Virus record (IMG/VR): IMGVR_UViG_3300042470_001171
Location: 8,814 to 72,813 of that record
Strand: one strand, 5' to 3'
Source of the DNA: a virus
Taxonomy: Duplodnaviria > Caudoviricetes
Length of the DNA: 64,000 nucleotides
The notes under the pieces were generated by a model. It saw only the letters and a list, made by a program, of their open reading frames with translations, was not told the origin of the DNA and ran no database searches. Shown here one piece after another: positions 1 through 64,000 of the stretch (position 1 is the stretch's first letter; each line of letters begins with the position of its first letter). Position numbers and translations under genes: made by a program.

Positions 1-11
1 AAGTGGCCTGG

Positions 12-218
12 TTAGTCTCCCCCCAGGGTGTTAAACGTGATCCGCTGGATGTCGCGGATCTTGACTTGGTTAGGCGATAGGGCGTGGATCTGGGCTATTT
101 GCAGCTGTGCAGCCGCCACAGCCATGCGAATATCTCCGCTAGCGATCTGGACAGTCGAACTGCCCTCCATCACCCCGCTTGCGTAAGCTTTCTGCCATTT
201 AAAAACATAAGTCGCCAT
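12..218 (-). CDS. Hypothetical phage protein
   Basis: 68-aa ORF in the leftward early operon. Confidence 0.5.
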   Translation of the reverse strand: MATYVFKWQKAYASGVMEGSSTVQIASGDIRMAVAAAQLQIAQIHALSPNQVKIRDIQRITFNTLGGD

Positions 219-365
219 ATCAATAAACCTCGTCTAGTTGTTGCTGTAGGGTCTCCTGCCAGCCCTGTTGCTGGCTTTGCTGTGCTTCCTGGCCTTGCTG
301 CTGCTGTTGCCGTAGTTCCCGGCGTAGCTCGGCGGCCAGGGTATCGGCCAAAGACTTGCGTCGCT

Positions 366-572
366 TCATGGCTCTTCCTCCAGCCGGGCTTGGTTCACCT
401 TGGCCATTTCAGCAAACAGGGCAGCGGCTAAGTCACCCTGGAGGGCGTTGATACTGTTGTGCATCACGTTAGCCTCATCCATGGCGGACTCCAGTTCACC
501 CCGCCAGTAGGCCAAGTAGGCCAGCAGGCAGGCTAAGATCTCGGTGCGGGTAGGGTCAATGGGTAAGTTCAT
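366..572 (-). CDS. Hypothetical phage protein
   Basis: 68-aa ORF tightly packed in the leftward operon. Confidence 0.55.
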   Translation of the reverse strand: MNLPIDPTRTEILACLLAYLAYWRGELESAMDEANVMHNSINALQGDLAAALFAEMAKVNQARLEEEP

Positions 573-753
573 GGTTATATCCCCAAAGATGGTAGGTTTC
601 GGATCTGGGCTAGCACTAGCTCTAGTTCCTGCTGTGCATCCCCGTCTTCAGGGTGCCTAGCAATGATCTGGCGCATGTGGCTAGCTCTGGTATGCAGAAA
701 AATGGATAGCTGCCCGGCCAGGCAGGGGCGTAGCCGGGCGGTGGTGGCGGCCA

Positions 754-1389
754 TTACTTTGAGCGGATCATTTGCTCTAGCTGGTCGCATTGCTCCGGCG
801 TAAGCTGGTTGGGCGAAGTTGCGCCGAAGGTAGCCAGCATGGCTATCACTTCCTCGCGGCTAACGCCAAGGCTTTCCCGTATGTCCTGGATGCGTCGGTT
901 TTGGTCCAGGGCGGCACCAGGGATAGTGTCAGCTTCGGTTTCGTCGAGCATCCCTAGCCCGCAGATCGACAGGGTAACCCGGCGCTTAGCTTTGGTCTCT
1001 GCCTTCATCAAGGCATTGGCCAACGCCTCACCAGAGAGGCCTTTGATGGGCACCACGCCGGTAGACTCATCTCGGCGGCCATAGGCGTTGGTGGCCCTAG
1101 CTAACACCACATAGCAGTCATCTACACGGGTACGCTCCACCAGCTCCACCGAAATGCCGTGGATGCTACGCAGTTGGTCGGTGGCGTCTTTCCGTGCGTA
1201 CAAGGTTAGGCGGCCAGACAGTTTCAGATACTCGAAGGGCCTAGACAATGGGTTTAGGCCAACACTGCTACACAGAGCATTGTAATAGTTCATTCGCTCT
1301 GCTGGCGATAGTGCGGCCAAGTCCCCGTGGACTAGCACCTTTTCGAGGGTCTGGGCCTGGGCTTGAGGCTGGGCAATAATGTCAGTCAT
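754..1389 (-). CDS. Single-strand annealing recombinase (RecT/Red-beta-like)
   Basis: GLNPL motif and C-terminal MKAETKAKRRVTLSICGLGMLDETE, typical of phage Bet/RecT-like SSAPs. Confidence 0.75.
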   Translation of the reverse strand: MTDIIAQPQAQAQTLEKVLVHGDLAALSPAERMNYYNALCSSVGLNPLSRPFEYLKLSGRLTLYARKDATDQLRSIHGISVELVERTRVDDCYVVLARATNAYGRRDESTGVVPIKGLSGEALANALMKAETKAKRRVTLSICGLGMLDETEADTIPGAALDQNRRIQDIRESLGVSREEVIAMLATFGATSPNQLTPEQCDQLEQMIRSK

Positions 1390-1428
1390 GGGTGGTTCTC
1401 CTAAGGGGCCCGGAGGCCCCAGCGTGGT

Positions 1429-1710
1429 TTAGAATTCGTCGTCAGCAAACGCTTCGGCCCGGACATCGGCGGGACACGATACGTCGCCCACCCTGGCCCC
1501 AGGGACTTCATCGGCGAAGATACCGGCTAGCTGAGTGGCTAGGAACACTTCACCACGGCCAGGAATGACCCGGACATGAAGGTTAAACCATTCCCCGGAA
1601 GGGTAGATGACCTGGGCGACGTAAATTTTCACTCGGGGATCGTCGCTGATCGGCTCTTGGACTAGATCCAGCGCGGTGGGCTCGTAGCGTTCGATGGTAG
1701 TGGGATACAT
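1429..1710 (-). CDS. Hypothetical protein
   Basis: 93-aa ORF preceded by the recurrent CCACTTACAGAG leader motif. Confidence 0.65.
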   Translation of the reverse strand: MYPTTIERYEPTALDLVQEPISDDPRVKIYVAQVIYPSGEWFNLHVRVIPGRGEVFLATQLAGIFADEVPGARVGDVSCPADVRAEAFADDEF

Positions 1711-1781
1711 GGTGGTTCTCTGTAAGTGGTGTGGATGTGGCGGAACAGGAGGGGGCCAGCAAGTGCCAGCCCCAGGGGACT

Positions 1782-2090
1782 CTAGCCTAGGTGGCCCGGC
1801 TGAGGGGGACGGCCACCAGGGAACTGGTTCCGCTTGTCAGACTCAGCGCTAGCCACTACAGCGGTGCTGCGGCGGTTCGTGCAGGTGCCGTTCATGCACC
1901 GGGGGAATTGATCTCGGCTGGACTTGCTGAGTTGCTGGCTACCTTCCCGAGCACAGTCGGGATCCGAGCTGTAGCGCTCAGTCGGACAGTGCCCGTCACC
2001 ACGCAGTGCCACGGTGCTAGAGGCCAGAGAGGCGCCAGCGGGCAGGAACAGAGCAGCGGCCAGGACGGTTGCGGGGAAATGAAGTAACAT
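1782..2090 (-). CDS. Small secreted protein with signal peptide
   Basis: Hydrophobic N-terminus (VLAAALFLPAGASLA), two Cys pairs, repeated R(D/N)QFP; CCACTTAC motif upstream. Confidence 0.6.
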   Translation of the reverse strand: MLLHFPATVLAAALFLPAGASLASSTVALRGDGHCPTERYSSDPDCAREGSQQLSKSSRDQFPRCMNGTCTNRRSTAVVASAESDKRNQFPGGRPPQPGHLG

Positions 2091-2371
2091 TAGGGAAGAT
2101 CCTTTGTAAGTGGATTTAACTTAAGGGGCGAGTCGTTGGCGCGACGGACCCCTTTTCTCTGGGGTGACAGAACCCGGCTATTAGCTAGCGGTTGTTGGTT
2201 GCTGTCGATATTTCAATAGTAGGGCCTGGGCTTGGCATCTGTCAACTCATTAATAGCAATATTCTAATAGCTATCGCTTATAGGTATCCCAAGAAAGCAT
2301 CAGGTATTGTGCTACCCTGTTTTGGGAGATCTACGCGATAATTGGGAATGTCCAGCCAAGAGGAGATAACT

Positions 2372-2575
2372 ATGAAATCCCTAAGGGTGGCCTCCGGCCT
2401 CACTCAGGAGCAATTGGCGCGGAAGTTAGATATTTCCGTGTCTACCGTTCGCAATTGGGACGCTGGCAGATCGTTCCCTCACCTAAGCCCTGCAGCCATG
2501 GAAGCGCTAGCAGCAGCCCTGGGAACTGATCTGACGACTCTGGCAGCCGCCGAGCGAGCCCAGCGCAATGGCTAG
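2372..2575 (+). CDS. Cro/XRE-family HTH regulator
   Basis: LRVASGLTQEQLARKLDISVSTVRNWDAGRSFP; GAGGAG RBS before ATG 2372. Confidence 0.9.
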   Translation: MKSLRVASGLTQEQLARKLDISVSTVRNWDAGRSFPHLSPAAMEALAAALGTDLTTLAAAERAQRNG

Positions 2576-2626
2576 AATGGCGGTGTTTTGTTGTTTTAGA
2601 ACCCAACTAAAAGCCGCTGGCTATTT

Positions 2627-2712
2627 GCCCACAACAGTGGGCGTGTTTCGTGGGATCAAGGCTTTTCTGTGTCAAGAATGACGCATACCACCCCACCGCC
2701 GTGGGGGTTATA
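2627..2712 (+). CRISPR. Two-repeat mini-array with one full-length spacer
   Basis: GCCCAC-aaca-GTGGGC-GTGTTTC and CCCCAC-cgcc-GTGGGG-GTTATA, 64-nt period. Confidence 0.6.
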
Positions 2713-2760
2713 AAACCCAACTCTAAGCCACAATCCACACATTTACAGAGAAAAACCACT

Positions 2761-3024
2761 ATGAAAGGCTGGACATTTATTCACAACGGGAATGGCTACT
2801 GCCGTCCGGATCGGGAAGAGGTCGAAGAACTGCTTGCCGATCTAATCGAGAAAGACAAATTCTTTAAAAGGGAGTCAAAGTTTTCCTACTGCGCCCCTGA
2901 CGGCAGTCCTATCCAGTACGCCCAGGTGACGGTAGAGGAAGGCCACCTGATCAGCTACAAGGCAATTAAGCCACCCACCTCAAGAACCCAACTAAAAGCC
3001 ACCAGCCATCAGCCACACACTTAA
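2761..3024 (+). CDS. Hypothetical protein
   Basis: ATG 2761 after a CACATTTACAGAG leader motif. Confidence 0.55.
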   Translation: MKGWTFIHNGNGYCRPDREEVEELLADLIEKDKFFKRESKFSYCAPDGSPIQYAQVTVEEGHLISYKAIKPPTSRTQLKATSHQPHT

Positions 3025-3035
3025 AGACAACCGCC

Positions 3036-3635
3036 ATGCTGGCCAGACAACCCCTCGACTTCTATCCCACCCCCGGCCTGCTCACCTGGGCCTTGCTGGA
3101 TAGCCATCGCTTTGTCCCCTGGCGCAACCAGGCCACCGTGCTGGAGCCCTGCAATGGCGAGGGTGCGATCAGCGATGTGCTGAAAGAATCTGGCTTGTTC
3201 CGCCTGGTGGATACCGCCGACATTGATCCGGCCAAGACCAAGCCAGCAACCGCCATCGGTGCCACCAGCTTCACCATGGACGCCACCGATCCGCAAGCCT
3301 GGGCCCGGATGGCCCGCTACGACTGGGTGATCACGAACCCGCCCTACAACCAAGCCCCGGCGATCTTGCCATTGGCCTACGACAACTGCCGGGTGGGCAT
3401 GGCCATGTTGTTGCGCCTCAGTTACCTGGAGCCCTGCAACAACCGGGCCCGCTGGCTGGCAGAACACCCGCCGGCCAAGCTGATCGTCTTTAACCCCCGG
3501 CCACGGTTCCGGGCGGATACAGTCGGCAGCGACTCGGTGACTAGCGCCTGGTTTATCTGGCACCGCTTCGGCAATAGCCAAGGGACTGAGCTTGAATTTT
3601 GTACTAACTGGAGAAACCATGGAACTGACAATTGA
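3036..3635 (+). CDS. DNA amino-methyltransferase (probably N6-adenine)
   Basis: DFYPTP, VLEPCNGEG SAM-binding motif, ITNPPY catalytic motif. Confidence 0.85.
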   Translation: MLARQPLDFYPTPGLLTWALLDSHRFVPWRNQATVLEPCNGEGAISDVLKESGLFRLVDTADIDPAKTKPATAIGATSFTMDATDPQAWARMARYDWVITNPPYNQAPAILPLAYDNCRVGMAMLLRLSYLEPCNNRARWLAEHPPAKLIVFNPRPRFRADTVGSDSVTSAWFIWHRFGNSQGTELEFCTNWRNHGTDN

Positions 3636-4752
3636 CGCCAAAGGCCTAGCCGCTGTCCTGGCCCTGCCTAACCGGGCGGTGCCAAACAGGCCCAGCAACC
3701 CTGTACTAACTAACCTGCTGCTCAATGCTGAGGGGGATACCCTGGCGGTGACAGGCAGTGACCTGGGAGCGGTGACCATCACCGCCAAGGCCAAGGCCAG
3801 CATTGCCGTAGAGGGCGAGATCCTGCTACCGGCCAAGCTACTCACCGATATGGTGGGGCGGATGGACGGGAACCTAGCGCTTAACTGGGATCCAGAAACC
3901 AGCCAGGCCACCATCAGCACTCTGGGAGGCAAGTATTCCCTATCCGGCCAGCCCGGGGAGGACTACCCGCTGATCGAGCGGGCAGAGGGCCAGCAGCTAA
4001 CCATGGAGGCCAGCACCTTGGCCAGGGCACTAGAGTCCACGCTAGTCACCGCTAGCGATGACGAGAGTAAGCAGATCCTTTGTGGCGTTCACCTGCAACC
4101 CGTTGCCGATGGCCTCGAGGTTGCCTCCACCGATGGCCATCGCCTCAGCGTGTTCCCCGTGGCCCAGGAGGGCATTGAAGCATTTACCCCTGTCACACTG
4201 CCTAGCAAAGGCCTGAAGGCCCTGAGTGGGCACCTGGGCAAGGCTGAGGGGATGGTGACGGTAACGCTAGACAACACCATCGCCACCTTTGACCTGGGTG
4301 GCCTGGTATTTACCACCCGGCTACTGGAGGGCCAGTATCCAGAGTACCGCCGACTCATCCCCCAGGCCTTTGTAGTGGAGACCCTGATCAACCGGCAAGC
4401 CTGGATCGATGCCCTGAGCCGGATCATGGTGGTGGCTAGCCAAAAGCAAGGCATCATCAGGCACCAGTGGAATGACCAGGGACAGCTAGTGCTAGAAGCT
4501 GACGTACAAGGCTCTAGCGGGCGGGAGCTGGTTGACTGTGAGGCCAGCGAAGGCCAGGGTGAGGACGTGCTGGGCAAAGCTAAGAATCCCATGGCCTTTA
4601 ACGGCGACTACCTGCTGGATGGCCTCAAGGCCTTCGGCAGCGAGCAGGTGATCCTGCACACCAACACCCCGACCAGCCCAGCCACGATCACCGCCCCCGG
4701 CAGCAGCCAGGTGTACCTGGTGATGCCAGTACAAATCAGGGACCAGATTTAG
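3619..4752 (+). CDS. dnaN: DNA polymerase III beta sliding clamp
   Basis: GSDL, EDYP, STDGHRL, RLLEGQYPEYRRLIP, AFNGDYLLDGL, YLVMPVQ. Confidence 0.95.
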   Translation: MELTIDAKGLAAVLALPNRAVPNRPSNPVLTNLLLNAEGDTLAVTGSDLGAVTITAKAKASIAVEGEILLPAKLLTDMVGRMDGNLALNWDPETSQATISTLGGKYSLSGQPGEDYPLIERAEGQQLTMEASTLARALESTLVTASDDESKQILCGVHLQPVADGLEVASTDGHRLSVFPVAQEGIEAFTPVTLPSKGLKALSGHLGKAEGMVTVTLDNTIATFDLGGLVFTTRLLEGQYPEYRRLIPQAFVVETLINRQAWIDALSRIMVVASQKQGIIRHQWNDQGQLVLEADVQGSSGRELVDCEASEGQGEDVLGKAKNPMAFNGDYLLDGLKAFGSEQVILHTNTPTSPATITAPGSSQVYLVMPVQIRDQI

Positions 4753-4780
4753 ACCACACACTTACAGAGGAGACAAGACC

Positions 4781-5170
4781 ATGGAACGCTTTACTTTTGC
4801 CGACTGCACCATCCAGGGCAGGCTGATCCGAGACCCCGAACTGCACACAACACCGTCTGGCAGCGCCCGTTGCCAGACCGCTATCAATTGGTACAGCGGC
4901 AAGCACGCCAATGGCGAACCGTACTACAGCCTAATCGACGTAACGATCTGGAAGGAAGCAGGCATGGACGCTGTTGACAACTTACGCAAGGGCGACCGTG
5001 TGAAAATGGTCGGCTCACTGAAACGAGAACAATGGCAGGACAAAAATACTGGCGGCAACCGCTCTAAGCATGTGCTGCACGTTTGGGATGCAGTCGAGCT
5101 GATCGAGCGCCCCAACCAGGACCAGCCAGCCCAGCCCAGCCAGCCCACCTACGAGGACATCCCCTTCTAA
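4781..5170 (+). CDS. ssb: Single-stranded DNA-binding protein
   Basis: GRLIRDPEL, LRKGDRV, EQWQDK, acidic EDIPF tail. Confidence 0.92.
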   Translation: MERFTFADCTIQGRLIRDPELHTTPSGSARCQTAINWYSGKHANGEPYYSLIDVTIWKEAGMDAVDNLRKGDRVKMVGSLKREQWQDKNTGGNRSKHVLHVWDAVELIERPNQDQPAQPSQPTYEDIPF

Positions 5171-5364
5171 TGAGCAGACTATCTTTACGCCCCGGCTACT
5201 CCGTATCGTTCCGCGTCACCAAAGATAAGCCATGGATGGCGGCTACCGTACAATCCGTGGTAGGCAGTACAGTCTGGATCCGGCTAAATGCCGATATTGA
5301 CGGGCTCATCAGCCTGAACCTGGACGACCCAGCCGACTTGGACTGCATTGGCACGCCGTTCTAG
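5170..5364 (+). CDS. Hypothetical protein
   Basis: ATG overlaps the ssb stop (TAATG). Confidence 0.55.
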   Translation: MSRLSLRPGYSVSFRVTKDKPWMAATVQSVVGSTVWIRLNADIDGLISLNLDDPADLDCIGTPF

Positions 5365-5377
5365 ATGAGACGACAGA

Positions 5378-5400
5378 TCCCACCACCGTGGGAGTGCCTA
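5378..5400 (+). repeat. Solitary CRISPR-repeat-like hairpin
   Basis: TCCCAC-cacc-GTGGGA-GTGCC at the operon 3' end, before a terminator. Confidence 0.5.
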
Positions 5401-5508
5401 CGGGCACGTTTGAGAGTTAAAAACCCCGGCATAAGCTGGGGTTTTTATTGCCAGTTATTGACTGAGTTATTGATCATTCCGATCAATTCTTGGCCTGTGC
5501 CAGCTACT

Positions 5509-5596
5509 GTGCCACTAATTTACCTGGGGTATATTGACAAGCCCGATATAGTGGGGGTATATTAGAGACATGGAACGAACCACTTACACCGAGGAC
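5509..5596 (+). promoter_or_regulatory. Sigma70-type promoter cassette (copy 1)
   Basis: GTGCCACTAAT...GGGGTATA-TTGACA(5534)-18bp-TATATT(5558), then ACCACTTACACCGAGGA. Confidence 0.8.
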
Positions 5597-5602
5597 CGAC
5601 TG

Positions 5603-5785
5603 ATGACCACCTTCACCACCACCCCTGCCGCTACCCCCACCTTTCGGAACGCCGCCCGCTGGCTCACCCGCCAGCCCTGGCAGTCAGACCCAGCTTACTG
5701 GGTAGCCCAGGCCAAGACCCGCTACGACCTCACCAACCACCAAGTAGCCGCCCTACTCAACAACATGCAGCTACAACTAGGCTAG
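5603..5785 (+). CDS. Hypothetical protein (stand-alone cassette)
   Basis: Own promoter, GAGGA RBS and terminator. Confidence 0.6.
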   Translation: MTTFTTTPAATPTFRNAARWLTRQPWQSDPAYWVAQAKTRYDLTNHQVAALLNNMQLQLG

Positions 5786-5808
5786 GCCACCGCCACCCTA
5801 CACTCCAG

Positions 5809-5832
5809 CCCCTCCCCCCGGAGGGGTTTTTT
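5809..5832 (+). terminator. Rho-independent terminator
   Basis: CCCCTCC-cccc-GGAGGGG followed by T6. Confidence 0.75.
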
Positions 5833-5847
5833 ATTGTGACAGTGGTT

Positions 5848-5903
5848 GTGCCACTAATTTACCTGGGGTATATTGACAAGCCCTATATACCCCCTGTATA
5901 TTG
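5848..5903 (+). promoter_or_regulatory. Sigma70-type promoter cassette (copy 2)
   Basis: Same upstream block; TTGACA(5873)-18bp-TATATT(5897). Confidence 0.8.
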
Positions 5904-5993
5904 AGAACATACAAAGCAACCCACCCCGGATGGCTGGAACACCAGAAACGCTAGCCCAGGCAGGGGAGGGAGAATACACAAAAGGAGACCACT

Positions 5994-6215
5994 ATGATTA
6001 AGTTCGAGCGCAAGAGCAACGGATCCCGTGAAGCCAAACTAAACATCAAAGGTCTTAACGCTTTTGCTAAAGCGGTAGAGCTTCAAAAGCTTGAGCGCCA
6101 AGGCTACACCGTTATGCCTTACAGATACGAAACCGACTCCAAAGGGTTTTTCACCAAGACAGTTTGGCTATACCGGGCTCACTGCGAAAACCGCACCATC
6201 TGGATCCACGCCTAA
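5994..6215 (+). CDS. Hypothetical protein (stand-alone cassette)
   Basis: AAGGAG RBS, own promoter, terminator at about 6224-6245. Confidence 0.7.
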   Translation: MIKFERKSNGSREAKLNIKGLNAFAKAVELQKLERQGYTVMPYRYETDSKGFFTKTVWLYRAHCENRTIWIHA

Positions 6216-6260
6216 CCACCCTGCCACCCGGCGGGGTGGTTTTTTATTGTGACAGTCATT

Positions 6261-6316
6261 GTGCCACTAATTAGCCCGGGGTATATTGACAACCCCAATA
6301 TAGGGGGGGTATATTA
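6261..6316 (+). promoter_or_regulatory. Sigma70-type promoter cassette (copy 3)
   Basis: TTGACA(6286)-18bp-TATATT(6310). Confidence 0.8.
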
Positions 6317-6321
6317 GAGAC

Positions 6322-6512
6322 ATGGCCGAAAGGGCCGAGGGGATGCTACCCCCTAGTCAAAGCTTCCGGCGGGGGGAGATACGCAGTAACGAGATCTACA
6401 TCGGTCAGCGCTGATAGCCAGACACCGCTTAAAGATCCTGTAGGGGCCGCAAGGTTCCTAGTGCCGGAGCCCTTCGTTTAGCGGGGCTGCCCACGGTGCC
6501 CCCCAGAGGGGA
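6322..6512 (+). ncRNA. Candidate structured non-coding RNA (about 190 nt)
   Basis: Directly after a strong promoter, only an 11-codon ORF, several hairpins with GNRA-type loops and a long-range stem. Confidence 0.5.
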
Positions 6513-6524
6513 AGAACACTGGTA

Positions 6525-6938
6525 CTACAAACTACAGGGGCGGTCAATGTGGTGGACGCCAAGATCGCATCCCTTGATCCTCAATGCTGCGTACTCCCCC
6601 CGCCTCTGTGTCTGGCCTGGGAATAACGATAGCTGCACTTGCTGAGGTTCAGCGGCAGGGCGGCCAACATCCTGATTTAGCCATTCCAGATAACCTGGAT
6701 CGCTACCGCCCAGGTTAGGCCCTGGCGCTGGATGCTGGATCCCGCCAACCTTGACGATAGTGCGCTTTACCCATGGCGGATCCAGTAGGTTGCCTTCTAT
6801 GTGGTTATACCAACGCATTTCTATAGCTCGGTGACACAATGCCCGGCCACGCATAGCCGTCAAGATATCACCCGTCCTGGCCGCTTCAGTAAGTAGCGCC
6901 TGTCCCTGCTCAAAAAGACATTTAGCCTCGTCTATCAT
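6525..6938 (-). CDS. Hypothetical protein
   Basis: Start overlaps the sigma gene stop (ATGA). Confidence 0.6.
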   Translation of the reverse strand: MIDEAKCLFEQGQALLTEAARTGDILTAMRGRALCHRAIEMRWYNHIEGNLLDPPWVKRTIVKVGGIQHPAPGPNLGGSDPGYLEWLNQDVGRPAAEPQQVQLSLFPGQTQRRGEYAALRIKGCDLGVHHIDRPCSL

Positions 6939-7525
6939 TGCGCCAGCCCCCAGCAGCTCACCTCGTAGACTGGCTCTGGCTCCCAGTCTGGCTCTGGTGG
7001 TGGCCTGCTATCGGGTAGCTCCCAGCAGTCGGTTAAGCCAGCCGCTAGCGGTGCATCCAGGCTGAGGCAGTCTGGCCGTAGCAACGCATTGAGCGCCTGC
7101 GGGATCTGGTCTATCGGGATCCGGGTAGCGCTGGCCATGGCGGCATGGCTGGCCCGCTCGTCATAGAGCTGGCGTAGCAGGGTGAACCGGTCTGACCAGC
7201 TACGCGGTATCTTCAGCGTCACCGCCCGGTCCCGGCGATGGTGCAATATCTCACCCCGGATGTAGGGCACAGCGTAGCTACTGAAGGCGGTGCCCTTAGC
7301 TGGGTTGTAGCGGTCCACTGCCTTGATCAGGCCGATCACTCCCACCTGCACCAGATCCTCGAATACTTCCACGCCGTCCTGGGCATAGCGGCCAGCTATC
7401 TTCTCCACCAGCCCCAGGTTGATCAGGATCAGAGTGTCGCGGGTACGCTTATAGTCGGCGGCTTTTAGTTGGGTTCTAAGCCGCGCAAATAACTCTTGTG
7501 TTTGGATCCGTATTTCCCGGCTCAT
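6935..7525 (-). CDS. Alternative RNA polymerase sigma factor (SigF/SigB-like), apparently lacking region 4
   Basis: NLGLVEKIA, FEDLVQVGVIGLIKAVDRYNPAKGTAFSSYAVPYIRGEILH, LSLDAPL; ends about 35 aa later. Confidence 0.9.
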   Translation of the reverse strand: MSREIRIQTQELFARLRTQLKAADYKRTRDTLILINLGLVEKIAGRYAQDGVEVFEDLVQVGVIGLIKAVDRYNPAKGTAFSSYAVPYIRGEILHHRRDRAVTLKIPRSWSDRFTLLRQLYDERASHAAMASATRIPIDQIPQALNALLRPDCLSLDAPLAAGLTDCWELPDSRPPPEPDWEPEPVYEVSCWGLAQ

Positions 7526-7615
7526 GCCACCCCCACCAGCCGATATAGTCAGTGTTCCCCTATACTATACTGGGTAAACTGTCAAGCTGGATCCAGTTGT
7601 GGGCACCCTGAAGCC

Positions 7616-8503
7616 ATGGATACTATTACCGTCACCTCCCAGCCCTCCCAGACTGCTAGCCTTGCCCTGCAGCAGGCCAGTAGCGACGACCACCTGATCG
7701 AGATGTGGATCAGTCGTTCCCGAAGTGCTGGCACCCAGAAAGCCTACCGTCGAGCGATCACCCGGCTACGGGCTTGGCTAGCCCACCACGACTGCCACCA
7801 GCTAGCCATGGTCACAGCGGCCATGCTGATCGACTATGAGGCCACGTTCCCGAAGCGCTGGAGCGATGCTACCTGCAACCTGCACAAGGCCGCCATCAAG
7901 TCGCTGTGGAAGTTTGGCAGCTCCATTCGTTACCTGCACTTTAATGTCCCCCATGCTGTCTACCGGCTAGGCAAGCCCAGGCCAGTCATGGCGGAGCGGA
8001 TCCTAACCGAAGGCGAAATGAGGCGGGCCATTGCCAAGGAACCTAGCCTGGAGGCCCAGCTATTCCTGCGCTTCCTATTTGCTACTGGCGTTCGGGCCAG
8101 CGAGGCGCTAGCGGTGCGGTGGTGTGACCTGCACCTACGCGGCCAGCGGGTGTTCCTGGCTATCCACCACGGCAAGGGCGACAAGGCCCGCGAGATCGGA
8201 TGCTCCAAGGCTGTCTACGACGCGCTGATCCAGGCCCGGCCAGAGGATGCGCTGGACCAGGACGAAATATTCCCGGTGCCCTACCTGATCGCTTGGCAAT
8301 GGGTGAAGGTGGCCATGGCCAGGATCGGCAAGCCCCAGGCTAGCCCCCACTGGCTGCGCCATGCCCATGCTGTCACCGCAGCCGCCCATGGCTCCGACTG
8401 GTGGAGCATTGCACAGCAATTAGGCCACGCCCGGCCGTCGTTCACAATGGACCGCTACGCCCATTTTAATGGGGTGTTTAGCTCGGACTATGTGGATATT
8501 TAA
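7616..8503 (+). CDS. Tyrosine recombinase/integrase
   Basis: TGVRASE (R), GKGDK (K), HWLRH, LGHA, RY. Confidence 0.93.
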   Translation: MDTITVTSQPSQTASLALQQASSDDHLIEMWISRSRSAGTQKAYRRAITRLRAWLAHHDCHQLAMVTAAMLIDYEATFPKRWSDATCNLHKAAIKSLWKFGSSIRYLHFNVPHAVYRLGKPRPVMAERILTEGEMRRAIAKEPSLEAQLFLRFLFATGVRASEALAVRWCDLHLRGQRVFLAIHHGKGDKAREIGCSKAVYDALIQARPEDALDQDEIFPVPYLIAWQWVKVAMARIGKPQASPHWLRHAHAVTAAAHGSDWWSIAQQLGHARPSFTMDRYAHFNGVFSSDYVDI

Positions 8504-8542
8504 GCGCCTAAAACGCACAAAGCCCGGCAAAGCCAGGGCGGA

Positions 8543-16385: not shown

Positions 16386-16697
16386 CTACCAAATAGTAGA
16401 CTGGATAGGATGCCCTTCGGCATCCTGGTAACAGACTTCAAGATCTTCTCCCTGAATGTTCAGCTTCGTCACGTGCTCAAAGTCGTCGACAATCCGGCAG
16501 TGCTCCGGCAACCCCAAGCACTGAGACTCGGGAATGCGGGCAGCCGCAACGTACTGAAAATAGGAACCCGCTTCGGTACGGGTGCTGGGTATTTCCAACC
16601 ATTCAATCCCGGGAATAACAGGAGAGTGATGGGAAGTCAATTGCCCGTCACGGACGTCACAGACAACAAGCTTTACATTTTCAACTTTAGTATTCAT
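16386..16697 (-). CDS. Hypothetical protein (stand-alone cassette)
   Basis: Preceded by the TTGACA/TATATT cassette and ACCACTTACGGAG. Confidence 0.65.
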   Translation of the reverse strand: MNTKVENVKLVVCDVRDGQLTSHHSPVIPGIEWLEIPSTRTEAGSYFQYVAAARIPESQCLGLPEHCRIVDDFEHVTKLNIQGEDLEVCYQDAEGHPIQSTIW

Positions 16698-16788
16698 AAC
16701 CTTCTCCGTAAGTGGTTCAACAATTTCAATATACCCCCGCCATATCGGCATGTCAATACACCCCCAGTAAATTACTGGCACAACCTCT

Positions 16789-16871
16789 GGCACACTCCCA
16801 CCACAGTGGGATCCGCCTGCAGCAGTCCAGCGACACACCTCCACGACACACCCCCACCGCAGCGGGGAACC
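16789..16871 (-). CRISPR. Two-repeat mini-array downstream of the FtsK-like gene
   Basis: CCCCGC-tgcg-GTGGGG-GTGTGTC, spacer, TCCCAC-tgtg-GTGGGA-GTGTGCC; period 56. Confidence 0.65.
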
Positions 16872-16873
16872 TG

Positions 16874-18166
16874 CTAGGCGGTCTCCTGGCCTGGCTTGGT
16901 CCGGTAGAATGGCGTCAGTCGCTGGATCGGCGGGATAGCCAGATCAGGCACAACGCCGATCCTCAGGCTATTGGCGTAGATGGCATAGGTGCGGTTTACC
17001 CCGGGCTGGTTGCGGATCTGGCTGTGGTAGCCTTGGGCAGCCTGTCGGTCGGCGGGGGAGCGGATCAAGGCAGGATCCTGGAGCATGTTGTCAATGCTCT
17101 TGCTGTTGCCCTCCATCGGCTTGCCCAGGTTGTCCTGGGTGGTCTTGCAGCCTAGCCCCAGGGTGCATAGGTTATCCCGTAGGCCACTGCTAAAGGTATT
17201 CCTGCCGCCAGACAGGCTCAGATCGCCTAGCAGGTGCGACTGGTTCACCATGATCAGGTGCATGTTTAGCTCCCGGCCTGCGGCGATCAGACTAAGCAAG
17301 CGTTGCTCCATGGCCGACTTGACAGAGCCCTCCATGGCGCTGCACTTGCCCTTTAGCAGCATCCATTCGTCGAATACCGCCCAGATGTGGTTACCCACCG
17401 GGCGGCCCGCTTGGTTCAGCTCAAAGCGTCGTTCTAGCTCAGCTTCCAAGTCCCTGACTACCATCACATAGTCAACGCCAGACTTCATCCTGGTAACAGC
17501 TGGGGTCAACTGTCCCCACTTGGAGCCCTTGGGATCACAGATCACCAGTTCATCGCCGCGGTTGGCCAGGATAGCGCACAAGCACTGAAGCAGGTGAGTT
17601 TTACCGGATCCAGTCGTCGCCGATAGCAAGATATGGATCTGGCTGGCCAGGTACTGGGGCAGGCTAGTGGCCAGCGGTACTGGCTTCCACCCCTCCACCA
17701 CTGGCTCCGGTGGCGTCGCTGGCTGGCTTGGCGGTGGTGGTGACGGTGCGGGGCTCGCTGGGCTGGGCTGGCTTTTGGCCTTTGCTGGACTTTCCCCCTC
17801 CGTCTCCAGAGGGGGCAGCACTTTTGGGGCGCTAGCCATGGCACGTTCTATGAACATGTCCAACGTTTCCCGTTGATCAGCTTTCAAGCCTTGGAGCAAT
17901 ACCGATGGATCCTGGTAACTCTTGGCTACGATCTGACGGTTCTTGCGCAGCCTGCGGGCACCGTCGTAGGCCACCAGGCTAGCGGCGGCATAAGCAACTG
18001 CAGGGATCGACGAAAATGCAGAGAACAGCAGAAACACAACAACCCCCAAGGGTACATGGGCCTTAGGGATCTGTTGGGCGTAGTGCTGCCTCAACATATC
18101 GTTGAGAAATTCTGGAGCTTGCGAACTGCCTTTCAGGCTACTTGGCACGGGCTTTTGCTGACTCAT
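16874..18166 (-). CDS. FtsK/SpoIIIE-HerA-like membrane ATPase
   Basis: N-terminal TM, Walker A ATTGSGKT, ICDPK, Walker B AVFDE, GRE..MHLIMVNQ. Confidence 0.82.
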   Translation of the reverse strand: MSQQKPVPSSLKGSSQAPEFLNDMLRQHYAQQIPKAHVPLGVVVFLLFSAFSSIPAVAYAAASLVAYDGARRLRKNRQIVAKSYQDPSVLLQGLKADQRETLDMFIERAMASAPKVLPPLETEGESPAKAKSQPSPASPAPSPPPPSQPATPPEPVVEGWKPVPLATSLPQYLASQIHILLSATTGSGKTHLLQCLCAILANRGDELVICDPKGSKWGQLTPAVTRMKSGVDYVMVVRDLEAELERRFELNQAGRPVGNHIWAVFDEWMLLKGKCSAMEGSVKSAMEQRLLSLIAAGRELNMHLIMVNQSHLLGDLSLSGGRNTFSSGLRDNLCTLGLGCKTTQDNLGKPMEGNSKSIDNMLQDPALIRSPADRQAAQGYHSQIRNQPGVNRTYAIYANSLRIGVVPDLAIPPIQRLTPFYRTKPGQETA

Positions 18167-18650
18167 GGCCACCTCCTAAGAAACCGGGCACCTTTCCGCC
18201 CCGGCTAAGGTACTGCTGGACACACAACTGCATTCCAAACACACAGGCCAGGATCGACGCTACGGCCTGCCAGCGGATGTCGCCAAACGTCACTCCACCA
18301 ATGGCCACCAACTTATAACTGGATACTGGCGGCCACACCAAAAGGCCTGCAATAAAGTCCACCGCATAGCCCAGCGTGGCCCAGAGGGTAGCATCCAGCA
18401 GCTCTTCTGGATCCGCCAGAGCAAAGCTGGGCACCTTGCCGCCGACCAACTTATTTAGCGTCGGGAAAATTCCCGCGCCGCCATTGGTGAGGAATATAGG
18501 CTTCAGCTCGAAGCCCTGGACAAGCAGAAACACCACGACAGCGATTAGGCCACCCAGGCGACCGCCAAAGGTATCCTGGCCGACGGCGTTATAGGCCTTG
18601 AGGCTGTTGACAAAGATCGCTCCAGCCAACACCAGAAACAAGTACTTCAT
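18138..18650 (-). CDS. Multi-pass membrane protein
   Basis: About 4 hydrophobic segments; overlaps both neighbours. Confidence 0.7.
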   Translation of the reverse strand: MKYLFLVLAGAIFVNSLKAYNAVGQDTFGGRLGGLIAVVVFLLVQGFELKPIFLTNGGAGIFPTLNKLVGGKVPSFALADPEELLDATLWATLGYAVDFIAGLLVWPPVSSYKLVAIGGVTFGDIRWQAVASILACVFGMQLCVQQYLSRGGKVPGFLGGGHESAKARAK

Positions 18651-19141
18651 TGGCCACCTCCCGCATGACGGGCCAGCCATGCCTGCTTGTACTGGCCGAC
18701 GTCAAGGGTGCCATTGAAGGCGTACTCTTGTACTCTGCCATCGCCGTCGATAACGCCAGTATTGCCAGAGGTGTCGCACACCACCTGGCCACGGCTGTAG
18801 GTGCGGCCCTGCCAGTTGATAGGCATCATGCCCTCTGCAATGGGTTGGGCGGTAATGTCAGTGGCCCCGGTTACAGCCGTCTCTGGCCGCTGGAAATCAG
18901 CCTTGACGTAGTGAAAGGTGCAGCCCGCTTCATAGCGTTGGGCTGCCACCTCAGCCATTTGGCTTAAGTGGTCCTGGGTGCTGAGCGCGGCTACCTGCTC
19001 CTTGGCCGACTCCCGGCGTTGCTCTTTCACGGCCTTGCCGTCCTGCAGGATAGCAGCCCCCTGCTCAGTGCCACCTGAAAACAGGGTAAAGCCCACCAAG
19101 ACAAGGCCGCCAATGGGCAAAATCAATTCTTCAATGCTCAT
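18647..19141 (-). CDS. Membrane-anchored/periplasmic protein
   Basis: N-terminal TM; ATGA-coupled. Confidence 0.7.
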   Translation of the reverse strand: MSIEELILPIGGLVLVGFTLFSGGTEQGAAILQDGKAVKEQRRESAKEQVAALSTQDHLSQMAEVAAQRYEAGCTFHYVKADFQRPETAVTGATDITAQPIAEGMMPINWQGRTYSRGQVVCDTSGNTGVIDGDGRVQEYAFNGTLDVGQYKQAWLARHAGGGQ

Positions 19142-19545
19142 TCGTCCATCCCTCCAGCGTAGGGGTTTTCAGGCTTGGGGGTGGGATCGGTAGCCCGACG
19201 GCGGCGCTCCATGACTACACTGCCAGCCACCATGGCGGCAACAGCGGCCAGCACCGCAATGAACAGCCAGGGCGGGCCAGCGGGCTCAGCCACCGCAGCA
19301 ACCGGCTCAGCCACGGGTATAGGCTCAGTGGTTGCCAGCGGCGTAGCTACAGGCACCGCCTGGCCATGCTGGGTGAGGCCACGGATGTCGCAAACACCCG
19401 CAGCGTCTAGCTCAAACCATGCCTCTCTGGGACTGAGGCCAGCCTCCAGCGGGTATTGCTGATCGCCCCATAGCAGGTAGTTGGTGTCCCGGGGGGCGGG
19501 GCTCGATACCATGTCCTGGCACCGAGGCTTTGTAAGTGGATCCAT
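19138..19545 (-). CDS. Membrane protein with C-terminal TM and basic tail
   Basis: WLFIAVLAAVAAMVAGSVV-ERRRR. Confidence 0.6.
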   Translation of the reverse strand: MDPLTKPRCQDMVSSPAPRDTNYLLWGDQQYPLEAGLSPREAWFELDAAGVCDIRGLTQHGQAVPVATPLATTEPIPVAEPVAAVAEPAGPPWLFIAVLAAVAAMVAGSVVMERRRRATDPTPKPENPYAGGMDE

Positions 19546-19740
19546 TGTCAAGGTTCTCCGAGGATGAAGGTGGACAATTGCCGCCATAGCAACGGGCCAT
19601 TGGCTTTTTGTTGGCACAAATCGGCACCCAGGCTAAAGCCAACAAAAAGCCCCACCACAAAAATGGCGGTGGCCAGGATGGCCAGAAGGCCGTCGTCATG
19701 ATCGCTGTGCATGGCTTGGCAAAAGGAGCGGAGTCTTACC

Positions 19741-19808
19741 GCTCACCCCCACAATGGTGGGGCAATTAAAGCGCTTCAGCAGGATCCACCCCCACTGGCG
19801 TGGGGCTT
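19741..19808 (-). CRISPR. Two-repeat mini-array inside the FtsK operon
   Basis: CCCCAC-gcca-GTGGGG-GTGGATC and CCCCAC-catt-GTGGGG-GTGAGC; period 43. Confidence 0.65.
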
Positions 19809-19812
19809 GGCC

Positions 19813-20235
19813 CTAGTCCTCGTCAGTGCCACCGTAGGCAGCGGGCAAGCGCAGGGCCGGAGGCTGGATCCCGGCAGAGAAAGCTTTGAAGCGTTCCACC
19901 AAATCAGCGTCAGGACGCTTAGGCAAAAGGCCAGAAATGTCAATCGGCTCAATGGTGGTGTTGATCGTCATGGACCGGACGTTGGCCAGCCGGGCCATGA
20001 CAGCGCCCATCAAGCCTTGGCCGCTAAGGGCGTCTTCAAGCAAAGGCGCTATCTGATCAGCCAGGCGCTCCTTAGTGGAGCTGTACTGCTCGGCCAGGCT
20101 GGCCAGGGCCAGGGCGTCTGACTGCATCTGGCCAGCAATGGCCATGGCCAGCTCATGGCCAGCGGCTAGCGGCGCAACACCCTCGGGGGTGCCGGTGGAC
20201 TGAGACTGTTCGTTAAGTTGATCGGAGAGGTTCAT
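19813..20235 (-). CDS. Hypothetical protein
   Basis: 140-aa ORF with AAGGA RBS, ATGA-coupled. Confidence 0.65.
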   Translation of the reverse strand: MNLSDQLNEQSQSTGTPEGVAPLAAGHELAMAIAGQMQSDALALASLAEQYSSTKERLADQIAPLLEDALSGQGLMGAVMARLANVRSMTINTTIEPIDISGLLPKRPDADLVERFKAFSAGIQPPALRLPAAYGGTDED

Positions 20236-20489
20236 AGGTTGTGGTCCTTTGCAAATTGGATTGTAAGTTGGCGGGCTGATTCCTTTGTTCGCCTGGAGCC
20301 TCGCAACTGAGCATAGTAAGCCAGTACTCTGGCGTACTGCGGAGTAAAAGCCTCATGTTTCAAAGCCAATTCTTTACGCAGTTCATACAGTCGGCTACGG
20401 CTAACCTGGCGGCTAGCCAATGAACTGACTAATGACCGGAAATGATGCTCCGACATTAAGGCGTCGATCTGGCTGTCAGGATGCTCCAT
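20232..20489 (-). CDS. Hypothetical, possibly DNA-binding protein
   Basis: VSRSRLYELRKEL helix; first gene of the operon. Confidence 0.55.
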   Translation of the reverse strand: MEHPDSQIDALMSEHHFRSLVSSLASRQVSRSRLYELRKELALKHEAFTPQYARVLAYYAQLRGSRRTKESARQLTIQFAKDHNL

Positions 20490-20520
20490 AACGAGAAATC
20501 AACCTTTCGGGACGGTCTCA

Positions 20521-20574
20521 TCGAACATTGTCGAACATTGTCGAACATTACAGGACGTTCGACAATGTTCGACG
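20521..20574. repeat. Three tandem TCGAACATT(G/A) plus an inverted copy; probable operator
   Basis: tcgaacattg tcgaacattg tcgaacatta ... cgacaatgttcga between divergent genes. Confidence 0.8.
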
Positions 20575-20678
20575 TAGGATCCACCATAGCACAGCCTAGC
20601 CATTTTTGTGTCATTTATTTGGCGCTTTTGCGGGGACTGGTGGTAGGCTGTGACAGTTGTTATAATTTGTAGCTTTCT

Positions 20679-20867
20679 ATGGCCGACACAAGAAACCAGA
20701 CCACCATCACCCTAAGCTGGCGGGCCTGTCGAGAATATGAAGAGGTCGCCGAATGGTTGGGCGTTCCTCCAGCTAGCCTGATGCGGTTCATTTTAGAAGA
20801 ACACCACCGCTCAGCAGAGTTTCACGAACTACTCCAGCGGGCCAGGAAACGTGAAGCCCAGCCCTAG
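20679..20867 (+). CDS. Small RHH-like regulator
   Basis: TTITLS..YEEVAEWLGVPPASLMRFIL; TATAAT upstream. Confidence 0.6.
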   Translation: MADTRNQTTITLSWRACREYEEVAEWLGVPPASLMRFILEEHHRSAEFHELLQRARKREAQP

Positions 20868-20980
20868 GGTTTACGTCAAAAATAGTACGTGGTATAAAGT
20901 TTTGATCAGTACCGCCGTTCTAATGCGGATATTGGGTATAGGAGTTTGGACTATTAACAAACTTACAGTCAGTCCTGGAA

Positions 20981-21259
20981 ATGAGCACACGGATGGATCA
21001 AGCGTTGGAGCGGCTTGACAGTTGCATTGCGCTATATCGAGAAGTCGGTATTACTGGTTATAAATTGGAGTTGCACCCTGATTGCCCAGGCGTTTGGATC
21101 CTGGTATTGACTTGCACTCAAGCCAATGAGGCTGTGTTCAAGTCATTGCGTTCGATCTGGCTTATCTGCTCGGAGGAGTGGATCCTAGGCGGCATTCAGG
21201 TCAACGACCTGCAGCCACTCATGGCAGATAGCCTCAACCTTTGCCGCTGTTGGCCCTGA
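20981..21259 (+). CDS. Hypothetical protein
   Basis: 92-aa ORF. Confidence 0.5.
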   Translation: MSTRMDQALERLDSCIALYREVGITGYKLELHPDCPGVWILVLTCTQANEAVFKSLRSIWLICSEEWILGGIQVNDLQPLMADSLNLCRCWP

Positions 21260-21578
21260 TCGGGTTACCGTTGGCATCGGCTTTACCGAAGTAGATGTCG
21301 AACAACGCTGCTGCTGTCACCGGCTGGCCATTGCCTAGCCGCAGCACGCCAGCGCTTTCTAGTGCCCACAACACCTCCATCGCCGGGGCCCCGGAGCGGC
21401 CATAGCGAGGGGATAGGTGCTGCAGGGTGCCAATGCCGATGATGACACCGGTGTCCTCTTCCAGCCTGTGGCAAAACTCGATCCAGTTTGTGCATCCATA
21501 GTTGCTACGAATAGCAACCAAGCAATCCGCAAAATTATGCGGGCTTGCATCCTCTCCCCAACTTATTCTAACTGGCAT
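21234..21578 (-). CDS. Hypothetical protein, possible repressor-like regulator
   Basis: Divergent from the replication operon, GAGGA RBS. Confidence 0.55.
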   Translation of the reverse strand: MPVRISWGEDASPHNFADCLVAIRSNYGCTNWIEFCHRLEEDTGVIIGIGTLQHLSPRYGRSGAPAMEVLWALESAGVLRLGNGQPVTAAALFDIYFGKADANGNPIRANSGKG

Positions 21579-21795
21579 TTTGTTTTTTCCTCTCTAGGGT
21601 TCACACCCCTAGCTTAGCACCCAACTTAAAGCAGGCAACCGTAGACAGCCAGAACCCTTCTAGTAGCAAAAGCCACAGCGTTTGTCGCCATGCGCTAGCC
21701 GATACAGGCGCATATCAAAGCGGGCACCCTAAAAAGACGGTTGCCAGTTTATAGCTGCTGACTTATAATTGGGTTGTAGTTTACAAGTTCACGCC

Positions 21796-21945
21796 ATGCA
21801 ACAAAAACTAGTGCGGCTAGATCGAGGGCTGCATTACGAAGCTAAGGTCTACGCCACTAAAAGGCAAACTTCTCTCAAGGAGCTAACCGAGACGGCCTTA
21901 GCCGAGTACATGCAGCGCAACCCTGACCCAGGCCAAGCGGCCTAG
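21796..21945 (+). CDS. Small RHH/Arc-like regulator (49 aa, not in the ORF track)
   Basis: Manual translation MQQKLVRLDRGLHYEAKVYATKRQTSLKELTETALAEYMQRNPDPGQAA; TTGCCA..TATAAT upstream. Confidence 0.7.
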   Translation: MQQKLVRLDRGLHYEAKVYATKRQTSLKELTETALAEYMQRNPDPGQAA

Positions 21946-21980
21946 GGTTTTTTATTGTCCACCTTTAGCAAAGAACAACG

Positions 21981-23150
21981 ATGGAGAAACAAATTTCAGA
22001 TCTCGTCCGCATGGGCGAGACCATTCAGGCTCGAATCAAGCGGTTTGGGCCCCAGACAGCCCTAAGCATTACGAGGGCAGTCCTCGCGCTCAACGAGAAC
22101 GAGGTTAACCAGGTGCAGGCCGAGCTAGAGCGTCTAGCGGAGCAGCTAGGCATTGTCGAGGGGATCAACGGATGGGTGTTGGACATCGGCGCTCTCATCC
22201 TTCGCATGAAGGACGACATCCATGCGGCCATTATCCGCACTGGACCCCAGACTACCCTTAACATCACTGTGGCCATTTTGGGTCTGGCCAAGTCCGATGC
22301 TAAGCAGGTGCAAGCCAATCTGGAGCGCCTGGCGGATCAGCTTGGCATCGCCCAAGGAGAAAAAGGCTGGGTGCTCGATACCAGCATTCTCGCACCCGAA
22401 CAGAAACGCAGATACACGTTGGAAAGCCATCGGATCCAGGTAGCACAGAAGGTTGCCTATGAAATGGGTCTGGAGGGCAAGCCTGAAGTAGCTTGGCGGG
22501 CCTTGTCTCGGCGGGTAACTGAACTAACCGGAGAGAAGATCCACGAGGCTTGGTTTGCGCCGTCTGGGCGAGGGGCTCACTTCCGGGAACACATCGAGGC
22601 ATCCTTTGCCGATGGCGTGGCTGAGCGGGAGAAACAGATCGACGCCGTGGCTAGCGAGCTAGGTGGCATCGTCGAGGAAGTTGTTGGTGCCACCAATGGC
22701 AATGGCAATGGCCACCACCTGGACGACGGGCCTACCGAGGAAGACTTGACACTCATTCAGGAGATCGCCAAGCTTGAGGCTGACGCTGAAGAATACCAAG
22801 ATCGCATCAAGGCGCTAGAGGCCCAGCTAGCGGCCATAGCCTGGGCCAAAGGCGAAGCTGAAGAATACCAAAACAAGATCGCCGAGCTAGAGGCCCAGCT
22901 AGCGGCCTCAGCACCGACCCAGGTACAAACACTCCAGCCAGATACCGGAGGCACCCTAGAGGGGATTCTAGCGGCCCTAGAAACCCAACTAGAAGCCGCT
23001 AGCCTAAAGGCAGAAGCAGCGACTAAGGCGGTCGAAGCTGCCCAGGAGCAGGCGGAACTGGCTGAACTCGGCGTGGACCAGGCCCGCCAGCGGCTCCAGG
23101 CTGCACTAGAGGCAGTAAATACCCTCCAGTCGCTCAAGGAGGGTGAATGA
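21981..23150 (+). CDS. Protein with a tandem duplicated about 63-aa N-terminal unit and coiled-coil C-terminus
   Basis: GPQT.L.IT.A.L.L..QVQA.LERLA.QLGI..G..GWVLD twice. Confidence 0.75.
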   Translation: MEKQISDLVRMGETIQARIKRFGPQTALSITRAVLALNENEVNQVQAELERLAEQLGIVEGINGWVLDIGALILRMKDDIHAAIIRTGPQTTLNITVAILGLAKSDAKQVQANLERLADQLGIAQGEKGWVLDTSILAPEQKRRYTLESHRIQVAQKVAYEMGLEGKPEVAWRALSRRVTELTGEKIHEAWFAPSGRGAHFREHIEASFADGVAEREKQIDAVASELGGIVEEVVGATNGNGNGHHLDDGPTEEDLTLIQEIAKLEADAEEYQDRIKALEAQLAAIAWAKGEAEEYQNKIAELEAQLAASAPTQVQTLQPDTGGTLEGILAALETQLEAASLKAEAATKAVEAAQEQAELAELGVDQARQRLQAALEAVNTLQSLKEGE

Positions 23151-23581
23151 AGGGTGCTGTCCTAAGCGCCCCTGCGGTGGTCCGTCAGTTGCAGCCACAG
23201 CACTGGCGGGCCCTCAACTTGAAGGGGCGTCTACTTGTGTTTGAGTCCATGCTGACCTACGACCCGGCTAGTGCCCTGCGCTATGCCCGGTTTGTGGCAG
23301 GCGAACGCCTGGATCCAGTAGCTCATGATCCAGAGAATACTACTCCGCCAGAGGTTAAGGCCATTAAGCGCCAGGTAGCCATGCAGGCCAGCGAATGGCT
23401 AGCCCAGGCCATGGAGCCAGAATGCTTTGCCGACTACGAGCGGCAGATCGTGGCGCTCATGAAAGGCAAGCGCTATGTGGTGCGCTATCAGATTGGGCTA
23501 CAGCTGGGCCTCTATGGCCGGGCGGTTGCCATCCACAGCCCCATGTTTGTCAGGAAAAACTCAGCCTATTACCTGGCCTAA
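23147..23581 (+). CDS. Hypothetical protein
   Basis: ATGA-coupled 144-aa ORF. Confidence 0.65.
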   Translation: MKGAVLSAPAVVRQLQPQHWRALNLKGRLLVFESMLTYDPASALRYARFVAGERLDPVAHDPENTTPPEVKAIKRQVAMQASEWLAQAMEPECFADYERQIVALMKGKRYVVRYQIGLQLGLYGRAVAIHSPMFVRKNSAYYLA

Positions 23582-23632
23582 CCCTGTCTTGTGTTCCCTT
23601 CCCCTATCCACCCTCACACCCAAGGAGTTCCT

Positions 23633-24553
23633 ATGGGCGCAACCTTACACCCCGTATTCCAGCGGGAATCCATGATCTGGCAAAGCATTCTGACCGCCAA
23701 CGAAAAGCTATTGCTGCTTTGCCTCAACTCGTTCCTAGGCGCTGATGGCCGATGCTTCCCCAGCATTGCCACCATGAGCCGGATGACTGGCCTCAGTCGC
23801 AGCACGACTAACCGCACCCTGGCCCTACTCGAAGACCAAGCCATCATCAACAGCCAGCAACGCTACCGCGATGACGGCAGCCAGACCGCCAGTGATCGGT
23901 TCCTGGATTTTGATGCCATTCCAATGGCCAAACCGGATCCAGATCCAGCCGAAAATCAAGGCGGGGGGGTATGTCAAAATGACATGGGGGTGTGTCAGGA
24001 TGACATGGGGGTGTGTCACAGTGAAACGGGGGGGGTGTCAGACTGGGAGGGGGGGGGTGTCAGCTTGACACACCAAGAACTATCCAGAAGAACTATCCAG
24101 AAGAACTATCTAGATCTTTTCCCCCCTACCCCCCGTTCAGAAAAAAAAGGGAAAAAAGAAACCAGCAAGCTGGATCCGGAAAGAACTGTTGCGCCGCCCG
24201 CCGCCGCGCCGGTGGCCGCAGTGGATCCATCCAAGCCTGATCCATTCGCGGCCCAGTTTGCGCCCAGGCCGTGGCGGGAGAATGGGTGGGGCAAGATCTT
24301 GCCAAAGTTCTGCGAGTTCATGGTTGCTGGCAAGCACATTGTTGTTGACGGGCAGATGAACCCTAAGACGAAGGCGATGTACCATGTGTCAAACTTGGAG
24401 CGAGATGGCAAATGGGATAAACTGGAATATCTCTGGGCTGAGTACCAAGCCAGCCTGCAGCCAGCCAGGCCAAAGGCTAAGCTGGCCACGGAAAGCTATG
24501 ACGAGCGGGTGCGTCGGGAGATGAACCAACACCAACAGAGGGAACACGCATGA
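23633..24553 (+). CDS. Phage replication initiator (N-terminal HTH)
   Basis: LTANEKLLLLCL..CFPSIATMSRMTGLSRSTTNRTLALLE; internal iterons; directly upstream of DnaB. Confidence 0.82.
   Translation: MGATLHPVFQRESMIWQSILTANEKLLLLCLNSFLGADGRCFPSIATMSRMTGLSRSTTNRTLALLEDQAIINSQQRYRDDGSQTASDRFLDFDAIPMAKPDPDPAENQGGGVCQNDMGVCQDDMGVCHSETGGVSDWEGGGVSLTHQELSRRTIQKNYLDLFPPTPRSEKKGKKETSKLDPERTVAPPAAAPVAAVDPSKPDPFAAQFAPRPWRENGWGKILPKFCEFMVAGKHIVVDGQMNPKTKAMYHVSNLERDGKWDKLEYLWAEYQASLQPARPKAKLATESYDERVRREMNQHQQREHA
23963..24160 (+). repeat. Putative replication origin: five 21-22 bp iterons, three 13-bp repeats, A-rich tract
   Basis: GGGGG(T/G)(A/G)TGTCA with TGTCA at 23972, 23993, 24014, 24036, 24058; AAGAACTATC(C/T)AG x3 at 24075-24113. 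Confidence 0.75.
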
Positions 24554-25908
24554 TTGCTCAAGTCAAAGTACCCGTGCCTGTGGGCGAGGATGGCCTATTG
24601 CCGCCCCAGGCCATCGAGGCAGAGCGCGCCATCCTGGGTGCCTTGCTCTACCAGCCGGACCTGCTGGAAGAGGTCTCGGACCTGCTATCGCCTAAAGCCT
24701 TTTACCTGGACTCCCACCGCCTGTTGTACGAAACCTGCCTTAGCCTGCTAGCCCGGGGCATCCCCTGCGATATGCTGCAGGTGGCCATGGCGCTGGATGC
24801 CAAGCAGTTGGAGAGGGTCGGTGGCCGGGCAGGCCTGGCCAGCTTCCTGGATAGCGTCGTCAGTGGTGCGGCAGTCGATCTGCACTGCCAGCAGGTCATG
24901 GAAACCTGGACCCGGCGTCGGCTAGGCAAGCTGGGCCAGCTGATGGTGCAGCTACAGCACGAGAAAGTGCCGCTGGATGCCTTGCTAGAGCGGGCAGAAG
25001 CTGAGCTATCGGCTCTGATGCTGCAGGAGTCCACCGGTGGCCTGGTGCCCATGGCCGAAGTCGCTGCCGAGGTGTACACCGAAGTCGAGGCCAGGCTAGA
25101 GAGCCGGGAACTGCCAGGCTATCAAACCGGCTTCTCCCAGTTGGACGTCATGCTAAACGGTGGGCTCATGCCCGGGGACTTGATCATTGCCGCTGGCCGC
25201 CCTGCAATGGGTAAGACCGCCTTCAGCCTCAACCTGGCTAATTTTTTGGCTGTTAAAACCCAACTAACAGCCTGCGTCTTTTCGCTAGAGATGGGTAGAC
25301 AGCAGCTTGGATACAGGTTATTCTCGGCAGAGGCGAGCATTGAAACAGGCCTGATGAAGAAGGGACTTGTCACCGACAAGCAAATGTCCACCCTGGCTGG
25401 CACCGTTGCCAACCTGGCGGATCGGCCGATTTGGATTGACGACAACCCTTTGCCTAGCTTCAGCTACATCCGCAGCCAATGCCGCCGCCAAAAGCGTCGC
25501 CATGGTGCACTGGGGCTAGTCATGATCGACTACCTCCAGTTGATGGCCGATGGCCAGGCCAGTGGCAACCGGGCCATGGAGCTAGGCCACCTTACCCGCA
25601 GCCTCAAGATGCTGGCCAGGGAGCTGGACTGCCCGGTGCTGGTGCTTAGCCAGCTTAGCCGGGGCGTCGAGTCCAGGACCAACAAGCGGCCCCTGATGAG
25701 CGATTTGCGCGAGTCTGGATCCATTGAGCAGGACGCTGACTTGATCATGATGCTGTACCGGGATGAGTACTACGACCCGGAGTCCGTAGACAAGGGCATT
25801 GCCGAGGTGATTGTCACCAAGAACCGCAATGGCCCGACCGGCACCGTGAAGCTTCTTTTCGAGCCGCAATACCAGCGGTTTTCCGATGCAACCTTTGAGG
25901 AGTACTGA
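24550..25908 (+). CDS. dnaB: Replicative DNA helicase
   Basis: AGRPAMGKT, FSLEM, IDYLQLM, LSQLSR, SDLRESGSIEQDAD, KNRNGPTG. Confidence 0.96.
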   Translation: MIAQVKVPVPVGEDGLLPPQAIEAERAILGALLYQPDLLEEVSDLLSPKAFYLDSHRLLYETCLSLLARGIPCDMLQVAMALDAKQLERVGGRAGLASFLDSVVSGAAVDLHCQQVMETWTRRRLGKLGQLMVQLQHEKVPLDALLERAEAELSALMLQESTGGLVPMAEVAAEVYTEVEARLESRELPGYQTGFSQLDVMLNGGLMPGDLIIAAGRPAMGKTAFSLNLANFLAVKTQLTACVFSLEMGRQQLGYRLFSAEASIETGLMKKGLVTDKQMSTLAGTVANLADRPIWIDDNPLPSFSYIRSQCRRQKRRHGALGLVMIDYLQLMADGQASGNRAMELGHLTRSLKMLARELDCPVLVLSQLSRGVESRTNKRPLMSDLRESGSIEQDADLIMMLYRDEYYDPESVDKGIAEVIVTKNRNGPTGTVKLLFEPQYQRFSDATFEEY

Positions 25909-26756
25909 TGAAAAGCGTTACATCAGTCAGCGGCGGCAAGACAAGCGCTTATATGGCGTTTCACTACCCAACGGACTACTACATTTTTTCAGTAGTCCTG
26001 ACTGACCATGCGCCATCAGCACCTAAGGATTCTGGCCTGCTGCGGGAGGCTCAGGCTAGGATTCCTGGCTTTATTGCTACCCATGAAGCTGACCAGACTT
26101 TGGCCAATGTCCTAAGGCTAGAGCAAGAGCTAGGCAAGCCGATCCAATGGGTGGCGGCAGAATATAGCCTAGATCGGTTTGTTGCGAAACAAACCGATCT
26201 ACCTAACTACCGTTCAGGTGGCCCGATGCTACCTAATAAGCAGTTGCGGTTCTGCACTATTCAGCAAAAGATCATGCCGATCTTTTGGCATGTATGGCGG
26301 TTTTGGTGGGACGGCGACCCACTGCTGATGAATATTGGCTTTAGGTGGGATGAACCCAGACGGGTAGAAGGCTGGAACTGCGACAACGACAAGGTAAAAG
26401 CGCCAGTGGCTTGTGGGCTAACGCCTGATAAGCGCTGGCAGTATACCACCGTCGAATGGCGAGTGCCCCAGTTTCCTTTGTACAACGACAGGATCAGTCA
26501 CAACACTATCCGCCAATTCTGGAATCGTAAGGGCTGGGTGTTCCCTGAAATTAGCAACTGTCGCTTTTGCTTCCACCACACAGCGGTACAGCTCCAACGC
26601 CAAGCCGTGTTGGAACCCGAAAACTTGCAATGGTGGCTAGCGCAAGAGGAGCGGGTTGGGGCCAGCTTTGGCACTCGTCCATTAGCTGAAATCCTGCGCC
26701 AGCCAGTGTTAGACGTGTTTGACGACAACCGGCAATCTTGTTTTTGTGGAGATTAA
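25908..26756 (+). CDS. PAPS-reductase-like (PP-loop) protein
   Basis: SVSGGKTSAYM, RFCT..KI.P, IGFRWDE..R, SNCRFCF. Confidence 0.8.
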   Translation: MKSVTSVSGGKTSAYMAFHYPTDYYIFSVVLTDHAPSAPKDSGLLREAQARIPGFIATHEADQTLANVLRLEQELGKPIQWVAAEYSLDRFVAKQTDLPNYRSGGPMLPNKQLRFCTIQQKIMPIFWHVWRFWWDGDPLLMNIGFRWDEPRRVEGWNCDNDKVKAPVACGLTPDKRWQYTTVEWRVPQFPLYNDRISHNTIRQFWNRKGWVFPEISNCRFCFHHTAVQLQRQAVLEPENLQWWLAQEERVGASFGTRPLAEILRQPVLDVFDDNRQSCFCGD

Positions 26757-26758
26757 TC

Positions 26759-27709
26759 ATGCCATTACCTTGTCTGCCAGTGCATGTGGTTGTTGCCACA
26801 CAGCCTGGAATGTCTCAAAGTTTCGAGTGCCAGATTCCTGCCTTCAGCGAAGAGTCCGATCCAGCTGCTGCTGCCGCTGTGTGGCTGTGGCGCAAGTGGG
26901 GCGATATGCTGGTGCCCCCCGCCCAGCCCTGGCCCTGGCCGCTGGAGCAGTACACGGTGTTTTATGAGCTGCCTTTTAGCGGGCGGTTAGTGTTTGAGTC
27001 CCAGGCAGGCTATGCGCCGCCAGCCTGTTGGCCTAGGCCCGTCCTGCAGGAGGTGGCGGTGTGATGGATTCGTTGTCGCTTGAGAAACAGCTTGAGGTCA
27101 ACACCTTTGAGCGGGTAGTCGATGGCCTAGCTTTTACTGAGGCTAACTTCAAGGAACTGCAGGAGATCTGCAAGGGCCTGAAGCGACTCGAAGTAGGTCA
27201 GCGGGCCTTCCTGGCTGATCAGGTCAAGTCGGCATGGGGGAAGCTGTCATGAGTGAGGCCAACCGCTTGATCGGCCTACTGCGCCGCATGCAACGCCACC
27301 GCAACAATGACCGGGTTCTGGCCATGCCTAGCACCGTAGGCCACTACCGTAAAGCAATGGCCCCAGATATTTGCCTGGGCTGCCAATACCACAGCCCTAG
27401 CAGCCGGTTTTACCTGCCCTGTGCGGTGCGCCCCTACGGCCCACCGGCCAACGATACCTGCCCTGATCAAGAGCCACGACCATGAACCTAGCCCGACAAC
27501 TGGCGGCCTATTGCACCGCCAACCCTGAAGAAACCAGCCGACTGGTGGAGGTCGCCATTGGCTACCTGCTAGAGCAGGCTAGCCCGGAGAACCTGCAAGC
27601 CATGGCAGCGCTGATGCCCAGGTCAGAGCCAGGGGCATCGTTGGCCTTGAGCCTGCGGATACTGGCTGAGGACAGGCGGACCTCGCCCTTTAGCCTGGGA
27701 GGGAAGTGA
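26759..27709 (+). CDS. Four small coupled hypothetical ORFs (26759-27064, 27061-27252, 27249-27485, 27482-27709)
   Basis: Overlapping start/stop codons; the third has C..C..Y..S..LPCAV.P Cys motif. Confidence 0.55.
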
Positions 27710-28632
27710 TGAACTACTACAACGAAAATGATCCCCAAGCGTCGGCATGGTTGAAGGAGTTGATAGCTCAGGGCGCTTTGCCGGATGGCGTTGTTGACGA
27801 TAGGAGCATTGAGGATGTCACTCCAATTGAGCTTGAGCCTTACGTCCAATGCCACTTCTTCGCCGGTATCGGCGGGTGGCCCTATGCCTTGCAACTTGCC
27901 GGATGGCCAGAGGACCGACCCGTATGGACCGGTAGTTGCCCATGCCAGCCTTTCAGCGCGGCAGGCAAAGGAGCGGGGACTGCTGATGAGCGGCACCTAT
28001 GGCCAGCGTTCTTTTGGCTCATTAGCCAGTGTCGCCCTGAGATCGTCTTTGGTGAGCAGGTTGCATCAAGCGATGCCCTTGGATGGTGGGATGTTGTATC
28101 AACTGACCTGGAAGCAGCGGACTACGCCTGCGGGGGAGTCGATCTATGCGCTGCGGGCGTCGGCGCGTTCCATCTGCGCCAGCGACTGTACTGGGTTGGC
28201 ACCTTGGTCAACACCCCAAGCCAAGGACAACAAGGGCGGCTACAGCCGTCGGTGGGTGGAGAACGTTCACGGGCGATCTCTCAACGATCAGGTGATGTTA
28301 GTTCCCTGGCCAACCCCGGCGGCCAGGGATTGGAAATCGAGCGCCAGCAACAAACATGGGGACAATGCCAGACCCTTGAACGAGGTAGCCAAGCTAACCC
28401 ATGGCGACACCCCGACTGGCTCCCCTGCCGAGACGGCAAAGCCCGGCCAGCTCAATCCGGCATTTTCCCGTTGGTTAATGGGGTTCCCGCCGATCTGGTG
28501 TGTGGCAGCAATCCTGGCATGCCGGCAAATGAAACGGCGGAAGCCAGAACCATGAGGCTACGCGGCTACGGAAACGCCATCGTTCCCCAGCTAGCCGCCC
28601 AGTTTATTGCAGCAGTCATGAGAGGCAAATAG
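27709..28632 (+). CDS. C5 cytosine DNA methyltransferase, main chain
   Basis: HFFAGIGG (motif I), GSCPCQPFS (IV), GEQV (VI), H.RQRLYW (VIII), RLRGYGNAIVP (X). Confidence 0.9.
   Translation: MNYYNENDPQASAWLKELIAQGALPDGVVDDRSIEDVTPIELEPYVQCHFFAGIGGWPYALQLAGWPEDRPVWTGSCPCQPFSAAGKGAGTADERHLWPAFFWLISQCRPEIVFGEQVASSDALGWWDVVSTDLEAADYACGGVDLCAAGVGAFHLRQRLYWVGTLVNTPSQGQQGRLQPSVGGERSRAISQRSGDVSSLANPGGQGLEIERQQQTWGQCQTLERGSQANPWRHPDWLPCRDGKARPAQSGIFPLVNGVPADLVCGSNPGMPANETAEARTMRLRGYGNAIVPQLAAQFIAAVMRGK
27785..28555 (+). CDS. Nested alternative-frame ORF, probable second MTase chain (true start likely internal, e.g. 27986)
   Basis: WSTPQAKD, WPTPAARDWK, LNPAFSRWLMGFP (motif IX-like, missing from the main frame). 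Confidence 0.65.
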   Translation: MALLTIGALRMSLQLSLSLTSNATSSPVSAGGPMPCNLPDGQRTDPYGPVVAHASLSARQAKERGLLMSGTYGQRSFGSLASVALRSSLVSRLHQAMPLDGGMLYQLTWKQRTTPAGESIYALRASARSICASDCTGLAPWSTPQAKDNKGGYSRRWVENVHGRSLNDQVMLVPWPTPAARDWKSSASNKHGDNARPLNEVAKLTHGDTPTGSPAETAKPGQLNPAFSRWLMGFPPIWCVAAILACRQMKRRKPEP

Positions 28633-28634
28633 CC

Positions 28635-28832
28635 ATGCAACTAAGCTCCCAGGCAAAGGCCACATTCCGCAAAGGCATTGCCCGCACCAAAGCCGCCCAG
28701 GCTGCGGCCAAGGAGCTAGCCGCCCTGGTGCTAGCCCAGCCAGACGCCCCGCCAGCCATGCAGGCCCTGGCCCGGCAGGTGCTTGATCCGGTGGTGGTGG
28801 TAATGGAGGAAGAGCAGCAGGACGCGGCGTAG
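28635..28832 (+). CDS. Hypothetical protein
   Basis: 65-aa ORF ending the operon. Confidence 0.5.
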   Translation: MQLSSQAKATFRKGIARTKAAQAAAKELAALVLAQPDAPPAMQALARQVLDPVVVVMEEEQQDAA

Positions 28833-28836
28833 GCCA

Positions 28837-29078
28837 GGCCCCACGGGTGTGGGGGTGAGTCTTGCGACTCTTGAGGCCCACTGCGGTGGGGGTGTCTCGA
28901 CTTGGGGAAAGGTGCCCCACCAAGTGGGGGTGAGTCGAGATGGCGGGGAGGCCCACTGCGGTGGGGGTGAGTCGGTTTAGCTCCTGTGCCCCACTAGGTG
29001 GGGGTGACTCCTACAGGGTTATGGTGTCCCACGGGGTGGGGGTGGCTCAGTAGCCTTTGAGGCCCCACGGGGTGGGGG
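28837..29078 (+). CRISPR. Seven-repeat ultra-short-spacer array (about 12-nt spacers, about 37-nt period)
   Basis: GGGGG anchors 28851, 28888, 28926, 28963, 29000, 29038, 29074; handle GTG(A/T/G)(G/C)TC. Confidence 0.8.
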
Positions 29079-29182
29079 AAGAAACCCAGCCATGGGCTAA
29101 TGATTGGGTTGTGCTAAAATAGAAGTGCCCTAGGGCGGCTCAACACCCCAGGGCAATGTCCCCTACCACAACTAGGAGAGCT

Positions 29183-29884
29183 ATGAATAGCTTAGCAGTT
29201 TTTGAGTTTGATTACAGTGGTTCCACCGTTCGCAGCACCGAGGATCGGCGGTTTAGTGTCTACGATGTGCTGGTAGCGTTCGGGGTGGCTGATAAGCCAT
29301 CCAACGCTAAGAATGTCTATGATCGGCTTGCTGCAAGCAATCTAGAACTAACTACGATCTGTAGTAAGTTCAAATTCCCAGGCCGAGGGCAGCGAGACAC
29401 CCCGGTAGCCACTGAAGAGGGCATCTACCAGATCCTGATGCTGTGCCCTGGCCAGCGTGGTGCAGAGTTCCGGGCCTGGGCCGCTGGCATTCTTGCCGAC
29501 CCAGACAAGGCCCTGACCCATGCTGTCAGCAAGTACAAGCGCCAAGGCCGATCCGACAACTGGATTAAGGCTAGGCTAGACGGCAAGCTGAACCGCCGAC
29601 ACTTCACCGATACCCTCAAGGAACACGGTGTTGAAGGTATTGGCTATGCCAAGTGCAGCGATGCTATCAACGTCCCGATCCTGGGTGCCCCGGCCAAGCA
29701 GATCCAGCAGGCCCGGGGAGTAGTGCATACCAGGGATGGGCTTGATGATGTGGAGCTAGCGGCCATCAGCCTGGCTGAAGCAGTGGCTAGAAGGTCAATT
29801 GACCAGGATAGCCGCTGGGGCAATAGCCAGTGCGAAGAGGCTTGCGGCGATGCAGCTAGGAAGGTGAAGCGGGTTTTCGAGTAG
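29183..29884 (+). CDS. Antirepressor-like DNA-binding protein (BRO-N-like N-terminus)
   Basis: VRST..RFSVYDVL, KFPGRGQRDTPVA..EGIYQILM..PG..GAEFRAW. Confidence 0.7.
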   Translation: MNSLAVFEFDYSGSTVRSTEDRRFSVYDVLVAFGVADKPSNAKNVYDRLAASNLELTTICSKFKFPGRGQRDTPVATEEGIYQILMLCPGQRGAEFRAWAAGILADPDKALTHAVSKYKRQGRSDNWIKARLDGKLNRRHFTDTLKEHGVEGIGYAKCSDAINVPILGAPAKQIQQARGVVHTRDGLDDVELAAISLAEAVARRSIDQDSRWGNSQCEEACGDAARKVKRVFE

Positions 29885-29966
29885 TAGAACCCAACTGTAA
29901 GCTGGTGGCTGTTGTCTGGGAATTATATGTTAAGCTGGATCCACAGCTTGACAAAATCCCTCGGTT

Positions 29967-31841
29967 ATGCGTAATACTCCTGACGACAGCCAGATCAAAC
30001 TGTTTGACTTTTTTGATGAAGTCAAGCCTAAGATTGAGCTAGGGCAGTCGTTTGAGCGCGTCGACGATGCTGCTAAGCAAGGGTTGATTCCGCCGTACGA
30101 TTTTCAAAGTCCTGAAGGAATACCGTTTTGGCTACTGGTTACTGCATCAGGGTTCAAGGGGGAAGAGCGAGATGATTGTTGTGACCTTTACGCCAAAAAG
30201 GGCTCAACCGACCTTGTCGATCCTGTGCAGTTGCCGGTCGAGCTAGCATGTCTGGCTCTATATAAAAATATTGAGTTTTATCGGTCCACGAAGGCTGTTG
30301 ACGATGACGCAATTATTGTCAGCATTGGCAGCAAACTTGGTAGCCTGAAGCAGGCGATCATTGATTCCGGTCAGACGATTTCTCAGTCTCAGTCAGTCAG
30401 GCGGGTGTTGACTGCCAGGGCATTGATTGATTACCTAGGGATTGGCGGGCATCCGTTTTTTGGTGAACAGGATCAAAGGTCAGGCCTGGAAATTAAGGTA
30501 GATGAGCGAATATTAAAGGCTTGCGTCCGTCCGATCACGGGTACTAATCTGCGGAGTAAAGCCCGAGGTAACGGGGATGAAGAGCGCAGTCTTTATCCTG
30601 ATCGGATTGAATATTTAGTTCAGCAAGAAAAGTTATATACCTGGAAGGAACGTAGGGTTAACTACTACTGCGTGACCCCTCCGCCAGATGAGCCAGATCC
30701 AGCCTCGGCTGTCGTTGAAGCTGAGGTTGAGGTAGTCGAAGTTGCCCAGGAAAGTCCTGGGGCGTTGGTACCAATCGCCCAAGCCCTGACCAATGCTGAG
30801 ACGCTGCAAGACGTTTTAGAACACGGAGTTCGGCAGAGGTTTTATGAGACTTTTCAGGAAGACAAAAACCAGGAGTTGTTTGAAGGCGCTTTACTTGCCT
30901 GCGCTAGAGGAATAGGCCGTCAGTTTGAATGGGTCATGTTTGAAGGCAAGAAATGGCTAACGGTCAAACAGCTGGCATCATTGCTGAGCCTGGAGGAAAA
31001 TAGCGTTCTTTGGTGGTTTAGAGGCTGCCCCGTACAAGAAACTGTTTTAACTGAGCGGTTGGCCGGGGATAGGTTAAAAAACTACAAAAACATTTATAAC
31101 CCCCTGACCCCTCCAGAGGCAGGTGAGTGGTACTCACCTGCCTCTGGAGGGGTAGAGGGGTTGTTTGACAAAACGGTCCATCCATTTTCATCTCACTTGC
31201 TATTGTTCAACCCTGCCGGGGCGTCTTGGATAGCTTTGGCGGCGCGTACTGAGCCAGCCGAGTTGATTAAGAGCAGTTTTTGGGTTGCATTGGCAGAGAT
31301 CGCTAATGTCCTAAAAGGTCAGATACAAACATCGGGAAATTCTCTTCAAACTTCCGATCCAGTCGCGTGGGAAATGTTGGTTAACATACATAGGGATGTA
31401 CAGATTGTGAAAGATCGGTTGGATAATAATGTAGTTCCTACAACTATTAGGACAGAAGAGATAGTGAACGAAATCAACAGAAACACAAGCTCCCCACGGA
31501 GACATTTTCTCCCAGAAGCTATATCTGGCGCTATAGAGGCTTTCCTGTACATCACGCTCAATGCCGGGCGGGATGTCATAGACCAAACGTTACTGATCAA
31601 CGCTGATGGGTCTAAAACTAAAGATTGCGAGCTTGATCACATAAGGAGCAGGTCAGTCAGATCTGCCGAAAATTGTATGCCGCTAAGTAAATCTACTCAT
31701 CTCAAAAAAACCCACGGACAACTGACACCTGAGGAAAAATCCACGCTTGAAAGGGCGGAAAAGGCCATAGAACACTATTGGGCACAGAAGAGTCAGATAG
31801 AGCCCTATCAGCCGGGCCTTTTACTTGACACCCAACTATAA
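29967..31841 (+). CDS. Large low-GC protein with C-terminal HNH-like motif
   Basis: 624-aa ORF; CELDHI..AENCMPLSKSTHLKKT. Confidence 0.65.
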   Translation: MRNTPDDSQIKLFDFFDEVKPKIELGQSFERVDDAAKQGLIPPYDFQSPEGIPFWLLVTASGFKGEERDDCCDLYAKKGSTDLVDPVQLPVELACLALYKNIEFYRSTKAVDDDAIIVSIGSKLGSLKQAIIDSGQTISQSQSVRRVLTARALIDYLGIGGHPFFGEQDQRSGLEIKVDERILKACVRPITGTNLRSKARGNGDEERSLYPDRIEYLVQQEKLYTWKERRVNYYCVTPPPDEPDPASAVVEAEVEVVEVAQESPGALVPIAQALTNAETLQDVLEHGVRQRFYETFQEDKNQELFEGALLACARGIGRQFEWVMFEGKKWLTVKQLASLLSLEENSVLWWFRGCPVQETVLTERLAGDRLKNYKNIYNPLTPPEAGEWYSPASGGVEGLFDKTVHPFSSHLLLFNPAGASWIALAARTEPAELIKSSFWVALAEIANVLKGQIQTSGNSLQTSDPVAWEMLVNIHRDVQIVKDRLDNNVVPTTIRTEEIVNEINRNTSSPRRHFLPEAISGAIEAFLYITLNAGRDVIDQTLLINADGSKTKDCELDHIRSRSVRSAENCMPLSKSTHLKKTHGQLTPEEKSTLERAEKAIEHYWAQKSQIEPYQPGLLLDTQL

Positions 31842-32035
31842 GCGGCTAGCCTGTTGACACATTCTGCAGCCGGTGTTAGCATGTTGGTTCCTGGCCTGGG
31901 GTGGTGCCTGGGCTTTGGTAGTAATTTCGCTTTTTTGGAGAAGGACGGTCGTTAGGCCGTCTTTTTTATGCCTTACCCCCCACCCCAGCCCGCTGGCCAC
32001 CTGGCGGGCTTTGTCGTGGCTGGCCAGGGCTGGCC

Positions 32036-32584
32036 CTAGCGGTACGGGTCCACCGGGCCTATGGCCTTCCCCCCAGCCACCACAGCCCGGGCATCCACAT
32101 CAGCGCCATAGCTAGCCATGGCATCCGCCGCCACTTCAGCCATAGCCAGGTCTAGCCTAGCTAGGTAAAGCTGGGGCCTAGCTGGCCAGATGCAGCATAG
32201 CCCGGGCTCTGCCGCCAGGGCATCTCCACTGGCCACCAGGGTAAGGTACTGGGCGGTGTCGGGGTCGATGGGATCATGGGGGAGGGTAGACAGCAGCCAG
32301 TCTGCCACCAGGCGGGCCTTGATCTCCTGGCCATGGCATAGCCAGCCGTAGAACACCTCCCGCAGATCTCGCACCCAGGCAGGGCACCACCACAACACCT
32401 CCCCGGCCTCCAGCATGGCCGCCAGGGCATCAGTAGGGTATCCGGTAGCCTCCAGTGCCTCAACGTGGGCGCTGACAGCTTCTAGGGCTTCCTGGTCCAG
32501 GTCGGTGGCAAACCATAGCTCCCAGTCGGCTGAGGCTGTTGCTGAGGCGGCCTGGGCTTCCAGGTAAGCGGTGGTGGGGCTCAT
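32036..32584 (-). CDS. Hypothetical protein
   Basis: 182-aa ORF, ATGA-coupled. Confidence 0.65.
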   Translation of the reverse strand: MSPTTAYLEAQAASATASADWELWFATDLDQEALEAVSAHVEALEATGYPTDALAAMLEAGEVLWWCPAWVRDLREVFYGWLCHGQEIKARLVADWLLSTLPHDPIDPDTAQYLTLVASGDALAAEPGLCCIWPARPQLYLARLDLAMAEVAADAMASYGADVDARAVVAGGKAIGPVDPYR

Positions 32585-32940
32585 GGTTTGTCAGTCTTCC
32601 CAAAGAAAAAGTTGGCAGTGTCCTGGGCCACCCGATAGGACGGCCTATGAGGCTGTTCATCCCTGCGGATCGGGGTGACTCCCATGGTATTGCAATAGGC
32701 GTAGATGGCCTCCCTCAATAGCGCCATGTCTTTGCTGCGCCATAGCTTCATCGGGTGAATGCCCAGGGTGTCGACGATCAGCTTCTGGCACCATCCAGGG
32801 TTAACGCCTTGGGACTCCATGAATAGGAAAAAGTCTTTCCCCGCCTGCCTGCACTTTTCCGATAGTTCATCGTCAGAGTAGCGGGATATAACCTCTTCAA
32901 TTTGCTGCAAAATTGCCAGGATCTTCTGGTTTTGGTTCAT
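32581..32940 (-). CDS. Hypothetical protein
   Basis: 119-aa ORF with GAGG RBS. Confidence 0.65.
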   Translation of the reverse strand: MNQNQKILAILQQIEEVISRYSDDELSEKCRQAGKDFFLFMESQGVNPGWCQKLIVDTLGIHPMKLWRSKDMALLREAIYAYCNTMGVTPIRRDEQPHRPSYRVAQDTANFFFGKTDKP

Positions 32941-33323
32941 AATGTTTGTGCCTCACTTGTTAGCTGAATTAACGGTGGGGTAGCCGTTCCATCGTTTGTT
33001 GACGCAAGCGGTGGAACGCATCTACTATTTTACCCCATTTTTGATTAAAAGTCTTGGCCAGGGCAGGCCCCAAAGCAAAACCCCCAGCTAGGCCGGGGGT
33101 CTGCGGGGGAGTGTGGTTAGCACCAGGCTTCAAGCCCTTGGCTTCGACTTCCGTAGGCTAGCGACTGACGGGGAGGACAGCATCTCCGCCTAACCCCACT
33201 CCCCCCCCCACCACTCCCCCACCCCAGCCCGCTGGCCACCTGGCGGGCTTTGTCGTGGCTGGCCAGGGCTGGCCCCAAAGCAAAACCCCCAGCTAGGCCG
33301 GGGGTCTGCGGGGGAGGTGGTGG

Positions 33324-33500
33324 CTAGGCTACCTCGATCAGGGCCAGTAGCTTGGCCATTTCGTCACTGTTGTCTACGGTGTAGGCCCCGTTGCCATCGT
33401 TGCAGGTGACTTCCAGGGAGTCCTCGTTAACCTCGATGCTGACGATATGGGCCAGGTTGAGCAGGTAAGCGCCGTCTTGGATGGAAATAAACTTGGGCAT
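33324..33500 (-). CDS. Small hypothetical protein (stand-alone cassette)
   Basis: TTGACA/TATATT cassette plus ACCACTTACCGAGGA. Confidence 0.65.
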   Translation of the reverse strand: MPKFISIQDGAYLLNLAHIVSIEVNEDSLEVTCNDGNGAYTVDNSDEMAKLLALIEVA

Positions 33501-33647
33501 GGGTCGGTCCTCGGTAAGTGGTTCGATACCCTCAATATACCCCCCCTGTATCGAACTGTCAACCCCGGCCATGGGTTTTTTGTTGACGGCCATAGGCTTT
33601 TGTTCGGGTTTCTGCTAGGCTAGTGGGGACGTACATCGGATCCACCC

Positions 33648-34109
33648 ATGACTAAGACCCTTGCCCGCCTTGCCGACCTAGAGCCTGCCATCCTAGCTGA
33701 GCGGCCAGCCAGCGCTGATGCCCTGGGCGACCTACAACGCGCCATCCAACTGGTGAATGATGGCCTAGTCAGCGGGGAGCCTGTTGATACCATGGCTGCC
33801 CGGTATGTGGCCTGCATGGAGGCCCTGGTGGTGCTAGCCAGCCAGCAAGGCAGTAGCTTGGCCCAGTGTCGGGAGTCGTTGCAGGAGCCGATCAAAGGCT
33901 TTAGCCAGTTCTACAATAGCCAGCATCCCACCTGGGAGAAGCTGCCCCTGTGGATGTCCTGCCTAGCTGGGGCGCTTAAGTATTACTCGAAAATGGCGAT
34001 ATACCACCTAGGCGCTATTTCTGAGGCTATCAACGACGGTGCCCGGATCAACCTGGCCAGGACCGCAGACGACCTGCTGGCCATGCACTGGGCGGACAAG
34101 GTAGGCTAG
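33648..34109 (+). CDS. Hypothetical protein
   Basis: 153-aa ORF. Confidence 0.6.
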   Translation: MTKTLARLADLEPAILAERPASADALGDLQRAIQLVNDGLVSGEPVDTMAARYVACMEALVVLASQQGSSLAQCRESLQEPIKGFSQFYNSQHPTWEKLPLWMSCLAGALKYYSKMAIYHLGAISEAINDGARINLARTADDLLAMHWADKVG

Positions 34110-34386
34110 GGCCAGTTAGCCCGGAGGAACCATGACCCAAGACCAGATGATCGTTGAGCTACAGGCCATGTCAGCCTTGCTGAAGAGTGGCCAGGACTTT
34201 GACCGGGAGGCCCTGATCGCGGAGCTGAGCCAGCTGCGGGACCAGCTGCGGGCTGAGGCAGAAGCAGAGTAGCCTTACCACCCCGCCAGTACCCCGGCTA
34301 GCCCGGGGTTTTTTATTGCAGGCTGTTGACGGTTCGATATGGTGGGGGTATAGTGGAGGAAAGAAACCACTTACGAGGATCACGTT

Positions 34387-34632
34387 ATGTCTACGCCTAC
34401 TATGTGTCAAACCTTTGGGGCTGAGGTCAATCAAGCATTGGTGATGTTTGCGCCTGAGTACATGGGCGGCACAGTCGAGCAAGTTTCGTATGGTGATCGT
34501 GATGGTTGCCGCTATCAGAAGGATGACTTGATTATCGTTTTCGATGGCAGTCGTGTCAGCATTCCGCATAAAAACATCACCACTCACTCGGTATGGTCTA
34601 CCGTTGGCAAATATTTCTACAAGCCAGAGTAG
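34387..34632 (+). CDS. Hypothetical protein (stand-alone cassette)
   Basis: TTGACG..TATAGT, ACCACTTACGAGGA, flanked by similar terminators. Confidence 0.65.
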   Translation: MSTPTMCQTFGAEVNQALVMFAPEYMGGTVEQVSYGDRDGCRYQKDDLIIVFDGSRVSIPHKNITTHSVWSTVGKYFYKPE

Positions 34633-34714
34633 CCTGACTCCACGCCACCCCACCCCGGCTAGTCCGGGGTTTTTTGTTGCCTGGGCACCCTAAACAAAAC
34701 GATGGGGATCTGCT

Positions 34715-34897
34715 ATGGCTATTGTCTACATTGTCCTGGGCCTGGCTGCCATGACAGCCTGCCTCCTGTTTGCCGGGGCCACCCGGGTCGCTATCCGTCG
34801 CCGGCATCGCTCCTGGGTATCCACCGCCTGGGCCTCGGTGATCAGCGCTGGCTGGGTCGTGGTCGCTGTCCGTGGCCTGATGCAGTTGTGGCACTAA
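34715..34897 (+). CDS. Small two-TM membrane protein (holin candidate)
   Basis: Two hydrophobic helices with a basic loop; follows a late-promoter motif. Confidence 0.5.
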   Translation: MAIVYIVLGLAAMTACLLFAGATRVAIRRRHRSWVSTAWASVISAGWVVVAVRGLMQLWH

Positions 34898-34900
34898 ACT

Positions 34901-35257
34901 ATGTTGCTTTACTATCCCGATGGCCAGTCCATCAACATTCCAGACATTGACGCGCCTGCATGGATCCGACTCCATGGCATGACCACCGAACCGCCGTCAA
35001 GCCCGGCCCCATTGCCAGCGCCTAGCCCAGCTGCCATGCCCCAAGCTTTGGCCCTGATCAATGCAGCAGCTACGGCTGATGAGATCAGCGTCCTGCCCAC
35101 CATCGGCAAGGGTGCGGCCAAGCTGATCCTGGAGGCCCGGCCAGAGGGTGGCTACCCGTCCCTAGCTGCTATCTGGGAGCAATGCCCTAGGGTGCTGGCA
35201 AGGCCCTATAGCACCGATCCAGCGGTGGTGGAGGCCTGGGATGCCGACGCCCCTTGA
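34901..35257 (+). CDS. Helix-hairpin-helix domain protein
   Basis: INAAATADEISVLPTIGKGAAKLILEARPEGGYPSL. Confidence 0.75.
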   Translation: MLLYYPDGQSINIPDIDAPAWIRLHGMTTEPPSSPAPLPAPSPAAMPQALALINAAATADEISVLPTIGKGAAKLILEARPEGGYPSLAAIWEQCPRVLARPYSTDPAVVEAWDADAP

Positions 35258-35735
35258 CCAGTACGCTAGCCTTACTTTGGTAATGACGGTGCCAGCTACG
35301 GCTACCACCAACGCCAGCGGGCTGCCGGAGTCGTTGGTGACTACCCAGGTCGGCGTAGCGTGGATCAAGGTCGGCAATGATCGGCTACTGCAGGAGGCGG
35401 GCAGTACCTTGACCGAGATCCCGCTAGAGGGTTACTTCCTGGCACCCCAGCGGCCAGCCTCGACGATCCGGCCCGGGGTAACCATGCCCGCTTATTTATG
35501 GCGGCTGTCGCAGGACTTCACGCTGATCAACCCCAGCACTGGCCTGTTGCGTACCTGGGGAAGCTTGGCTAGCTTCAATGCCTTTGTTGAGCGCAACCGC
35601 CGCCACCTCGACCACGAAGGCCAGTTTACCCTAGGCGCTACCCTGGCTAGCCAGTACCAGCTCCCTGATCAACTGCTAGGCAAAAAGCTATCAGGGGTAT
35701 TTAGCTATCGGGTGCAGTGGGGTGATGTGGTGTGA
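35241..35735 (+). CDS. Putative head-tail joining protein
   Basis: Position and size only. Confidence 0.5.
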   Translation: MPTPLDQYASLTLVMTVPATATTNASGLPESLVTTQVGVAWIKVGNDRLLQEAGSTLTEIPLEGYFLAPQRPASTIRPGVTMPAYLWRLSQDFTLINPSTGLLRTWGSLASFNAFVERNRRHLDHEGQFTLGATLASQYQLPDQLLGKKLSGVFSYRVQWGDVV

Positions 35736-37642
35736 GCCGCCAGCTAGTCAACATTGCCGACCGCTACGACGCCGAACTAGACAAGGCCAGTCAGGATGTG
35801 CTGAAGCGCATTGCAGCAGCCTATGACGTTAGCTACCGAGCTATGGTGGCTAAGCTGCGGGATGCCATGCCACGGCTGCAGCAGGCCGGCAGCATCTCTA
35901 CGCTGGTGCGCCAGGGGGCGATTGCAGCGGAGCTGGGCGAGGCGCTCAAATTTCTTAACCCTAGCAATGAGCAAGCCATTGAGCAGCTAGGCTATGACGT
36001 AATTCAGCAGGCGGTTGACTTGGGCCAGCAAATGGCAGGCGACAGCTTGAACTATATCGGACTCCAGGCCCCGTTTACCACCATCCCGATTGGCGCAGTC
36101 CGTAACCAGGCGGAACGGTTCAGAGAGCGCCTAGTCAACTATTCCAACCAGCAAGCCAGCCAGATCAGCGCCGTAGTAGAGCAAGGTCTGATCCAAGGCT
36201 GGGGCACCCGCAAGATCGAAGGCCAGCTAAAGACGCTGGGGGTAAGCTTCAAGAGCAATGCGGAGACCATTGCCAGGACAGAAACCATGAGCGCCTACAA
36301 TGGGGCGGCCAAGAGCCGCTACGAGCAGGCAGGCGTGGCCTATGTGCAATGGATTGCCACCCCGGCTGAGGGCACCTGTAGCCTATGCTATGCCCGCAAT
36401 ACCAAAGCCTGGAAGACTGCCGAAGCGCCAGCGATCCCGGCCCATCCGCGCTGTCGTTGCACCTACCTACCAACGGCGTCGCTGAGTGACATTGACACCG
36501 CATTTTACGAAGACTACAGCAAGCAAGGCCTAGACGACCTGGAGCGCCAGGGCTTGCAGCCAGACAATGGGCCCACCTACTGGGAGAAAAAGGCAGGCGT
36601 CACCCCGGCTAAGCCTAGCTGGGTGCCAGGGCAGGCGGTGCCGGCTGCGCCGGCGGCGGCTAAGCCTGCGCTTAAATTTGAGGTACCTGAGCGCATTGGT
36701 AGCAACAACGTTAAGTTGTATGAAACCGCTGCGGGGCGCAGTCCTGAGCTTTCTAAGCAAGAGATCTTGAAAGCTCGCGAGTTTATGCCGAACGATGGCT
36801 ACACGAAAGATAAAATCAAGAGAATTAGGTCTGAGTCTGCGTCTATCACCGCCGACGAGGCAAGGGCGATTGCATCTTACATTCACTCCGATTCTTACGG
36901 CGACATGGCTCGGAGGGTTTATGGTCCAAGCGATCAGCTGGGACCGGTCAGAGGTACTAACGCTGGCGTTGACGCAACAAATGTGCTTGCAGCGCAAGGC
37001 TTGCGCAAGTTAGCGGCTGTAACGGAAGACTCAATTAATGATAAAGCATTAGCTTTTGCTGAAAGAACGGGCAAGGATCCGGCGTTGTATGATAACGAAA
37101 GAGGGTTGACCCGACTAATGACGCTTGATAATGCGACAGCAGACAAGATCTTTAGTCGTTATCAAAAGGCGCTAAACGGTGACGAACTGCTTGAAGAGGA
37201 CACTTGGTTTGCAACTAGCACTCTTTCCCAGGATAAAATTCGTGTAGCCGGAGGAGTCAGCGCTAATTTCGTTTACAAGATCAGGCCGAGGCTCGATGGC
37301 GCGGGCCAAGGCCGTTATGTAGATCATTTTAAGAACGAGATGATCGAAGGCGAGGTTCTTTACCCTCCGTATTCCAGGTTTAGGGTAAAGTCGGTTCGCA
37401 AGGTCGACGGTTTAGAGCCAACTGTCGAGCAACAGCGTATGCGTGAAAATTCTTTAAACCTTAGGCGAGTGTCTGCCATGCAAGCATTGCATGGCAGTAA
37501 ATGGAAATCAGCCTGGAAGAAAGAGATTGGCGGCGAAGCTCCTAGTGCATCTGAGATGAAAAAATGGGAAGCTGATAGGGATGCGCTACGCGGGATAAGA
37601 TTTAGGCCGAATCAGTATGAGATTGAGCTAGAGGAGGTCTGA
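35732..37642 (+). CDS. MuF/SPP1-gp7 minor head protein with C-terminal ADP-ribosyltransferase-like domain
   Basis: AETIARTETMSAYN, C..C, PAHPRCRC; C-terminal LTR, FATST, EGEVLYPPYSRFRV. Confidence 0.85.
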   Translation: MSRQLVNIADRYDAELDKASQDVLKRIAAAYDVSYRAMVAKLRDAMPRLQQAGSISTLVRQGAIAAELGEALKFLNPSNEQAIEQLGYDVIQQAVDLGQQMAGDSLNYIGLQAPFTTIPIGAVRNQAERFRERLVNYSNQQASQISAVVEQGLIQGWGTRKIEGQLKTLGVSFKSNAETIARTETMSAYNGAAKSRYEQAGVAYVQWIATPAEGTCSLCYARNTKAWKTAEAPAIPAHPRCRCTYLPTASLSDIDTAFYEDYSKQGLDDLERQGLQPDNGPTYWEKKAGVTPAKPSWVPGQAVPAAPAAAKPALKFEVPERIGSNNVKLYETAAGRSPELSKQEILKAREFMPNDGYTKDKIKRIRSESASITADEARAIASYIHSDSYGDMARRVYGPSDQLGPVRGTNAGVDATNVLAAQGLRKLAAVTEDSINDKALAFAERTGKDPALYDNERGLTRLMTLDNATADKIFSRYQKALNGDELLEEDTWFATSTLSQDKIRVAGGVSANFVYKIRPRLDGAGQGRYVDHFKNEMIEGEVLYPPYSRFRVKSVRKVDGLEPTVEQQRMRENSLNLRRVSAMQALHGSKWKSAWKKEIGGEAPSASEMKKWEADRDALRGIRFRPNQYEIELEEV

Positions 37643-37839
37643 TGTCACTTACGATTGAAGAAATGGCGCGAATCATTGTTGACAAAGAGATCCCTTTGTT
37701 ACTAAGGATGGGGCCGCCTGACGAATACGCTGAGGATATTAAACTGGCACTAGCTGCTGGCCAACAAGATGACTATCTTGGCCTGGATTACGATCAAGTG
37801 GTGGCTAAGCTTCGAGAAAATGCGAGGCAGGCGAAATAA
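37642..37839 (+). CDS. Small protein, candidate immunity protein
   Basis: Coupled (TGATG) directly after the toxin domain. Confidence 0.5.
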   Translation: MSLTIEEMARIIVDKEIPLLLRMGPPDEYAEDIKLALAAGQQDDYLGLDYDQVVAKLRENARQAK

Positions 37840-37877
37840 GCTTCAGGGCACCCTAGATCCAGCGCTCTGGATCCGTC

Positions 37878-38390
37878 ATGGCTGTCTCTGTCGAATACAC
37901 TGCCACTGGCATCAGCCTAGCCCAGTATGCGGCTAAGGTTTCTGACCTAGGCCCGGTGCTGAATGCTACAGGGGCCTATATCGAGCGCCTATCCAAGGAA
38001 GCCATCATCCGTGGCCAGACCATTGGCGGCAAGCCCCTAGCGCCCCTGGCCCCGTCCACTGTGGCCGAAAAGCAATACCGCAAGAAGGCCCGGGGCATCC
38101 TGCGCCGCGATGGCGGCCTACTGGCTAGCCTAGCCTTTGCCCGCACCAGCGCTACCGAGGTGCAGGTGGGCACTAACCTGGAGTATGCGCCATGGGTGAT
38201 CCTAGGCACCCAGCCCTATACCATCCGGCCCCAGAGTGCAGCCCGGCTGCGGTTCTATGGCCAGGATGGCTGGCGTAGTGCCAAGCAGGTCAACCATCCT
38301 GGACTGCCGGAGCGTAATATTTTTGATGGGTTCCAAGACAAGGCGATCCCATTCTTTGTTGATGCCTTTGGAAAATACCTGGAGTCCTGA
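37878..38390 (+). CDS. Phage virion morphogenesis/tail completion protein
   Basis: APLAPSTV..ILRRDGGLLASL..VGTNLEYA..HPGLPER. Confidence 0.82.
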   Translation: MAVSVEYTATGISLAQYAAKVSDLGPVLNATGAYIERLSKEAIIRGQTIGGKPLAPLAPSTVAEKQYRKKARGILRRDGGLLASLAFARTSATEVQVGTNLEYAPWVILGTQPYTIRPQSAARLRFYGQDGWRSAKQVNHPGLPERNIFDGFQDKAIPFFVDAFGKYLES

Positions 38391-38812
38391 TGAACACCCC
38401 ATTCAGCCTAACTACAACCCTGATCCCTGTCCTGGTGGCCCGGCTGTCGCCCATTGCTGCCCTAGGCGTAGCGGTGCAAGGATTGCCCGATAGCAGACGC
38501 GAGAGCGGTTTTGTTGCCAATGATGCGGTAACGCTAGCCTGGATCGCCTGGAGCCCTGTCCAGGGGGCAGGGAACAGCGTTTCCGGGGCTGTTACCCAAA
38601 CCATTACCTTGAACTGTCGCATATCGGTGCGTAAGCTTAGCCTACGGGACCAGGTAGCCGATCTGTTGTACCAGCGGCTAGCGGGCTGGCAGGTTAGCCA
38701 AGGAACATTCCTGCAGTATGGCGGCAGTGAAATTATCCCACCGGCTGACAATGACCCAGACTACCGCCAGGATGTGCGCTTTGCCATGGTGGTTCAGAAC
38801 CGGCCAGGGTGA
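38390..38812 (+). CDS. Putative tail terminator
   Basis: Position before the tail tube gene, 140 aa. Confidence 0.55.
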   Translation: MNTPFSLTTTLIPVLVARLSPIAALGVAVQGLPDSRRESGFVANDAVTLAWIAWSPVQGAGNSVSGAVTQTITLNCRISVRKLSLRDQVADLLYQRLAGWQVSQGTFLQYGGSEIIPPADNDPDYRQDVRFAMVVQNRPG

Positions 38813-38894
38813 TGGGCACTCTTAAACCAGTGGGCGTGATGCCCCTAAAGATGGCGTGATGCCAGCATCCCACTAAAGCTTTAGAGGCAAAATC

Positions 38895-39671
38895 ATGTTC
38901 AAAGGTATTGGCGATCCGTGGATCCGCACCACGGCATTCTCTGGCACCAGCGCAAACGATCAACGAATGATGGTGCTGGGGCTACTAAGTTTCGAGTTGA
39001 CGGCTGAATCTGAGTCCAAAGAATCGCAAAAGTTTAACAGCGAAGGTACCCTGGTTACCGCTAGCCGGGTGAAGGGCTCCACCAGCTATAGCTTTACGCT
39101 GTCCTACAACGAAGTGGACTGGGGCACCCTGGGCTTTGCCCTAAACCAGTTTCCCCGCTCTGCCAGCGCTGTCACCATTCCTACCCTCAAGTATGGCACC
39201 GTCCCCGCGGCCGGGCCCTACACCATCACCGATGCAGGCATCAGCGCCTCTAACGTGTCGGTGGTAATCACCAAGTCCGGCGCGTGGGGCCAAGCTGGCC
39301 AGGCGCTGACGGTGGGTGGCTCTGGTGCCGGTACCGTTGCAGTGTCGGGTACGACGCTGACCTTCAATGCAGCCCAGGCGGGCGCTAGCGTGGCCTACCT
39401 GGCCTATGCCAGCTCCACCTACAATGCTCAGGACTATGGCGGTCCTACGGGCGGCAAGAGCTGGGGTACGTTCGAGTTTTGGGGCACTATCTTTATGCCA
39501 ACGCTTAGCAGTGGCACCAAGATCTACATCCCCGAAGCGTCGATCTCCGAAGACCCGACCATCACCATTGATGACGGGGTGCCAACGGTTGAGGTGGTCT
39601 GTGGTATGTCCACGCCAGCGGGCTGGGATAAGCCATTCCGTATCTTCAACCTGGATACGGCAACAGTCTAG
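38895..39671 (+). CDS. Major tail tube protein
   Basis: Ser/Thr/Gly-rich 258 aa, two genes upstream of the tape measure. Confidence 0.7.
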   Translation: MFKGIGDPWIRTTAFSGTSANDQRMMVLGLLSFELTAESESKESQKFNSEGTLVTASRVKGSTSYSFTLSYNEVDWGTLGFALNQFPRSASAVTIPTLKYGTVPAAGPYTITDAGISASNVSVVITKSGAWGQAGQALTVGGSGAGTVAVSGTTLTFNAAQAGASVAYLAYASSTYNAQDYGGPTGGKSWGTFEFWGTIFMPTLSSGTKIYIPEASISEDPTITIDDGVPTVEVVCGMSTPAGWDKPFRIFNLDTATV

Positions 39672-39681
39672 GTAAGCGGCT

Positions 39682-40290
39682 ATGCCCTGGGTTAGTGACG
39701 ATGACGGGTTTGACTACCGGCTATTGACGACTGGAGCGCTTGAGTTTCGGGACCGTCATGGCCGGTATCAACTGGTCTGGGGTTGCAATGCCCAGGGCTG
39801 GCATGAATTTTGGGATCGGCTGGATCTGGTGCGGGAATTGCTAGCCAGCGCGCCGGATGACAAAACGTTGAGTGAACTATACCTGGAGCATCCAGCCTTT
39901 AGGCGACACTGTGACCGATGCCTGGAATTGAATGGCATCGACCCTGACTGGGTATCGCCCATGCTGATGCGCTGGCTATTGTTCCCCGCCGATGGCGAAA
40001 CGCCAGCCCCCCTGGTGGCCCTCAATAGCCCCTACCCGGCCAAGCATCCACCCTTGCTAGGTGGTGAGCCGGTCAGTAGCCGGGTGGAGCTGCTAGCGGC
40101 CTTAGCGGCAGTCTGTGATGGCAACATGGCCGATGCGGTGGAGCTAGCCAATAGTACCCCCGCCAGGGATCTGCTAGCCGCGATGCAGTCCAGGGCCTGG
40201 GCGATGGCCAGCCAGGACGAAAAGGACAAGGCAATCTTGACCCAAAAGAAACGAGAAATGGCAGAGGCAAGGGGGCTGAACCGTGGCTGA
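39682..40290 (+). CDS. Putative tail assembly chaperone
   Basis: Between tail tube and tape measure. Confidence 0.6.
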   Translation: MPWVSDDDGFDYRLLTTGALEFRDRHGRYQLVWGCNAQGWHEFWDRLDLVRELLASAPDDKTLSELYLEHPAFRRHCDRCLELNGIDPDWVSPMLMRWLLFPADGETPAPLVALNSPYPAKHPPLLGGEPVSSRVELLAALAAVCDGNMADAVELANSTPARDLLAAMQSRAWAMASQDEKDKAILTQKKREMAEARGLNRG

Positions 40291-43200
40291 TTTACGACTT
40301 GGGGTAAAGATCGGTGTCCAGGGTGGCGCTCAGTCGGCCAAAGAGATCCGTAACCTGGATGATCAGGTAAAGCGCCTGCAGGAACAAAATGCAAAGGCGG
40401 CCAGTACAGCCAAGTCCCTTGGCGCAGCCTATAACCTAAGTGGGGCTGAGGTAGACCAGCTGATCAACGAACTACGGCAGCTCGAAGGCCAGACCCGATC
40501 AACAGCAGGCGAGGCCAGAAAGCTGGATGCGGTATTCCAGGGGCTACTGCAGGGCTTTGGGCAACAGCTAACCCAGATTGGGTTTCAAGCCTTCAACAGC
40601 GCCGTCAGAGGCGTTGGTAATGTTATTGGTGGATCCATTTCAAGTTTTGTAGAGTTTCAGGGCGCACTGCAGCAGGCCGGTGCGATTAGCCAGAGCATTG
40701 GCACTCCTCAGTTTGAGGCGCTGGGCAACGAGATCGAGCGGCTGGGGATCGTCACGAGTAAGACACCTATCGAAATCGCCAAGACTGCTGTTGAATTAAC
40801 TAGGGCGGGCTTTAGTGCGACAGAAACAGCTGACGCTCTTGAAGGCATTGCCAGGGCATCAGAGGCAACAGGAGAATCATTGGCGACAGTCGGTGATATT
40901 GTGGCCAAGACGCTGCGGGCCTATGGGTTGCAGGCTAGTCAAAGCCTGGAGGTCGCTAATACTTTGGTGGCAACAGCAAACGCCACCAATACATCGGTAT
41001 CAGGCCTCGGAGAGTCGTTCAAATATGTAGCCCCAGCTGCTGCTGCCGCTAATCAGTCTGTAGCAACTTCGGCTATTTTGCTAGGTGCATTGGGTGATGC
41101 TGGTATTCAAGGTAGCCAGGCGGGAACTAACCTTGCTGCAGCACTAGACAGGCTAAAGACTGCTTCGGCTGGCGCAAACAGTGAATATGGCGATCTGGTC
41201 AAGGGAAACAAGAAGGCTACCCAGGCCTATGATCTGTTGGCGGCTAGCGTCAGAGATAGCAATGGCGAAGTCAGGGATCTGCTGCAAGTGATCCCCGAGA
41301 TCCAAGCAGGCTTAGAAAACTTAAGCTCAGGCGATCAAGACCTAGTGCTTAAAGCTTTGTTTGGCATTGAAGGTGGTCGAGCGTTTCAAACCATTGCTAA
41401 TACATCCATTGAGCGGATCCAAGAGATCACCGAAGAGGTTGCGGTATTAAGCCAGGAAGGGGAAGGTGCTGCAGTTAAGACCGGTAAACTTTTGCTGGAG
41501 GGATTGTCAGGTAGCCTGGATCTGATTGGTGGATCCATTGGGACACTTAGAAATCAGCTGGGTGAGGCGTTTGGCCCGGCGCTGGAAGGATCCATCCGGT
41601 TTTTGACCGATGTGATTAATAAAATTATTGAAGCTGGCGATAGTTTTTCCGCCATCCAAGACGCTGGCACGCGTTTTGCTGAAACATTGCGCGGCAATCC
41701 AGAGTTTGTGATTGAGCTGGCTAACGCATTTACAGACATCGCCAAGATACTTAGCCAGGGCATCGCTGATCAGATAAACCGAATCACCACGGCACTGCAG
41801 ACCAACCCACAAATCATCAGCGAGTTAGCCGCCAGGTTTGTTAGCGCCGCTGAGGCGGCTGGCCGGTTTGTGGCCTCCCTGCTGCAGATCGCTGGTACTG
41901 TCGGCAGGATTGGCGCATCGTTTGCTGGTGCAGCTGGATCTTTGTTTACCAGTCTTGCCCCCACCCTGAGCGCATTGGTCGGAGTCATCAATAGCGCAGT
42001 TCAAGCACTCCAGCCTTTGCTGTCCAATACCAAGCTGGTGGAGGTAGCCTTCCAAGCATTAGTAGTGCAGATGATTGCTGTGCGGGCTCAGAACTTAGTC
42101 AGCACATTTACCCAGATTACTGGCGGCCTTGTCGCCATGACCAGAAGCGTTATCGCTTCAACTGCAGCTACAAGAGCGCTGGCTACCGCCCAGGCCACGG
42201 GATCCAGGTCCGGCCTGCTATTGGCCCAGAACTTGGCTGCCCAAGGTGCTGCCGCCAGGACTGCGATCCAGGGCTTTGCCGGGGCCGCCGCCGCTGGCGC
42301 ACAGTTCGCATTGCTGGCTGGAGCAATAGCTTCGGTGTCAGTCGCCTTGAGCCGGTTCAAGGATGGCGGCGCAGCGCTTAATGAAGGTGCTGACGACATT
42401 CGTAAGAGCTTGGCAGAAGTCCAGCTTGAACTGCAAGGAACCAGCAGCCAAGCTGCAGCCACTCAGCAGGGTTTACTGGAGTTGTTCCCTGCAGAGCCCC
42501 CGCCGACTGACTTTCTTGACAAAATTACTGAAAAGTTGGTGCAGATTAGGGAACGAATTGACGGGATTATAAAGTCTGTTCCTGGTATGCAGCAGGCACT
42601 TCTTTTGGTGCCAGGTGCAAACGTAGCTCTTAACTTGCTGCCCGATACTACCAATGCTGAAAAGCAGCTTAATGACCAAAAGATAGCATTAGAAAATATA
42701 CTCACTGCCACCGATGAGGTGATTCGATCAACAGAACAATTTGGTACGACAGGGGTTAACGCCACTGGTCAGTACGTCAGTTCGCAAAAGCAAGCCCAAA
42801 CCCAGCTTGAAGCTATTAATGCCACCCTGCTAGGGCTACAACGCCAGCAGGAAGGCTTGGATCCGGCCACGCTTGGGGCTGATGCGTATCAGCAATTTAC
42901 CACCCAGATCAATGCGTCTATCAAAGCATTAGAGCAAGAAAAGCTAGAGTTTCAGCGACGTTTTGACTTGGTGGACAGTTACCAGGATCTAGTGACTCAG
43001 AACGCTAAGGCTTTACAGAAAATTGAGACAGATTCTCTCAACGCCCAGGCTAAGCTTGTCGAGGCAGGCGAGCCCCAGACGCGCATTTTGCAGGTTGAAG
43101 CTGACGCACTAAACAAGCGGGTAGCTCAAAATCGGGTATATGCCGACAAGCTAAAGACAGCTATTGAGGCTGGTATCTTGGATCCCAAAGAAGTCCAGCA

Positions 43201-44830
43201 GGCTCAGCTAGAAATTGAGTCTATCGAGCGTGATTCTGCTGATGCACGGCTGGCGATTGCTAACAAGCAGAAAGAGATCGCTCAGGCTGTAAGTGATGCG
43301 TTGGCTGATTCGGCTGAGGAACAGAAAAAAAGCCTTGAAGGGCTTACTGCCGCCAACCAGAAAGCCTTGTCCGACCTGGAGCTAGCCGCTGCCAACACCC
43401 GGGCTACCATCCTGGAGGCAGGCGGGGATCCGGCCAAGCTAGCTCAGGCGGAGCAGCAAGCTTTGAAAGATCGCATTGATGCTAACAAAGACTTCCTGGC
43501 TCAGCTAAAGGAGCTGACCCCGGCTGAGGGCGAGGAGGCCCAAAAGACTGCCGACCAGATCCGCCAGACTGAGCTAACCCTAGCCAATGACCGGGTTGCC
43601 TTGGCCCAGCAGGTGCTTGAGGCGAAGGTAAAGGCGGCAGAAGAGGTAGCCAAGGCGGAAGTGGACCGGCTCAAGGAAGCGCGAGACACTGAGAGGGAGT
43701 CTGCACAGACGGAATTTGATACTCAGCAGGAGCAGGCTAGGAAAAGGTTTGGCGACGAGGATCGGGCGCGACAGGAGGCATTTGACGAAACACAGCAAAA
43801 TAGTCGAGAAGCCTTTAATGAAAGCCAGCGAGATGCTGATGAAGCCTTTCAATTACGACAACAGAATGCGCAGAAAGCCTTCCAAAAGGCTCAACAAGCA
43901 GAGGCAAAACGATTCCAGGACCAGCTAAATGCAGAACGGGACCGGGGCAACCGGGAGTTTGACGCACTGCAAAAAGAGGTAGACCGTCGTGCCCAACTGG
44001 CTGAGGCGACCGGGGCGGAGCGGGCCGACTTGCAGCGTCAGTTTGATGAAGAAGATCGCCGGGCCAAAGAACGACGCAAGATTGAGCAGCAAGTGCTTAA
44101 TCAGCGTGGATCCGTACTAGCTGATCAGGGCGACTTACTAAACCTGTCTCCCCTAGAACAGGCCAGGGCTGCATTTGAACAATCCTTGCAGGAAAAGCAA
44201 GTCGCATTTGACGAGCAGCAACAGATTGCACAGGAAGCGTTTGAGGTTAGGCAGCGAGCGGATCAGAAAATATTTGAGGACCAACAGAAGGAAGACCAAA
44301 GGCTTTTTGATAAAGTCCAACGAGAAGACCAGAAACTTTTTGAAACATCCCAGCAAGTTCTTCAAGAGCAGTTTCAGTCACGGCAGCAAGCAGCTGAAGC
44401 AGCCTTCAACGCCCAGCAACGCCAGCTAGACGAGCAAAGCGCCCAACGTCAGGCCGCTATCCTTGAGGCGGCTAGCCGTGGCATTGCGCCCCAGGTGCAG
44501 GCCCGGCGTGATGGTGGCCCGGTTGCGGCTGGCCAGCCCTACTTGGTAGGCGAGGAAGGCCCTGAGCTGATCACCCCCACCCGTCGGGGCTGGGTGCATA
44601 CTGCAGGCGAGACAGCGGCTATCATGGCCCGTCAGCCCGTTATGGCCATCAAGCCCCAGTCTATAGCAGGCGTCGAGGCTAAGCTGTCGGAGCTGTTGCA
44701 AGAGGTGCGCCGGGGGCGGCGAGTGGTGGCCCCCACTAGCTTTACCCTGAACACTCAGAACCCGCTCAGTGATGCGGTGGAGCTACAGATCAAGCAAGTT
44801 AGGGCGCTGGCCCGGGGGAGGGTACTGTAA
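40283..44830 (+). CDS. Tail tape measure protein (TP901-like core)
   Basis: 1515 aa; LGESFKYVAPAA, LGDAGIQGSQAGTNL; C-terminal GGPV..GQPYLVGEEGPEL. Confidence 0.93.
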   Translation: MADLRLGVKIGVQGGAQSAKEIRNLDDQVKRLQEQNAKAASTAKSLGAAYNLSGAEVDQLINELRQLEGQTRSTAGEARKLDAVFQGLLQGFGQQLTQIGFQAFNSAVRGVGNVIGGSISSFVEFQGALQQAGAISQSIGTPQFEALGNEIERLGIVTSKTPIEIAKTAVELTRAGFSATETADALEGIARASEATGESLATVGDIVAKTLRAYGLQASQSLEVANTLVATANATNTSVSGLGESFKYVAPAAAAANQSVATSAILLGALGDAGIQGSQAGTNLAAALDRLKTASAGANSEYGDLVKGNKKATQAYDLLAASVRDSNGEVRDLLQVIPEIQAGLENLSSGDQDLVLKALFGIEGGRAFQTIANTSIERIQEITEEVAVLSQEGEGAAVKTGKLLLEGLSGSLDLIGGSIGTLRNQLGEAFGPALEGSIRFLTDVINKIIEAGDSFSAIQDAGTRFAETLRGNPEFVIELANAFTDIAKILSQGIADQINRITTALQTNPQIISELAARFVSAAEAAGRFVASLLQIAGTVGRIGASFAGAAGSLFTSLAPTLSALVGVINSAVQALQPLLSNTKLVEVAFQALVVQMIAVRAQNLVSTFTQITGGLVAMTRSVIASTAATRALATAQATGSRSGLLLAQNLAAQGAAARTAIQGFAGAAAAGAQFALLAGAIASVSVALSRFKDGGAALNEGADDIRKSLAEVQLELQGTSSQAAATQQGLLELFPAEPPPTDFLDKITEKLVQIRERIDGIIKSVPGMQQALLLVPGANVALNLLPDTTNAEKQLNDQKIALENILTATDEVIRSTEQFGTTGVNATGQYVSSQKQAQTQLEAINATLLGLQRQQEGLDPATLGADAYQQFTTQINASIKALEQEKLEFQRRFDLVDSYQDLVTQNAKALQKIETDSLNAQAKLVEAGEPQTRILQVEADALNKRVAQNRVYADKLKTAIEAGILDPKEVQQAQLEIESIERDSADARLAIANKQKEIAQAVSDALADSAEEQKKSLEGLTAANQKALSDLELAAANTRATILEAGGDPAKLAQAEQQALKDRIDANKDFLAQLKELTPAEGEEAQKTADQIRQTELTLANDRVALAQQVLEAKVKAAEEVAKAEVDRLKEARDTERESAQTEFDTQQEQARKRFGDEDRARQEAFDETQQNSREAFNESQRDADEAFQLRQQNAQKAFQKAQQAEAKRFQDQLNAERDRGNREFDALQKEVDRRAQLAEATGAERADLQRQFDEEDRRAKERRKIEQQVLNQRGSVLADQGDLLNLSPLEQARAAFEQSLQEKQVAFDEQQQIAQEAFEVRQRADQKIFEDQQKEDQRLFDKVQREDQKLFETSQQVLQEQFQSRQQAAEAAFNAQQRQLDEQSAQRQAAILEAASRGIAPQVQARRDGGPVAAGQPYLVGEEGPELITPTRRGWVHTAGETAAIMARQPVMAIKPQSIAGVEAKLSELLQEVRRGRRVVAPTSFTLNTQNPLSDAVELQIKQVRALARGRVL

Positions 44831-45345
44831 TGGCAGCAGGGGAAATCAGGATCGGCATTGCTGGCAATAGCACCACCAACTTCAACACCGCCAGCCTGGC
44901 TGTACTAACTTTGTACCGGGGCGAGGAAGGTATATCCTTCAGCCAGCGGGCCGCTATCGGCTATGACACCACGGGCACGCCCACCAACTGGGGCACCACC
45001 CCGATCATCGGCCCTGCCTATGCGCCTAGGTTCCTGTGGACCTTGACGCCCTGGCTAACCACCAGCGAGGCCCAACACCTAGAGGCCCTGGCCATCTATC
45101 AGAAGTCCACTCAAAATGCCCTCAGGCTGATTGATGAAGTCGATCAGGTGGTTATAGACTCAACCTATAACAACCGCACCTTGCTAAGCCAGACAACGCC
45201 CTCCTGGGGGCCAGGCTATCGGGTAGGCTATGGCGTGTTTTCGGTGCAGCTACAGCTAGAGGATGCCTGGAGTGAATATATTGGCCAATGGGCGGAGGAT
45301 GACTCCGGAGCCAGGGCGGCGACGATTACCGCCGTCGAGCTTTGA
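44830..45345 (+). CDS. Putative distal tail protein
   Basis: Coupled to the tape measure stop. Confidence 0.55.
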   Translation: MAAGEIRIGIAGNSTTNFNTASLAVLTLYRGEEGISFSQRAAIGYDTTGTPTNWGTTPIIGPAYAPRFLWTLTPWLTTSEAQHLEALAIYQKSTQNALRLIDEVDQVVIDSTYNNRTLLSQTTPSWGPGYRVGYGVFSVQLQLEDAWSEYIGQWAEDDSGARAATITAVEL

Positions 45346-46075
45346 TGACCATGCAAAAGCCATAGTCAGCGCCAACTTTATCGCCTAAGTCTTGCAGTAT
45401 TTCAACGACAGATGGATCCTGATCGGTCAGGTAGCGCACTGGCCCATCGACATCTGGGATCCCCCAGTAGGGCATCAGGAATGAGCCGCAGCTAGCTTCT
45501 ATGCTGAACCCGGCAGACTCCATCATGGCGGTCATCTCGCTGAAGGTAAACTCTTTGACATGATCGTAGGAGCATAGAAAGTCGCCGTGGCCCAGAGCGC
45601 GATTGATACGCAGGTGGAGCGAGTCGCGGTTAGGGGTAGTTAGCACTAGCAGCCCGCCTGGGGCTAGCACCCGATGCCATTCCTTGAGCGCCCTGTCAGG
45701 CTCTAACAGGTGCTCGATGGCTTCCTTGGCGATGACGGTGTTGAAGGTGCCATCCTCAAAGTCAAGCTGGCATACATCACCCTGTTGGTAGCTAAATTCA
45801 GGAAATGCTTGCTGGGCTAGCGCGATAGCCACATCGCTAATGTCGATGCCCGTATAGTCAGCCAATGGATCCAAGTATGGCGCAGAGCCGCCCTGACCGC
45901 AGCATACTTCCAGGATCCGCCCTGGGTCATCGCCCAGGTAGGCCATTGTCTTTTGGTTGAGGTCTTCCATGCGGGCAATATCCCACAATAGCTGCAGCGA
46001 ATAGGCCGTATTGGTGTCATAGCGGCTATTCATCGATTCACGGATCTCTTCGGCTGTCTTTTCGCAGTATGTCAT
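45326..46075 (-). CDS. Class I SAM-dependent methyltransferase
   Basis: ILEVCCGQG, GIDIS, GDVCQLDF, EHL, RVLAPGG..TTPN. Confidence 0.9.
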   Translation of the reverse strand: MTYCEKTAEEIRESMNSRYDTNTAYSLQLLWDIARMEDLNQKTMAYLGDDPGRILEVCCGQGGSAPYLDPLADYTGIDISDVAIALAQQAFPEFSYQQGDVCQLDFEDGTFNTVIAKEAIEHLLEPDRALKEWHRVLAPGGLLVLTTPNRDSLHLRINRALGHGDFLCSYDHVKEFTFSEMTAMMESAGFSIEASCGSFLMPYWGIPDVDGPVRYLTDQDPSVVEILQDLGDKVGADYGFCMVIKARRR

Positions 46076-46142
46076 AGTCCCTCAAAATGCTGCTTCCAGA
46101 ATGCCCAGGGCACCCTAAGGCTGTGACCTAGGGACAACAACC

Positions 46143-48095
46143 ATGCCTGCATTGATCCGCAGCCGACGCATACGGGTATTTATTGGCGCTGACCAGCAGG
46201 ACTGGAGTACATCGGCGGGCGAGTTCTTGCCCCAGTGGGATAGCCTGTCAGAGTCGGGGCTGATTACCATATCGGCAACGCTGGAAATTCTCAAAGTTAG
46301 CACCAACCCAGAAAGCATCGACCCCCGCGACAACCCAACCCGTTGGCGGCCCGGCCAGCTCGTCAGGGTCGAGGTAGCCAATAGTGCTGGAGCCTATGTC
46401 GTCCACCCGATGGGGCGCTTGTTCTTGCTGGAAGAGCCAGAGTTCCCGGCACCGGGGGAGGGCATTGTGTTGGAGCTAGGCTGTCGGCTGGCTTGGCACA
46501 ATACCTTTGAGTACGACGATGAAAAGACCGGGGTGACGCTGGCTGCTGAGCTAAATTCAGGATCGGTTGTCATCAACTTGCTTAAGGCAAACGAGATCCT
46601 GCAAGCTGACATGGCCATAACAACGAACTGGCCCTATGGCGTAGTCAACCCAGACGGTAAAGGGCCGGGCGGCAGTTTTATTCAGCAAGCAGGCGAGATC
46701 GCCTACAGCAATGACTACCGGTTTTTGTACCAGAACACGGCAGGAACAGTGGTGGCTGGCCAGCTTAGCCTAGCCATAGCCAGCCCGACAGCAACCATCA
46801 CCCTGGGCACCAACGACGTGGCCTACCAAGCTGTGAAGACCGAGGGTAGTCCGCCAGACCAGATCAAGGTGGCGGGGTCAGGTGTTGTTAAGACCCGACT
46901 CAGGTATCCGATTGTTGATGTGGTGACAGTAGAAGGGGATAAGAGTCTTTATAAATACAGCAACTTTTTTGGGATTCAGACATGTGCCGGAGAAGGCACT
47001 ATAGGCAGAACCACTACAAAAGTAGACCGCACGAAAAACGGAGCGCTGACCAATGAGGTAACAATTGTTCGTGAAGAAGGCATAACTGCTGGTGTTTCTA
47101 AAGATCCGGCAGTCGGGGCTAGTGGTCTTGCTGTTTGCGACTTAAGGAAATGGAAAACTACAACGACAACAAAAACGTTCAATGGTGCTAAGTTTGGCAG
47201 GCTAGAGCAGGAGATCCAGGAGATAGATCAAGAGCGTTTTACATATTTTGTTAGACAGGATGGGAGTTCTCAGATCGGATTTGTTGATCTAGTCGGCAGG
47301 ACGACCACAACTTACACTTACACTCAAGGCGAAACCGTTGAGCGCATAGAACGAGTCGAGGAGCAGATTCGATATTTGGTTGATGGAACTTTGCAAAATC
47401 AACCTCCCTTTGAAACACCCAATACTCAACTTGTCGAAGTAAAGCGCGAGATTGACACATGGGAAAAGGTTGGCAAAGACACTTGGAAGAAAAGCCGCAC
47501 TGAAAAGTATCCTCGCAAGTACAAGGACAATAACCCAGAAGGCGGTAGCGGAGCGCCGATCACCAGCAGCACTACGACGGTCAGCAATTCTGGCGAGACG
47601 CAGCCACCCCGGGCTGAGCTTTTGGATGATGAATATTCCTTTGAAGATGTTGAATACCAGGCCACCATCAACTATACCCAGCCTGGCGGTGGCAGTGGCC
47701 GCACCAGAAAGCGGCTCTATGCCCTTCCCTATGGCTTCAGTCAGGCCCAGTGTGAAACCATGGCGCAGCTACACCTAAAGCTGATTGCAGGCCGCCACAG
47801 GGCCGCTATCGTCGAGCTACCGGTCACCGATGCACTGCTGACCGCGCCGCCCTTGTTTCCCTTCAATGTAGTAGAACCATCCGGGCGGATCTTGCACTAC
47901 CGAGCCGATAGCGTCACCTGGGAGCATACGGTGGATACTTGCAAGGTGGCGGTGTCTGGCATCCTGGTGGGCACCACGCCAGCCCCGACAGTGGGCAACC
48001 CCACCCCTGACCCAGAGCCCATCACTGGCACCATCGTGGTGGCTAATGCTGTGCCGGTCGAGGCCTCCGGCATTCAGGTGTTTGCCACAGTATAA
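46143..48095 (+). CDS. Tail hub/minor tail protein
   Basis: 650-aa Thr-rich ORF after the tape measure; lower-GC central part. Confidence 0.65.
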   Translation: MPALIRSRRIRVFIGADQQDWSTSAGEFLPQWDSLSESGLITISATLEILKVSTNPESIDPRDNPTRWRPGQLVRVEVANSAGAYVVHPMGRLFLLEEPEFPAPGEGIVLELGCRLAWHNTFEYDDEKTGVTLAAELNSGSVVINLLKANEILQADMAITTNWPYGVVNPDGKGPGGSFIQQAGEIAYSNDYRFLYQNTAGTVVAGQLSLAIASPTATITLGTNDVAYQAVKTEGSPPDQIKVAGSGVVKTRLRYPIVDVVTVEGDKSLYKYSNFFGIQTCAGEGTIGRTTTKVDRTKNGALTNEVTIVREEGITAGVSKDPAVGASGLAVCDLRKWKTTTTTKTFNGAKFGRLEQEIQEIDQERFTYFVRQDGSSQIGFVDLVGRTTTTYTYTQGETVERIERVEEQIRYLVDGTLQNQPPFETPNTQLVEVKREIDTWEKVGKDTWKKSRTEKYPRKYKDNNPEGGSGAPITSSTTTVSNSGETQPPRAELLDDEYSFEDVEYQATINYTQPGGGSGRTRKRLYALPYGFSQAQCETMAQLHLKLIAGRHRAAIVELPVTDALLTAPPLFPFNVVEPSGRILHYRADSVTWEHTVDTCKVAVSGILVGTTPAPTVGNPTPDPEPITGTIVVANAVPVEASGIQVFATV

Positions 48096-48231
48096 AAAAC
48101 CCCCAGCATTTCCCAAGGTGCTGAGGGCTGAGAGTTAGGAGTTCGTGTGCAGGGCACAACCCAACTATAAACCGTAGGCTAGTGGCTGTCAACCGGCTGG
48201 GCACCCTATAGCTAGCTAGCCCGGTCCAGTC

Positions 48232-48387
48232 ATGCGCACAGTTGCCATACTGCTAACCATCGTTATCGCTGCCACCTGGATCCAAGATGCAGCCCGGAGA
48301 CGTTCAGGTAGTGGCCGTCGAGTTTACCTTAGCCAGGAGAACCCATGGAACGCCCCACTCTTACCATTGCCGTCGATACCTACCTGA
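48232..48387 (+). CDS. Small hydrophobic peptide with GSGRR motif (51 aa, not in the ORF track)
   Basis: Manual translation MRTVAILLTIVIAATWIQDAARRRSGSGRRVYLSQENPWNAPLLPLPSIPT; late-promoter motif at 48199. Confidence 0.5.
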   Translation: MRTVAILLTIVIAATWIQDAARRRSGSGRRVYLSQENPWNAPLLPLPSIPT

Positions 48388-49097
48388 AGCCGTTGCCTGA
48401 GCCAGCGGCTAGCTTTGAGGTTGAAGAAATTGCCAAGGTGCTGAAGGGCACCGTGATCCCGATCCTGGCCTATCGTCAAGAGCATGGCCATATCTGCTTC
48501 ACCGTCGATGCCACTGGCTTCAACCTAGCCACCCTCCACCCATCTCGCAAAAATACCTGGTGGGTCTATGCTCAGCATTGCCTGGACCCCCAAGGCCATG
48601 GCGCTGACAATGACCCCAAGGATACCCCCAGCGATACCGCCAAGGGCTATGGCATCGTCCTGCCAGGGTTCACTGGCAACTACTACAGCACCGACCCAAT
48701 TGGCCTAAAAAGCCAGAGCTTTACCTGGGGTGAAGCGCTCCATGTCGATAGCGCTGGCAGCTACCGGCAACCTGCTAACCCGGATGTGGTCTACAAAATT
48801 ATCAAGATCGCTGAGGTAATGCAGAATGTGCGTGGCCTATTCGGCGGCGCACCAGTCGTGGTTAACTCCTGGTACCGGGATCCAGTGACTAACCGTAGGG
48901 TGGGCGGTGCCAGCCAGAGTCGGCATATGGTTGGCGATGCGGTTGACTTTCACATCCCTGGTGTATCGTTGGTGGATGTGTATAATCGTTTGGATCCATG
49001 GTGGGCTAGTCGAGGCGGGCTAGCCCGGGGCCAGGGTTTTGTGCATATTGATGGCCGGGGCTACCGGGCTCGATGGACCTATCCAGGGGTGAACTAA
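48345..49097 (+). CDS. Endolysin, peptidase M15A family
   Basis: NSWYR..NRRVGGASQSRH..GDAVD..FVHID. Confidence 0.88.
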   Translation: MERPTLTIAVDTYLKPLPEPAASFEVEEIAKVLKGTVIPILAYRQEHGHICFTVDATGFNLATLHPSRKNTWWVYAQHCLDPQGHGADNDPKDTPSDTAKGYGIVLPGFTGNYYSTDPIGLKSQSFTWGEALHVDSAGSYRQPANPDVVYKIIKIAEVMQNVRGLFGGAPVVVNSWYRDPVTNRRVGGASQSRHMVGDAVDFHIPGVSLVDVYNRLDPWWASRGGLARGQGFVHIDGRGYRARWTYPGVN

Positions 49098-49283
49098 ATG
49101 GTACCAAGACAGGCAATTGTCACCAAGACCGATGGCACGGCTGTACGGGGCCTTGCCCAGATCCAGGGACAGCGGCTGATCATCCATGGCCCGGATGGCG
49201 CGTGGTATAACTACGCACTCAAGGACTGTACGATCATCTGGGATCCAGAGCGCAGGCGTAGTAGTGGGAACACTAAGGCATAA
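49098..49283 (+). CDS. Hypothetical protein
   Basis: 61-aa ORF abutting the endolysin. Confidence 0.5.
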   Translation: MVPRQAIVTKTDGTAVRGLAQIQGQRLIIHGPDGAWYNYALKDCTIIWDPERRRSSGNTKA

Positions 49284-49295
49284 ACGGGGACTGAT

Positions 49296-50651
49296 ATGCC
49301 AGAGGTTGAACATAATATCCTGACTGGGGCCCAGCTCCATAGCTCGAAAGTGGTGACTTTCACCGGCGATCCGTCTAGCTATGTGCCAACTGAGGCAGGT
49401 ATCCTGGTGCAATGCTTGACGGCACCCAATGCAGGTAAGCTGTACCGCACTACGGGCACTACTGCAGGGGCGCTAATGTCGGGCAGTGCCGCCGACGGCC
49501 AGGCGGCAACGGTAAGCATTGGCACCATCACCACTGGCAGCGCTGGCAGCAATGCCACAGTCACCAACAGCGGCACCACATCAGCGGCGGTGCTAGACTT
49601 CACCATCCCCCGGGGCGACGCGGGGGCCGGGGCCTTTGGCATCCGCTATACCTTCAGCACTAGCACCAGCAGCGGGCCTGGGGCTGGCCTGCTACGGCTT
49701 AACAATGCCAGCCCAGCCAGTGCCACCCAGCTTTATGTCAGCGAGACGGACCGCAATGGGGCGGCTATCGCTAGCCTGCTTGGCACCATCGCCAATGGTA
49801 GCCCGATCCAGATCCTAGACGAGTCGGATCCATTGGCCTTTGCCTATTACACTGTCACCTCCTCCACAGACAACGGCACAGACCGCACCCTAGCAGTGAC
49901 CCATGTGGCCAGCAATGGCACCCTAGCAGGCGGGGTGACGCTGACCTGGGGGGTAGCTGGGGCGGCTGGATCGTCTGCGACCTCTGGCTTTGGCTTTAAG
50001 TACAGCTTCAATAGCACCACCACTAGCGGGCCAGCGGCGGGCCAGGTGCGGCTGAATAATGCAGCGTCTGCCAGCGCTACCCAGGTATTTATTCACGAGA
50101 CGGACCGCAACAGCAAGGCCATGGCCAGCCTGCTTAACTTGGTTGGGGCTGGGTCTGGCCTTCTGCTGGTCAGCGAGTCAGACCCCAGTCAGTATGCCTA
50201 CTACACCGTCACCAGTAGCACCGATAACGGCAATGACCGGACGCTGGCGGTTGCCCATGTGGCCAGCAATGGCACGCTGAGCGGCAACGTGACAGTCTCT
50301 ATCGCTGGGGGCGGGACTGGCGGAGTCCAGGGCATCGGCACCGCATCGCCCCTAAACAGCATTACGCCCTTAGCCGCAAATTCGCTCTACGTCCAACGGA
50401 CAACTGTTTTGAGCGATGCTCAGGGCGCTAGGGAAGTAGTCTGGGTGGCCACCGGCACCACTAGCGCTAGCTGGGTTGTGGCCTCATCCAGTGCCATTCG
50501 GCGCAACAGTACTAGCAATCCTAATACAGTAGTGACGGCTAACTTTGCTGGCCAGTTTCTGATCAACTATGCCGTTGACATCTACGGCAATTCGACGGCG
50601 GCAACCCTTTATGTGTCAGGCAGTGGAGCAACGTCATGGTATGCCGTATAG
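49296..50651 (+). CDS. Tail fibre-like protein with internal about 120-aa duplication
   Basis: AVLDFTIPRGD; FG..Y.F..SGP.AG..RLNNA..ASATQ..ETDRN twice. Confidence 0.75.
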   Translation: MPEVEHNILTGAQLHSSKVVTFTGDPSSYVPTEAGILVQCLTAPNAGKLYRTTGTTAGALMSGSAADGQAATVSIGTITTGSAGSNATVTNSGTTSAAVLDFTIPRGDAGAGAFGIRYTFSTSTSSGPGAGLLRLNNASPASATQLYVSETDRNGAAIASLLGTIANGSPIQILDESDPLAFAYYTVTSSTDNGTDRTLAVTHVASNGTLAGGVTLTWGVAGAAGSSATSGFGFKYSFNSTTTSGPAAGQVRLNNAASASATQVFIHETDRNSKAMASLLNLVGAGSGLLLVSESDPSQYAYYTVTSSTDNGNDRTLAVAHVASNGTLSGNVTVSIAGGGTGGVQGIGTASPLNSITPLAANSLYVQRTTVLSDAQGAREVVWVATGTTSASWVVASSSAIRRNSTSNPNTVVTANFAGQFLINYAVDIYGNSTAATLYVSGSGATSWYAV

Positions 50652-51589
50652 CCTTCATGCGCTACCCGGCACCAGATCGGCGGGTGGCAGGTCGGTACAT
50701 CTCAACCAGGGAATTGGTTAGGGGCCTTAACGATATTGGCGTGCAAGCGTTCTATAGCCGTGATTCAGACGTTAAGGCAGATTACTATGCTGTCGATTGC
50801 CTGGATGAAATTAAATGGCTACCCAAGGCAGATCCGGCCCAGCGCATTGCCTGGATCCGTCGGGATGTGTACCGACTGACTGCCCGGCCAGCTATTGATG
50901 GGGTTGGCCATTTGTTTGCTAGCAGTCAGTTTGTCGCCAATGCCTGGACCCAGTACCCGGTCACAGTTCTGCCAGATCCGGTCTATGTGCCACGGTGGAT
51001 TCGCCCACATTTCCGCAGCGGTGTGTTGTATGTTGGTCGGGTGTGCCGCAGCAAGGGGATCCCATTATTGCTGCAAGCCATGAAGTTTCTTAACCCACGC
51101 TGGCGGCTTACCATTGCCGGGCCAATGGTTGAGGACTTTGGCCCCATGGTAGAAAACTATAACTTAGCGCGGCAGGTAAAGTTCATCGGCGAGCTAAGGC
51201 AGTGGCAGGTTGGGCGGCTGTATCGACAGGCAGAGTGTGTGGTGGTGCCTAGCCAGTTTGAGCCATTTGGGCGGGCCATTGTCGAGGCATGGGCGAACGG
51301 TTGTACGCCTATTGCTATCGCTGGCAGTGGTGGCCCCCAAGAAATTATGGGCGAGATGGGGCGGTATCCATACTTGATAGACCACAACCCCATGCGACTA
51401 GCCGGAGCGATCCGCGAGGTCACCGACAATGGTCGGCGGCTTAGCTATGGCCATTGTCGCCAGCTAGCCCAGCCCTATGATCGACGCATTATTGCCCAGC
51501 GTTTTATGGAGGCCCTAAATGGCAACCCAACCCATCACCAGCCGGGTGCTGAACAGCCAACAACAACGCCTAGAGGGCCAGCAGGCTAG
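50636..51589 (+). CDS. Glycosyltransferase, GT4-like
   Basis: LYVGR..KG, VVPSQFEPFGRAIVEA. Confidence 0.9.
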   Translation: MVCRIAFMRYPAPDRRVAGRYISTRELVRGLNDIGVQAFYSRDSDVKADYYAVDCLDEIKWLPKADPAQRIAWIRRDVYRLTARPAIDGVGHLFASSQFVANAWTQYPVTVLPDPVYVPRWIRPHFRSGVLYVGRVCRSKGIPLLLQAMKFLNPRWRLTIAGPMVEDFGPMVENYNLARQVKFIGELRQWQVGRLYRQAECVVVPSQFEPFGRAIVEAWANGCTPIAIAGSGGPQEIMGEMGRYPYLIDHNPMRLAGAIREVTDNGRRLSYGHCRQLAQPYDRRIIAQRFMEALNGNPTHHQPGAEQPTTTPRGPAG

Positions 51590-52394
51590 CCAGTCGGCCA
51601 GTGCTGACCAGGCCCAGCGCACGGCCATCTATGACGGTGGCGGCAACTATCGCACCGTTGGCGCAGCCGGCAGCTACCGCCCCAAGGGAACGGTCACCTC
51701 TGGCGGGGTGCCGGTCGGCCAAGCAGTGCCAGCCAACAATGGTTTGGTTGGTGGTATGCCTGCTAGCTTTGGCGGCGATGCCCAAGCCATCCGCGACCTA
51801 CGGGAACGCCTAGCCCAGGTCGCTGAGGAGCGAGGCTTCCAGGCATGGCAGGGCGACCCCAACACCCAAGGCCAGGGCGAGACACCCCTAGCGGCTAGGT
51901 ACTTGTTTGACCGCTACCTAGACCGCGATACCATGACGCTGTACTACTGGCAGCAGTCGAGTGCTAACACAGGCGGCAGGTGGATCCCGGTTGCCTCTGG
52001 CCTGGACTCGCTGAGCGGCGGCATCGAAACGCCAGCGGTTAAGCAATACCCGTTGATCACCTACAACGATGAGCCACGCAAGATCATGGCGTTGCACTTG
52101 CGGGTCAATGCGGATCCAGTCGTTGTGGCTAGTGTGACTCAAGGCGCTGGGGCTAGTACATTAGCTTGGACGGTCACCCAAAATAACCAGCAGGTAAACC
52201 GCACCATCACGGCTACGCTGTTAGTCGATACCGCCAATGGCCAGAACCAGCCAGTAACCCTAGGCACCACGATCTTAGAGCTTGGCAGCCTGCTAAAGCT
52301 AGGCTTGACCGGCGTTACTGTCGGGCCTGAACTGCTGTCGTTTACGGTGCAGTTTCAGTCAGCAGCCTTTGATCTGGCCATGGAGGAAGAGTAG
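51519..52394 (+). CDS. Putative virion/tail protein
   Basis: 291-aa ORF in the tail operon. Confidence 0.6.
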   Translation: MATQPITSRVLNSQQQRLEGQQASQSASADQAQRTAIYDGGGNYRTVGAAGSYRPKGTVTSGGVPVGQAVPANNGLVGGMPASFGGDAQAIRDLRERLAQVAEERGFQAWQGDPNTQGQGETPLAARYLFDRYLDRDTMTLYYWQQSSANTGGRWIPVASGLDSLSGGIETPAVKQYPLITYNDEPRKIMALHLRVNADPVVVASVTQGAGASTLAWTVTQNNQQVNRTITATLLVDTANGQNQPVTLGTTILELGSLLKLGLTGVTVGPELLSFTVQFQSAAFDLAMEEE

Positions 52395-52396
52395 GC

Positions 52397-53473
52397 ATGG
52401 GTAGGCAGCTAGGCTGGGTATGGTTTGGGGCGAGAGGGGCTAGGATCTATTGTGTTCCGTATTTTAATACCGCAGGAAATCAGTTTGGGATTGTAAACAC
52501 AGGGTCAAACACATTGACGCTAACGACATTAGGCGCTAACCCTGGAATAGATTACTATTGGTTTAGATCTGTATCTGTAGGCAGGAAAGTTTATGCCTTG
52601 CCAACAACGCGCTTTTTTGGCACTAGTGATTATGAGTTTGGAATTATAGATACAGACACAGATACATTAACAATAACTGCGTTAGGCCTTAATCCGGGGA
52701 TAGATTACTTTTGGATAGGCGTTTCAGCTGTAGGCACTAGGATTTATTGTATACCAAGCTCTGCTAGTGCAGGTAATCTATTTGGAATAATAGACACAGA
52801 GACGGACACATTAACGTTATCAGCATTAGGGCTGGACGATCAGACAAGCTATAGATGGGGTGTTTCGGCGGCAGTAGCTACAAGGATTTATTGTATTCCA
52901 GATTTTAACGTAGGGGCGAACCAGTTTGGAATTATAAACACGGAAACAAACACAATAGAGTTGACAACATTAGGAGTTTCACTTAATGAGAATCATTGGT
53001 GGGAAACAATTCAGGCTGTAGGCACCAAGATCTACTGCATTCCTTATATTAATGCAAAGGGAAATTTATTTGGCATTATAGACACAGAAGCCAATATATT
53101 AACTTTAACGACACTAGGATTAAGCTCTGCCGTAGGGTACGCATGGATTGCTTCTGCAGTTGTAGGTACAAAAATTTATTGTATTCCACAGCGCAACCTC
53201 GGAGGAAATCAGTTCGGCATCATAGACACAGAAACAAACACATTGACACTAACGACATTAGGTGCAGATCCTGCAATAAGTTATGGGTGGAGCGCATCTG
53301 CGGTCGTAGACAAGAAAATCTACTGTATCCCGACTCTGAACATTTTTAATGGAGGAAATCAGTTTGGGATTATAGACACAGAGACAAACACATTGACGCT
53401 GACAACACTAGGCGAAAATTCTCAAGACGACTATCGCTGGTGGTCAGCTGTTGCAGTTCAGACCCAATCCTAA
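52397..53473 (+). CDS. Seven-repeat beta-propeller-like protein, low GC
   Basis: Seven about 48-aa units IYCIP..GNQFGIIDTETNTLTLTTLG..Y.W. Confidence 0.8.
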   Translation: MGRQLGWVWFGARGARIYCVPYFNTAGNQFGIVNTGSNTLTLTTLGANPGIDYYWFRSVSVGRKVYALPTTRFFGTSDYEFGIIDTDTDTLTITALGLNPGIDYFWIGVSAVGTRIYCIPSSASAGNLFGIIDTETDTLTLSALGLDDQTSYRWGVSAAVATRIYCIPDFNVGANQFGIINTETNTIELTTLGVSLNENHWWETIQAVGTKIYCIPYINAKGNLFGIIDTEANILTLTTLGLSSAVGYAWIASAVVGTKIYCIPQRNLGGNQFGIIDTETNTLTLTTLGADPAISYGWSASAVVDKKIYCIPTLNIFNGGNQFGIIDTETNTLTLTTLGENSQDDYRWWSAVAVQTQS

Positions 53474-53577
53474 CCCCCACTCCAGTACCGCCATGACACA
53501 TCCTCTTTGCAGGTTATGTCATGGCACCCCTAGCCAGGGTCGCCATAGTAGGCTAGTCATGGGGGAGGGCGTAACCC

Positions 53578-54891
53578 ATGGCACACTATCAGCTTTGTTA
53601 TGGCCGGGTCAGCAGCAAGGACCAAAACCTGGACCTGCAGATCCAGCAATTTCAACAACAGGTAGAGTTTGACGAACTATTTACCGAGTCATTGTCTGGC
53701 CGCCGTCGGGACCGGCCCGAGTTTCTACGCCTAGTTGACCGGGCGCTTGAACTACGCCAGCACCGGCACCAGGTAACCGTCTGGGTGGTGGAATGGACCC
53801 GATGGGCAAGAGATACCGTCTGGGCGATGGAAAGCCTTGCCCAGCTAGAGGCCGCTGGCGTGCAGGTGAAGGAACTAACTACCGGCCAAGAAATCACGCT
53901 CCAGACCGCCTCAGGGCTGCTTACAACCGGCGTTAAGTCGCTCATGGCCCACTACTACTCTGAGGAGCTATCGGCACGGCTGAAGCGGGCTAACGTGCAA
54001 CTACGCCGCCAGGGTAGGCCGATGGGTGGCCTGCCTCCCTTTGGCTACCAACGATCTGCTGACAATAGCTGCTACGAGCCCGGGCCAGACTGGGGCACGG
54101 CCAGAGAGGCGGTAGACTACTACCTAGAGCATGGCAACTTGCTACAGCTCACCCATATGATGCAAGACCGCTACGGCATTGGTCGAAACAGGACGGTCTG
54201 GCGGGCGTGGCTAAAGAACCCTACCCTACGCGGTCACCTGCACTATCGCAAAACTAACGAATGGCGCTACAATGCTCACCCAGCCTTGATCAGCGAGGAT
54301 GAGTACAAGCGTATCGAGTACTGGATCGACCTAAACCGTCAGCTGCGGGGCAACAACCAGGGCCGCATCCATGCGGTGCCGCCCATCGTGTCTTGTAGTT
54401 GTGGCTGTCGGTGCCGCCCCAACTCTCGCGGAAAGAATCGGTACTTTATCTGTGCTGCCAATGGTGGAGGATACCCTAACCGGCCACGGTGCCCCCAGAC
54501 CCGTTCCTGCCGCCAGGACATGATCGAAGCAGCTATCCAGGAGGCATTGATCGACCATGCCCAGGCTATCGCCCATAGCCTGAAATCTGACACAGCCTTT
54601 GACCCTGCCATTGCTGCCCTGGAGCAGGAGATAGCCGCACTCCAGCCCCTTGCCCACCGGGCTGCCATCGCTGAGGAGATAGCGTCCATTGAGGCAGAGA
54701 TCCTGGCTAGGCGTAGCCACCAGGGTCAGGCGCTAGCCAGCAGCCAGCAGCTACAGCAGCAAGCCATTGATGCCGCGTCGATGGACTGGAGTACCTTGGC
54801 CGCCCCAGAGCGCCGTCAGCTCTATGCTGAACTGGTGGAGCGGGTGATCATTCAAGGCAATGAAGTGCTAGAAGTACGGTTCAAGCGCTAA
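53578..54891 (+). CDS. Large serine recombinase/integrase
   Basis: YGRVSS..Q, SGRRRDRPEF, RWAR, PPFGY, HPALIS, Cys-rich Zn ribbon, coiled coil. Confidence 0.93.
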   Translation: MAHYQLCYGRVSSKDQNLDLQIQQFQQQVEFDELFTESLSGRRRDRPEFLRLVDRALELRQHRHQVTVWVVEWTRWARDTVWAMESLAQLEAAGVQVKELTTGQEITLQTASGLLTTGVKSLMAHYYSEELSARLKRANVQLRRQGRPMGGLPPFGYQRSADNSCYEPGPDWGTAREAVDYYLEHGNLLQLTHMMQDRYGIGRNRTVWRAWLKNPTLRGHLHYRKTNEWRYNAHPALISEDEYKRIEYWIDLNRQLRGNNQGRIHAVPPIVSCSCGCRCRPNSRGKNRYFICAANGGGYPNRPRCPQTRSCRQDMIEAAIQEALIDHAQAIAHSLKSDTAFDPAIAALEQEIAALQPLAHRAAIAEEIASIEAEILARRSHQGQALASSQQLQQQAIDAASMDWSTLAAPERRQLYAELVERVIIQGNEVLEVRFKR

Positions 54892-54892
54892 G

Positions 54893-54917
54893 AAAAAACC
54901 CCCAGCAATGCCGGGGG
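54893..54917 (-). terminator. Terminator at the convergence of recombinase and head operon
   Basis: AAAAAA-CCCCCAGC-aat-GCCGGGG. Confidence 0.6.
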
Positions 54918-54952
54918 CGAGGGAGAACCACAGAGGAGAAACTTAACAGACG

Positions 54953-55408
54953 CTAGTCAGAGGTCAGGTAGACCTGGCCGGTCAGGTTGCCGGGGGTGCT
55001 GGTCTTGGTGGCGGTGGCCCGCACATAGACTGCTTCCCCTTCGCCAGCGGCTGCCATCAAGCTATTGACAGCAGCACCATCGAGCGCCAGGTACTCTTTA
55101 CGAGCATTGCTACCAGACAGTAACTTAATACTGCCCAGGGTCACTTCGTTGGTAAAGCTGGAGTTATCCGCACCGGTCACATTGACGGTCCAATACTTGG
55201 ATCCATCAGCTTCGTGGCCGTTGTAGCAAACCACCGCCAGGTATGGGCCGATCTTCTCGGCCTTAAGGGCGATGCCGGTGCTAGCGGTATTGCTAGCGCT
55301 GATGCCAGAGAAGGCGGCTAGCTTCAGGCTGTCGTCAATTGGGTCATGGCGCCGCACCTTGAGGTTAGGCGTAGTCAGAGAGGGGTTAGCCCCAGATAGG
55401 TTAGGCAT
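54953..55408 (-). CDS. Putative capsid decoration protein
   Basis: Directly downstream of the major capsid gene, beta-rich. Confidence 0.6.
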   Translation of the reverse strand: MPNLSGANPSLTTPNLKVRRHDPIDDSLKLAAFSGISASNTASTGIALKAEKIGPYLAVVCYNGHEADGSKYWTVNVTGADNSSFTNEVTLGSIKLLSGSNARKEYLALDGAAVNSLMAAAGEGEAVYVRATATKTSTPGNLTGQVYLTSD

Positions 55409-55451
55409 GGTCGTTAGGTCCAGTAAAGGTCTAGGTAACTATCGGTGCAGC

Positions 55452-56393
55452 CTAGGAGGCCACTACAGCAGCATTGGTGATGCCATACAGCCGGGCTACG
55501 CTGTAGCCGTTGTAGATGGCAAAGCTGCAGTTCCAGTCAACCCGGGTACGGAATACTGGCTTGTCCTGGACTTCGCCCAAGTCCCGAGCGCTGATGCCGA
55601 ACCCGCTAGCCGTATCATTGCGCCCCTGGATGCCAGTGGTCATCTGCGGGCCAAAGACCACACAGTAGACGCTGGTGCAGGTCGATACAGCGCCATCAGG
55701 GCTGGCCTCAGTAAAGGGCAGGATGGGGGAGCTGATGTCATCGGTCAGGATAGGTACCCCGCCATACTGGGGCAACTTACGACCGAAGGTATCCTGTTCA
55801 TACTGGATAAACCCGCTCTTAGTGGTATCGCGAGAGGCTGCAGTTAGCAGATCCTTCATCTTGCGAGACATCATCAGGTACGGGGTGCCGCCAGTGAACT
55901 TAACCTGGCTCAGCAGTTCATCCAGCTTGGTCAGCTTGAGTGCTGCACCGCCATCCGCATTGCTGATCAGCTGACTGCCAGTGATCCGCTTTTGCAGCCC
56001 ATCAAAGCCACGGGGATCGGCGGCAGAGTCGCCCTTGATGAACTGGTACTCCCAGCCAAGGCGCAGCGCTTCGATCTTCAGTTGCTCATGGGCAACCCGG
56101 GCTTGCTGGCCCTTCAGGTTGACCAGGGCGCGGTCAACATCCATGTCGCCGCCATAGAACCGGAATGCTTCAGACTGCGGGTTGATGACGCCGGTGGACT
56201 CGTCAAAGGCTTCGTTTAGGGCACGGAAGCCAACACCAGGCAGTTGATCCACCCGGTTGTAGTGAACCCCAGAACCTTCCTCATTTTCAAAAGGAATGGA
56301 TCCAAGGATCTCGCCTGCAGAAAATTCATTGATGACTGCCCGGGTGACCGGGTCTTGGGTTAGCTTGCTTGCTTCGATTAATGTTAATGCCAT
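55452..56393 (-). CDS. Major capsid protein
   Basis: ALTLIEASK, LPGVGFRALNE, GGDMDVDR, FIKGD..FDGLQKRI; follows scaffold. Confidence 0.85.
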   Translation of the reverse strand: MALTLIEASKLTQDPVTRAVINEFSAGEILGSIPFENEEGSGVHYNRVDQLPGVGFRALNEAFDESTGVINPQSEAFRFYGGDMDVDRALVNLKGQQARVAHEQLKIEALRLGWEYQFIKGDSAADPRGFDGLQKRITGSQLISNADGGAALKLTKLDELLSQVKFTGGTPYLMMSRKMKDLLTAASRDTTKSGFIQYEQDTFGRKLPQYGGVPILTDDISSPILPFTEASPDGAVSTCTSVYCVVFGPQMTTGIQGRNDTASGFGISARDLGEVQDKPVFRTRVDWNCSFAIYNGYSVARLYGITNAAVVAS

Positions 56394-56478
56394 GGGTATG
56401 CCTCAAAAGCTTTTGTGGTGGTGCTGCATCACGCAGGCTAATGAGGCATCACGCCTCGATAGTTCTAGTGTGCCCAGG

Positions 56479-57216
56479 CTACCTGCCGCCAAATTGTTTC
56501 TGGCGCTGAGCGGTCACTGCCGCCCATACATCCTTGCCACTTGCCTCGGCGGGTAGGCCCTGGCCTGGGCTACCCAGGACGCCGAAGCCTGGCCGGTCAG
56601 AGCCTTTGAAATGGCGGGCAAACCAGGATGTGGTGCCCTTCAGTTCGTCGATCAACTCGGCGACTGTCTTGGGCCTGCTCTGGCCCTTGTCGGCCACATA
56701 GGCGGGTGTCTTGCCGTCCGGCTCTAACACCTCCAGCCCATTGGCCGACACCCGCACTCGGCCCCGCAGCGCTAATGCTGCAGGCTCAAATTCACCCGGG
56801 AATCCTTCGGCGGCATAAAACGCCTGCTCTAGGGCCGTATCTCGCTGAAAGTCTAGCAAGGACTGCTGGGCGGCTGCCAGTTGCTGGCGTTGTTGCTCTA
56901 GCACTGGCTCATACTTGGCCTGGGCATCTGCCTCAAACTGGGCCCGTAGTTCAGCCTGTTGTTGTTCCCACTCAGCCTGCTTAGCGGCGATCTCCATGGC
57001 TTCTTTGTACTTGCCAGGGTCGATGCCGCTGAAGGCTTGCAGTTGGGTTTCAAGCTGCTTGGCTTTCTTCTCTAGTTCCTTGCGGGCCTCCCGCTCCTTT
57101 TGCAAAGTAGCATAGGCGGTCTCGCTGTTTGGATCCTGACTGCTATTGGCTGGCGGATTAGGGGGAGTCGCCTGGGGTGCGTCAGAGGTCGGTTGTTGTT
57201 GTTCGTCAATAATCAT
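56479..57216 (-). CDS. Capsid scaffolding protein
   Basis: Coiled coil LQKEREARKELEK..GIDP; upstream of the capsid gene. Confidence 0.75.
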   Translation of the reverse strand: MIIDEQQQPTSDAPQATPPNPPANSSQDPNSETAYATLQKEREARKELEKKAKQLETQLQAFSGIDPGKYKEAMEIAAKQAEWEQQQAELRAQFEADAQAKYEPVLEQQRQQLAAAQQSLLDFQRDTALEQAFYAAEGFPGEFEPAALALRGRVRVSANGLEVLEPDGKTPAYVADKGQSRPKTVAELIDELKGTTSWFARHFKGSDRPGFGVLGSPGQGLPAEASGKDVWAAVTAQRQKQFGGR

Positions 57217-57268
57217 GGTGCATCACGCATATTGGCTTCACGCCGGTCATAAAATAGGGTGCCCAGCC

Positions 57269-57664
57269 CTACCCCCGGCCTAGTTCAGATGTGCCAGCGG
57301 CCATCATCGGCGAGTAGGTCTGGCTGAGCATGGCCGCTACCCGCAGCCGCAGTCGTTCAATATTGGCGCTGTAGCCAACGGTGGATCCACTCTGAAAATA
57401 CTCAATCACATCCACTCGCTTTAGGCCTGCTTGGCCGGCTGCTGCGGTCTGGGCGGCATCGTCAGCATCCATCTGGTCCAGGTCAGCCTGGATCAAGCCA
57501 GCAACGTCAGTGCCGAACTTAGTATCTTGGGCATTGACAAAGTTGATCTGGTTTTGGATCAACTGCATGACACTTTGCCAGGTCAGCGGCCCTCCGGCTG
57601 AGTCGCCCAGGCTAAAGGCACGATACTTGACAATGCGGTTAAGGTCGTCAGCGGTGAGGGCCAT
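57269..57664 (-). CDS. Putative head-tail connector
   Basis: LKRVDVIEY motif; in the head module. Confidence 0.55.
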   Translation of the reverse strand: MALTADDLNRIVKYRAFSLGDSAGGPLTWQSVMQLIQNQINFVNAQDTKFGTDVAGLIQADLDQMDADDAAQTAAAGQAGLKRVDVIEYFQSGSTVGYSANIERLRLRVAAMLSQTYSPMMAAGTSELGRG

Positions 57665-57686
57665 GGCGGTGAACAATGCGACGCCT

Positions 57687-58922
57687 TTAGGGTGCCCCGT
57701 CGATCCAATCCCTAAATTGTTGCTCAATCACTGGCCACTGGAACGAGCTAGACTGCCAATGCTCCCGGGCCTGTTGTTGATATTGCTGACATAGATCGGG
57801 GTTGCTGTAGGCCTGCTCTAGGGCCCTGGCGTAGTCATGGCTGGAGACAACCGGATAGTCCAGCGCTGTCCTAACCTGGCGCACCTGACCAGCCTTGTCA
57901 ATCTGCAGCAGCCCAAAGGTTTCTGAGCGCGAGTCAATTGGATCCACCATAAATGCTCGCCCTGGCCATAGGTCAGCGTGGACGGAATGGTTGCCTACAA
58001 TGACGGTTGCGCCGTACTGGCTAGCCTCGACCGGGCATAGGCCCCAGCCCTCGGCATCGCTGGTCTGCAGGTAGCAGTTAGCACTGGCATAGATGGCCGC
58101 TAGGTCGGCATCACTGCAGAAGGGATGGTGGTTATCGCCAGCAGTATGGCTGCGCAACAATGGTCGTTGCTCGAAGGCATAGCCGGTCCTGGCCAGGGTG
58201 CGTTCATAGTACTCCCGTACAGGCAGGTCATCGCCATAGTCGGCGCAGTGTAGCCAGAGGATGGGGGCACCCGGTTCTGGCGGCAATGGCTTGCCCTGGG
58301 CAAATTCACAGAAGGCTTGAATGGTCAAGTCATAGCGCTTGCGAGGGCGGTTGATGTCTGTCCTCAGTACAACCCAGGCATCCTTCAATGGCTCTGGCAA
58401 TAGGCTGCGGCTAGGCTGCAGGGGTGGCTCGATGCCATGGGGGATGATGGCGCAGTCGCCCTGGTAGCCAGCGGCCCGCAGCACCTGTAGCCCGAAGGGG
58501 GCGTAGGTGGCCACCCCAGCCCAGTGGGGTAATAGCCGGGCTAGCTCGGCTTCATAGCCTGCACAGTCTACCGGGAAGTAGCCAAAGAATGGGATCTGGG
58601 CGATGCCCAAGTTTTTGCACGTCGCCCATAGGATAGAAAACCATCGGTTGCATACCCAAATGTCATTGAAGCCCACCACCGCATCAGGCTTAAATCGCCG
58701 GATCAGGCCCACCAGCTGATCATTGGCCAAGGGATCTCTACCCTTGGTGGTGAGTAGCCGCCATGGGTAAGGGTGCTGGGCTTGCTGCAGGTAGTTGATC
58801 GCCACTTGGGTGACGGTGTGGCCGCCATCTACCAGAGCCTGGCATAGGTGCGCCGCTACCCTGCCGAAGCCTGTTGTCAGGCCTGGCATCGGCGGAGCAT
58901 CCGCCAAAACAAGAATGTGCAT
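57687..58922 (-). CDS. Glycosyltransferase, GT4-like
   Basis: TGFGRVA, IPHGI, NRPRKRYD, SDAEGWGLCPVEA. Confidence 0.9.
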   Translation of the reverse strand: MHILVLADAPPMPGLTTGFGRVAAHLCQALVDGGHTVTQVAINYLQQAQHPYPWRLLTTKGRDPLANDQLVGLIRRFKPDAVVGFNDIWVCNRWFSILWATCKNLGIAQIPFFGYFPVDCAGYEAELARLLPHWAGVATYAPFGLQVLRAAGYQGDCAIIPHGIEPPLQPSRSLLPEPLKDAWVVLRTDINRPRKRYDLTIQAFCEFAQGKPLPPEPGAPILWLHCADYGDDLPVREYYERTLARTGYAFEQRPLLRSHTAGDNHHPFCSDADLAAIYASANCYLQTSDAEGWGLCPVEASQYGATVIVGNHSVHADLWPGRAFMVDPIDSRSETFGLLQIDKAGQVRQVRTALDYPVVSSHDYARALEQAYSNPDLCQQYQQQAREHWQSSSFQWPVIEQQFRDWIDGAP

Positions 58923-58927
58923 AGTTG

Positions 58928-60424
58928 TCAGTCTTCAGGTACAGCTTCAGGTTGCCCAGGCTGGCTGGCTGGCATCAGGATCCCGTTAATCACCTCCGGC
59001 GTCGTCGGCATGGCGGCATCGCGTTCCACCGCCACCCGCTCCATGATCTCTTCAATATCGACACCAGGCGGCAGCTGGCGACCCATCCGCAATAGCTCCA
59101 GCAAGGTTTGATGGTCGATAGCGCCTGCTTGCCATAGGCCTAGCAATGCGCCCATCTCCTGGGCATCAAGCGGCATCTCCAGAACAGACTGATCCATCTC
59201 AACTTCAACGTCACTGGGGTCTTCGCCAGTAAATAGGCACCAGTCGGCCACCAGCGCTTTGACAGCCTGGCTTTTGGCCCTGGCATAGCCATTCAGGCTG
59301 GCACTGGCCCGGGTGGCGGCTAGGTAGGCCTCTGTTGCAGATCGCTGGACACTGCCACCACCAATGAACCCGACACCTTCCTCGTCGATGGCGCGGCGGG
59401 TTTCGTTGCAGCTTTCCCGTAGCTCAGCAATGCCTTGGCCAGTAATCTCAATCACCCCTACCGAGTCTTCGCCAGCAGCGGTGGTATTGCTGTCCCGCAT
59501 CAGCTCAATTACATGGTTGGGTCCAAAAATGATCGGTGGCCGCTGGGTAAAGTCCATGCTGCTTACCCGATAGACCGTGGGCGCATTCACCCGATACTGG
59601 ATTGTATCCAGGCTAGACTCTTGGCGGAATAGCTTAATGTTTAGCTCGGCGGCCTTGAGCAGGTACGGTAGCTGCAGGTCACCGTCATGGGGGAATGGGT
59701 TGGTCACATCCGGGTAGGCCTGGAGCGGGATCCGTTGGACTGGTGCGGTGCGTTCGTCCACAATATCCACCGCCCCACGGTCACTGATGCGGGCCACCGT
59801 CAGGCTAACACCACCATCGCCCGGCAATAGCCGAAAGGTATGGTAATAGGGCTCACTGATGGATCCATAGCTGCCGACGGTCTGGTCCCGGTGCATGACG
59901 ATAGTGACCTGGGTGAGCACCATGGATCCATTACGCAACTCCCCCCGCCAGTTGATCACATTACGCCGATCTACCAGCGTCCATTGTGGGTAGGTACGAC
60001 GGTCGGCAGCGGTGCGGGTGGCGGCATCCTCCGGGCTCAGCTGCACATTGTTGGTCAGCACATACACTAGCCCATCCCGCAGGGCTAGTTCATCCGCTTG
60101 GCGTAAAAAGCTAGTCCAGTCGGATCCATTACCGTCCAGGTATAGGCCATCCGCTTCAGCTTGCTCGAAGCTGGCCGGGTAGCCCTCAACGTCGAAGGCT
60201 GTCAGCAAGCCGCTGATGCTTTCCACCTGGGCCCGGTATTTGTTGTTGAATACGGCCCGGTTCACCCGATCATCGTAGGCGGCCCGGGGTTCCCGGCTAG
60301 CCTGGGGCAGGTAGTCAGCCTTGAGCCCATAAAGCCCATTCCATACGTCAAAGCATAGCTTTAGCGCTGGCTGGAGCTTTGCTAGCGCCGGGTCGTGGTA
60401 GTTGGGGAGGGATGGATCGTTCAT
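58928..60424 (-). CDS. Portal protein
   Basis: YLPQASREPRAAYDDRVNRAVFNN; follows the terminase. Confidence 0.85.
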   Translation of the reverse strand: MNDPSLPNYHDPALAKLQPALKLCFDVWNGLYGLKADYLPQASREPRAAYDDRVNRAVFNNKYRAQVESISGLLTAFDVEGYPASFEQAEADGLYLDGNGSDWTSFLRQADELALRDGLVYVLTNNVQLSPEDAATRTAADRRTYPQWTLVDRRNVINWRGELRNGSMVLTQVTIVMHRDQTVGSYGSISEPYYHTFRLLPGDGGVSLTVARISDRGAVDIVDERTAPVQRIPLQAYPDVTNPFPHDGDLQLPYLLKAAELNIKLFRQESSLDTIQYRVNAPTVYRVSSMDFTQRPPIIFGPNHVIELMRDSNTTAAGEDSVGVIEITGQGIAELRESCNETRRAIDEEGVGFIGGGSVQRSATEAYLAATRASASLNGYARAKSQAVKALVADWCLFTGEDPSDVEVEMDQSVLEMPLDAQEMGALLGLWQAGAIDHQTLLELLRMGRQLPPGVDIEEIMERVAVERDAAMPTTPEVINGILMPASQPGQPEAVPED

Positions 60425-60438
60425 GGTGATAGTGTGCC

Positions 60439-61749
60439 CTAGCCCCAAACCGCAACCGATTGAGCCATGCCAGTCTGCCGTTGCTGGATCATGGGCCCTA
60501 GCGCATAGCGCAGCGCATCCATCAAGTGGTTGTTGGCGTCAATTACCTGAGGCAGGATGTCGCCGCTTAGCTTGTCTACTTTGTAAGAGTACAGCCGGGC
60601 CTCAGTTGCCATATTGGAGCAGCGAGGGTGGATGACAACCTTCTCAAAGTTGCGCAGGTAGGCGATGCCGTCTTCGACACTGCCCGGCCACTTGCGCACC
60701 GCCGTCAGCCTGGGGATGCCCCGCCTGCTCACATGGCTGATGCTTTCTGGCCTGGAATTGTCCACCCGCACTACATGGCCGTCGATGCCTGGAATATCCC
60801 GGATCCAGCGCTTAGCTGTTTCGTCTAGCTCTAGCCGATGGGCATAGCTTTCTTGCTCAATATAAAGCCGGTTGCCATGGATCCAGCATTTAACCGCAGC
60901 GGTCGGGTCTGCAGCAAAACCCCAGTCGCCGCCGAAGTACGGCCCCTGCCAGTCAGTGGCAGGCTTGAACTCATCCACAATCCACTTGCCATGCAGCACC
61001 TGGGAGTCTGCATTCTCCAGGCACTCCCCTTCCCAGATGTGCTCGTACAGATCAGGATCGGTGGCCTGCATGGCTTGGCGTTCAGCGTCTAGCTCTGGCG
61101 GAAAGTACGGGTTAAGATCCCAGTTCACTCGCTGGATGTAGCTGCCACCGCCTAGCTGGCCAGGGTTGATCAGGAAGGTTTGATAGATAGGATCCGTCTT
61201 TTGATATGGATTAAAGGTTACCCAGATCTCAGAACCTGGGGCCCGGATGGATGGCACCAGATCATTCCAGCTTTTTTGGCTGATGGTTTGGGCCTCTTCT
61301 ACCCAGCAATGGGTGATGCCGCTGATGGATTTGATGGAGCTGATGTTATGGCGCAGCCCTTTGAAAATAAACTGGGTGCCACGGGGGCCAAGGATCTGGG
61401 CCTCCTGGACAGAGTACACGGACTCCAGCCCCAGGTCTTCAATGCGTTGCTTTAGCAGATGGTGAACCGAGTCCTTGATGGACACCTGAAATTCCCTGGC
61501 GCATAGCACCCGACACTTACGCCGGGCCCCTTCGATCAGCAGCGCATCAGCCGCAGCGGTGGACTTACCCGAGCCACGGCCACCCCATAGGCATTTGTAC
61601 CGGCGTGGCTCTAGCAATGGCTGGGCCCAGGGCAGCAGGTTCCTGGCTAGCTTGTCCAGGTCCACCGAGTCGGTGGGCGCCGCAGCATAGCTAGCGACTA
61701 ACCATTTCTTCCATTCTGCTCTTAGCTCTAGTGCGCCGAGGGTGGCCAT
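60439..61749 (-). CDS. terL: Terminase large subunit (PBSX-like)
   Basis: GGRGSGKS, CAREFQ.SI, WVEEA, TFNP, DWGF..DP, NHLMDALRYA. Confidence 0.95.
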   Translation of the reverse strand: MATLGALELRAEWKKWLVASYAAAPTDSVDLDKLARNLLPWAQPLLEPRRYKCLWGGRGSGKSTAAADALLIEGARRKCRVLCAREFQVSIKDSVHHLLKQRIEDLGLESVYSVQEAQILGPRGTQFIFKGLRHNISSIKSISGITHCWVEEAQTISQKSWNDLVPSIRAPGSEIWVTFNPYQKTDPIYQTFLINPGQLGGGSYIQRVNWDLNPYFPPELDAERQAMQATDPDLYEHIWEGECLENADSQVLHGKWIVDEFKPATDWQGPYFGGDWGFAADPTAAVKCWIHGNRLYIEQESYAHRLELDETAKRWIRDIPGIDGHVVRVDNSRPESISHVSRRGIPRLTAVRKWPGSVEDGIAYLRNFEKVVIHPRCSNMATEARLYSYKVDKLSGDILPQVIDANNHLMDALRYALGPMIQQRQTGMAQSVAVWG

Positions 61750-61834
61750 TGGCAGGAAACCCGGCCTAGGCCGGGTAGGGACTGACAACACTTTCAGCAT
61801 TCCCTAGGCTGGGTGGGCTGGGCATTCTATAGCC

Positions 61835-62407
61835 ATGACCCGCAAGCTTTGCCTACACCCAGTCGATGGCCAACACCCCTACTGGGTGCTGGATGGTTCC
61901 TGGCCGCCCCCCGCTGGACTGTGGAGTATTGGCCGGGATCCGGAATGCGATATTCACATTATAGACTCACGGCTCTCGAAACGACACGCCGAGCTACGGG
62001 CCACCGATGTTACCCAGTCAGGCGAGCGGGTGTGGCTGTGGGAACTGAAGGACGGTTTCAGCACCAATGGCACCTATATCAATAGCCGGGCCCTGAAGCC
62101 TGGCCTATGGGCAGATCTGATGGCCCATGATGTGCTATGGCTAGGCGGGCTAGTCTACCGGGTTTCTCACGATGATGATGACACTAGCGGGACAAAGCTG
62201 ATGACTGAGCCAGCCAAGCAGGACCATGGCCATGACCACCACACTGAAATAACCGGCGATGCGCCCCGGGGTGCCCGGCCATGGTGGGCGGAATGGGTGG
62301 AGTCGGTCTGGGCCTGGTGGACTAAGCAACCGCTATTCGTGCAATGGCTCATGCTGGTCACCAGTGGCGGGCTAGCGGCACTGCTGCTCTGGGTATGGAA
62401 GCTGTAG
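61835..62407 (+). CDS. FHA-domain membrane protein
   Basis: IGR..CDI..SKRHA..D..STNGTYIN; C-terminal TM. Confidence 0.88.
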   Translation: MTRKLCLHPVDGQHPYWVLDGSWPPPAGLWSIGRDPECDIHIIDSRLSKRHAELRATDVTQSGERVWLWELKDGFSTNGTYINSRALKPGLWADLMAHDVLWLGGLVYRVSHDDDDTSGTKLMTEPAKQDHGHDHHTEITGDAPRGARPWWAEWVESVWAWWTKQPLFVQWLMLVTSGGLAALLLWVWKL

Positions 62408-62467
62408 GCAAACAAAAACCCCAGCCATGGGGCCGGGGTGGTGGGGAGGTGGGGTGGAGTAAGTTGC

Positions 62468-62791
62468 TTAAAGAGGAGCAAAAAACTGCAGATCCCAGAC
62501 TAGATCATCCATATCCGCCTGGGAATGGCTTATCGCAACTCCATACGGAGAGTTAGCTTGCCTCAGGATAGGGCGGTAATATCCTCTTTGCTCATGCGCT
62601 CCCTGAGAAAGGTTTATCCCCCAGGCACCCCCGTCACGCGGAGGCATAATATAGCCCACAAGGCTTCCGTTCACGGAGACCTGGAAGACAAGCTGGCCAT
62701 TAAGGTAGCCGAGGTCGACAGCAGATCGCTCATCAAACGCGCTAGCGATCCGATTGGCTGTTATCTTTTCTCCTGGCTGCAGGTAAAGCAT
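62468..62791 (-). CDS. Hypothetical protein (stand-alone cassette)
   Basis: TTGACA promoter cassette plus ACCACTTACAGAGG. Confidence 0.65.
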   Translation of the reverse strand: MLYLQPGEKITANRIASAFDERSAVDLGYLNGQLVFQVSVNGSLVGYIMPPRDGGAWGINLSQGAHEQRGYYRPILRQANSPYGVAISHSQADMDDLVWDLQFFAPL

Positions 62792-62909
62792 CTTTGCCTC
62801 TGTAAGTGGTTCAACAATTCCACTATACCCCTCCTATATCGGCTTGTCAATATACCCCTAGCCTTTCCGCTGGCCATGCTGTATAGTAGGGGTAAATTGG
62901 AGAACCTCT

Positions 62910-63122
62910 ATGCCAGACATCATCTACCCCAACCTACGCCCCCGCAAAGCATTCTGGGGCCACCGCAAAAAGGATCGAACCCTAGGCATGACTGATGAGG
63001 CCTGGGAAGGCCTGGATGCTGTCGCCAAGGAGCTAGGCTTGAGCCGCTCCGAGATGGTGCAGCAGATCGGGCTACGCTTGCTCAAGGTAGCGCCTAAGGC
63101 TGGCCCAGCTTCGCCAAAATGA
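62910..63122 (+). CDS. RHH/CopG-like regulator
   Basis: RTLGMTDEAWEGLDAVAKELGLSRSEMV. Confidence 0.75.
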   Translation: MPDIIYPNLRPRKAFWGHRKKDRTLGMTDEAWEGLDAVAKELGLSRSEMVQQIGLRLLKVAPKAGPASPK

Positions 63123-63414
63123 GTTGCAAGGCCCGGGCCTGCTGTGCCGTCATGGCGGGCCAGTGCTGCTCTAGCAATGCAATGGCCTCGCCTAACTGGC
63201 GACGGATCAACGACGCTTTAGCAGTTCCCATCGTTGCCGTAGGTAGGTGCGATAGACTCGGTTGTAGCGGCGCTCCATTACAATGATGCGGGTGCGCTGC
63301 CACAGCCAGGCACAGAAGCCGCCGTAGAGGCCACCGCCTAGGAATAGGGCCGGGTATAGGAGCCAGTCAATCTGAACCTTCATCGTGCAGCCTCCCGCGT
63401 GCTATCCCTAGCTT

Positions 63415-63514
63415 GCCCACTACGGTGGGAGTGAGTCGGCCAGAGGGTGCAGGCCCCACATAAGTGGGGGTGCTTCGATAAGCATGGTATAGCCCCACAA
63501 TAGTGGGGGTTACC
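63415..63514 (+). CRISPR. Three-repeat short-spacer array
   Basis: GTGGG anchors 63425, 63464, 63503; period 39; handles GTGAGTC/GTGCTTC/GTTACC. Confidence 0.7.
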
Positions 63515-64000
63515 CAAACGCTGCCAGCACCGCCGATTCCACCTGGTCTGGCGTGACTTGCAGGTACAGCTGCAGGCTGGCCAAGCTCTTATGGCCGCTG
63601 ATCTGCTGGATCACCCGCAGGGGAACGCCAGCATTGCTCAGCTTCGTTAAGGCAGTGCGCCTGAAGCTATGGGTGGTGATGCCCAGCCCGGAGAGGCCTG
63701 CCAGGGTAAGGCAGTCCTGGATCACCTGGCTGGCGCTAGCAGGGTGCAGGTGACCCCGGCCATGGCGGCCAGGGAATAGGTACTCGCCCTGGGGTGGGCC
63801 GTACTGTTGCAGCAACAGCATTAGGCTAGGATGCACCGGGATAGACCGGCTGGCTAGCTTGCCCTTGGTCTTTGCCTTGGGTAGTACAAGCATCCCTCCT
63901 TTTATATCACTCGGACTGAGGGCCACCGCTTCGGCTACTCGCAGGCCACAAAATAACATGCACCCGATCAAGGCCCGGTCCCGAGGACTGGAGCAATGGT
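63510..64000 (-). CDS. Tyrosine recombinase (5' end outside the window)
   Basis: GLRVAE, KTKGK, THSFRRT, SGH, LYL. Confidence 0.9.
   Translation of the reverse strand, partial: HCSSPRDRALIGCMLFCGLRVAEAVALSPSDIKGGMLVLPKAKTKGKLASRSIPVHPSLMLLLQQYGPPQGEYLFPGRHGRGHLHPASASQVIQDCLTLAGLSGLGITTHSFRRTALTKLSNAGVPLRVIQQISGHKSLASLQLYLQVTPDQVESAVLAAFG

Follow-up and report, generated by a model that had tools for sequence, protein, structure and literature searches.

The type I-E CRISPR repeats of Escherichia coli and Thermus thermophilus, together with their Cas6e protein (CasE/Cse3), are characterized by a repeat stem-loop located towards the 3' end and followed by an 8-nt handle, and the hairpins described here, from a tailed lake phage, share this layout. 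The phage Cas6e orthologue likewise has a conserved histidine and a G-rich loop, and the sixth-base register of the Cas7 backbone is apparently common to both. Canonical I-E systems have one or two arrays, whereas the phage has 12 loci, and neither loops nor handles are uniform among its units. Its long units contain a repeat of about 37 nt, most of its spacers measure 12-25 nt, it is devoid of Cas3, Cas1, Cas2 and Cas11, and its Cas8 and Cas5 are shortened.

Four other kinds of system come close. Viral Cracr arrays combine repeat-like hairpins with shortened pseudo-spacers and fewer backbone subunits, resulting in silencing instead of cutting (Liu et al., 10.1101/2024.10.29.618823). The units found here are also phage-encoded, multiplexed, repeat-like hairpins with short spacers. 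However, in the available text of that report Cracr arrays have 2-3 spacers, occur in cas-less phages and borrow host Cas proteins in order to repress the promoters of host cas or toxin genes, whereas our phage has its own Cas6e, Cas7, Cas5 and Cas8 and about 55 units, many of them operon-embedded. Racr elements, as outlined by Camara-Wilpert et al. 2023 (PMC10651486), are solitary repeat mimics in phage intergenic regions, defined by having neither cas genes nor other repeats associated with them, and locus K of our phage is similarly single. A Racr-type solitary repeat unit was ruled out as a general description, as locus K alone is single, 45 of the 46 units are grouped and the phage encodes cas6e, cas7, cas5 and cas8-like genes.

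Nuclease-less Cascade derivatives, i.e. type IV-A and the type I CASTs, share with the phage the loss of Cas3 and the retention of crRNA binding and target recognition (PMC11656645). The phage element differs by its tailed-phage carrier, and its micro-guide tier and operon embedding are not described in the available part of that source. The surroundings of the cas locus showed neither a transposase nor a DinG partner. Type IV-A acquires spacers using the host I-E Cas1-2 (PMC11656645); in the absence of an adaptation module, the spacers of the phage must come in trans. Finally, CreR/CreA mini-arrays, in the available text of Shmakov et al. 2023 (10.1101/2023.03.03.530964), are likewise repeat-like units in or beside cas operons, and yield crRNA-like RNAs with partial matches that autoregulate cas or toxin genes via a nearby match. 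The phage shows weak self-matches only, and most of its units lie far from cas genes.

In this work we analysed a 64,000-nt stretch of the phage genome, hereafter the window. A preliminary description had reported about 48 Cas6-type hairpins in operon UTRs at ten loci of the window, and had proposed that the phage uses a Cas6 of its own to cut small guides out of its mRNAs.

An oriented hairpin-handle motif

A covariance model named R1 was trained solely on 128 hairpins from three related phage contigs, none of them from the phage itself. Scanning both strands of the window at E<=0.02 resulted in 46 full-length matches, 25 on the + strand and 21 on the - strand; all ten loci were recovered, and the earlier figure of about 48 is upheld. 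For the motif CCCAC-N3-5-GTGGG we counted 40 occurrences in the window, where 0.63 would be expected and no shuffle gave more than 3; the complete genome (72,813 bp) has 51. The existence of the hairpin network is confirmed by these counts. A motif scan over the 72.8-kb genome gave about 55 units spread over the 12 loci, with arrays A and B sitting just upstream of the window. The hairpins are confined to the non-structural half of the phage genome. As first noted, the head and tail modules are free of them: R1 had no match with E<0.28 between 29,100 and 63,400, where the tape measure, major head, portal and terminase genes lie. The loci and the cas genes are as follows (window coordinates).

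2620-2717, +: locus J, two units, flanked by a small HTH gene (2373-2575) and by the following + strand gene (ATG at 2761); R1 matches at 2620-2653 (22.8 bits) and 2684-2717 (21.1 bits)
5371-5404, +: locus K, one unit, 14 nt past the stop of gene 5170-5364, after which comes a hairpin resembling an intrinsic terminator, with a T-run; R1 23.8 bits; found in all four genomes
8535-9224, -: array C, 11 units (11 R1 matches); leader-proximal units with a repeat of about 37 nt and 32-33-nt spacers, last units short (inter-stem 27 nt)
9225-9275, -: array C leader cassette, containing TGCTATAGT (extended -10-like), by reading of the sequence; a copy, in inverted orientation, of the leader of array F
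10505-10617, -: locus D, three units immediately past the cas5e stop (R1 at 10505, 10547 and 10584), preceding a TTGACA-N18-TATATT promoter
10617-11063, -: cas5e, short form, 148-155 aa (TIGR01868 6.1e-31, PF09704 2.7e-29)
11056-12309, -: cas7e, 417 aa (PF09344 1.3e-67; TIGR01869 184 bits, above cut-off)
12335-12448, -: locus E, three units from the cas6e stop to the cas7e start (R1 at 12335, 12372 and 12415); cas7e ATG about 28 nt downstream of the end of the last handle; local hairpins present in both MFE and centroid folds
12449-13063, -: cas6e, 204 aa (PF08798 1.6e-31; TIGR01907 52.2 bits, cut-off 45.2; PDB matches to CasE/Cse3)
13778-14596, +: gene for a short Cas8e-like protein (272 aa), oriented divergently to the cas operon; similar to a protein of element L026
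15040-15090, +: leader cassette of array F (TGCTATAGT ... TTGACAA ... GGTGACGGTGGA), by reading of the sequence
15088-15685, +: array F, 13 units (13 R1 matches); first 2-3 units long, the others micro-guides (inter-stem 20-33 nt, one of 47)
16785-16874, -: locus G, two units (R1) past the stop of a 430-aa P-loop ATPase gene, preceding a TTGACA-N17-TATATT promoter
19736-19812, -: locus I, two units (R1) between genes 19813-20235 and 19548-19712
28832-29078, +: array H, six units (R1) and a terminal handle-less stem (29063), beginning 7 nt past the stop codon that closes the replication/methylase operon; micro-guides only, inter-stem 21-23 nt
63408-63519, +: locus L, three units (R1 22.7-27.6 bits on +; 9-13 bits, stem only, on -), immediately past the stop codon of a tyrosine integrase gene on the - strand (phrog_1 1.2e-29) and before a small - strand gene; antisense to both neighbours, with identical orientation in all relatives

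Each unit comprises a 5-6-bp stem with a C-rich and a G-rich arm, a freely varying loop, an invariant 3' arm and then a GU-NNN-UC handle. In agreement with the handle first described, the G and T after the stem are conserved at >=90% and the downstream T-C at about 70-90%. Half-repeats or fused 3' arms were observed at G002 unit 516, at G000 unit 25666 and within the 3' end of cas6e (12453-12492, R1 E 0.029). The terminator pattern, a GC-rich hairpin with a direct U-run, fits eight units out of 46; intrinsic terminators were ruled out as a class, the remaining units having GU-NNN-UC without a U-run.

On the opposite strand of the units, the partial R1 matches are limited to the stem (E>=0.03), so that every hairpin unit has one defined strand. 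Among 123 distinct hairpins of the relatives, substitutions in the five core pairs are restricted to the 5' arm and always give G.U (22 cells, a selection-biased count, pairing having been required). The wobble part of the stem changes reported earlier is therefore upheld, whereas their compensatory part is not: the sixth pair is CG in 58 hairpins, UA in 9, UG in 9 and unpaired in 47, and its covariation is not above that of shuffles (141/500). Thirty-three distinct variants are paired on one strand only via G.U, and 27 of these have a 3-4/4 handle on that same strand, with one true counter-example within an array to this strand-pairing rule. Such maintenance of pairing on one strand points to selection at the level of the RNA.

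The preliminary description had considered that the motif might be an orientation-independent host REP-like element or a DNA operator. More generally, the units could be operators, centromere-like or recombination sites, or REP-type palindromes functioning on duplex DNA in any orientation. Their core is palindromic, tandem clusters with a period of about 37 bp recall iteron or centromere arrays, and hairpin loci coincide with alignment breaks between relatives, the clusters lying at mosaic boundaries. However, the flanks are asymmetric and strictly strand-specific, the half-site spacing varies (loops of 3-6 nt), and pairing by G.U on the handle strand alone would be meaningless for duplex DNA. 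The motif is also homologous to CRISPR repeats, and no such repeat family was found in 185,579 bacterial species representatives (GTDB), which gave four single chance matches. We consider a DNA-level element highly improbable.

Phage cas genes and type I-E repeats

The cas set of the phage consists of Cas6e, Cas7e, a short Cas5e and a short Cas8e-like protein, and the Cas6 attributed to it beforehand is indeed present. His17 and the G-rich loop of Cas6e are retained without exception in the 17 Cas6e sequences aligned. H20A is reported as a nuclease-dead Cas6e allele in E. coli (available text of PMC4499155), and by analogy the invariant histidine of the phage protein is probably its catalytic residue. 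The 272-aa Cas8e-like protein has no Pfam match of its own; it shows 41% identity (E 7e-53) to a 300-aa L026 protein whose sequence matches the N-terminal part of Cse1 (PF09481 4.9e-11). In the phage genome G000, rated as 79% complete, no Cas1, I-E Cas2 or Cse2/Cas11 was detected (PF01867, PF09707, PF09485). The search for the Cas3 core (TIGR01587) found nothing in G000 or in its relatives G001-G003, and Cas1 (PF01867) is absent from the three relatives, one of which has terminal repeats.

R1 also matches regular metagenomic I-E arrays with a 61-63-bp period and a 29-nt repeat (GTTGTCCCCACACCCGTGGGGGTGAACCG), adjoining Cas7e homologues of 30-48% identity. Arrays matched by R1 adjoin Cas7e/Cas5e/Cas6e homologues in L023, L025, L026, L030, L032, L036, L038 and L045. 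On sequence grounds, the hairpins are type I-E CRISPR repeats of the Cas6e type. Identical repeats with unique 32-33-nt spacers are a property of the leader-proximal units in arrays A, C and F, not of the majority.

Placement, spacers and micro-guides

Operon-embedded units number 19-20, at seven loci. They lie between or behind genes, 6-14 nt past stop codons and 28-55 nt ahead of start codons, and all are co-directional with the flanking genes. Arrays C and F, which are composite, leader-led and flank the cas locus, account for 24 of the 46 window units, and the three units of locus L are antisense. The placement in operon UTRs proposed earlier thus holds for the embedded units, and was overstated in extent for arrays C and F and for locus L. 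The claim that orientation follows the genes except near 63415 stands, with agreement at seven of the eight gene-flanked loci (one-sided binomial 0.035) and 63408-63519 as the exception. Leader cassettes similar to those of C and F also precede arrays A and B, and those of C and F presumably act as promoters.

The leader-proximal 32-33-nt spacers turn over between relatives in a polarised manner. Comparing array C with that of G002, four trailer-end units are identical and the leader-end spacers are different, and population contigs carry alternative 32-nt spacers. The micro-guides (12-25 nt) are conserved, those of array F being kept in G001 and G002. Inter-stem distances of 20-33 nt were found for 82 of 143 distinct units, and the micro-guide lengths fall into classes about 6 nt apart, of 20-24 (57 units), 27-29 (20) and 32-33 (5), with zero units at 25-26, 30-31 and 34-39. 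When guide positions are numbered from the 8-nt handle, positions 6, 12 and 18 hold 12 of 31 variable sites, compared with 35 of 234 among all sites (odds ratio 4.9, p=3.9e-4; 15 clusters). For the four genomes alone these values are 10 of 25 and 28 of 187 (p=8e-4). A hand count restricted to the clusters that can be traced to operon-embedded loci gave a weaker signal, with 4 of 14 variable sites. We interpret this variation as a Cas7 signature, in register with the 8-nt handle. Taken together, spacer turnover, conserved length-classed micro-guides and the 6/12/18 bias make the production of guides from phage transcripts well supported as far as sequence goes. Small guides are thus supported as a class of product, and the guide-cutting interpretation initially put forward is partly supported. 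The RNA-library data consisted of contigs after assembly, with similar depth over the entire region, and are uninformative on RNA ends or transcription.

The embedded hairpins might instead be processing sites in the first place, cutting and insulating polycistronic mRNAs so as to provide 3' hairpin caps and defined 5' ends and to uncouple cas7-cas5 from cas6, with the short RNAs as targetless by-products. Engineered Cas6-family sites serve as operon insulators, the units lie precisely at gene junctions, three units stand on each flank of cas7-cas5, and L026 also carries arrays inside its own cas operon. A single hairpin would suffice for such a role, whereas most loci contain 2-7, set at quantised distances. 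Moreover, the sequences between hairpins are conserved, varying at every sixth base, while loops and handles drift, and the micro-guide families of embedded loci recur in leader-led arrays without genes to process. Primary processing sites are in our view quite unlikely.

Debris of decaying CRISPR arrays, spread by inter-repeat recombination and acting at most as generic hairpins or weak terminators, would account for the half-repeats and fused 3' arms, for hairpin loci at alignment breaks and for the eight terminator-like units. It would not account for loci that hold their positions in up to four genomes differing by 5-20% elsewhere, nor for the discrete length classes with empty gaps, the sixth-base bias and the strand-specific preservation of pairing, which make this origin very unlikely.

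The three newest long spacers had no exact match in IMG/VR, and the arrays had no match in isolate phages and plasmids. Searched against the phage's own genome, micro-guide seeds gave five matches versus five for reversed controls, i.e. weak self-matches at most. Against canonical I-E loci from metagenomes, micro-guides gave 65 matches versus 29 for controls at 11 specified bases, and 24 versus 0 at 12, the latter 24 corresponding to two guides and two sets of near-identical contigs. Overall, these matches could not be told apart from chance. Pairing over 10-13 bases may be too short for stable binding to double-stranded DNA.

The absence of matches to I-E loci beyond chance argues against host-directed mimicry, in which the units would be Racr-like decoys soaking up host Cas6e or Cas7, or Cracr-like arrays reprogramming host Cascade to silence the host's own cas genes, the phage cas genes being accessory. 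This possibility has precedents in the available texts, as phage arrays of short pseudo-spacers hijack host Cascade, including I-E units of 21-24 nt (10.1101/2024.10.29.618823), and solitary repeat units inhibit I-E systems (PMC10651486). In addition, the bacterial-type I-E array L038 is nearly identical to array F units in stem, loop and first handle bases (26/28 nt), which makes cross-recognition plausible. However, the phage has a full crRNA-binding set, conserved in all relatives and in the 41%-identical element L026, whereas the Cracr arrays described in the available text are confined to 2-3 spacers and to cas-less phages (10.1101/2024.10.29.618823). Host-directed mimicry therefore appears unlikely.

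A proposed two-tier guide system

We favour as probable that the hairpins are the repeats of a phage-borne, nuclease-less and adaptation-less type I-E derivative, yielding guides for Cas5-Cas7(n)-Cas6. The phage Cas6e would bind the stem and cut at its 3' base, so that each inter-hairpin stretch would be released as a small RNA carrying an 8-nt handle at its 5' end and a hairpin at its 3' end, to be loaded onto Cas5-Cas7(n)-Cas6. In a first tier, the arrays with leader cassettes (A, B, C and F) start with ordinary 32-33-nt spacers, gained at the leader end. In a second tier, the array tails and the seven co-directional operon-embedded loci encode the conserved 12-25-nt micro-guides, which would accommodate about 2, 3 or 4 Cas7 subunits. 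At embedded loci the output of guides would track transcription of the operon carrying them. After cleavage, the upstream mRNA would end in a 3' hairpin capped by Cas6e, and the downstream mRNA would start with a handle. Since there is no Cas3, the complexes would most likely bind their targets, probably in the host, without cutting them. If true, this would represent an unusual viral route to programming gene silencing, with very short guides excised from the phage's own transcripts.

Number, strand and pairing of the hairpin units

The pattern CCCAC-N3-5-GTGGG is present in 40 copies in the window, for 0.63 expected. This phage genome (G000) has three syntenic relatives among the IMG/VR contigs, of 77.5 kb (G001), 74.2 kb (G002, which has direct terminal repeats) and 29.3 kb (G003); their nucleotide identity to it is 80-95%. 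Oriented units, defined by a 5-bp stem and a handle score, were catalogued in the four genomes, which gave 54 for G000, 62 for G001, 50 for G002 and 36 for G003. A covariance model (R1), trained on 128 four-base-loop units from the relatives only, was run on both strands of the window with the filters off. It returned 46 full-length matches at E ≤ 0.02, 25 on the + strand and 21 on the - strand, and on the strand opposite the units only stem fragments (E ≥ 0.03). These matches fall at exactly the ten loci named in the preliminary description, and the absence of hairpins from the head and tail modules, also claimed there, was confirmed, no R1 match below E = 0.28 being found in 29,100-63,400. 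Immediately upstream of the window there are eight more units, three in array A (+) and five in array B (-). The hairpins are real and highly non-random. Searches of the window for Rfam families and for tRNAs gave no match.

In the hairpins of the relatives the 3' arm GTGGG is invariant, and the 5' arm deviates only through C-to-U or A-to-G changes, which retain a G.U pair. The stem variation had been taken as compensatory or wobble, and classical covariation is not reached: at the sixth stem pair of 123 hairpins (CG 58, UA 9, UG 9, unpaired 47) shuffled sequences do as well, so that the examples put forward carry no statistical weight. Variants with these G.U changes keep their pairing on a single strand. 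There are 33 distinct ones, 27 of which bear a strong handle on that same strand and 2 a weak handle in the same orientation; the others are 3 unrelated coding-region matches and 1 true counter-example. The element thus appears to work as RNA on the handle strand. An orientation-independent palindrome acting as DNA, such as a REP-like element, had been set out as the refuting option and is excluded by these variants, which pair only on the handle strand (strong handle in 27 of 33).

When array H, a gene-junction locus, was folded as a single 253-nt RNA, pairings between repeats were obtained (z = -1.46), an uninformative result. Eight of the window units also match a terminator pattern; in E. 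coli, a repeat hairpin with U's behind it can terminate transcription and yet give a usable crRNA (PMC4499155).

Phage genome, cas genes and position of the units

The window corresponds to 8814-72813 of a single virus record of 72,813 bp, whose CheckV completeness is 79%. It carries genes for structural proteins (tape measure, major head, portal, large terminase), for a beta clamp, SSB, DnaB and a C5 methylase, and for three recombinases.

Recombinase genes
7496-8503, +, first tyrosine integrase gene
53578-54891, +, serine integrase gene
63510-63998, -, second tyrosine integrase gene, running past the contig end

No similar isolate phage was found, the resemblance being confined to a methylase fragment; the phage is present in lake-water metagenomes, where a search of sequencing runs found it in DNA runs and in four RNA libraries. 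Regarding the host, a scan of bacterial genome contigs for the long-repeat motif gave 4 matches, all single and at chance level, and a protein-atlas search with the beta clamp did not lead to a usable taxon. The genome start (genome positions 1-3711) holds an ORF of 1,236 aa that contains a beta-propeller, has internal tandem repeats and is open where the contig begins; G002 aligns to it at several offsets. A stretch of ~46 nt occurs twice in identical form, at ~31985-32030 and ~33224-33270, 1.2 kb apart. Two patches of low GC (0.49 vs 0.58 elsewhere), 30001-32000 with a 624-aa ORF that has no PHROG match and 52001-54000 with the start of the serine integrase gene, may be recent insertions.

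The stretch separating arrays C and F contains cas6e (PF08798 1.6e-31; TIGR01907 above the cut-off), cas7e (PF09344 1.3e-67) and a short cas5e (TIGR01868 6.1e-31). A 272-aa gene, divergently oriented to the cas operon, has no family match of its own; its product shares 41% identity (E 7e-53) with a 300-aa protein encoded at L026, a metagenomic locus, and the N-terminus of that protein matches Cse1/Cas8e (PF09481 4.9e-11). Six-frame searches of G000, rated 79% complete, detected no Cas1, Cas3 core, Cse2 or I-E Cas2, and those of the relatives no Cas1 or Cas3. The phage Cas6e retains a histidine that is invariant in 17 of 17 aligned sequences, and also the GIGRxKxYGCGLLS loop; H20A is the nuclease-dead allele in E. 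coli (PMC4499155). The closest named Cas7e is just 33% identical to that of the phage.

R1 also matches ordinary arrays with a 61-63-bp period beside Cas7e homologues of 30-36% identity (repeat example GTTGTCCCCACACCCGTGGGGGTGAACCG), as well as intermediate forms beside closer homologues (48% for the metagenomic loci L023 and L025, 41% for L026). These comparisons indicate that the hairpins are the CRISPR repeats of a phage-owned system. L026 sits on a 109-kb metagenome contig with ParA/ParB and has the same Cas3-less set as the phage:

L026 7135-12151, short Cas8-like, unrelated 238-aa gene, Cas6e, Cas7e, array of 8-9 units, short Cas5e

Its array, with free loops and a canonical 62-63-bp period, lies between cas7 and cas5, so that arrays within cas operons are older than this phage group; among the metagenomic loci compared, genome-wide dispersal of units was found in this group alone. 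At another metagenomic locus, L038 (12495-13028), there is a canonical I-E array in which the stem, the CAGC loop and the first handle bases are near-identical to those of array F units; its repeat core matches the units at 15523 and 15586 over 26-28 nt at 92%. It possibly points to the CRISPR system of the host itself.

Arrays C (11 units) and F (13 units), which flank the cas locus, are each led by an inverted copy of one shared leader cassette, and variants of it precede arrays A and B. The cassette consists of TGCTATAGT, then TTGAcAA..TTGGTGGTAGGTGACGGTGGA, and continues into the first stem; we read it as a promoter, which we take to be extended -10-like. The remaining window units are at gene junctions or next to an integrase gene.

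Loci outside the leader-led arrays
J, 2 units, HTH gene on one side and the next gene on the other
K, 1 unit, 14 nt past a stop codon, terminator after it
D, 3 units, behind cas5
E, 3 units, cas6e/cas7e junction, the last ending ~28 nt ahead of the ATG
G, 2 units, behind an ATPase gene
I, 2 units, small-gene junction
H, 6 units and a terminal stem, starting 7 nt past the last gene of the replication/methylase operon
L, 3 units, +, immediately past the stop of the - strand integrase gene

Unit loci hold their position across the relatives. At all seven junction loci (J, K, D, E, G, I and H) the units share the direction of the flanking genes, and locus L, whose + strand units lie directly beyond a - strand integrase stop, is antisense to its neighbours in 4 of 4 genomes, which agrees with the orientation reported earlier, including the exception at 63415, given there as ambiguous. 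The same account had placed the hairpins in operon UTRs, and this stood in part: 19 units, or 20 with the handle-less terminal stem of H, are in co-directional gene junctions, while 24 of the 46 window units lie outside mRNA UTRs because arrays C and F have their own leader cassette, and the 3 of locus L are antisense. The label therefore fits under half of the units.

Six sigma-70-type copies of TTGACA-17-18 nt-TATATT (11/12) represent a reused promoter cassette.

Promoter copies
5534-5563, 5873-5902, 6286-6315 and 14611-14639, +
10476-10447 and 16756-16728, -

The copies at 10476 and 16756 immediately follow the last hairpins of loci D and G. There (10480-10520 and 16760-16800, both -) the last handle, GTGTGCCA, is followed by GA(A/G)GTTGTGCCA; a TGTGCCA direct repeat thereby lies between hairpin and promoter, and is possibly an operator. 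Another motif, AACCCAACT-N-TAAGCC, is present at 2596-2612 and 2703-2720, on either side of the pair of hairpins at locus J, and again behind the final unit of array B (genome positions ~7440-7460, -). Words resembling it follow terminal units in the relatives.

Long spacers, micro-guides and target searches

Leader-proximal units of arrays A, C and F have a common repeat of ~37 nt, made up of CTCGCAAACACCT, a stem with mostly TTCG/TCCG loops and GTTTCTCG, and spacers of 32-33 nt. These spacers are wholly different between genomes at the leader end and common at the far end: G002 has the final four units of array C in identical form, and one G002 spacer is found again in G003. At these places, contigs from the lake RNA libraries carry other spacers of 32 nt and one additional unit. 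Such turnover follows the pattern of polarised spacer acquisition, and the phage has no Cas1-Cas2.

The other units are shorter. Among 143 distinct units, inter-stem lengths of the short ones are 20-24 (57), 27-29 (20) and 32-33 nt (5), with none at 25-26, 30-31 or 34-39; less the 8-nt handle, this leaves guides of about 12-16, 19-21 and 24-25 nt, referred to as micro-guides. Short units are kept between relatives as the adjoining loops and handles drift, and the same guide families are found again at different loci.

In class 1 effectors such as Cascade, Cas7 flips out every sixth guide base, which stays unpaired. Short guides of equal length from the four genomes and five close metagenome fragments were clustered at up to 3 differences, giving 15 variable clusters and 31 variable sites. 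Counted from the end of the 8-nt handle, positions 6, 12 and 18 hold 12 of the 31 variable sites, vs 35 of all 234 sites (odds ratio 4.9, Fisher p = 3.9e-4; 10/25 vs 28/187, p = 8e-4, for the four genomes alone). By residue class the variable sites number 12 (class 0), 7, 1, 6, 3 and 2. The signal is carried more by array tails than by operon-embedded loci, since in a hand count of clusters traceable to embedded loci of G000 (L/H, D, I and H) only 4 of the 14 variable sites fell on a sixth base. This pattern argues that the micro-guides are held on a Cas7 backbone and pair with conserved targets, and its register argues for a cut at the 3' base of the stem, where it had been placed. That the Cas6e hairpins yield small guides from phage transcripts is thus well supported at the level of sequence. 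On 2001-21000 the four RNA libraries give only assembled Logan contigs, which cover arrays and cas genes at similar depth and stop at repeats and where strains differ. They therefore reveal no RNA ends and are no evidence of transcription, and nothing follows from their coverage or gaps.

The longest exact self-matches of the G000 guides are at chance level, save one 16-mer: the guide of array F unit 5 (25 nt, 15333-15357) has a match in the 3' portion of the cas8-like gene (14459-14483), exact at 16/16 in G000 and 18/19 in G002. Across genomes this match shows no co-variation. Two leader-proximal spacers of G001 array B match an exonuclease-like gene (phrog_7339) upstream, over 26/27 and 18/18 nt; the 27-nt match, in the gene sense, is 26/27 in G000 and G003 and 25/27 in G001. 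It could reflect self-regulation or duplication.

Spacers matching the phrog_7339 gene
G001 22362-22560, spacers
G001 22093-22119 and G000 genome 7889-7915, matched gene

A seed search of the phage's own genome with positions 6 and 12 left free gave 5 matches, vs 5 with reversed guides. Against 0.97 Mb of metagenomic I-E loci, micro-guides gave 65 matches vs 29 for the control at 11 specified bases and 24 vs 0 at 12. All 24 trace back to two guides and to two sets of near-identical contigs, one of them in a cas3 gene, and ~2-3 independent matches are expected by chance, so these matches were rejected as evidence of targets. Exact search of IMG/VR with the three newest spacers found none, and blastn of 8400-15800 no phage record; the plasmid matches listed for that segment are cas-gene motifs, apart from a few outside the arrays. 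A 34-nt unit gave only chance matches against plasmids, and spacers of the metagenomic arrays no match in the four phage genomes.

Known phage systems and a proposed regulatory programme

A review (PMC11656645) deals with phage CRISPR systems that lack nuclease or adaptation genes, with mini-arrays and with solitary repeat units. Racrs are solitary and without cas genes (PMC10651486), and Cracr arrays have 2-3 spacers in cas-less phages that hijack the host Cascade, with I-E pseudo-spacers of 21-24 nt and complexes of fewer backbone subunits (10.1101/2024.10.29.618823). Like these, the present system combines short guides with silencing-type complexes, here predicted from sequence. What sets it apart is a Cas6e/7/5/8-like set of its own, the spread of about 55 units over 12 loci, their embedding in operons and a tier of long spacers that can be renewed. 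Outside the Cracr Tables S1/S2 and the Racr SRU lists, which could include these contigs, no phage with its own Cas3-less I-E module and dispersed or operon-embedded repeats was found in the literature searched.

Taken together, the observations allow a tentative reading, which we consider possible rather than probable, as natural multiplexed CRISPRi with operon-wired Cas6e sites, micro-guides, a nuclease-free mini-Cascade and host-borrowed adaptation. Cas6e would cut about twenty sites within phage operons, the cas7-cas5 message included, thereby shaping operon mRNAs and freeing a fixed repertoire of 12-25-nt guides at the pace of operon transcription. These would load a nuclease-free mini-Cascade with 2-4 Cas7 only, which would silence chosen host (or rival) genes, and the tier of ordinary spacers would be renewed through host adaptation enzymes. 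The "early and middle" timing and the effects on mRNA stability proposed earlier we only infer, and the functional claims on mRNA fate and timing are hypotheses.

Cas6 sites inside operons have previously been built by hand by synthetic biologists; if the embedded units are cut and loaded as predicted from sequence, this phage group would have natural ones inside protein-coding operons, and a class 1 effector with guides far below the canonical crRNA length. Such very short guides would bear on how small a Cascade can be and still function. The two-tier arrays raise the question of how a phage without Cas1-Cas2 acquires 32-33-nt spacers at a 37-nt repeat. The conserved micro-guides would constitute a list of sequences that the phage must recognise and, with the host known, should point at the host functions that it silences.

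Follow-up and report, generated by a model that had tools for sequence, protein, structure and literature searches.

A phage array of CRISPR-type hairpins with short conserved guide-like segments behind a replication operon

Introduction

What is the role of a regular series of hairpins that a phage carries directly behind its replication genes, with intervals far shorter than those of an ordinary CRISPR array? The locus lies in a stretch of 64,000 nucleotides (hereafter the window) that makes up most of a 72,813-bp virus record and carries an integrase, a Mu F-like head protein and tail genes. An earlier note, made from the sequence alone, had described a seven-repeat array with spacers of about 12 nt and had offered two readings, a battery of RNA anti-CRISPRs (Racrs) against a host type I-E system, or seed-only guides for gene repression. 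Our analysis of this lake phage suggests that the array puts parts of a stripped-down, phage-encoded CRISPR system to an unusual use, probably giving six tiny guide-like RNAs of conserved sequence.

Results

Seven hairpins form six units behind a stop codon

The array spans positions 28837-29078 on the plus strand, and we confirmed that it is real. It contains seven hairpins of the type CCCCAC-N3-4-GTGGGG, in which the arms CCCAC/GTGGG mostly extend to six pairs and enclose loops of 3-4 nt. Their cores, counted with 5-bp arms, lie at 28840-28853, 28877-28890, 28916-28928, 28952-28965, 28990-29002, 29028-29040 and 29064-29076. Measured from the GTGGG arm, the periods are 37, 38, 37, 37, 38 and 36 nt, just as claimed before, and all six inter-repeat strings quoted in the earlier note are found as written. 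The description as a seven-repeat array holds for the hairpins, but the repeat-plus-spacer units number six, not seven. Six of the seven hairpins are followed by a tail, GTnnnTC, and then by about 13 bases that separate this handle from the next stem, giving six handle-plus-short-guide units. Written as G-GTnnnTC, the tails of hairpins 1-6 are GTGAGTC (three times) and GTGTCTC, GTGACTC and GTGGCTC (once each), whereas the seventh, terminal hairpin lacks a tail and has GAAGAAAC in its place.

Folded locally, every unit forms its own hairpin; folding of the whole 291-nt region was uninformative on either strand (z -1.4 and -2.3), as the repeats pair with one another. With up to one mismatch, CCCACNNNNGTGGGGG matches the window 61 times against 1.04 expected and a maximum of 6 in 100 shuffles, a count in which most sites figure on both strands because the string is palindromic. 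Tandem Repeats Finder scored only part of the array (28873-28974), and Rfam at gathering thresholds returned no match in the whole window.

The array lies directly 3′ of the replication operon, as the earlier note had stated. This plus-strand operon consists of tightly packed or overlapping genes, among them those for an HTH_36 initiator, DnaB, a PAPS-reductase-like protein and a C5 methylase, and is closed by a 65-aa ORF (28635-28832, plus strand) with a basic N-terminus and an acidic tail, whose stop codon (28830-28832) precedes the first hairpin core by 7 nt. This ORF is a genuine gene, for 17 of the 21 orthologous segments contain it (13 distinct sequences), its indels are in frame, and its differences at codon positions 1, 2 and 3 number 38, 28 and 130. 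It has no match in Pfam, PHROGs or the protein Atlas. On its other side, the array is followed by a Bro-N gene and marks the border between a conserved module and variable cargo, with two alternative downstream sequences among the orthologues. A promoter and terminator scan of the plus strand at the array returned nothing, including no intrinsic terminator 3′ of it; inspecting the sequence by eye, we noticed an extended -10-like element, TGCTAAAAT, at 29112-29120.

The window holds further repeats. Iteron-like tandem repeats of 21-22 nt and of 13 nt at 23965-24114, within the HTH_36 initiator gene, are a probable replication origin, separate from the hairpin array. A 358-aa ORF of the tail region (52397-53473) contains seven diverged copies of a 144-nt (48-residue) repeat, an exact 60-nt duplicate lies at 31977-32036 and 33216-33275, 1.2 kb apart, and two 57-nt stretches (33055-33111 and 33260-33316) are 98% alike.

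The phage encodes Cas6e, Cas7e and Cas5e

In agreement with the earlier note, the array is far from the cas genes, about 15.8 kb from cas6e. All three recognizable cas genes are on the minus strand, and the product of each scores above its curated NCBIfam cut-off. Cas6e (CasE/Cse3; 204 aa; 12449-13063) matches PF08798 (1.6e-31) and TIGR01907 (52.2 bits, cut-off 45.2); PDB chains of E. coli CasE match it at 2e-6, with the C-terminal GIGxxKxxGCGLLSL motif aligned. We presume that it is the processing enzyme for all hairpins. Cas7e (CasC/Cse4; 417 aa; 11056-12309) matches PF09344 (1.3e-67) and TIGR01869 (184.2 bits, cut-off 178.05), and a short Cas5e (CasD; 155 aa; 10617-11084) matches TIGR01868 (107.9 bits, cut-off 68.95) over profile positions 3-159 of 230.

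Two minus-strand ORFs adjoin these genes. A 214-aa ORF that overlaps the start of cas6e (13063-13707) has a weak match to the SfsA nuclease domain (E 0.0038) and no match in NCBIfam or PHROGs. A 183-aa ORF 3′ of cas5e (9925-10476) has a weakly Rho_N-like C-terminus and only sub-0.9 matches in the protein Atlas; it could be an unrecognised Cascade subunit. We identified neither a large nor a small Cascade subunit in the phage. The cas3 core, casA (Cse1) and cas1_ECOLI models each matched none of three records, namely this one and those of two related phages (hereafter G001 and G002), one of the three having direct terminal repeats; the casA negative is weak, since that model matched only 1 of 14 control genomes.

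The same hairpin builds leader-driven arrays and stand-alone clusters

The hairpin with its tail occurs about 49 times in the 72.8-kb record. Under a strict or a relaxed tail rule, we counted 41 or 49 oriented units here, and 39 or 44 and 46 or 56 in the two related records. Many of them belong to leader-driven CRISPR arrays. Array 1 (8545-9216, minus strand) comprises eleven hairpins with the repeat CGCAAACACCTCCCCAC-N4-GTGGGGGTTTCTC and spacers of about 30-40 nt. Array 2 (15096-15673, plus strand) comprises thirteen, with three long spacers followed by mostly short ones; the gaps of its short part measure 22-35 nt, apart from one of 49, and its leader is similar to that of array 1. In both arrays the hairpin is embedded in a longer repeat that reads CGCAAACACCT-CCCCAC-N4-GTGGGG-GTTTCTC, and the spacers measure about 29-40 nt; two further arrays lie in the 8.8 kb of the record upstream of the window. 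Such long units have a conserved 5′ flank and the tail GTTTCTC. Short units, by contrast, have periods of 35-45 nt, no 5′ flank and variable tail middles, and are found at the distal ends of leader-driven arrays, as in array 2, and in stand-alone clusters. Because cas6e, cas7e and cas5e share a genome with leader-driven arrays of the same hairpin, the cognate system of the array at 28837-29078 is phage-encoded, and the array very probably belongs to the phage's own type I-E-like system, one in which neither Cas3 nor Cse1 was found.

Several stand-alone clusters are placed just behind genes. On the minus strand, three hairpins between cas6e and cas7e (12347-12440) begin with a core 8 nt past the cas6e stop, three hairpins 3′ of cas5e (10517-10609) begin 7 nt past its stop, two hairpins (16797-16866) begin 7 nt past the stop of a 432-aa ATPase-like ORF, and two more (19748-19804) occupy an intergenic gap of a minus-strand operon. 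On the plus strand, three hairpins at 63416-63507 are separated by 25-nt gaps and include a word, GGCCAGAGGGTGCAGGC, that is common to G001. Counting the array behind the 65-aa ORF, which is the largest post-stop cluster, 4 of the 12 clusters in this record have their first core 7-8 nt past a same-strand stop codon; in G001 and G002 the first core lies 6-9 nt past a stop in 4 of 11 and 5 of 12 clusters. This placement suggests that Cas6e sets mRNA 3′ ends.

REP/BIME-like or terminator hairpins were considered and rejected: no terminator-like site was found on the plus strand at the array, and, apart from 4 single matches in bacterial genomes, the motif was seen only in a small clade of phage contigs (5 viral records).

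The long spacers behave differently from the short ones. In contigs from RNA libraries (runs X20, X21, X23 and X24), the canonical repeat at 15213-15249 recurs on both sides of inserts of 29-37 nt, at least 12 of them different, which means that many alternative spacers exist in the population. Spacer length in these contigs is unusually variable for a type I-E array. The canonical arrays also differ among the three phage genomes, and spacer turnover where no cas1 was found raises the question of how spacers are acquired. Across the three genomes, 30 of 66 short spacers and 6 of 48 long spacers are common to another genome; long spacers turn over as in a CRISPR array, and short ones are kept. 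Searched against 50,697 phage records, the canonical spacers gave two matches, both with E 0.7, and against the three phage genomes and the collected loci only array-to-array matches and a few partial self matches of 14-27 nt. Two long spacers of a G002 array (22362-22560) match, over 15-27 nt, a site about 270 nt upstream of that array, which also occurs at the orthologous place in the present record (genome position 7889-7916); these spacers may be self-targeting and regulatory.

Gap lengths between hairpins centre on about 24, 30 and 35 nt

Among 114 gaps between five-pair cores, we found one of 18 nt, 45 of 22-26 nt, 17 of 29-31 nt, three of 35 nt, one of 42 nt and 47 of 47-64 nt. Upon subtraction of the closing pair on each side and an 8-nt handle, about 13, 19 and 25 nt remain, that is 2, 3 and 4 times six plus one. 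The E. coli crRNA measures 37 nt from handle to hairpin, and its six-fold remainder is likewise one. In Cascade, one Cas7 is found per 6 nt (available text of PMC6859484).

A statistic for 6-nt periodicity reached 0.42 over all 114 gaps (jitter null: mean 0.08, maximum 0.31) and 0.56 over the 66 short gaps, both beyond all 5000 jittered sets, in samples that are non-independent because they include orthologous arrays of three genomes. For the long class the value was weak (0.23, p 0.07), and a period of 5 scores 0.37. With these three restrictions, we regard the length quantisation as supportive and not as decisive.

Stems are constrained as RNA and the short words are conserved

We oriented 156 units by their tails alone and compared their five-pair cores. 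The core is perfect in 122, carries one G.U pair in 27, an A.C alone in 2, an A.C plus a mismatch in 1 and other mismatches in 4. All wobbles are located in the 5′ arm, and the GTGGG arm is invariant. The asymmetry between G.U and A.C, together with loops that vary from 3 to 5 nt, is not expected of a DNA palindrome bound by a dimer. Rather, the stem changes show strand-specific selection at the level of RNA.

A search with a 21-nt piece of the array retrieved 8 viral and 11 metagenomic stretches, which together with the window gave 21 orthologous segments containing 16 distinct arrays. In all 21 segments the terminal hairpin lacks the GTnnnTC tail, and all internal units carry [G/A]G[T/A]nnnTC. 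Loss of the tail on the last hairpin only is expected if each tail is the 5′ handle of the RNA that follows it.

The segments between tail and next stem, which we call words, are also retained. The orthologous arrays draw on about ten words whose order is conserved while units are gained, lost and duplicated, so that arrays range from 3 to 11 hairpins (2-10 units). The earlier note had proposed looking for orthologous arrays with different spacers; orthologous arrays exist, but their words are conserved and not different. No variation was seen in TACAGGGTT (14 of 14 units), TGCGACTCTT (7 of 7) or GACTTGGGGAAAGGTGC (5 of 5); the presence of GGTTTAGCTCCT reflects ascertainment, this word being part of the search string. 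Within word groups, hardly any change affects roughly the first ten bases; the base adjoining the tail, the 3′ portion of the word, the loops and the tail middles are all variable. In type I systems the seed lies at the handle-proximal end, so this pattern would be expected of seed-type guides. The inter-hairpin segments are essentially unstructured (mean -2.05 kcal/mol). We rejected a second hairpin between handle and word, as swapping the handles leaves the mean at -2.01 kcal/mol.

Candidate targets and expression

Outside the arrays, the first 12 nt of the words match the phages' genomes exactly 3 times (0.7 expected) and 44 times with a single mismatch (23 expected), and the conserved 10-13-nt word cores have no exact match there. 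These numbers are near chance, and no convincing target emerges among the phage genomes. An 11/12 match of GGTTTAGCTCCT downstream of array 2 was set aside, as it falls in a generally conserved stretch and is within chance.

We also noticed a promoter-like family with six copies in the window, at 5534(+), 6286(+), 34326(+), 62850(-), 33562(-) and 16756(-). Its members read TTGACA-N-CGATAnnGnGGGGG-TATAnT (TATA[T/G]T), followed in 5 of 6 copies by AACCACTTAC and GAGG before an ATG; the family is present in all seven related records examined and looks like a phage-specific regulon. One member (16728-16756, minus strand) has a spacer, GATATGGCGGGG, that is 11/12 identical to array word 3, GAGATGGCGGGG, and might be a target, a lead that comes from sequence likeness. 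Relatives with a variant word have a promoter with the matching T, and so does this phage, which leaves no covariation test. Overall, the likeness between words and promoters scores >=10 in 5 of 66 cases against 1.5 expected, a weak enrichment.

Among the RNA-library contigs, the bin that contains the array is covered at a depth of about 3 in two runs of one study. Any depth is seen in 29-30 of 30 bins in two runs of one study and in 11-12 of 30 bins in two runs of another, with assembled contigs that reveal neither ends, strand nor level and may include DNA carry-over.

Discussion

Possible seed-length guides of the phage's own system

The reading that we prefer starts from the anatomy of the array, the cognate cas genes, the strand-specific RNA constraint, the crRNA polarity and the conserved words. 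It holds that the array and the phage's Cas6e yield six crRNA-like RNAs that enter mini-complexes as seed-length regulatory guides, and we give this chain a probability of about one half. The array would be transcribed as the 3′ tail of the replication operon. By analogy, phage Cas6e would bind each CCCCAC/GTGGGG hairpin and cut at its 3′ base, leaving an upstream mRNA that ends in a hairpin 7 nt past its stop codon and releasing six crRNA-like RNAs. If, by analogy with Cas6e, the cut falls one base after the GTGGG arm, the predicted plus-strand products are 28855-28891, 28892-28929, 28930-28966, 28967-29003, 29004-29041 and 29042-29077, of 36-38 nt each. Each would begin with an 8-nt handle (GTnnnTC plus one base), continue with about 13 single-stranded bases, of which the first ten or so are the conserved word, and end in the next hairpin. 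Joined by Cas5e, Cas6e and approximately two Cas7e, these RNAs could form mini-complexes that bind short complementary sites without cleaving them, and would thus act as hard-wired guides in regulation.

The steps of this chain are not equally secure. That the array is processed seems likely to us, and that its RNAs act as guides falls a little short of an even chance. The tail middles GAG, GGA or TCT differ from the TTC of full-length repeats, so loading by Cas5e is an assumption. A word of 12-14 nt provides little specificity on DNA, and in the available text of PMC6859484 engineered Cascades with shortened guides fail to lock R-loops. Conservation alone is no proof of guide function either, as old units at the trailer end of CRISPR arrays are conserved too. 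The array anatomy fits the earlier suggestion of seed-only guides, which stands unproven, as no target for them was found in the phage genomes.

A bolder form of the guide reading would make the whole system one of seed-only RNA-guided regulation, in which Cas6e, Cas7e and Cas5e work with about thirty hard-wired guides of 12-14 nt and with neither Cas3 nor a large subunit. Guides would sit at operon 3′ ends and at the far ends of arrays, each transcription unit emitting its own set; they would adjust the activity of phage promoters, phage mRNAs or host genes in a manner resembling that of microRNA seeds in Argonaute, and the same Cas6e cuts would also set mRNA 3′ ends. We consider this wider scheme speculative and, taken as a whole, improbable.

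Alternative explanations

The hairpins might instead serve as punctuation. In that case, the operon mRNA would end at a defined Cas6e site, its 3′ end capped by protein, and would be shielded from the variable genes downstream; the pieces between hairpins would be by-products. The clusters 7-8 nt past the stops of cas6e, cas5e, the 432-aa ATPase-like ORF and the 65-aa ORF fit such a role, as do the missing plus-strand intrinsic terminator after the array and its location at the border of conserved module and variable cargo, where orthologues continue into either of two sequences. Yet a single hairpin would be enough, and orthologues keep 3-11 of them; moreover, the words are conserved while the loops drift, the tail is present on every internal unit and dropped on the last, and the gap lengths come in discrete classes. 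Processing without guides is, in our view, an unlikely account of the array.

The earlier note's first reading, a Racr battery against a host type I-E system, falls under a wider decoy explanation. Here Racr-like or Cracr-like units would soak up the Cas6e and Cas7 of a host type I-E system or of a related resident prophage, to the benefit of the incoming phage, or would reprogramme these proteins. Racrs and multi-unit Cracr arrays are known from phages (PMC10651486 and 10.1101/2024.10.29.618823, as far as their available text goes). Several features of the locus could be read in this sense. The array is expressed together with early genes and lies behind the 65-aa ORF, which encodes a small acidic protein; the canonical arrays diversify in the population without a phage cas1, which points to a possible helper system in the host. 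A stem of this sequence, CCCCAC/GTGGGG, is likewise known from the I-E repeats of bacteria such as Thermus thermophilus. However, the matching Cas6e, Cas7e and Cas5e are encoded by the phage itself, and the hairpin builds the phage's own arrays, where short units are transcribed from the same leaders as real-looking full-length spacers; decoys in this position would poison the phage's own system. A decoy needs neither a handle nor conserved words; here a handle-like tail would open every internal RNA, and the words in between are conserved. Nor did a host present itself: an exact search for the repeat pattern including the tail gave 4 single matches and no array in 185,579 species genomes, and Cas7e gave one distant match in species genomes, 53% identical over 37 residues. 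We therefore disfavour the decoy battery and judge it rather improbable.

It is very unlikely that the array is a decaying relic, the now neutral remnant of an old CRISPR array in which deletions have shortened the spacers. Trailer ends of arrays do degenerate, and in array 2 the short units are distal to the long ones, but stems, tails, words and gap classes have been kept in 16 distinct orthologous arrays, stem changes are almost only to G.U, and placement past stop codons is precise. Finally, a DNA-level role of the palindromes as operator, iteron or packaging sites for a dimeric protein is scarcely credible: CCCCAC-N4-GTGGGG is a perfect DNA palindrome and the array lies 3′ of replication genes, but loops of 3-5 nt, strand-asymmetric changes (27 G.U against 2 A.C), the one-sided tail, the use of the same unit in CRISPR arrays beside cas6e and the separate iterons already present at 23965-24114 in the initiator gene all speak against it.

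Comparison with known systems

Returning to the proposed seed-length guides of a phage-encoded system, we compared the array with its closest known counterparts. It shares with a canonical type I-E array the stem-loop repeat with a handle-like tail (on six of seven hairpins), the degenerate terminal repeat and cognate cas6e, cas7e and cas5e genes in the same genome. By contrast, it has about 13 nt from handle to hairpin, where a canonical array has variable spacers of 32-33 nt plus flank, and its words are conserved and not hypervariable. It also lacks an adjacent leader, is fused to the end of a protein-coding operon at a distance from the cas genes, and belongs to a phage in which, among three records and with an insensitive casA model, the full gene set was not found, cas3, cse1 and cas1 being absent from the matches.

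The nearest viral relatives are Cracr arrays. According to the available text of 10.1101/2024.10.29.618823, these arrays imitate host CreR/CreA, take over Cas proteins of the host and carry 2-3 spacers, each about 21-24 nt long, that match promoters of host cas or toxin genes; on viral crRNA-like RNAs whose spacers are shortened, fewer Cas7 subunits assemble, and the complexes bind and do not cleave. Like these (in the same text), the present array is phage-borne and multiplexes repeat-like units that flank shortened spacers. Unlike them, it has six units (2-10 in orthologues) of about 13 nt, and is accompanied by the phage's own cas genes, although host Cas proteins might be used as well; no convincing target match was found in the phage genomes. 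As the earlier note stated, solitary phage repeat units can act as Racrs by trapping Cas6 and Cas7, which agrees with the available text of PMC10651486. A repeat-like phage hairpin away from cas genes is common to both cases, and binding and cutting by Cas6 would be expected by analogy. In that source, the active Racr product lies upstream of the cut and lacks a 5′ handle, whereas the units described here are seven tandem hairpins with conserved words, each unit starting with a tail, in a genome that carries matching cas genes 15.8 kb away.

CreA/CreR mini-arrays (10.1101/2023.03.03.530964 and 10.1101/2023.03.10.532045, available text) likewise have degenerate repeats around a regulatory spacer and regulate through partial, seed-side complementarity. 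They differ in being single units in cas loci, with a spacer of near-normal length and a known promoter target. Engineered Cascades provide a further reference. According to the available text of PMC6859484, which cites Kuznedelov 2016 and Luo 2016, they still assemble when the spacer has lost as much as 18 nt (leaving 15-nt spacers), and their binding involves neither locking nor cleavage. The same text describes R-loops on shortened I-E spacers that neither lock nor support cleavage by Cas3. The earlier statement that 12 nt is too short for I-E interference agrees with these results. Those Cascades, as described there, are laboratory constructs with a complete Cascade and Cas3; the phage case would be natural, shorter still and without Cse1 or Cas3. 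An account of CRISPR in mobile elements (PMC11656645) mentions, in its available text, mini-arrays, single repeats and Cas3-less systems, and nothing like this array.

Full-text searches of the literature gave no description of a phage that combines a Cas3-less I-E set of its own with dozens of conserved, roughly 13-nt spacers and with post-stop hairpins, a negative bounded by the supplementary candidate lists for Racrs and Cracrs (including IMG/VR Table S2), which may include this lineage. Spacers of about 32 nt are generally considered necessary for natural Cascade-type complexes. Shorter ones are known in laboratory constructs and, with lengths of 21-24 nt, in viral regulatory RNAs that rely on the Cas proteins of the host. 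With a minimal Cas6e-Cas7e-Cas5e set of its own and dozens of conserved guides of some 13 nt, a phage would carry RNA-guided regulation down to seed length. If real, this arrangement, with guides positioned to the base behind stop codons, would connect the processing of CRISPR RNA with mRNA 3′-end formation; it would also provide very compact guide architectures and a natural test of the smallest possible Cascade.
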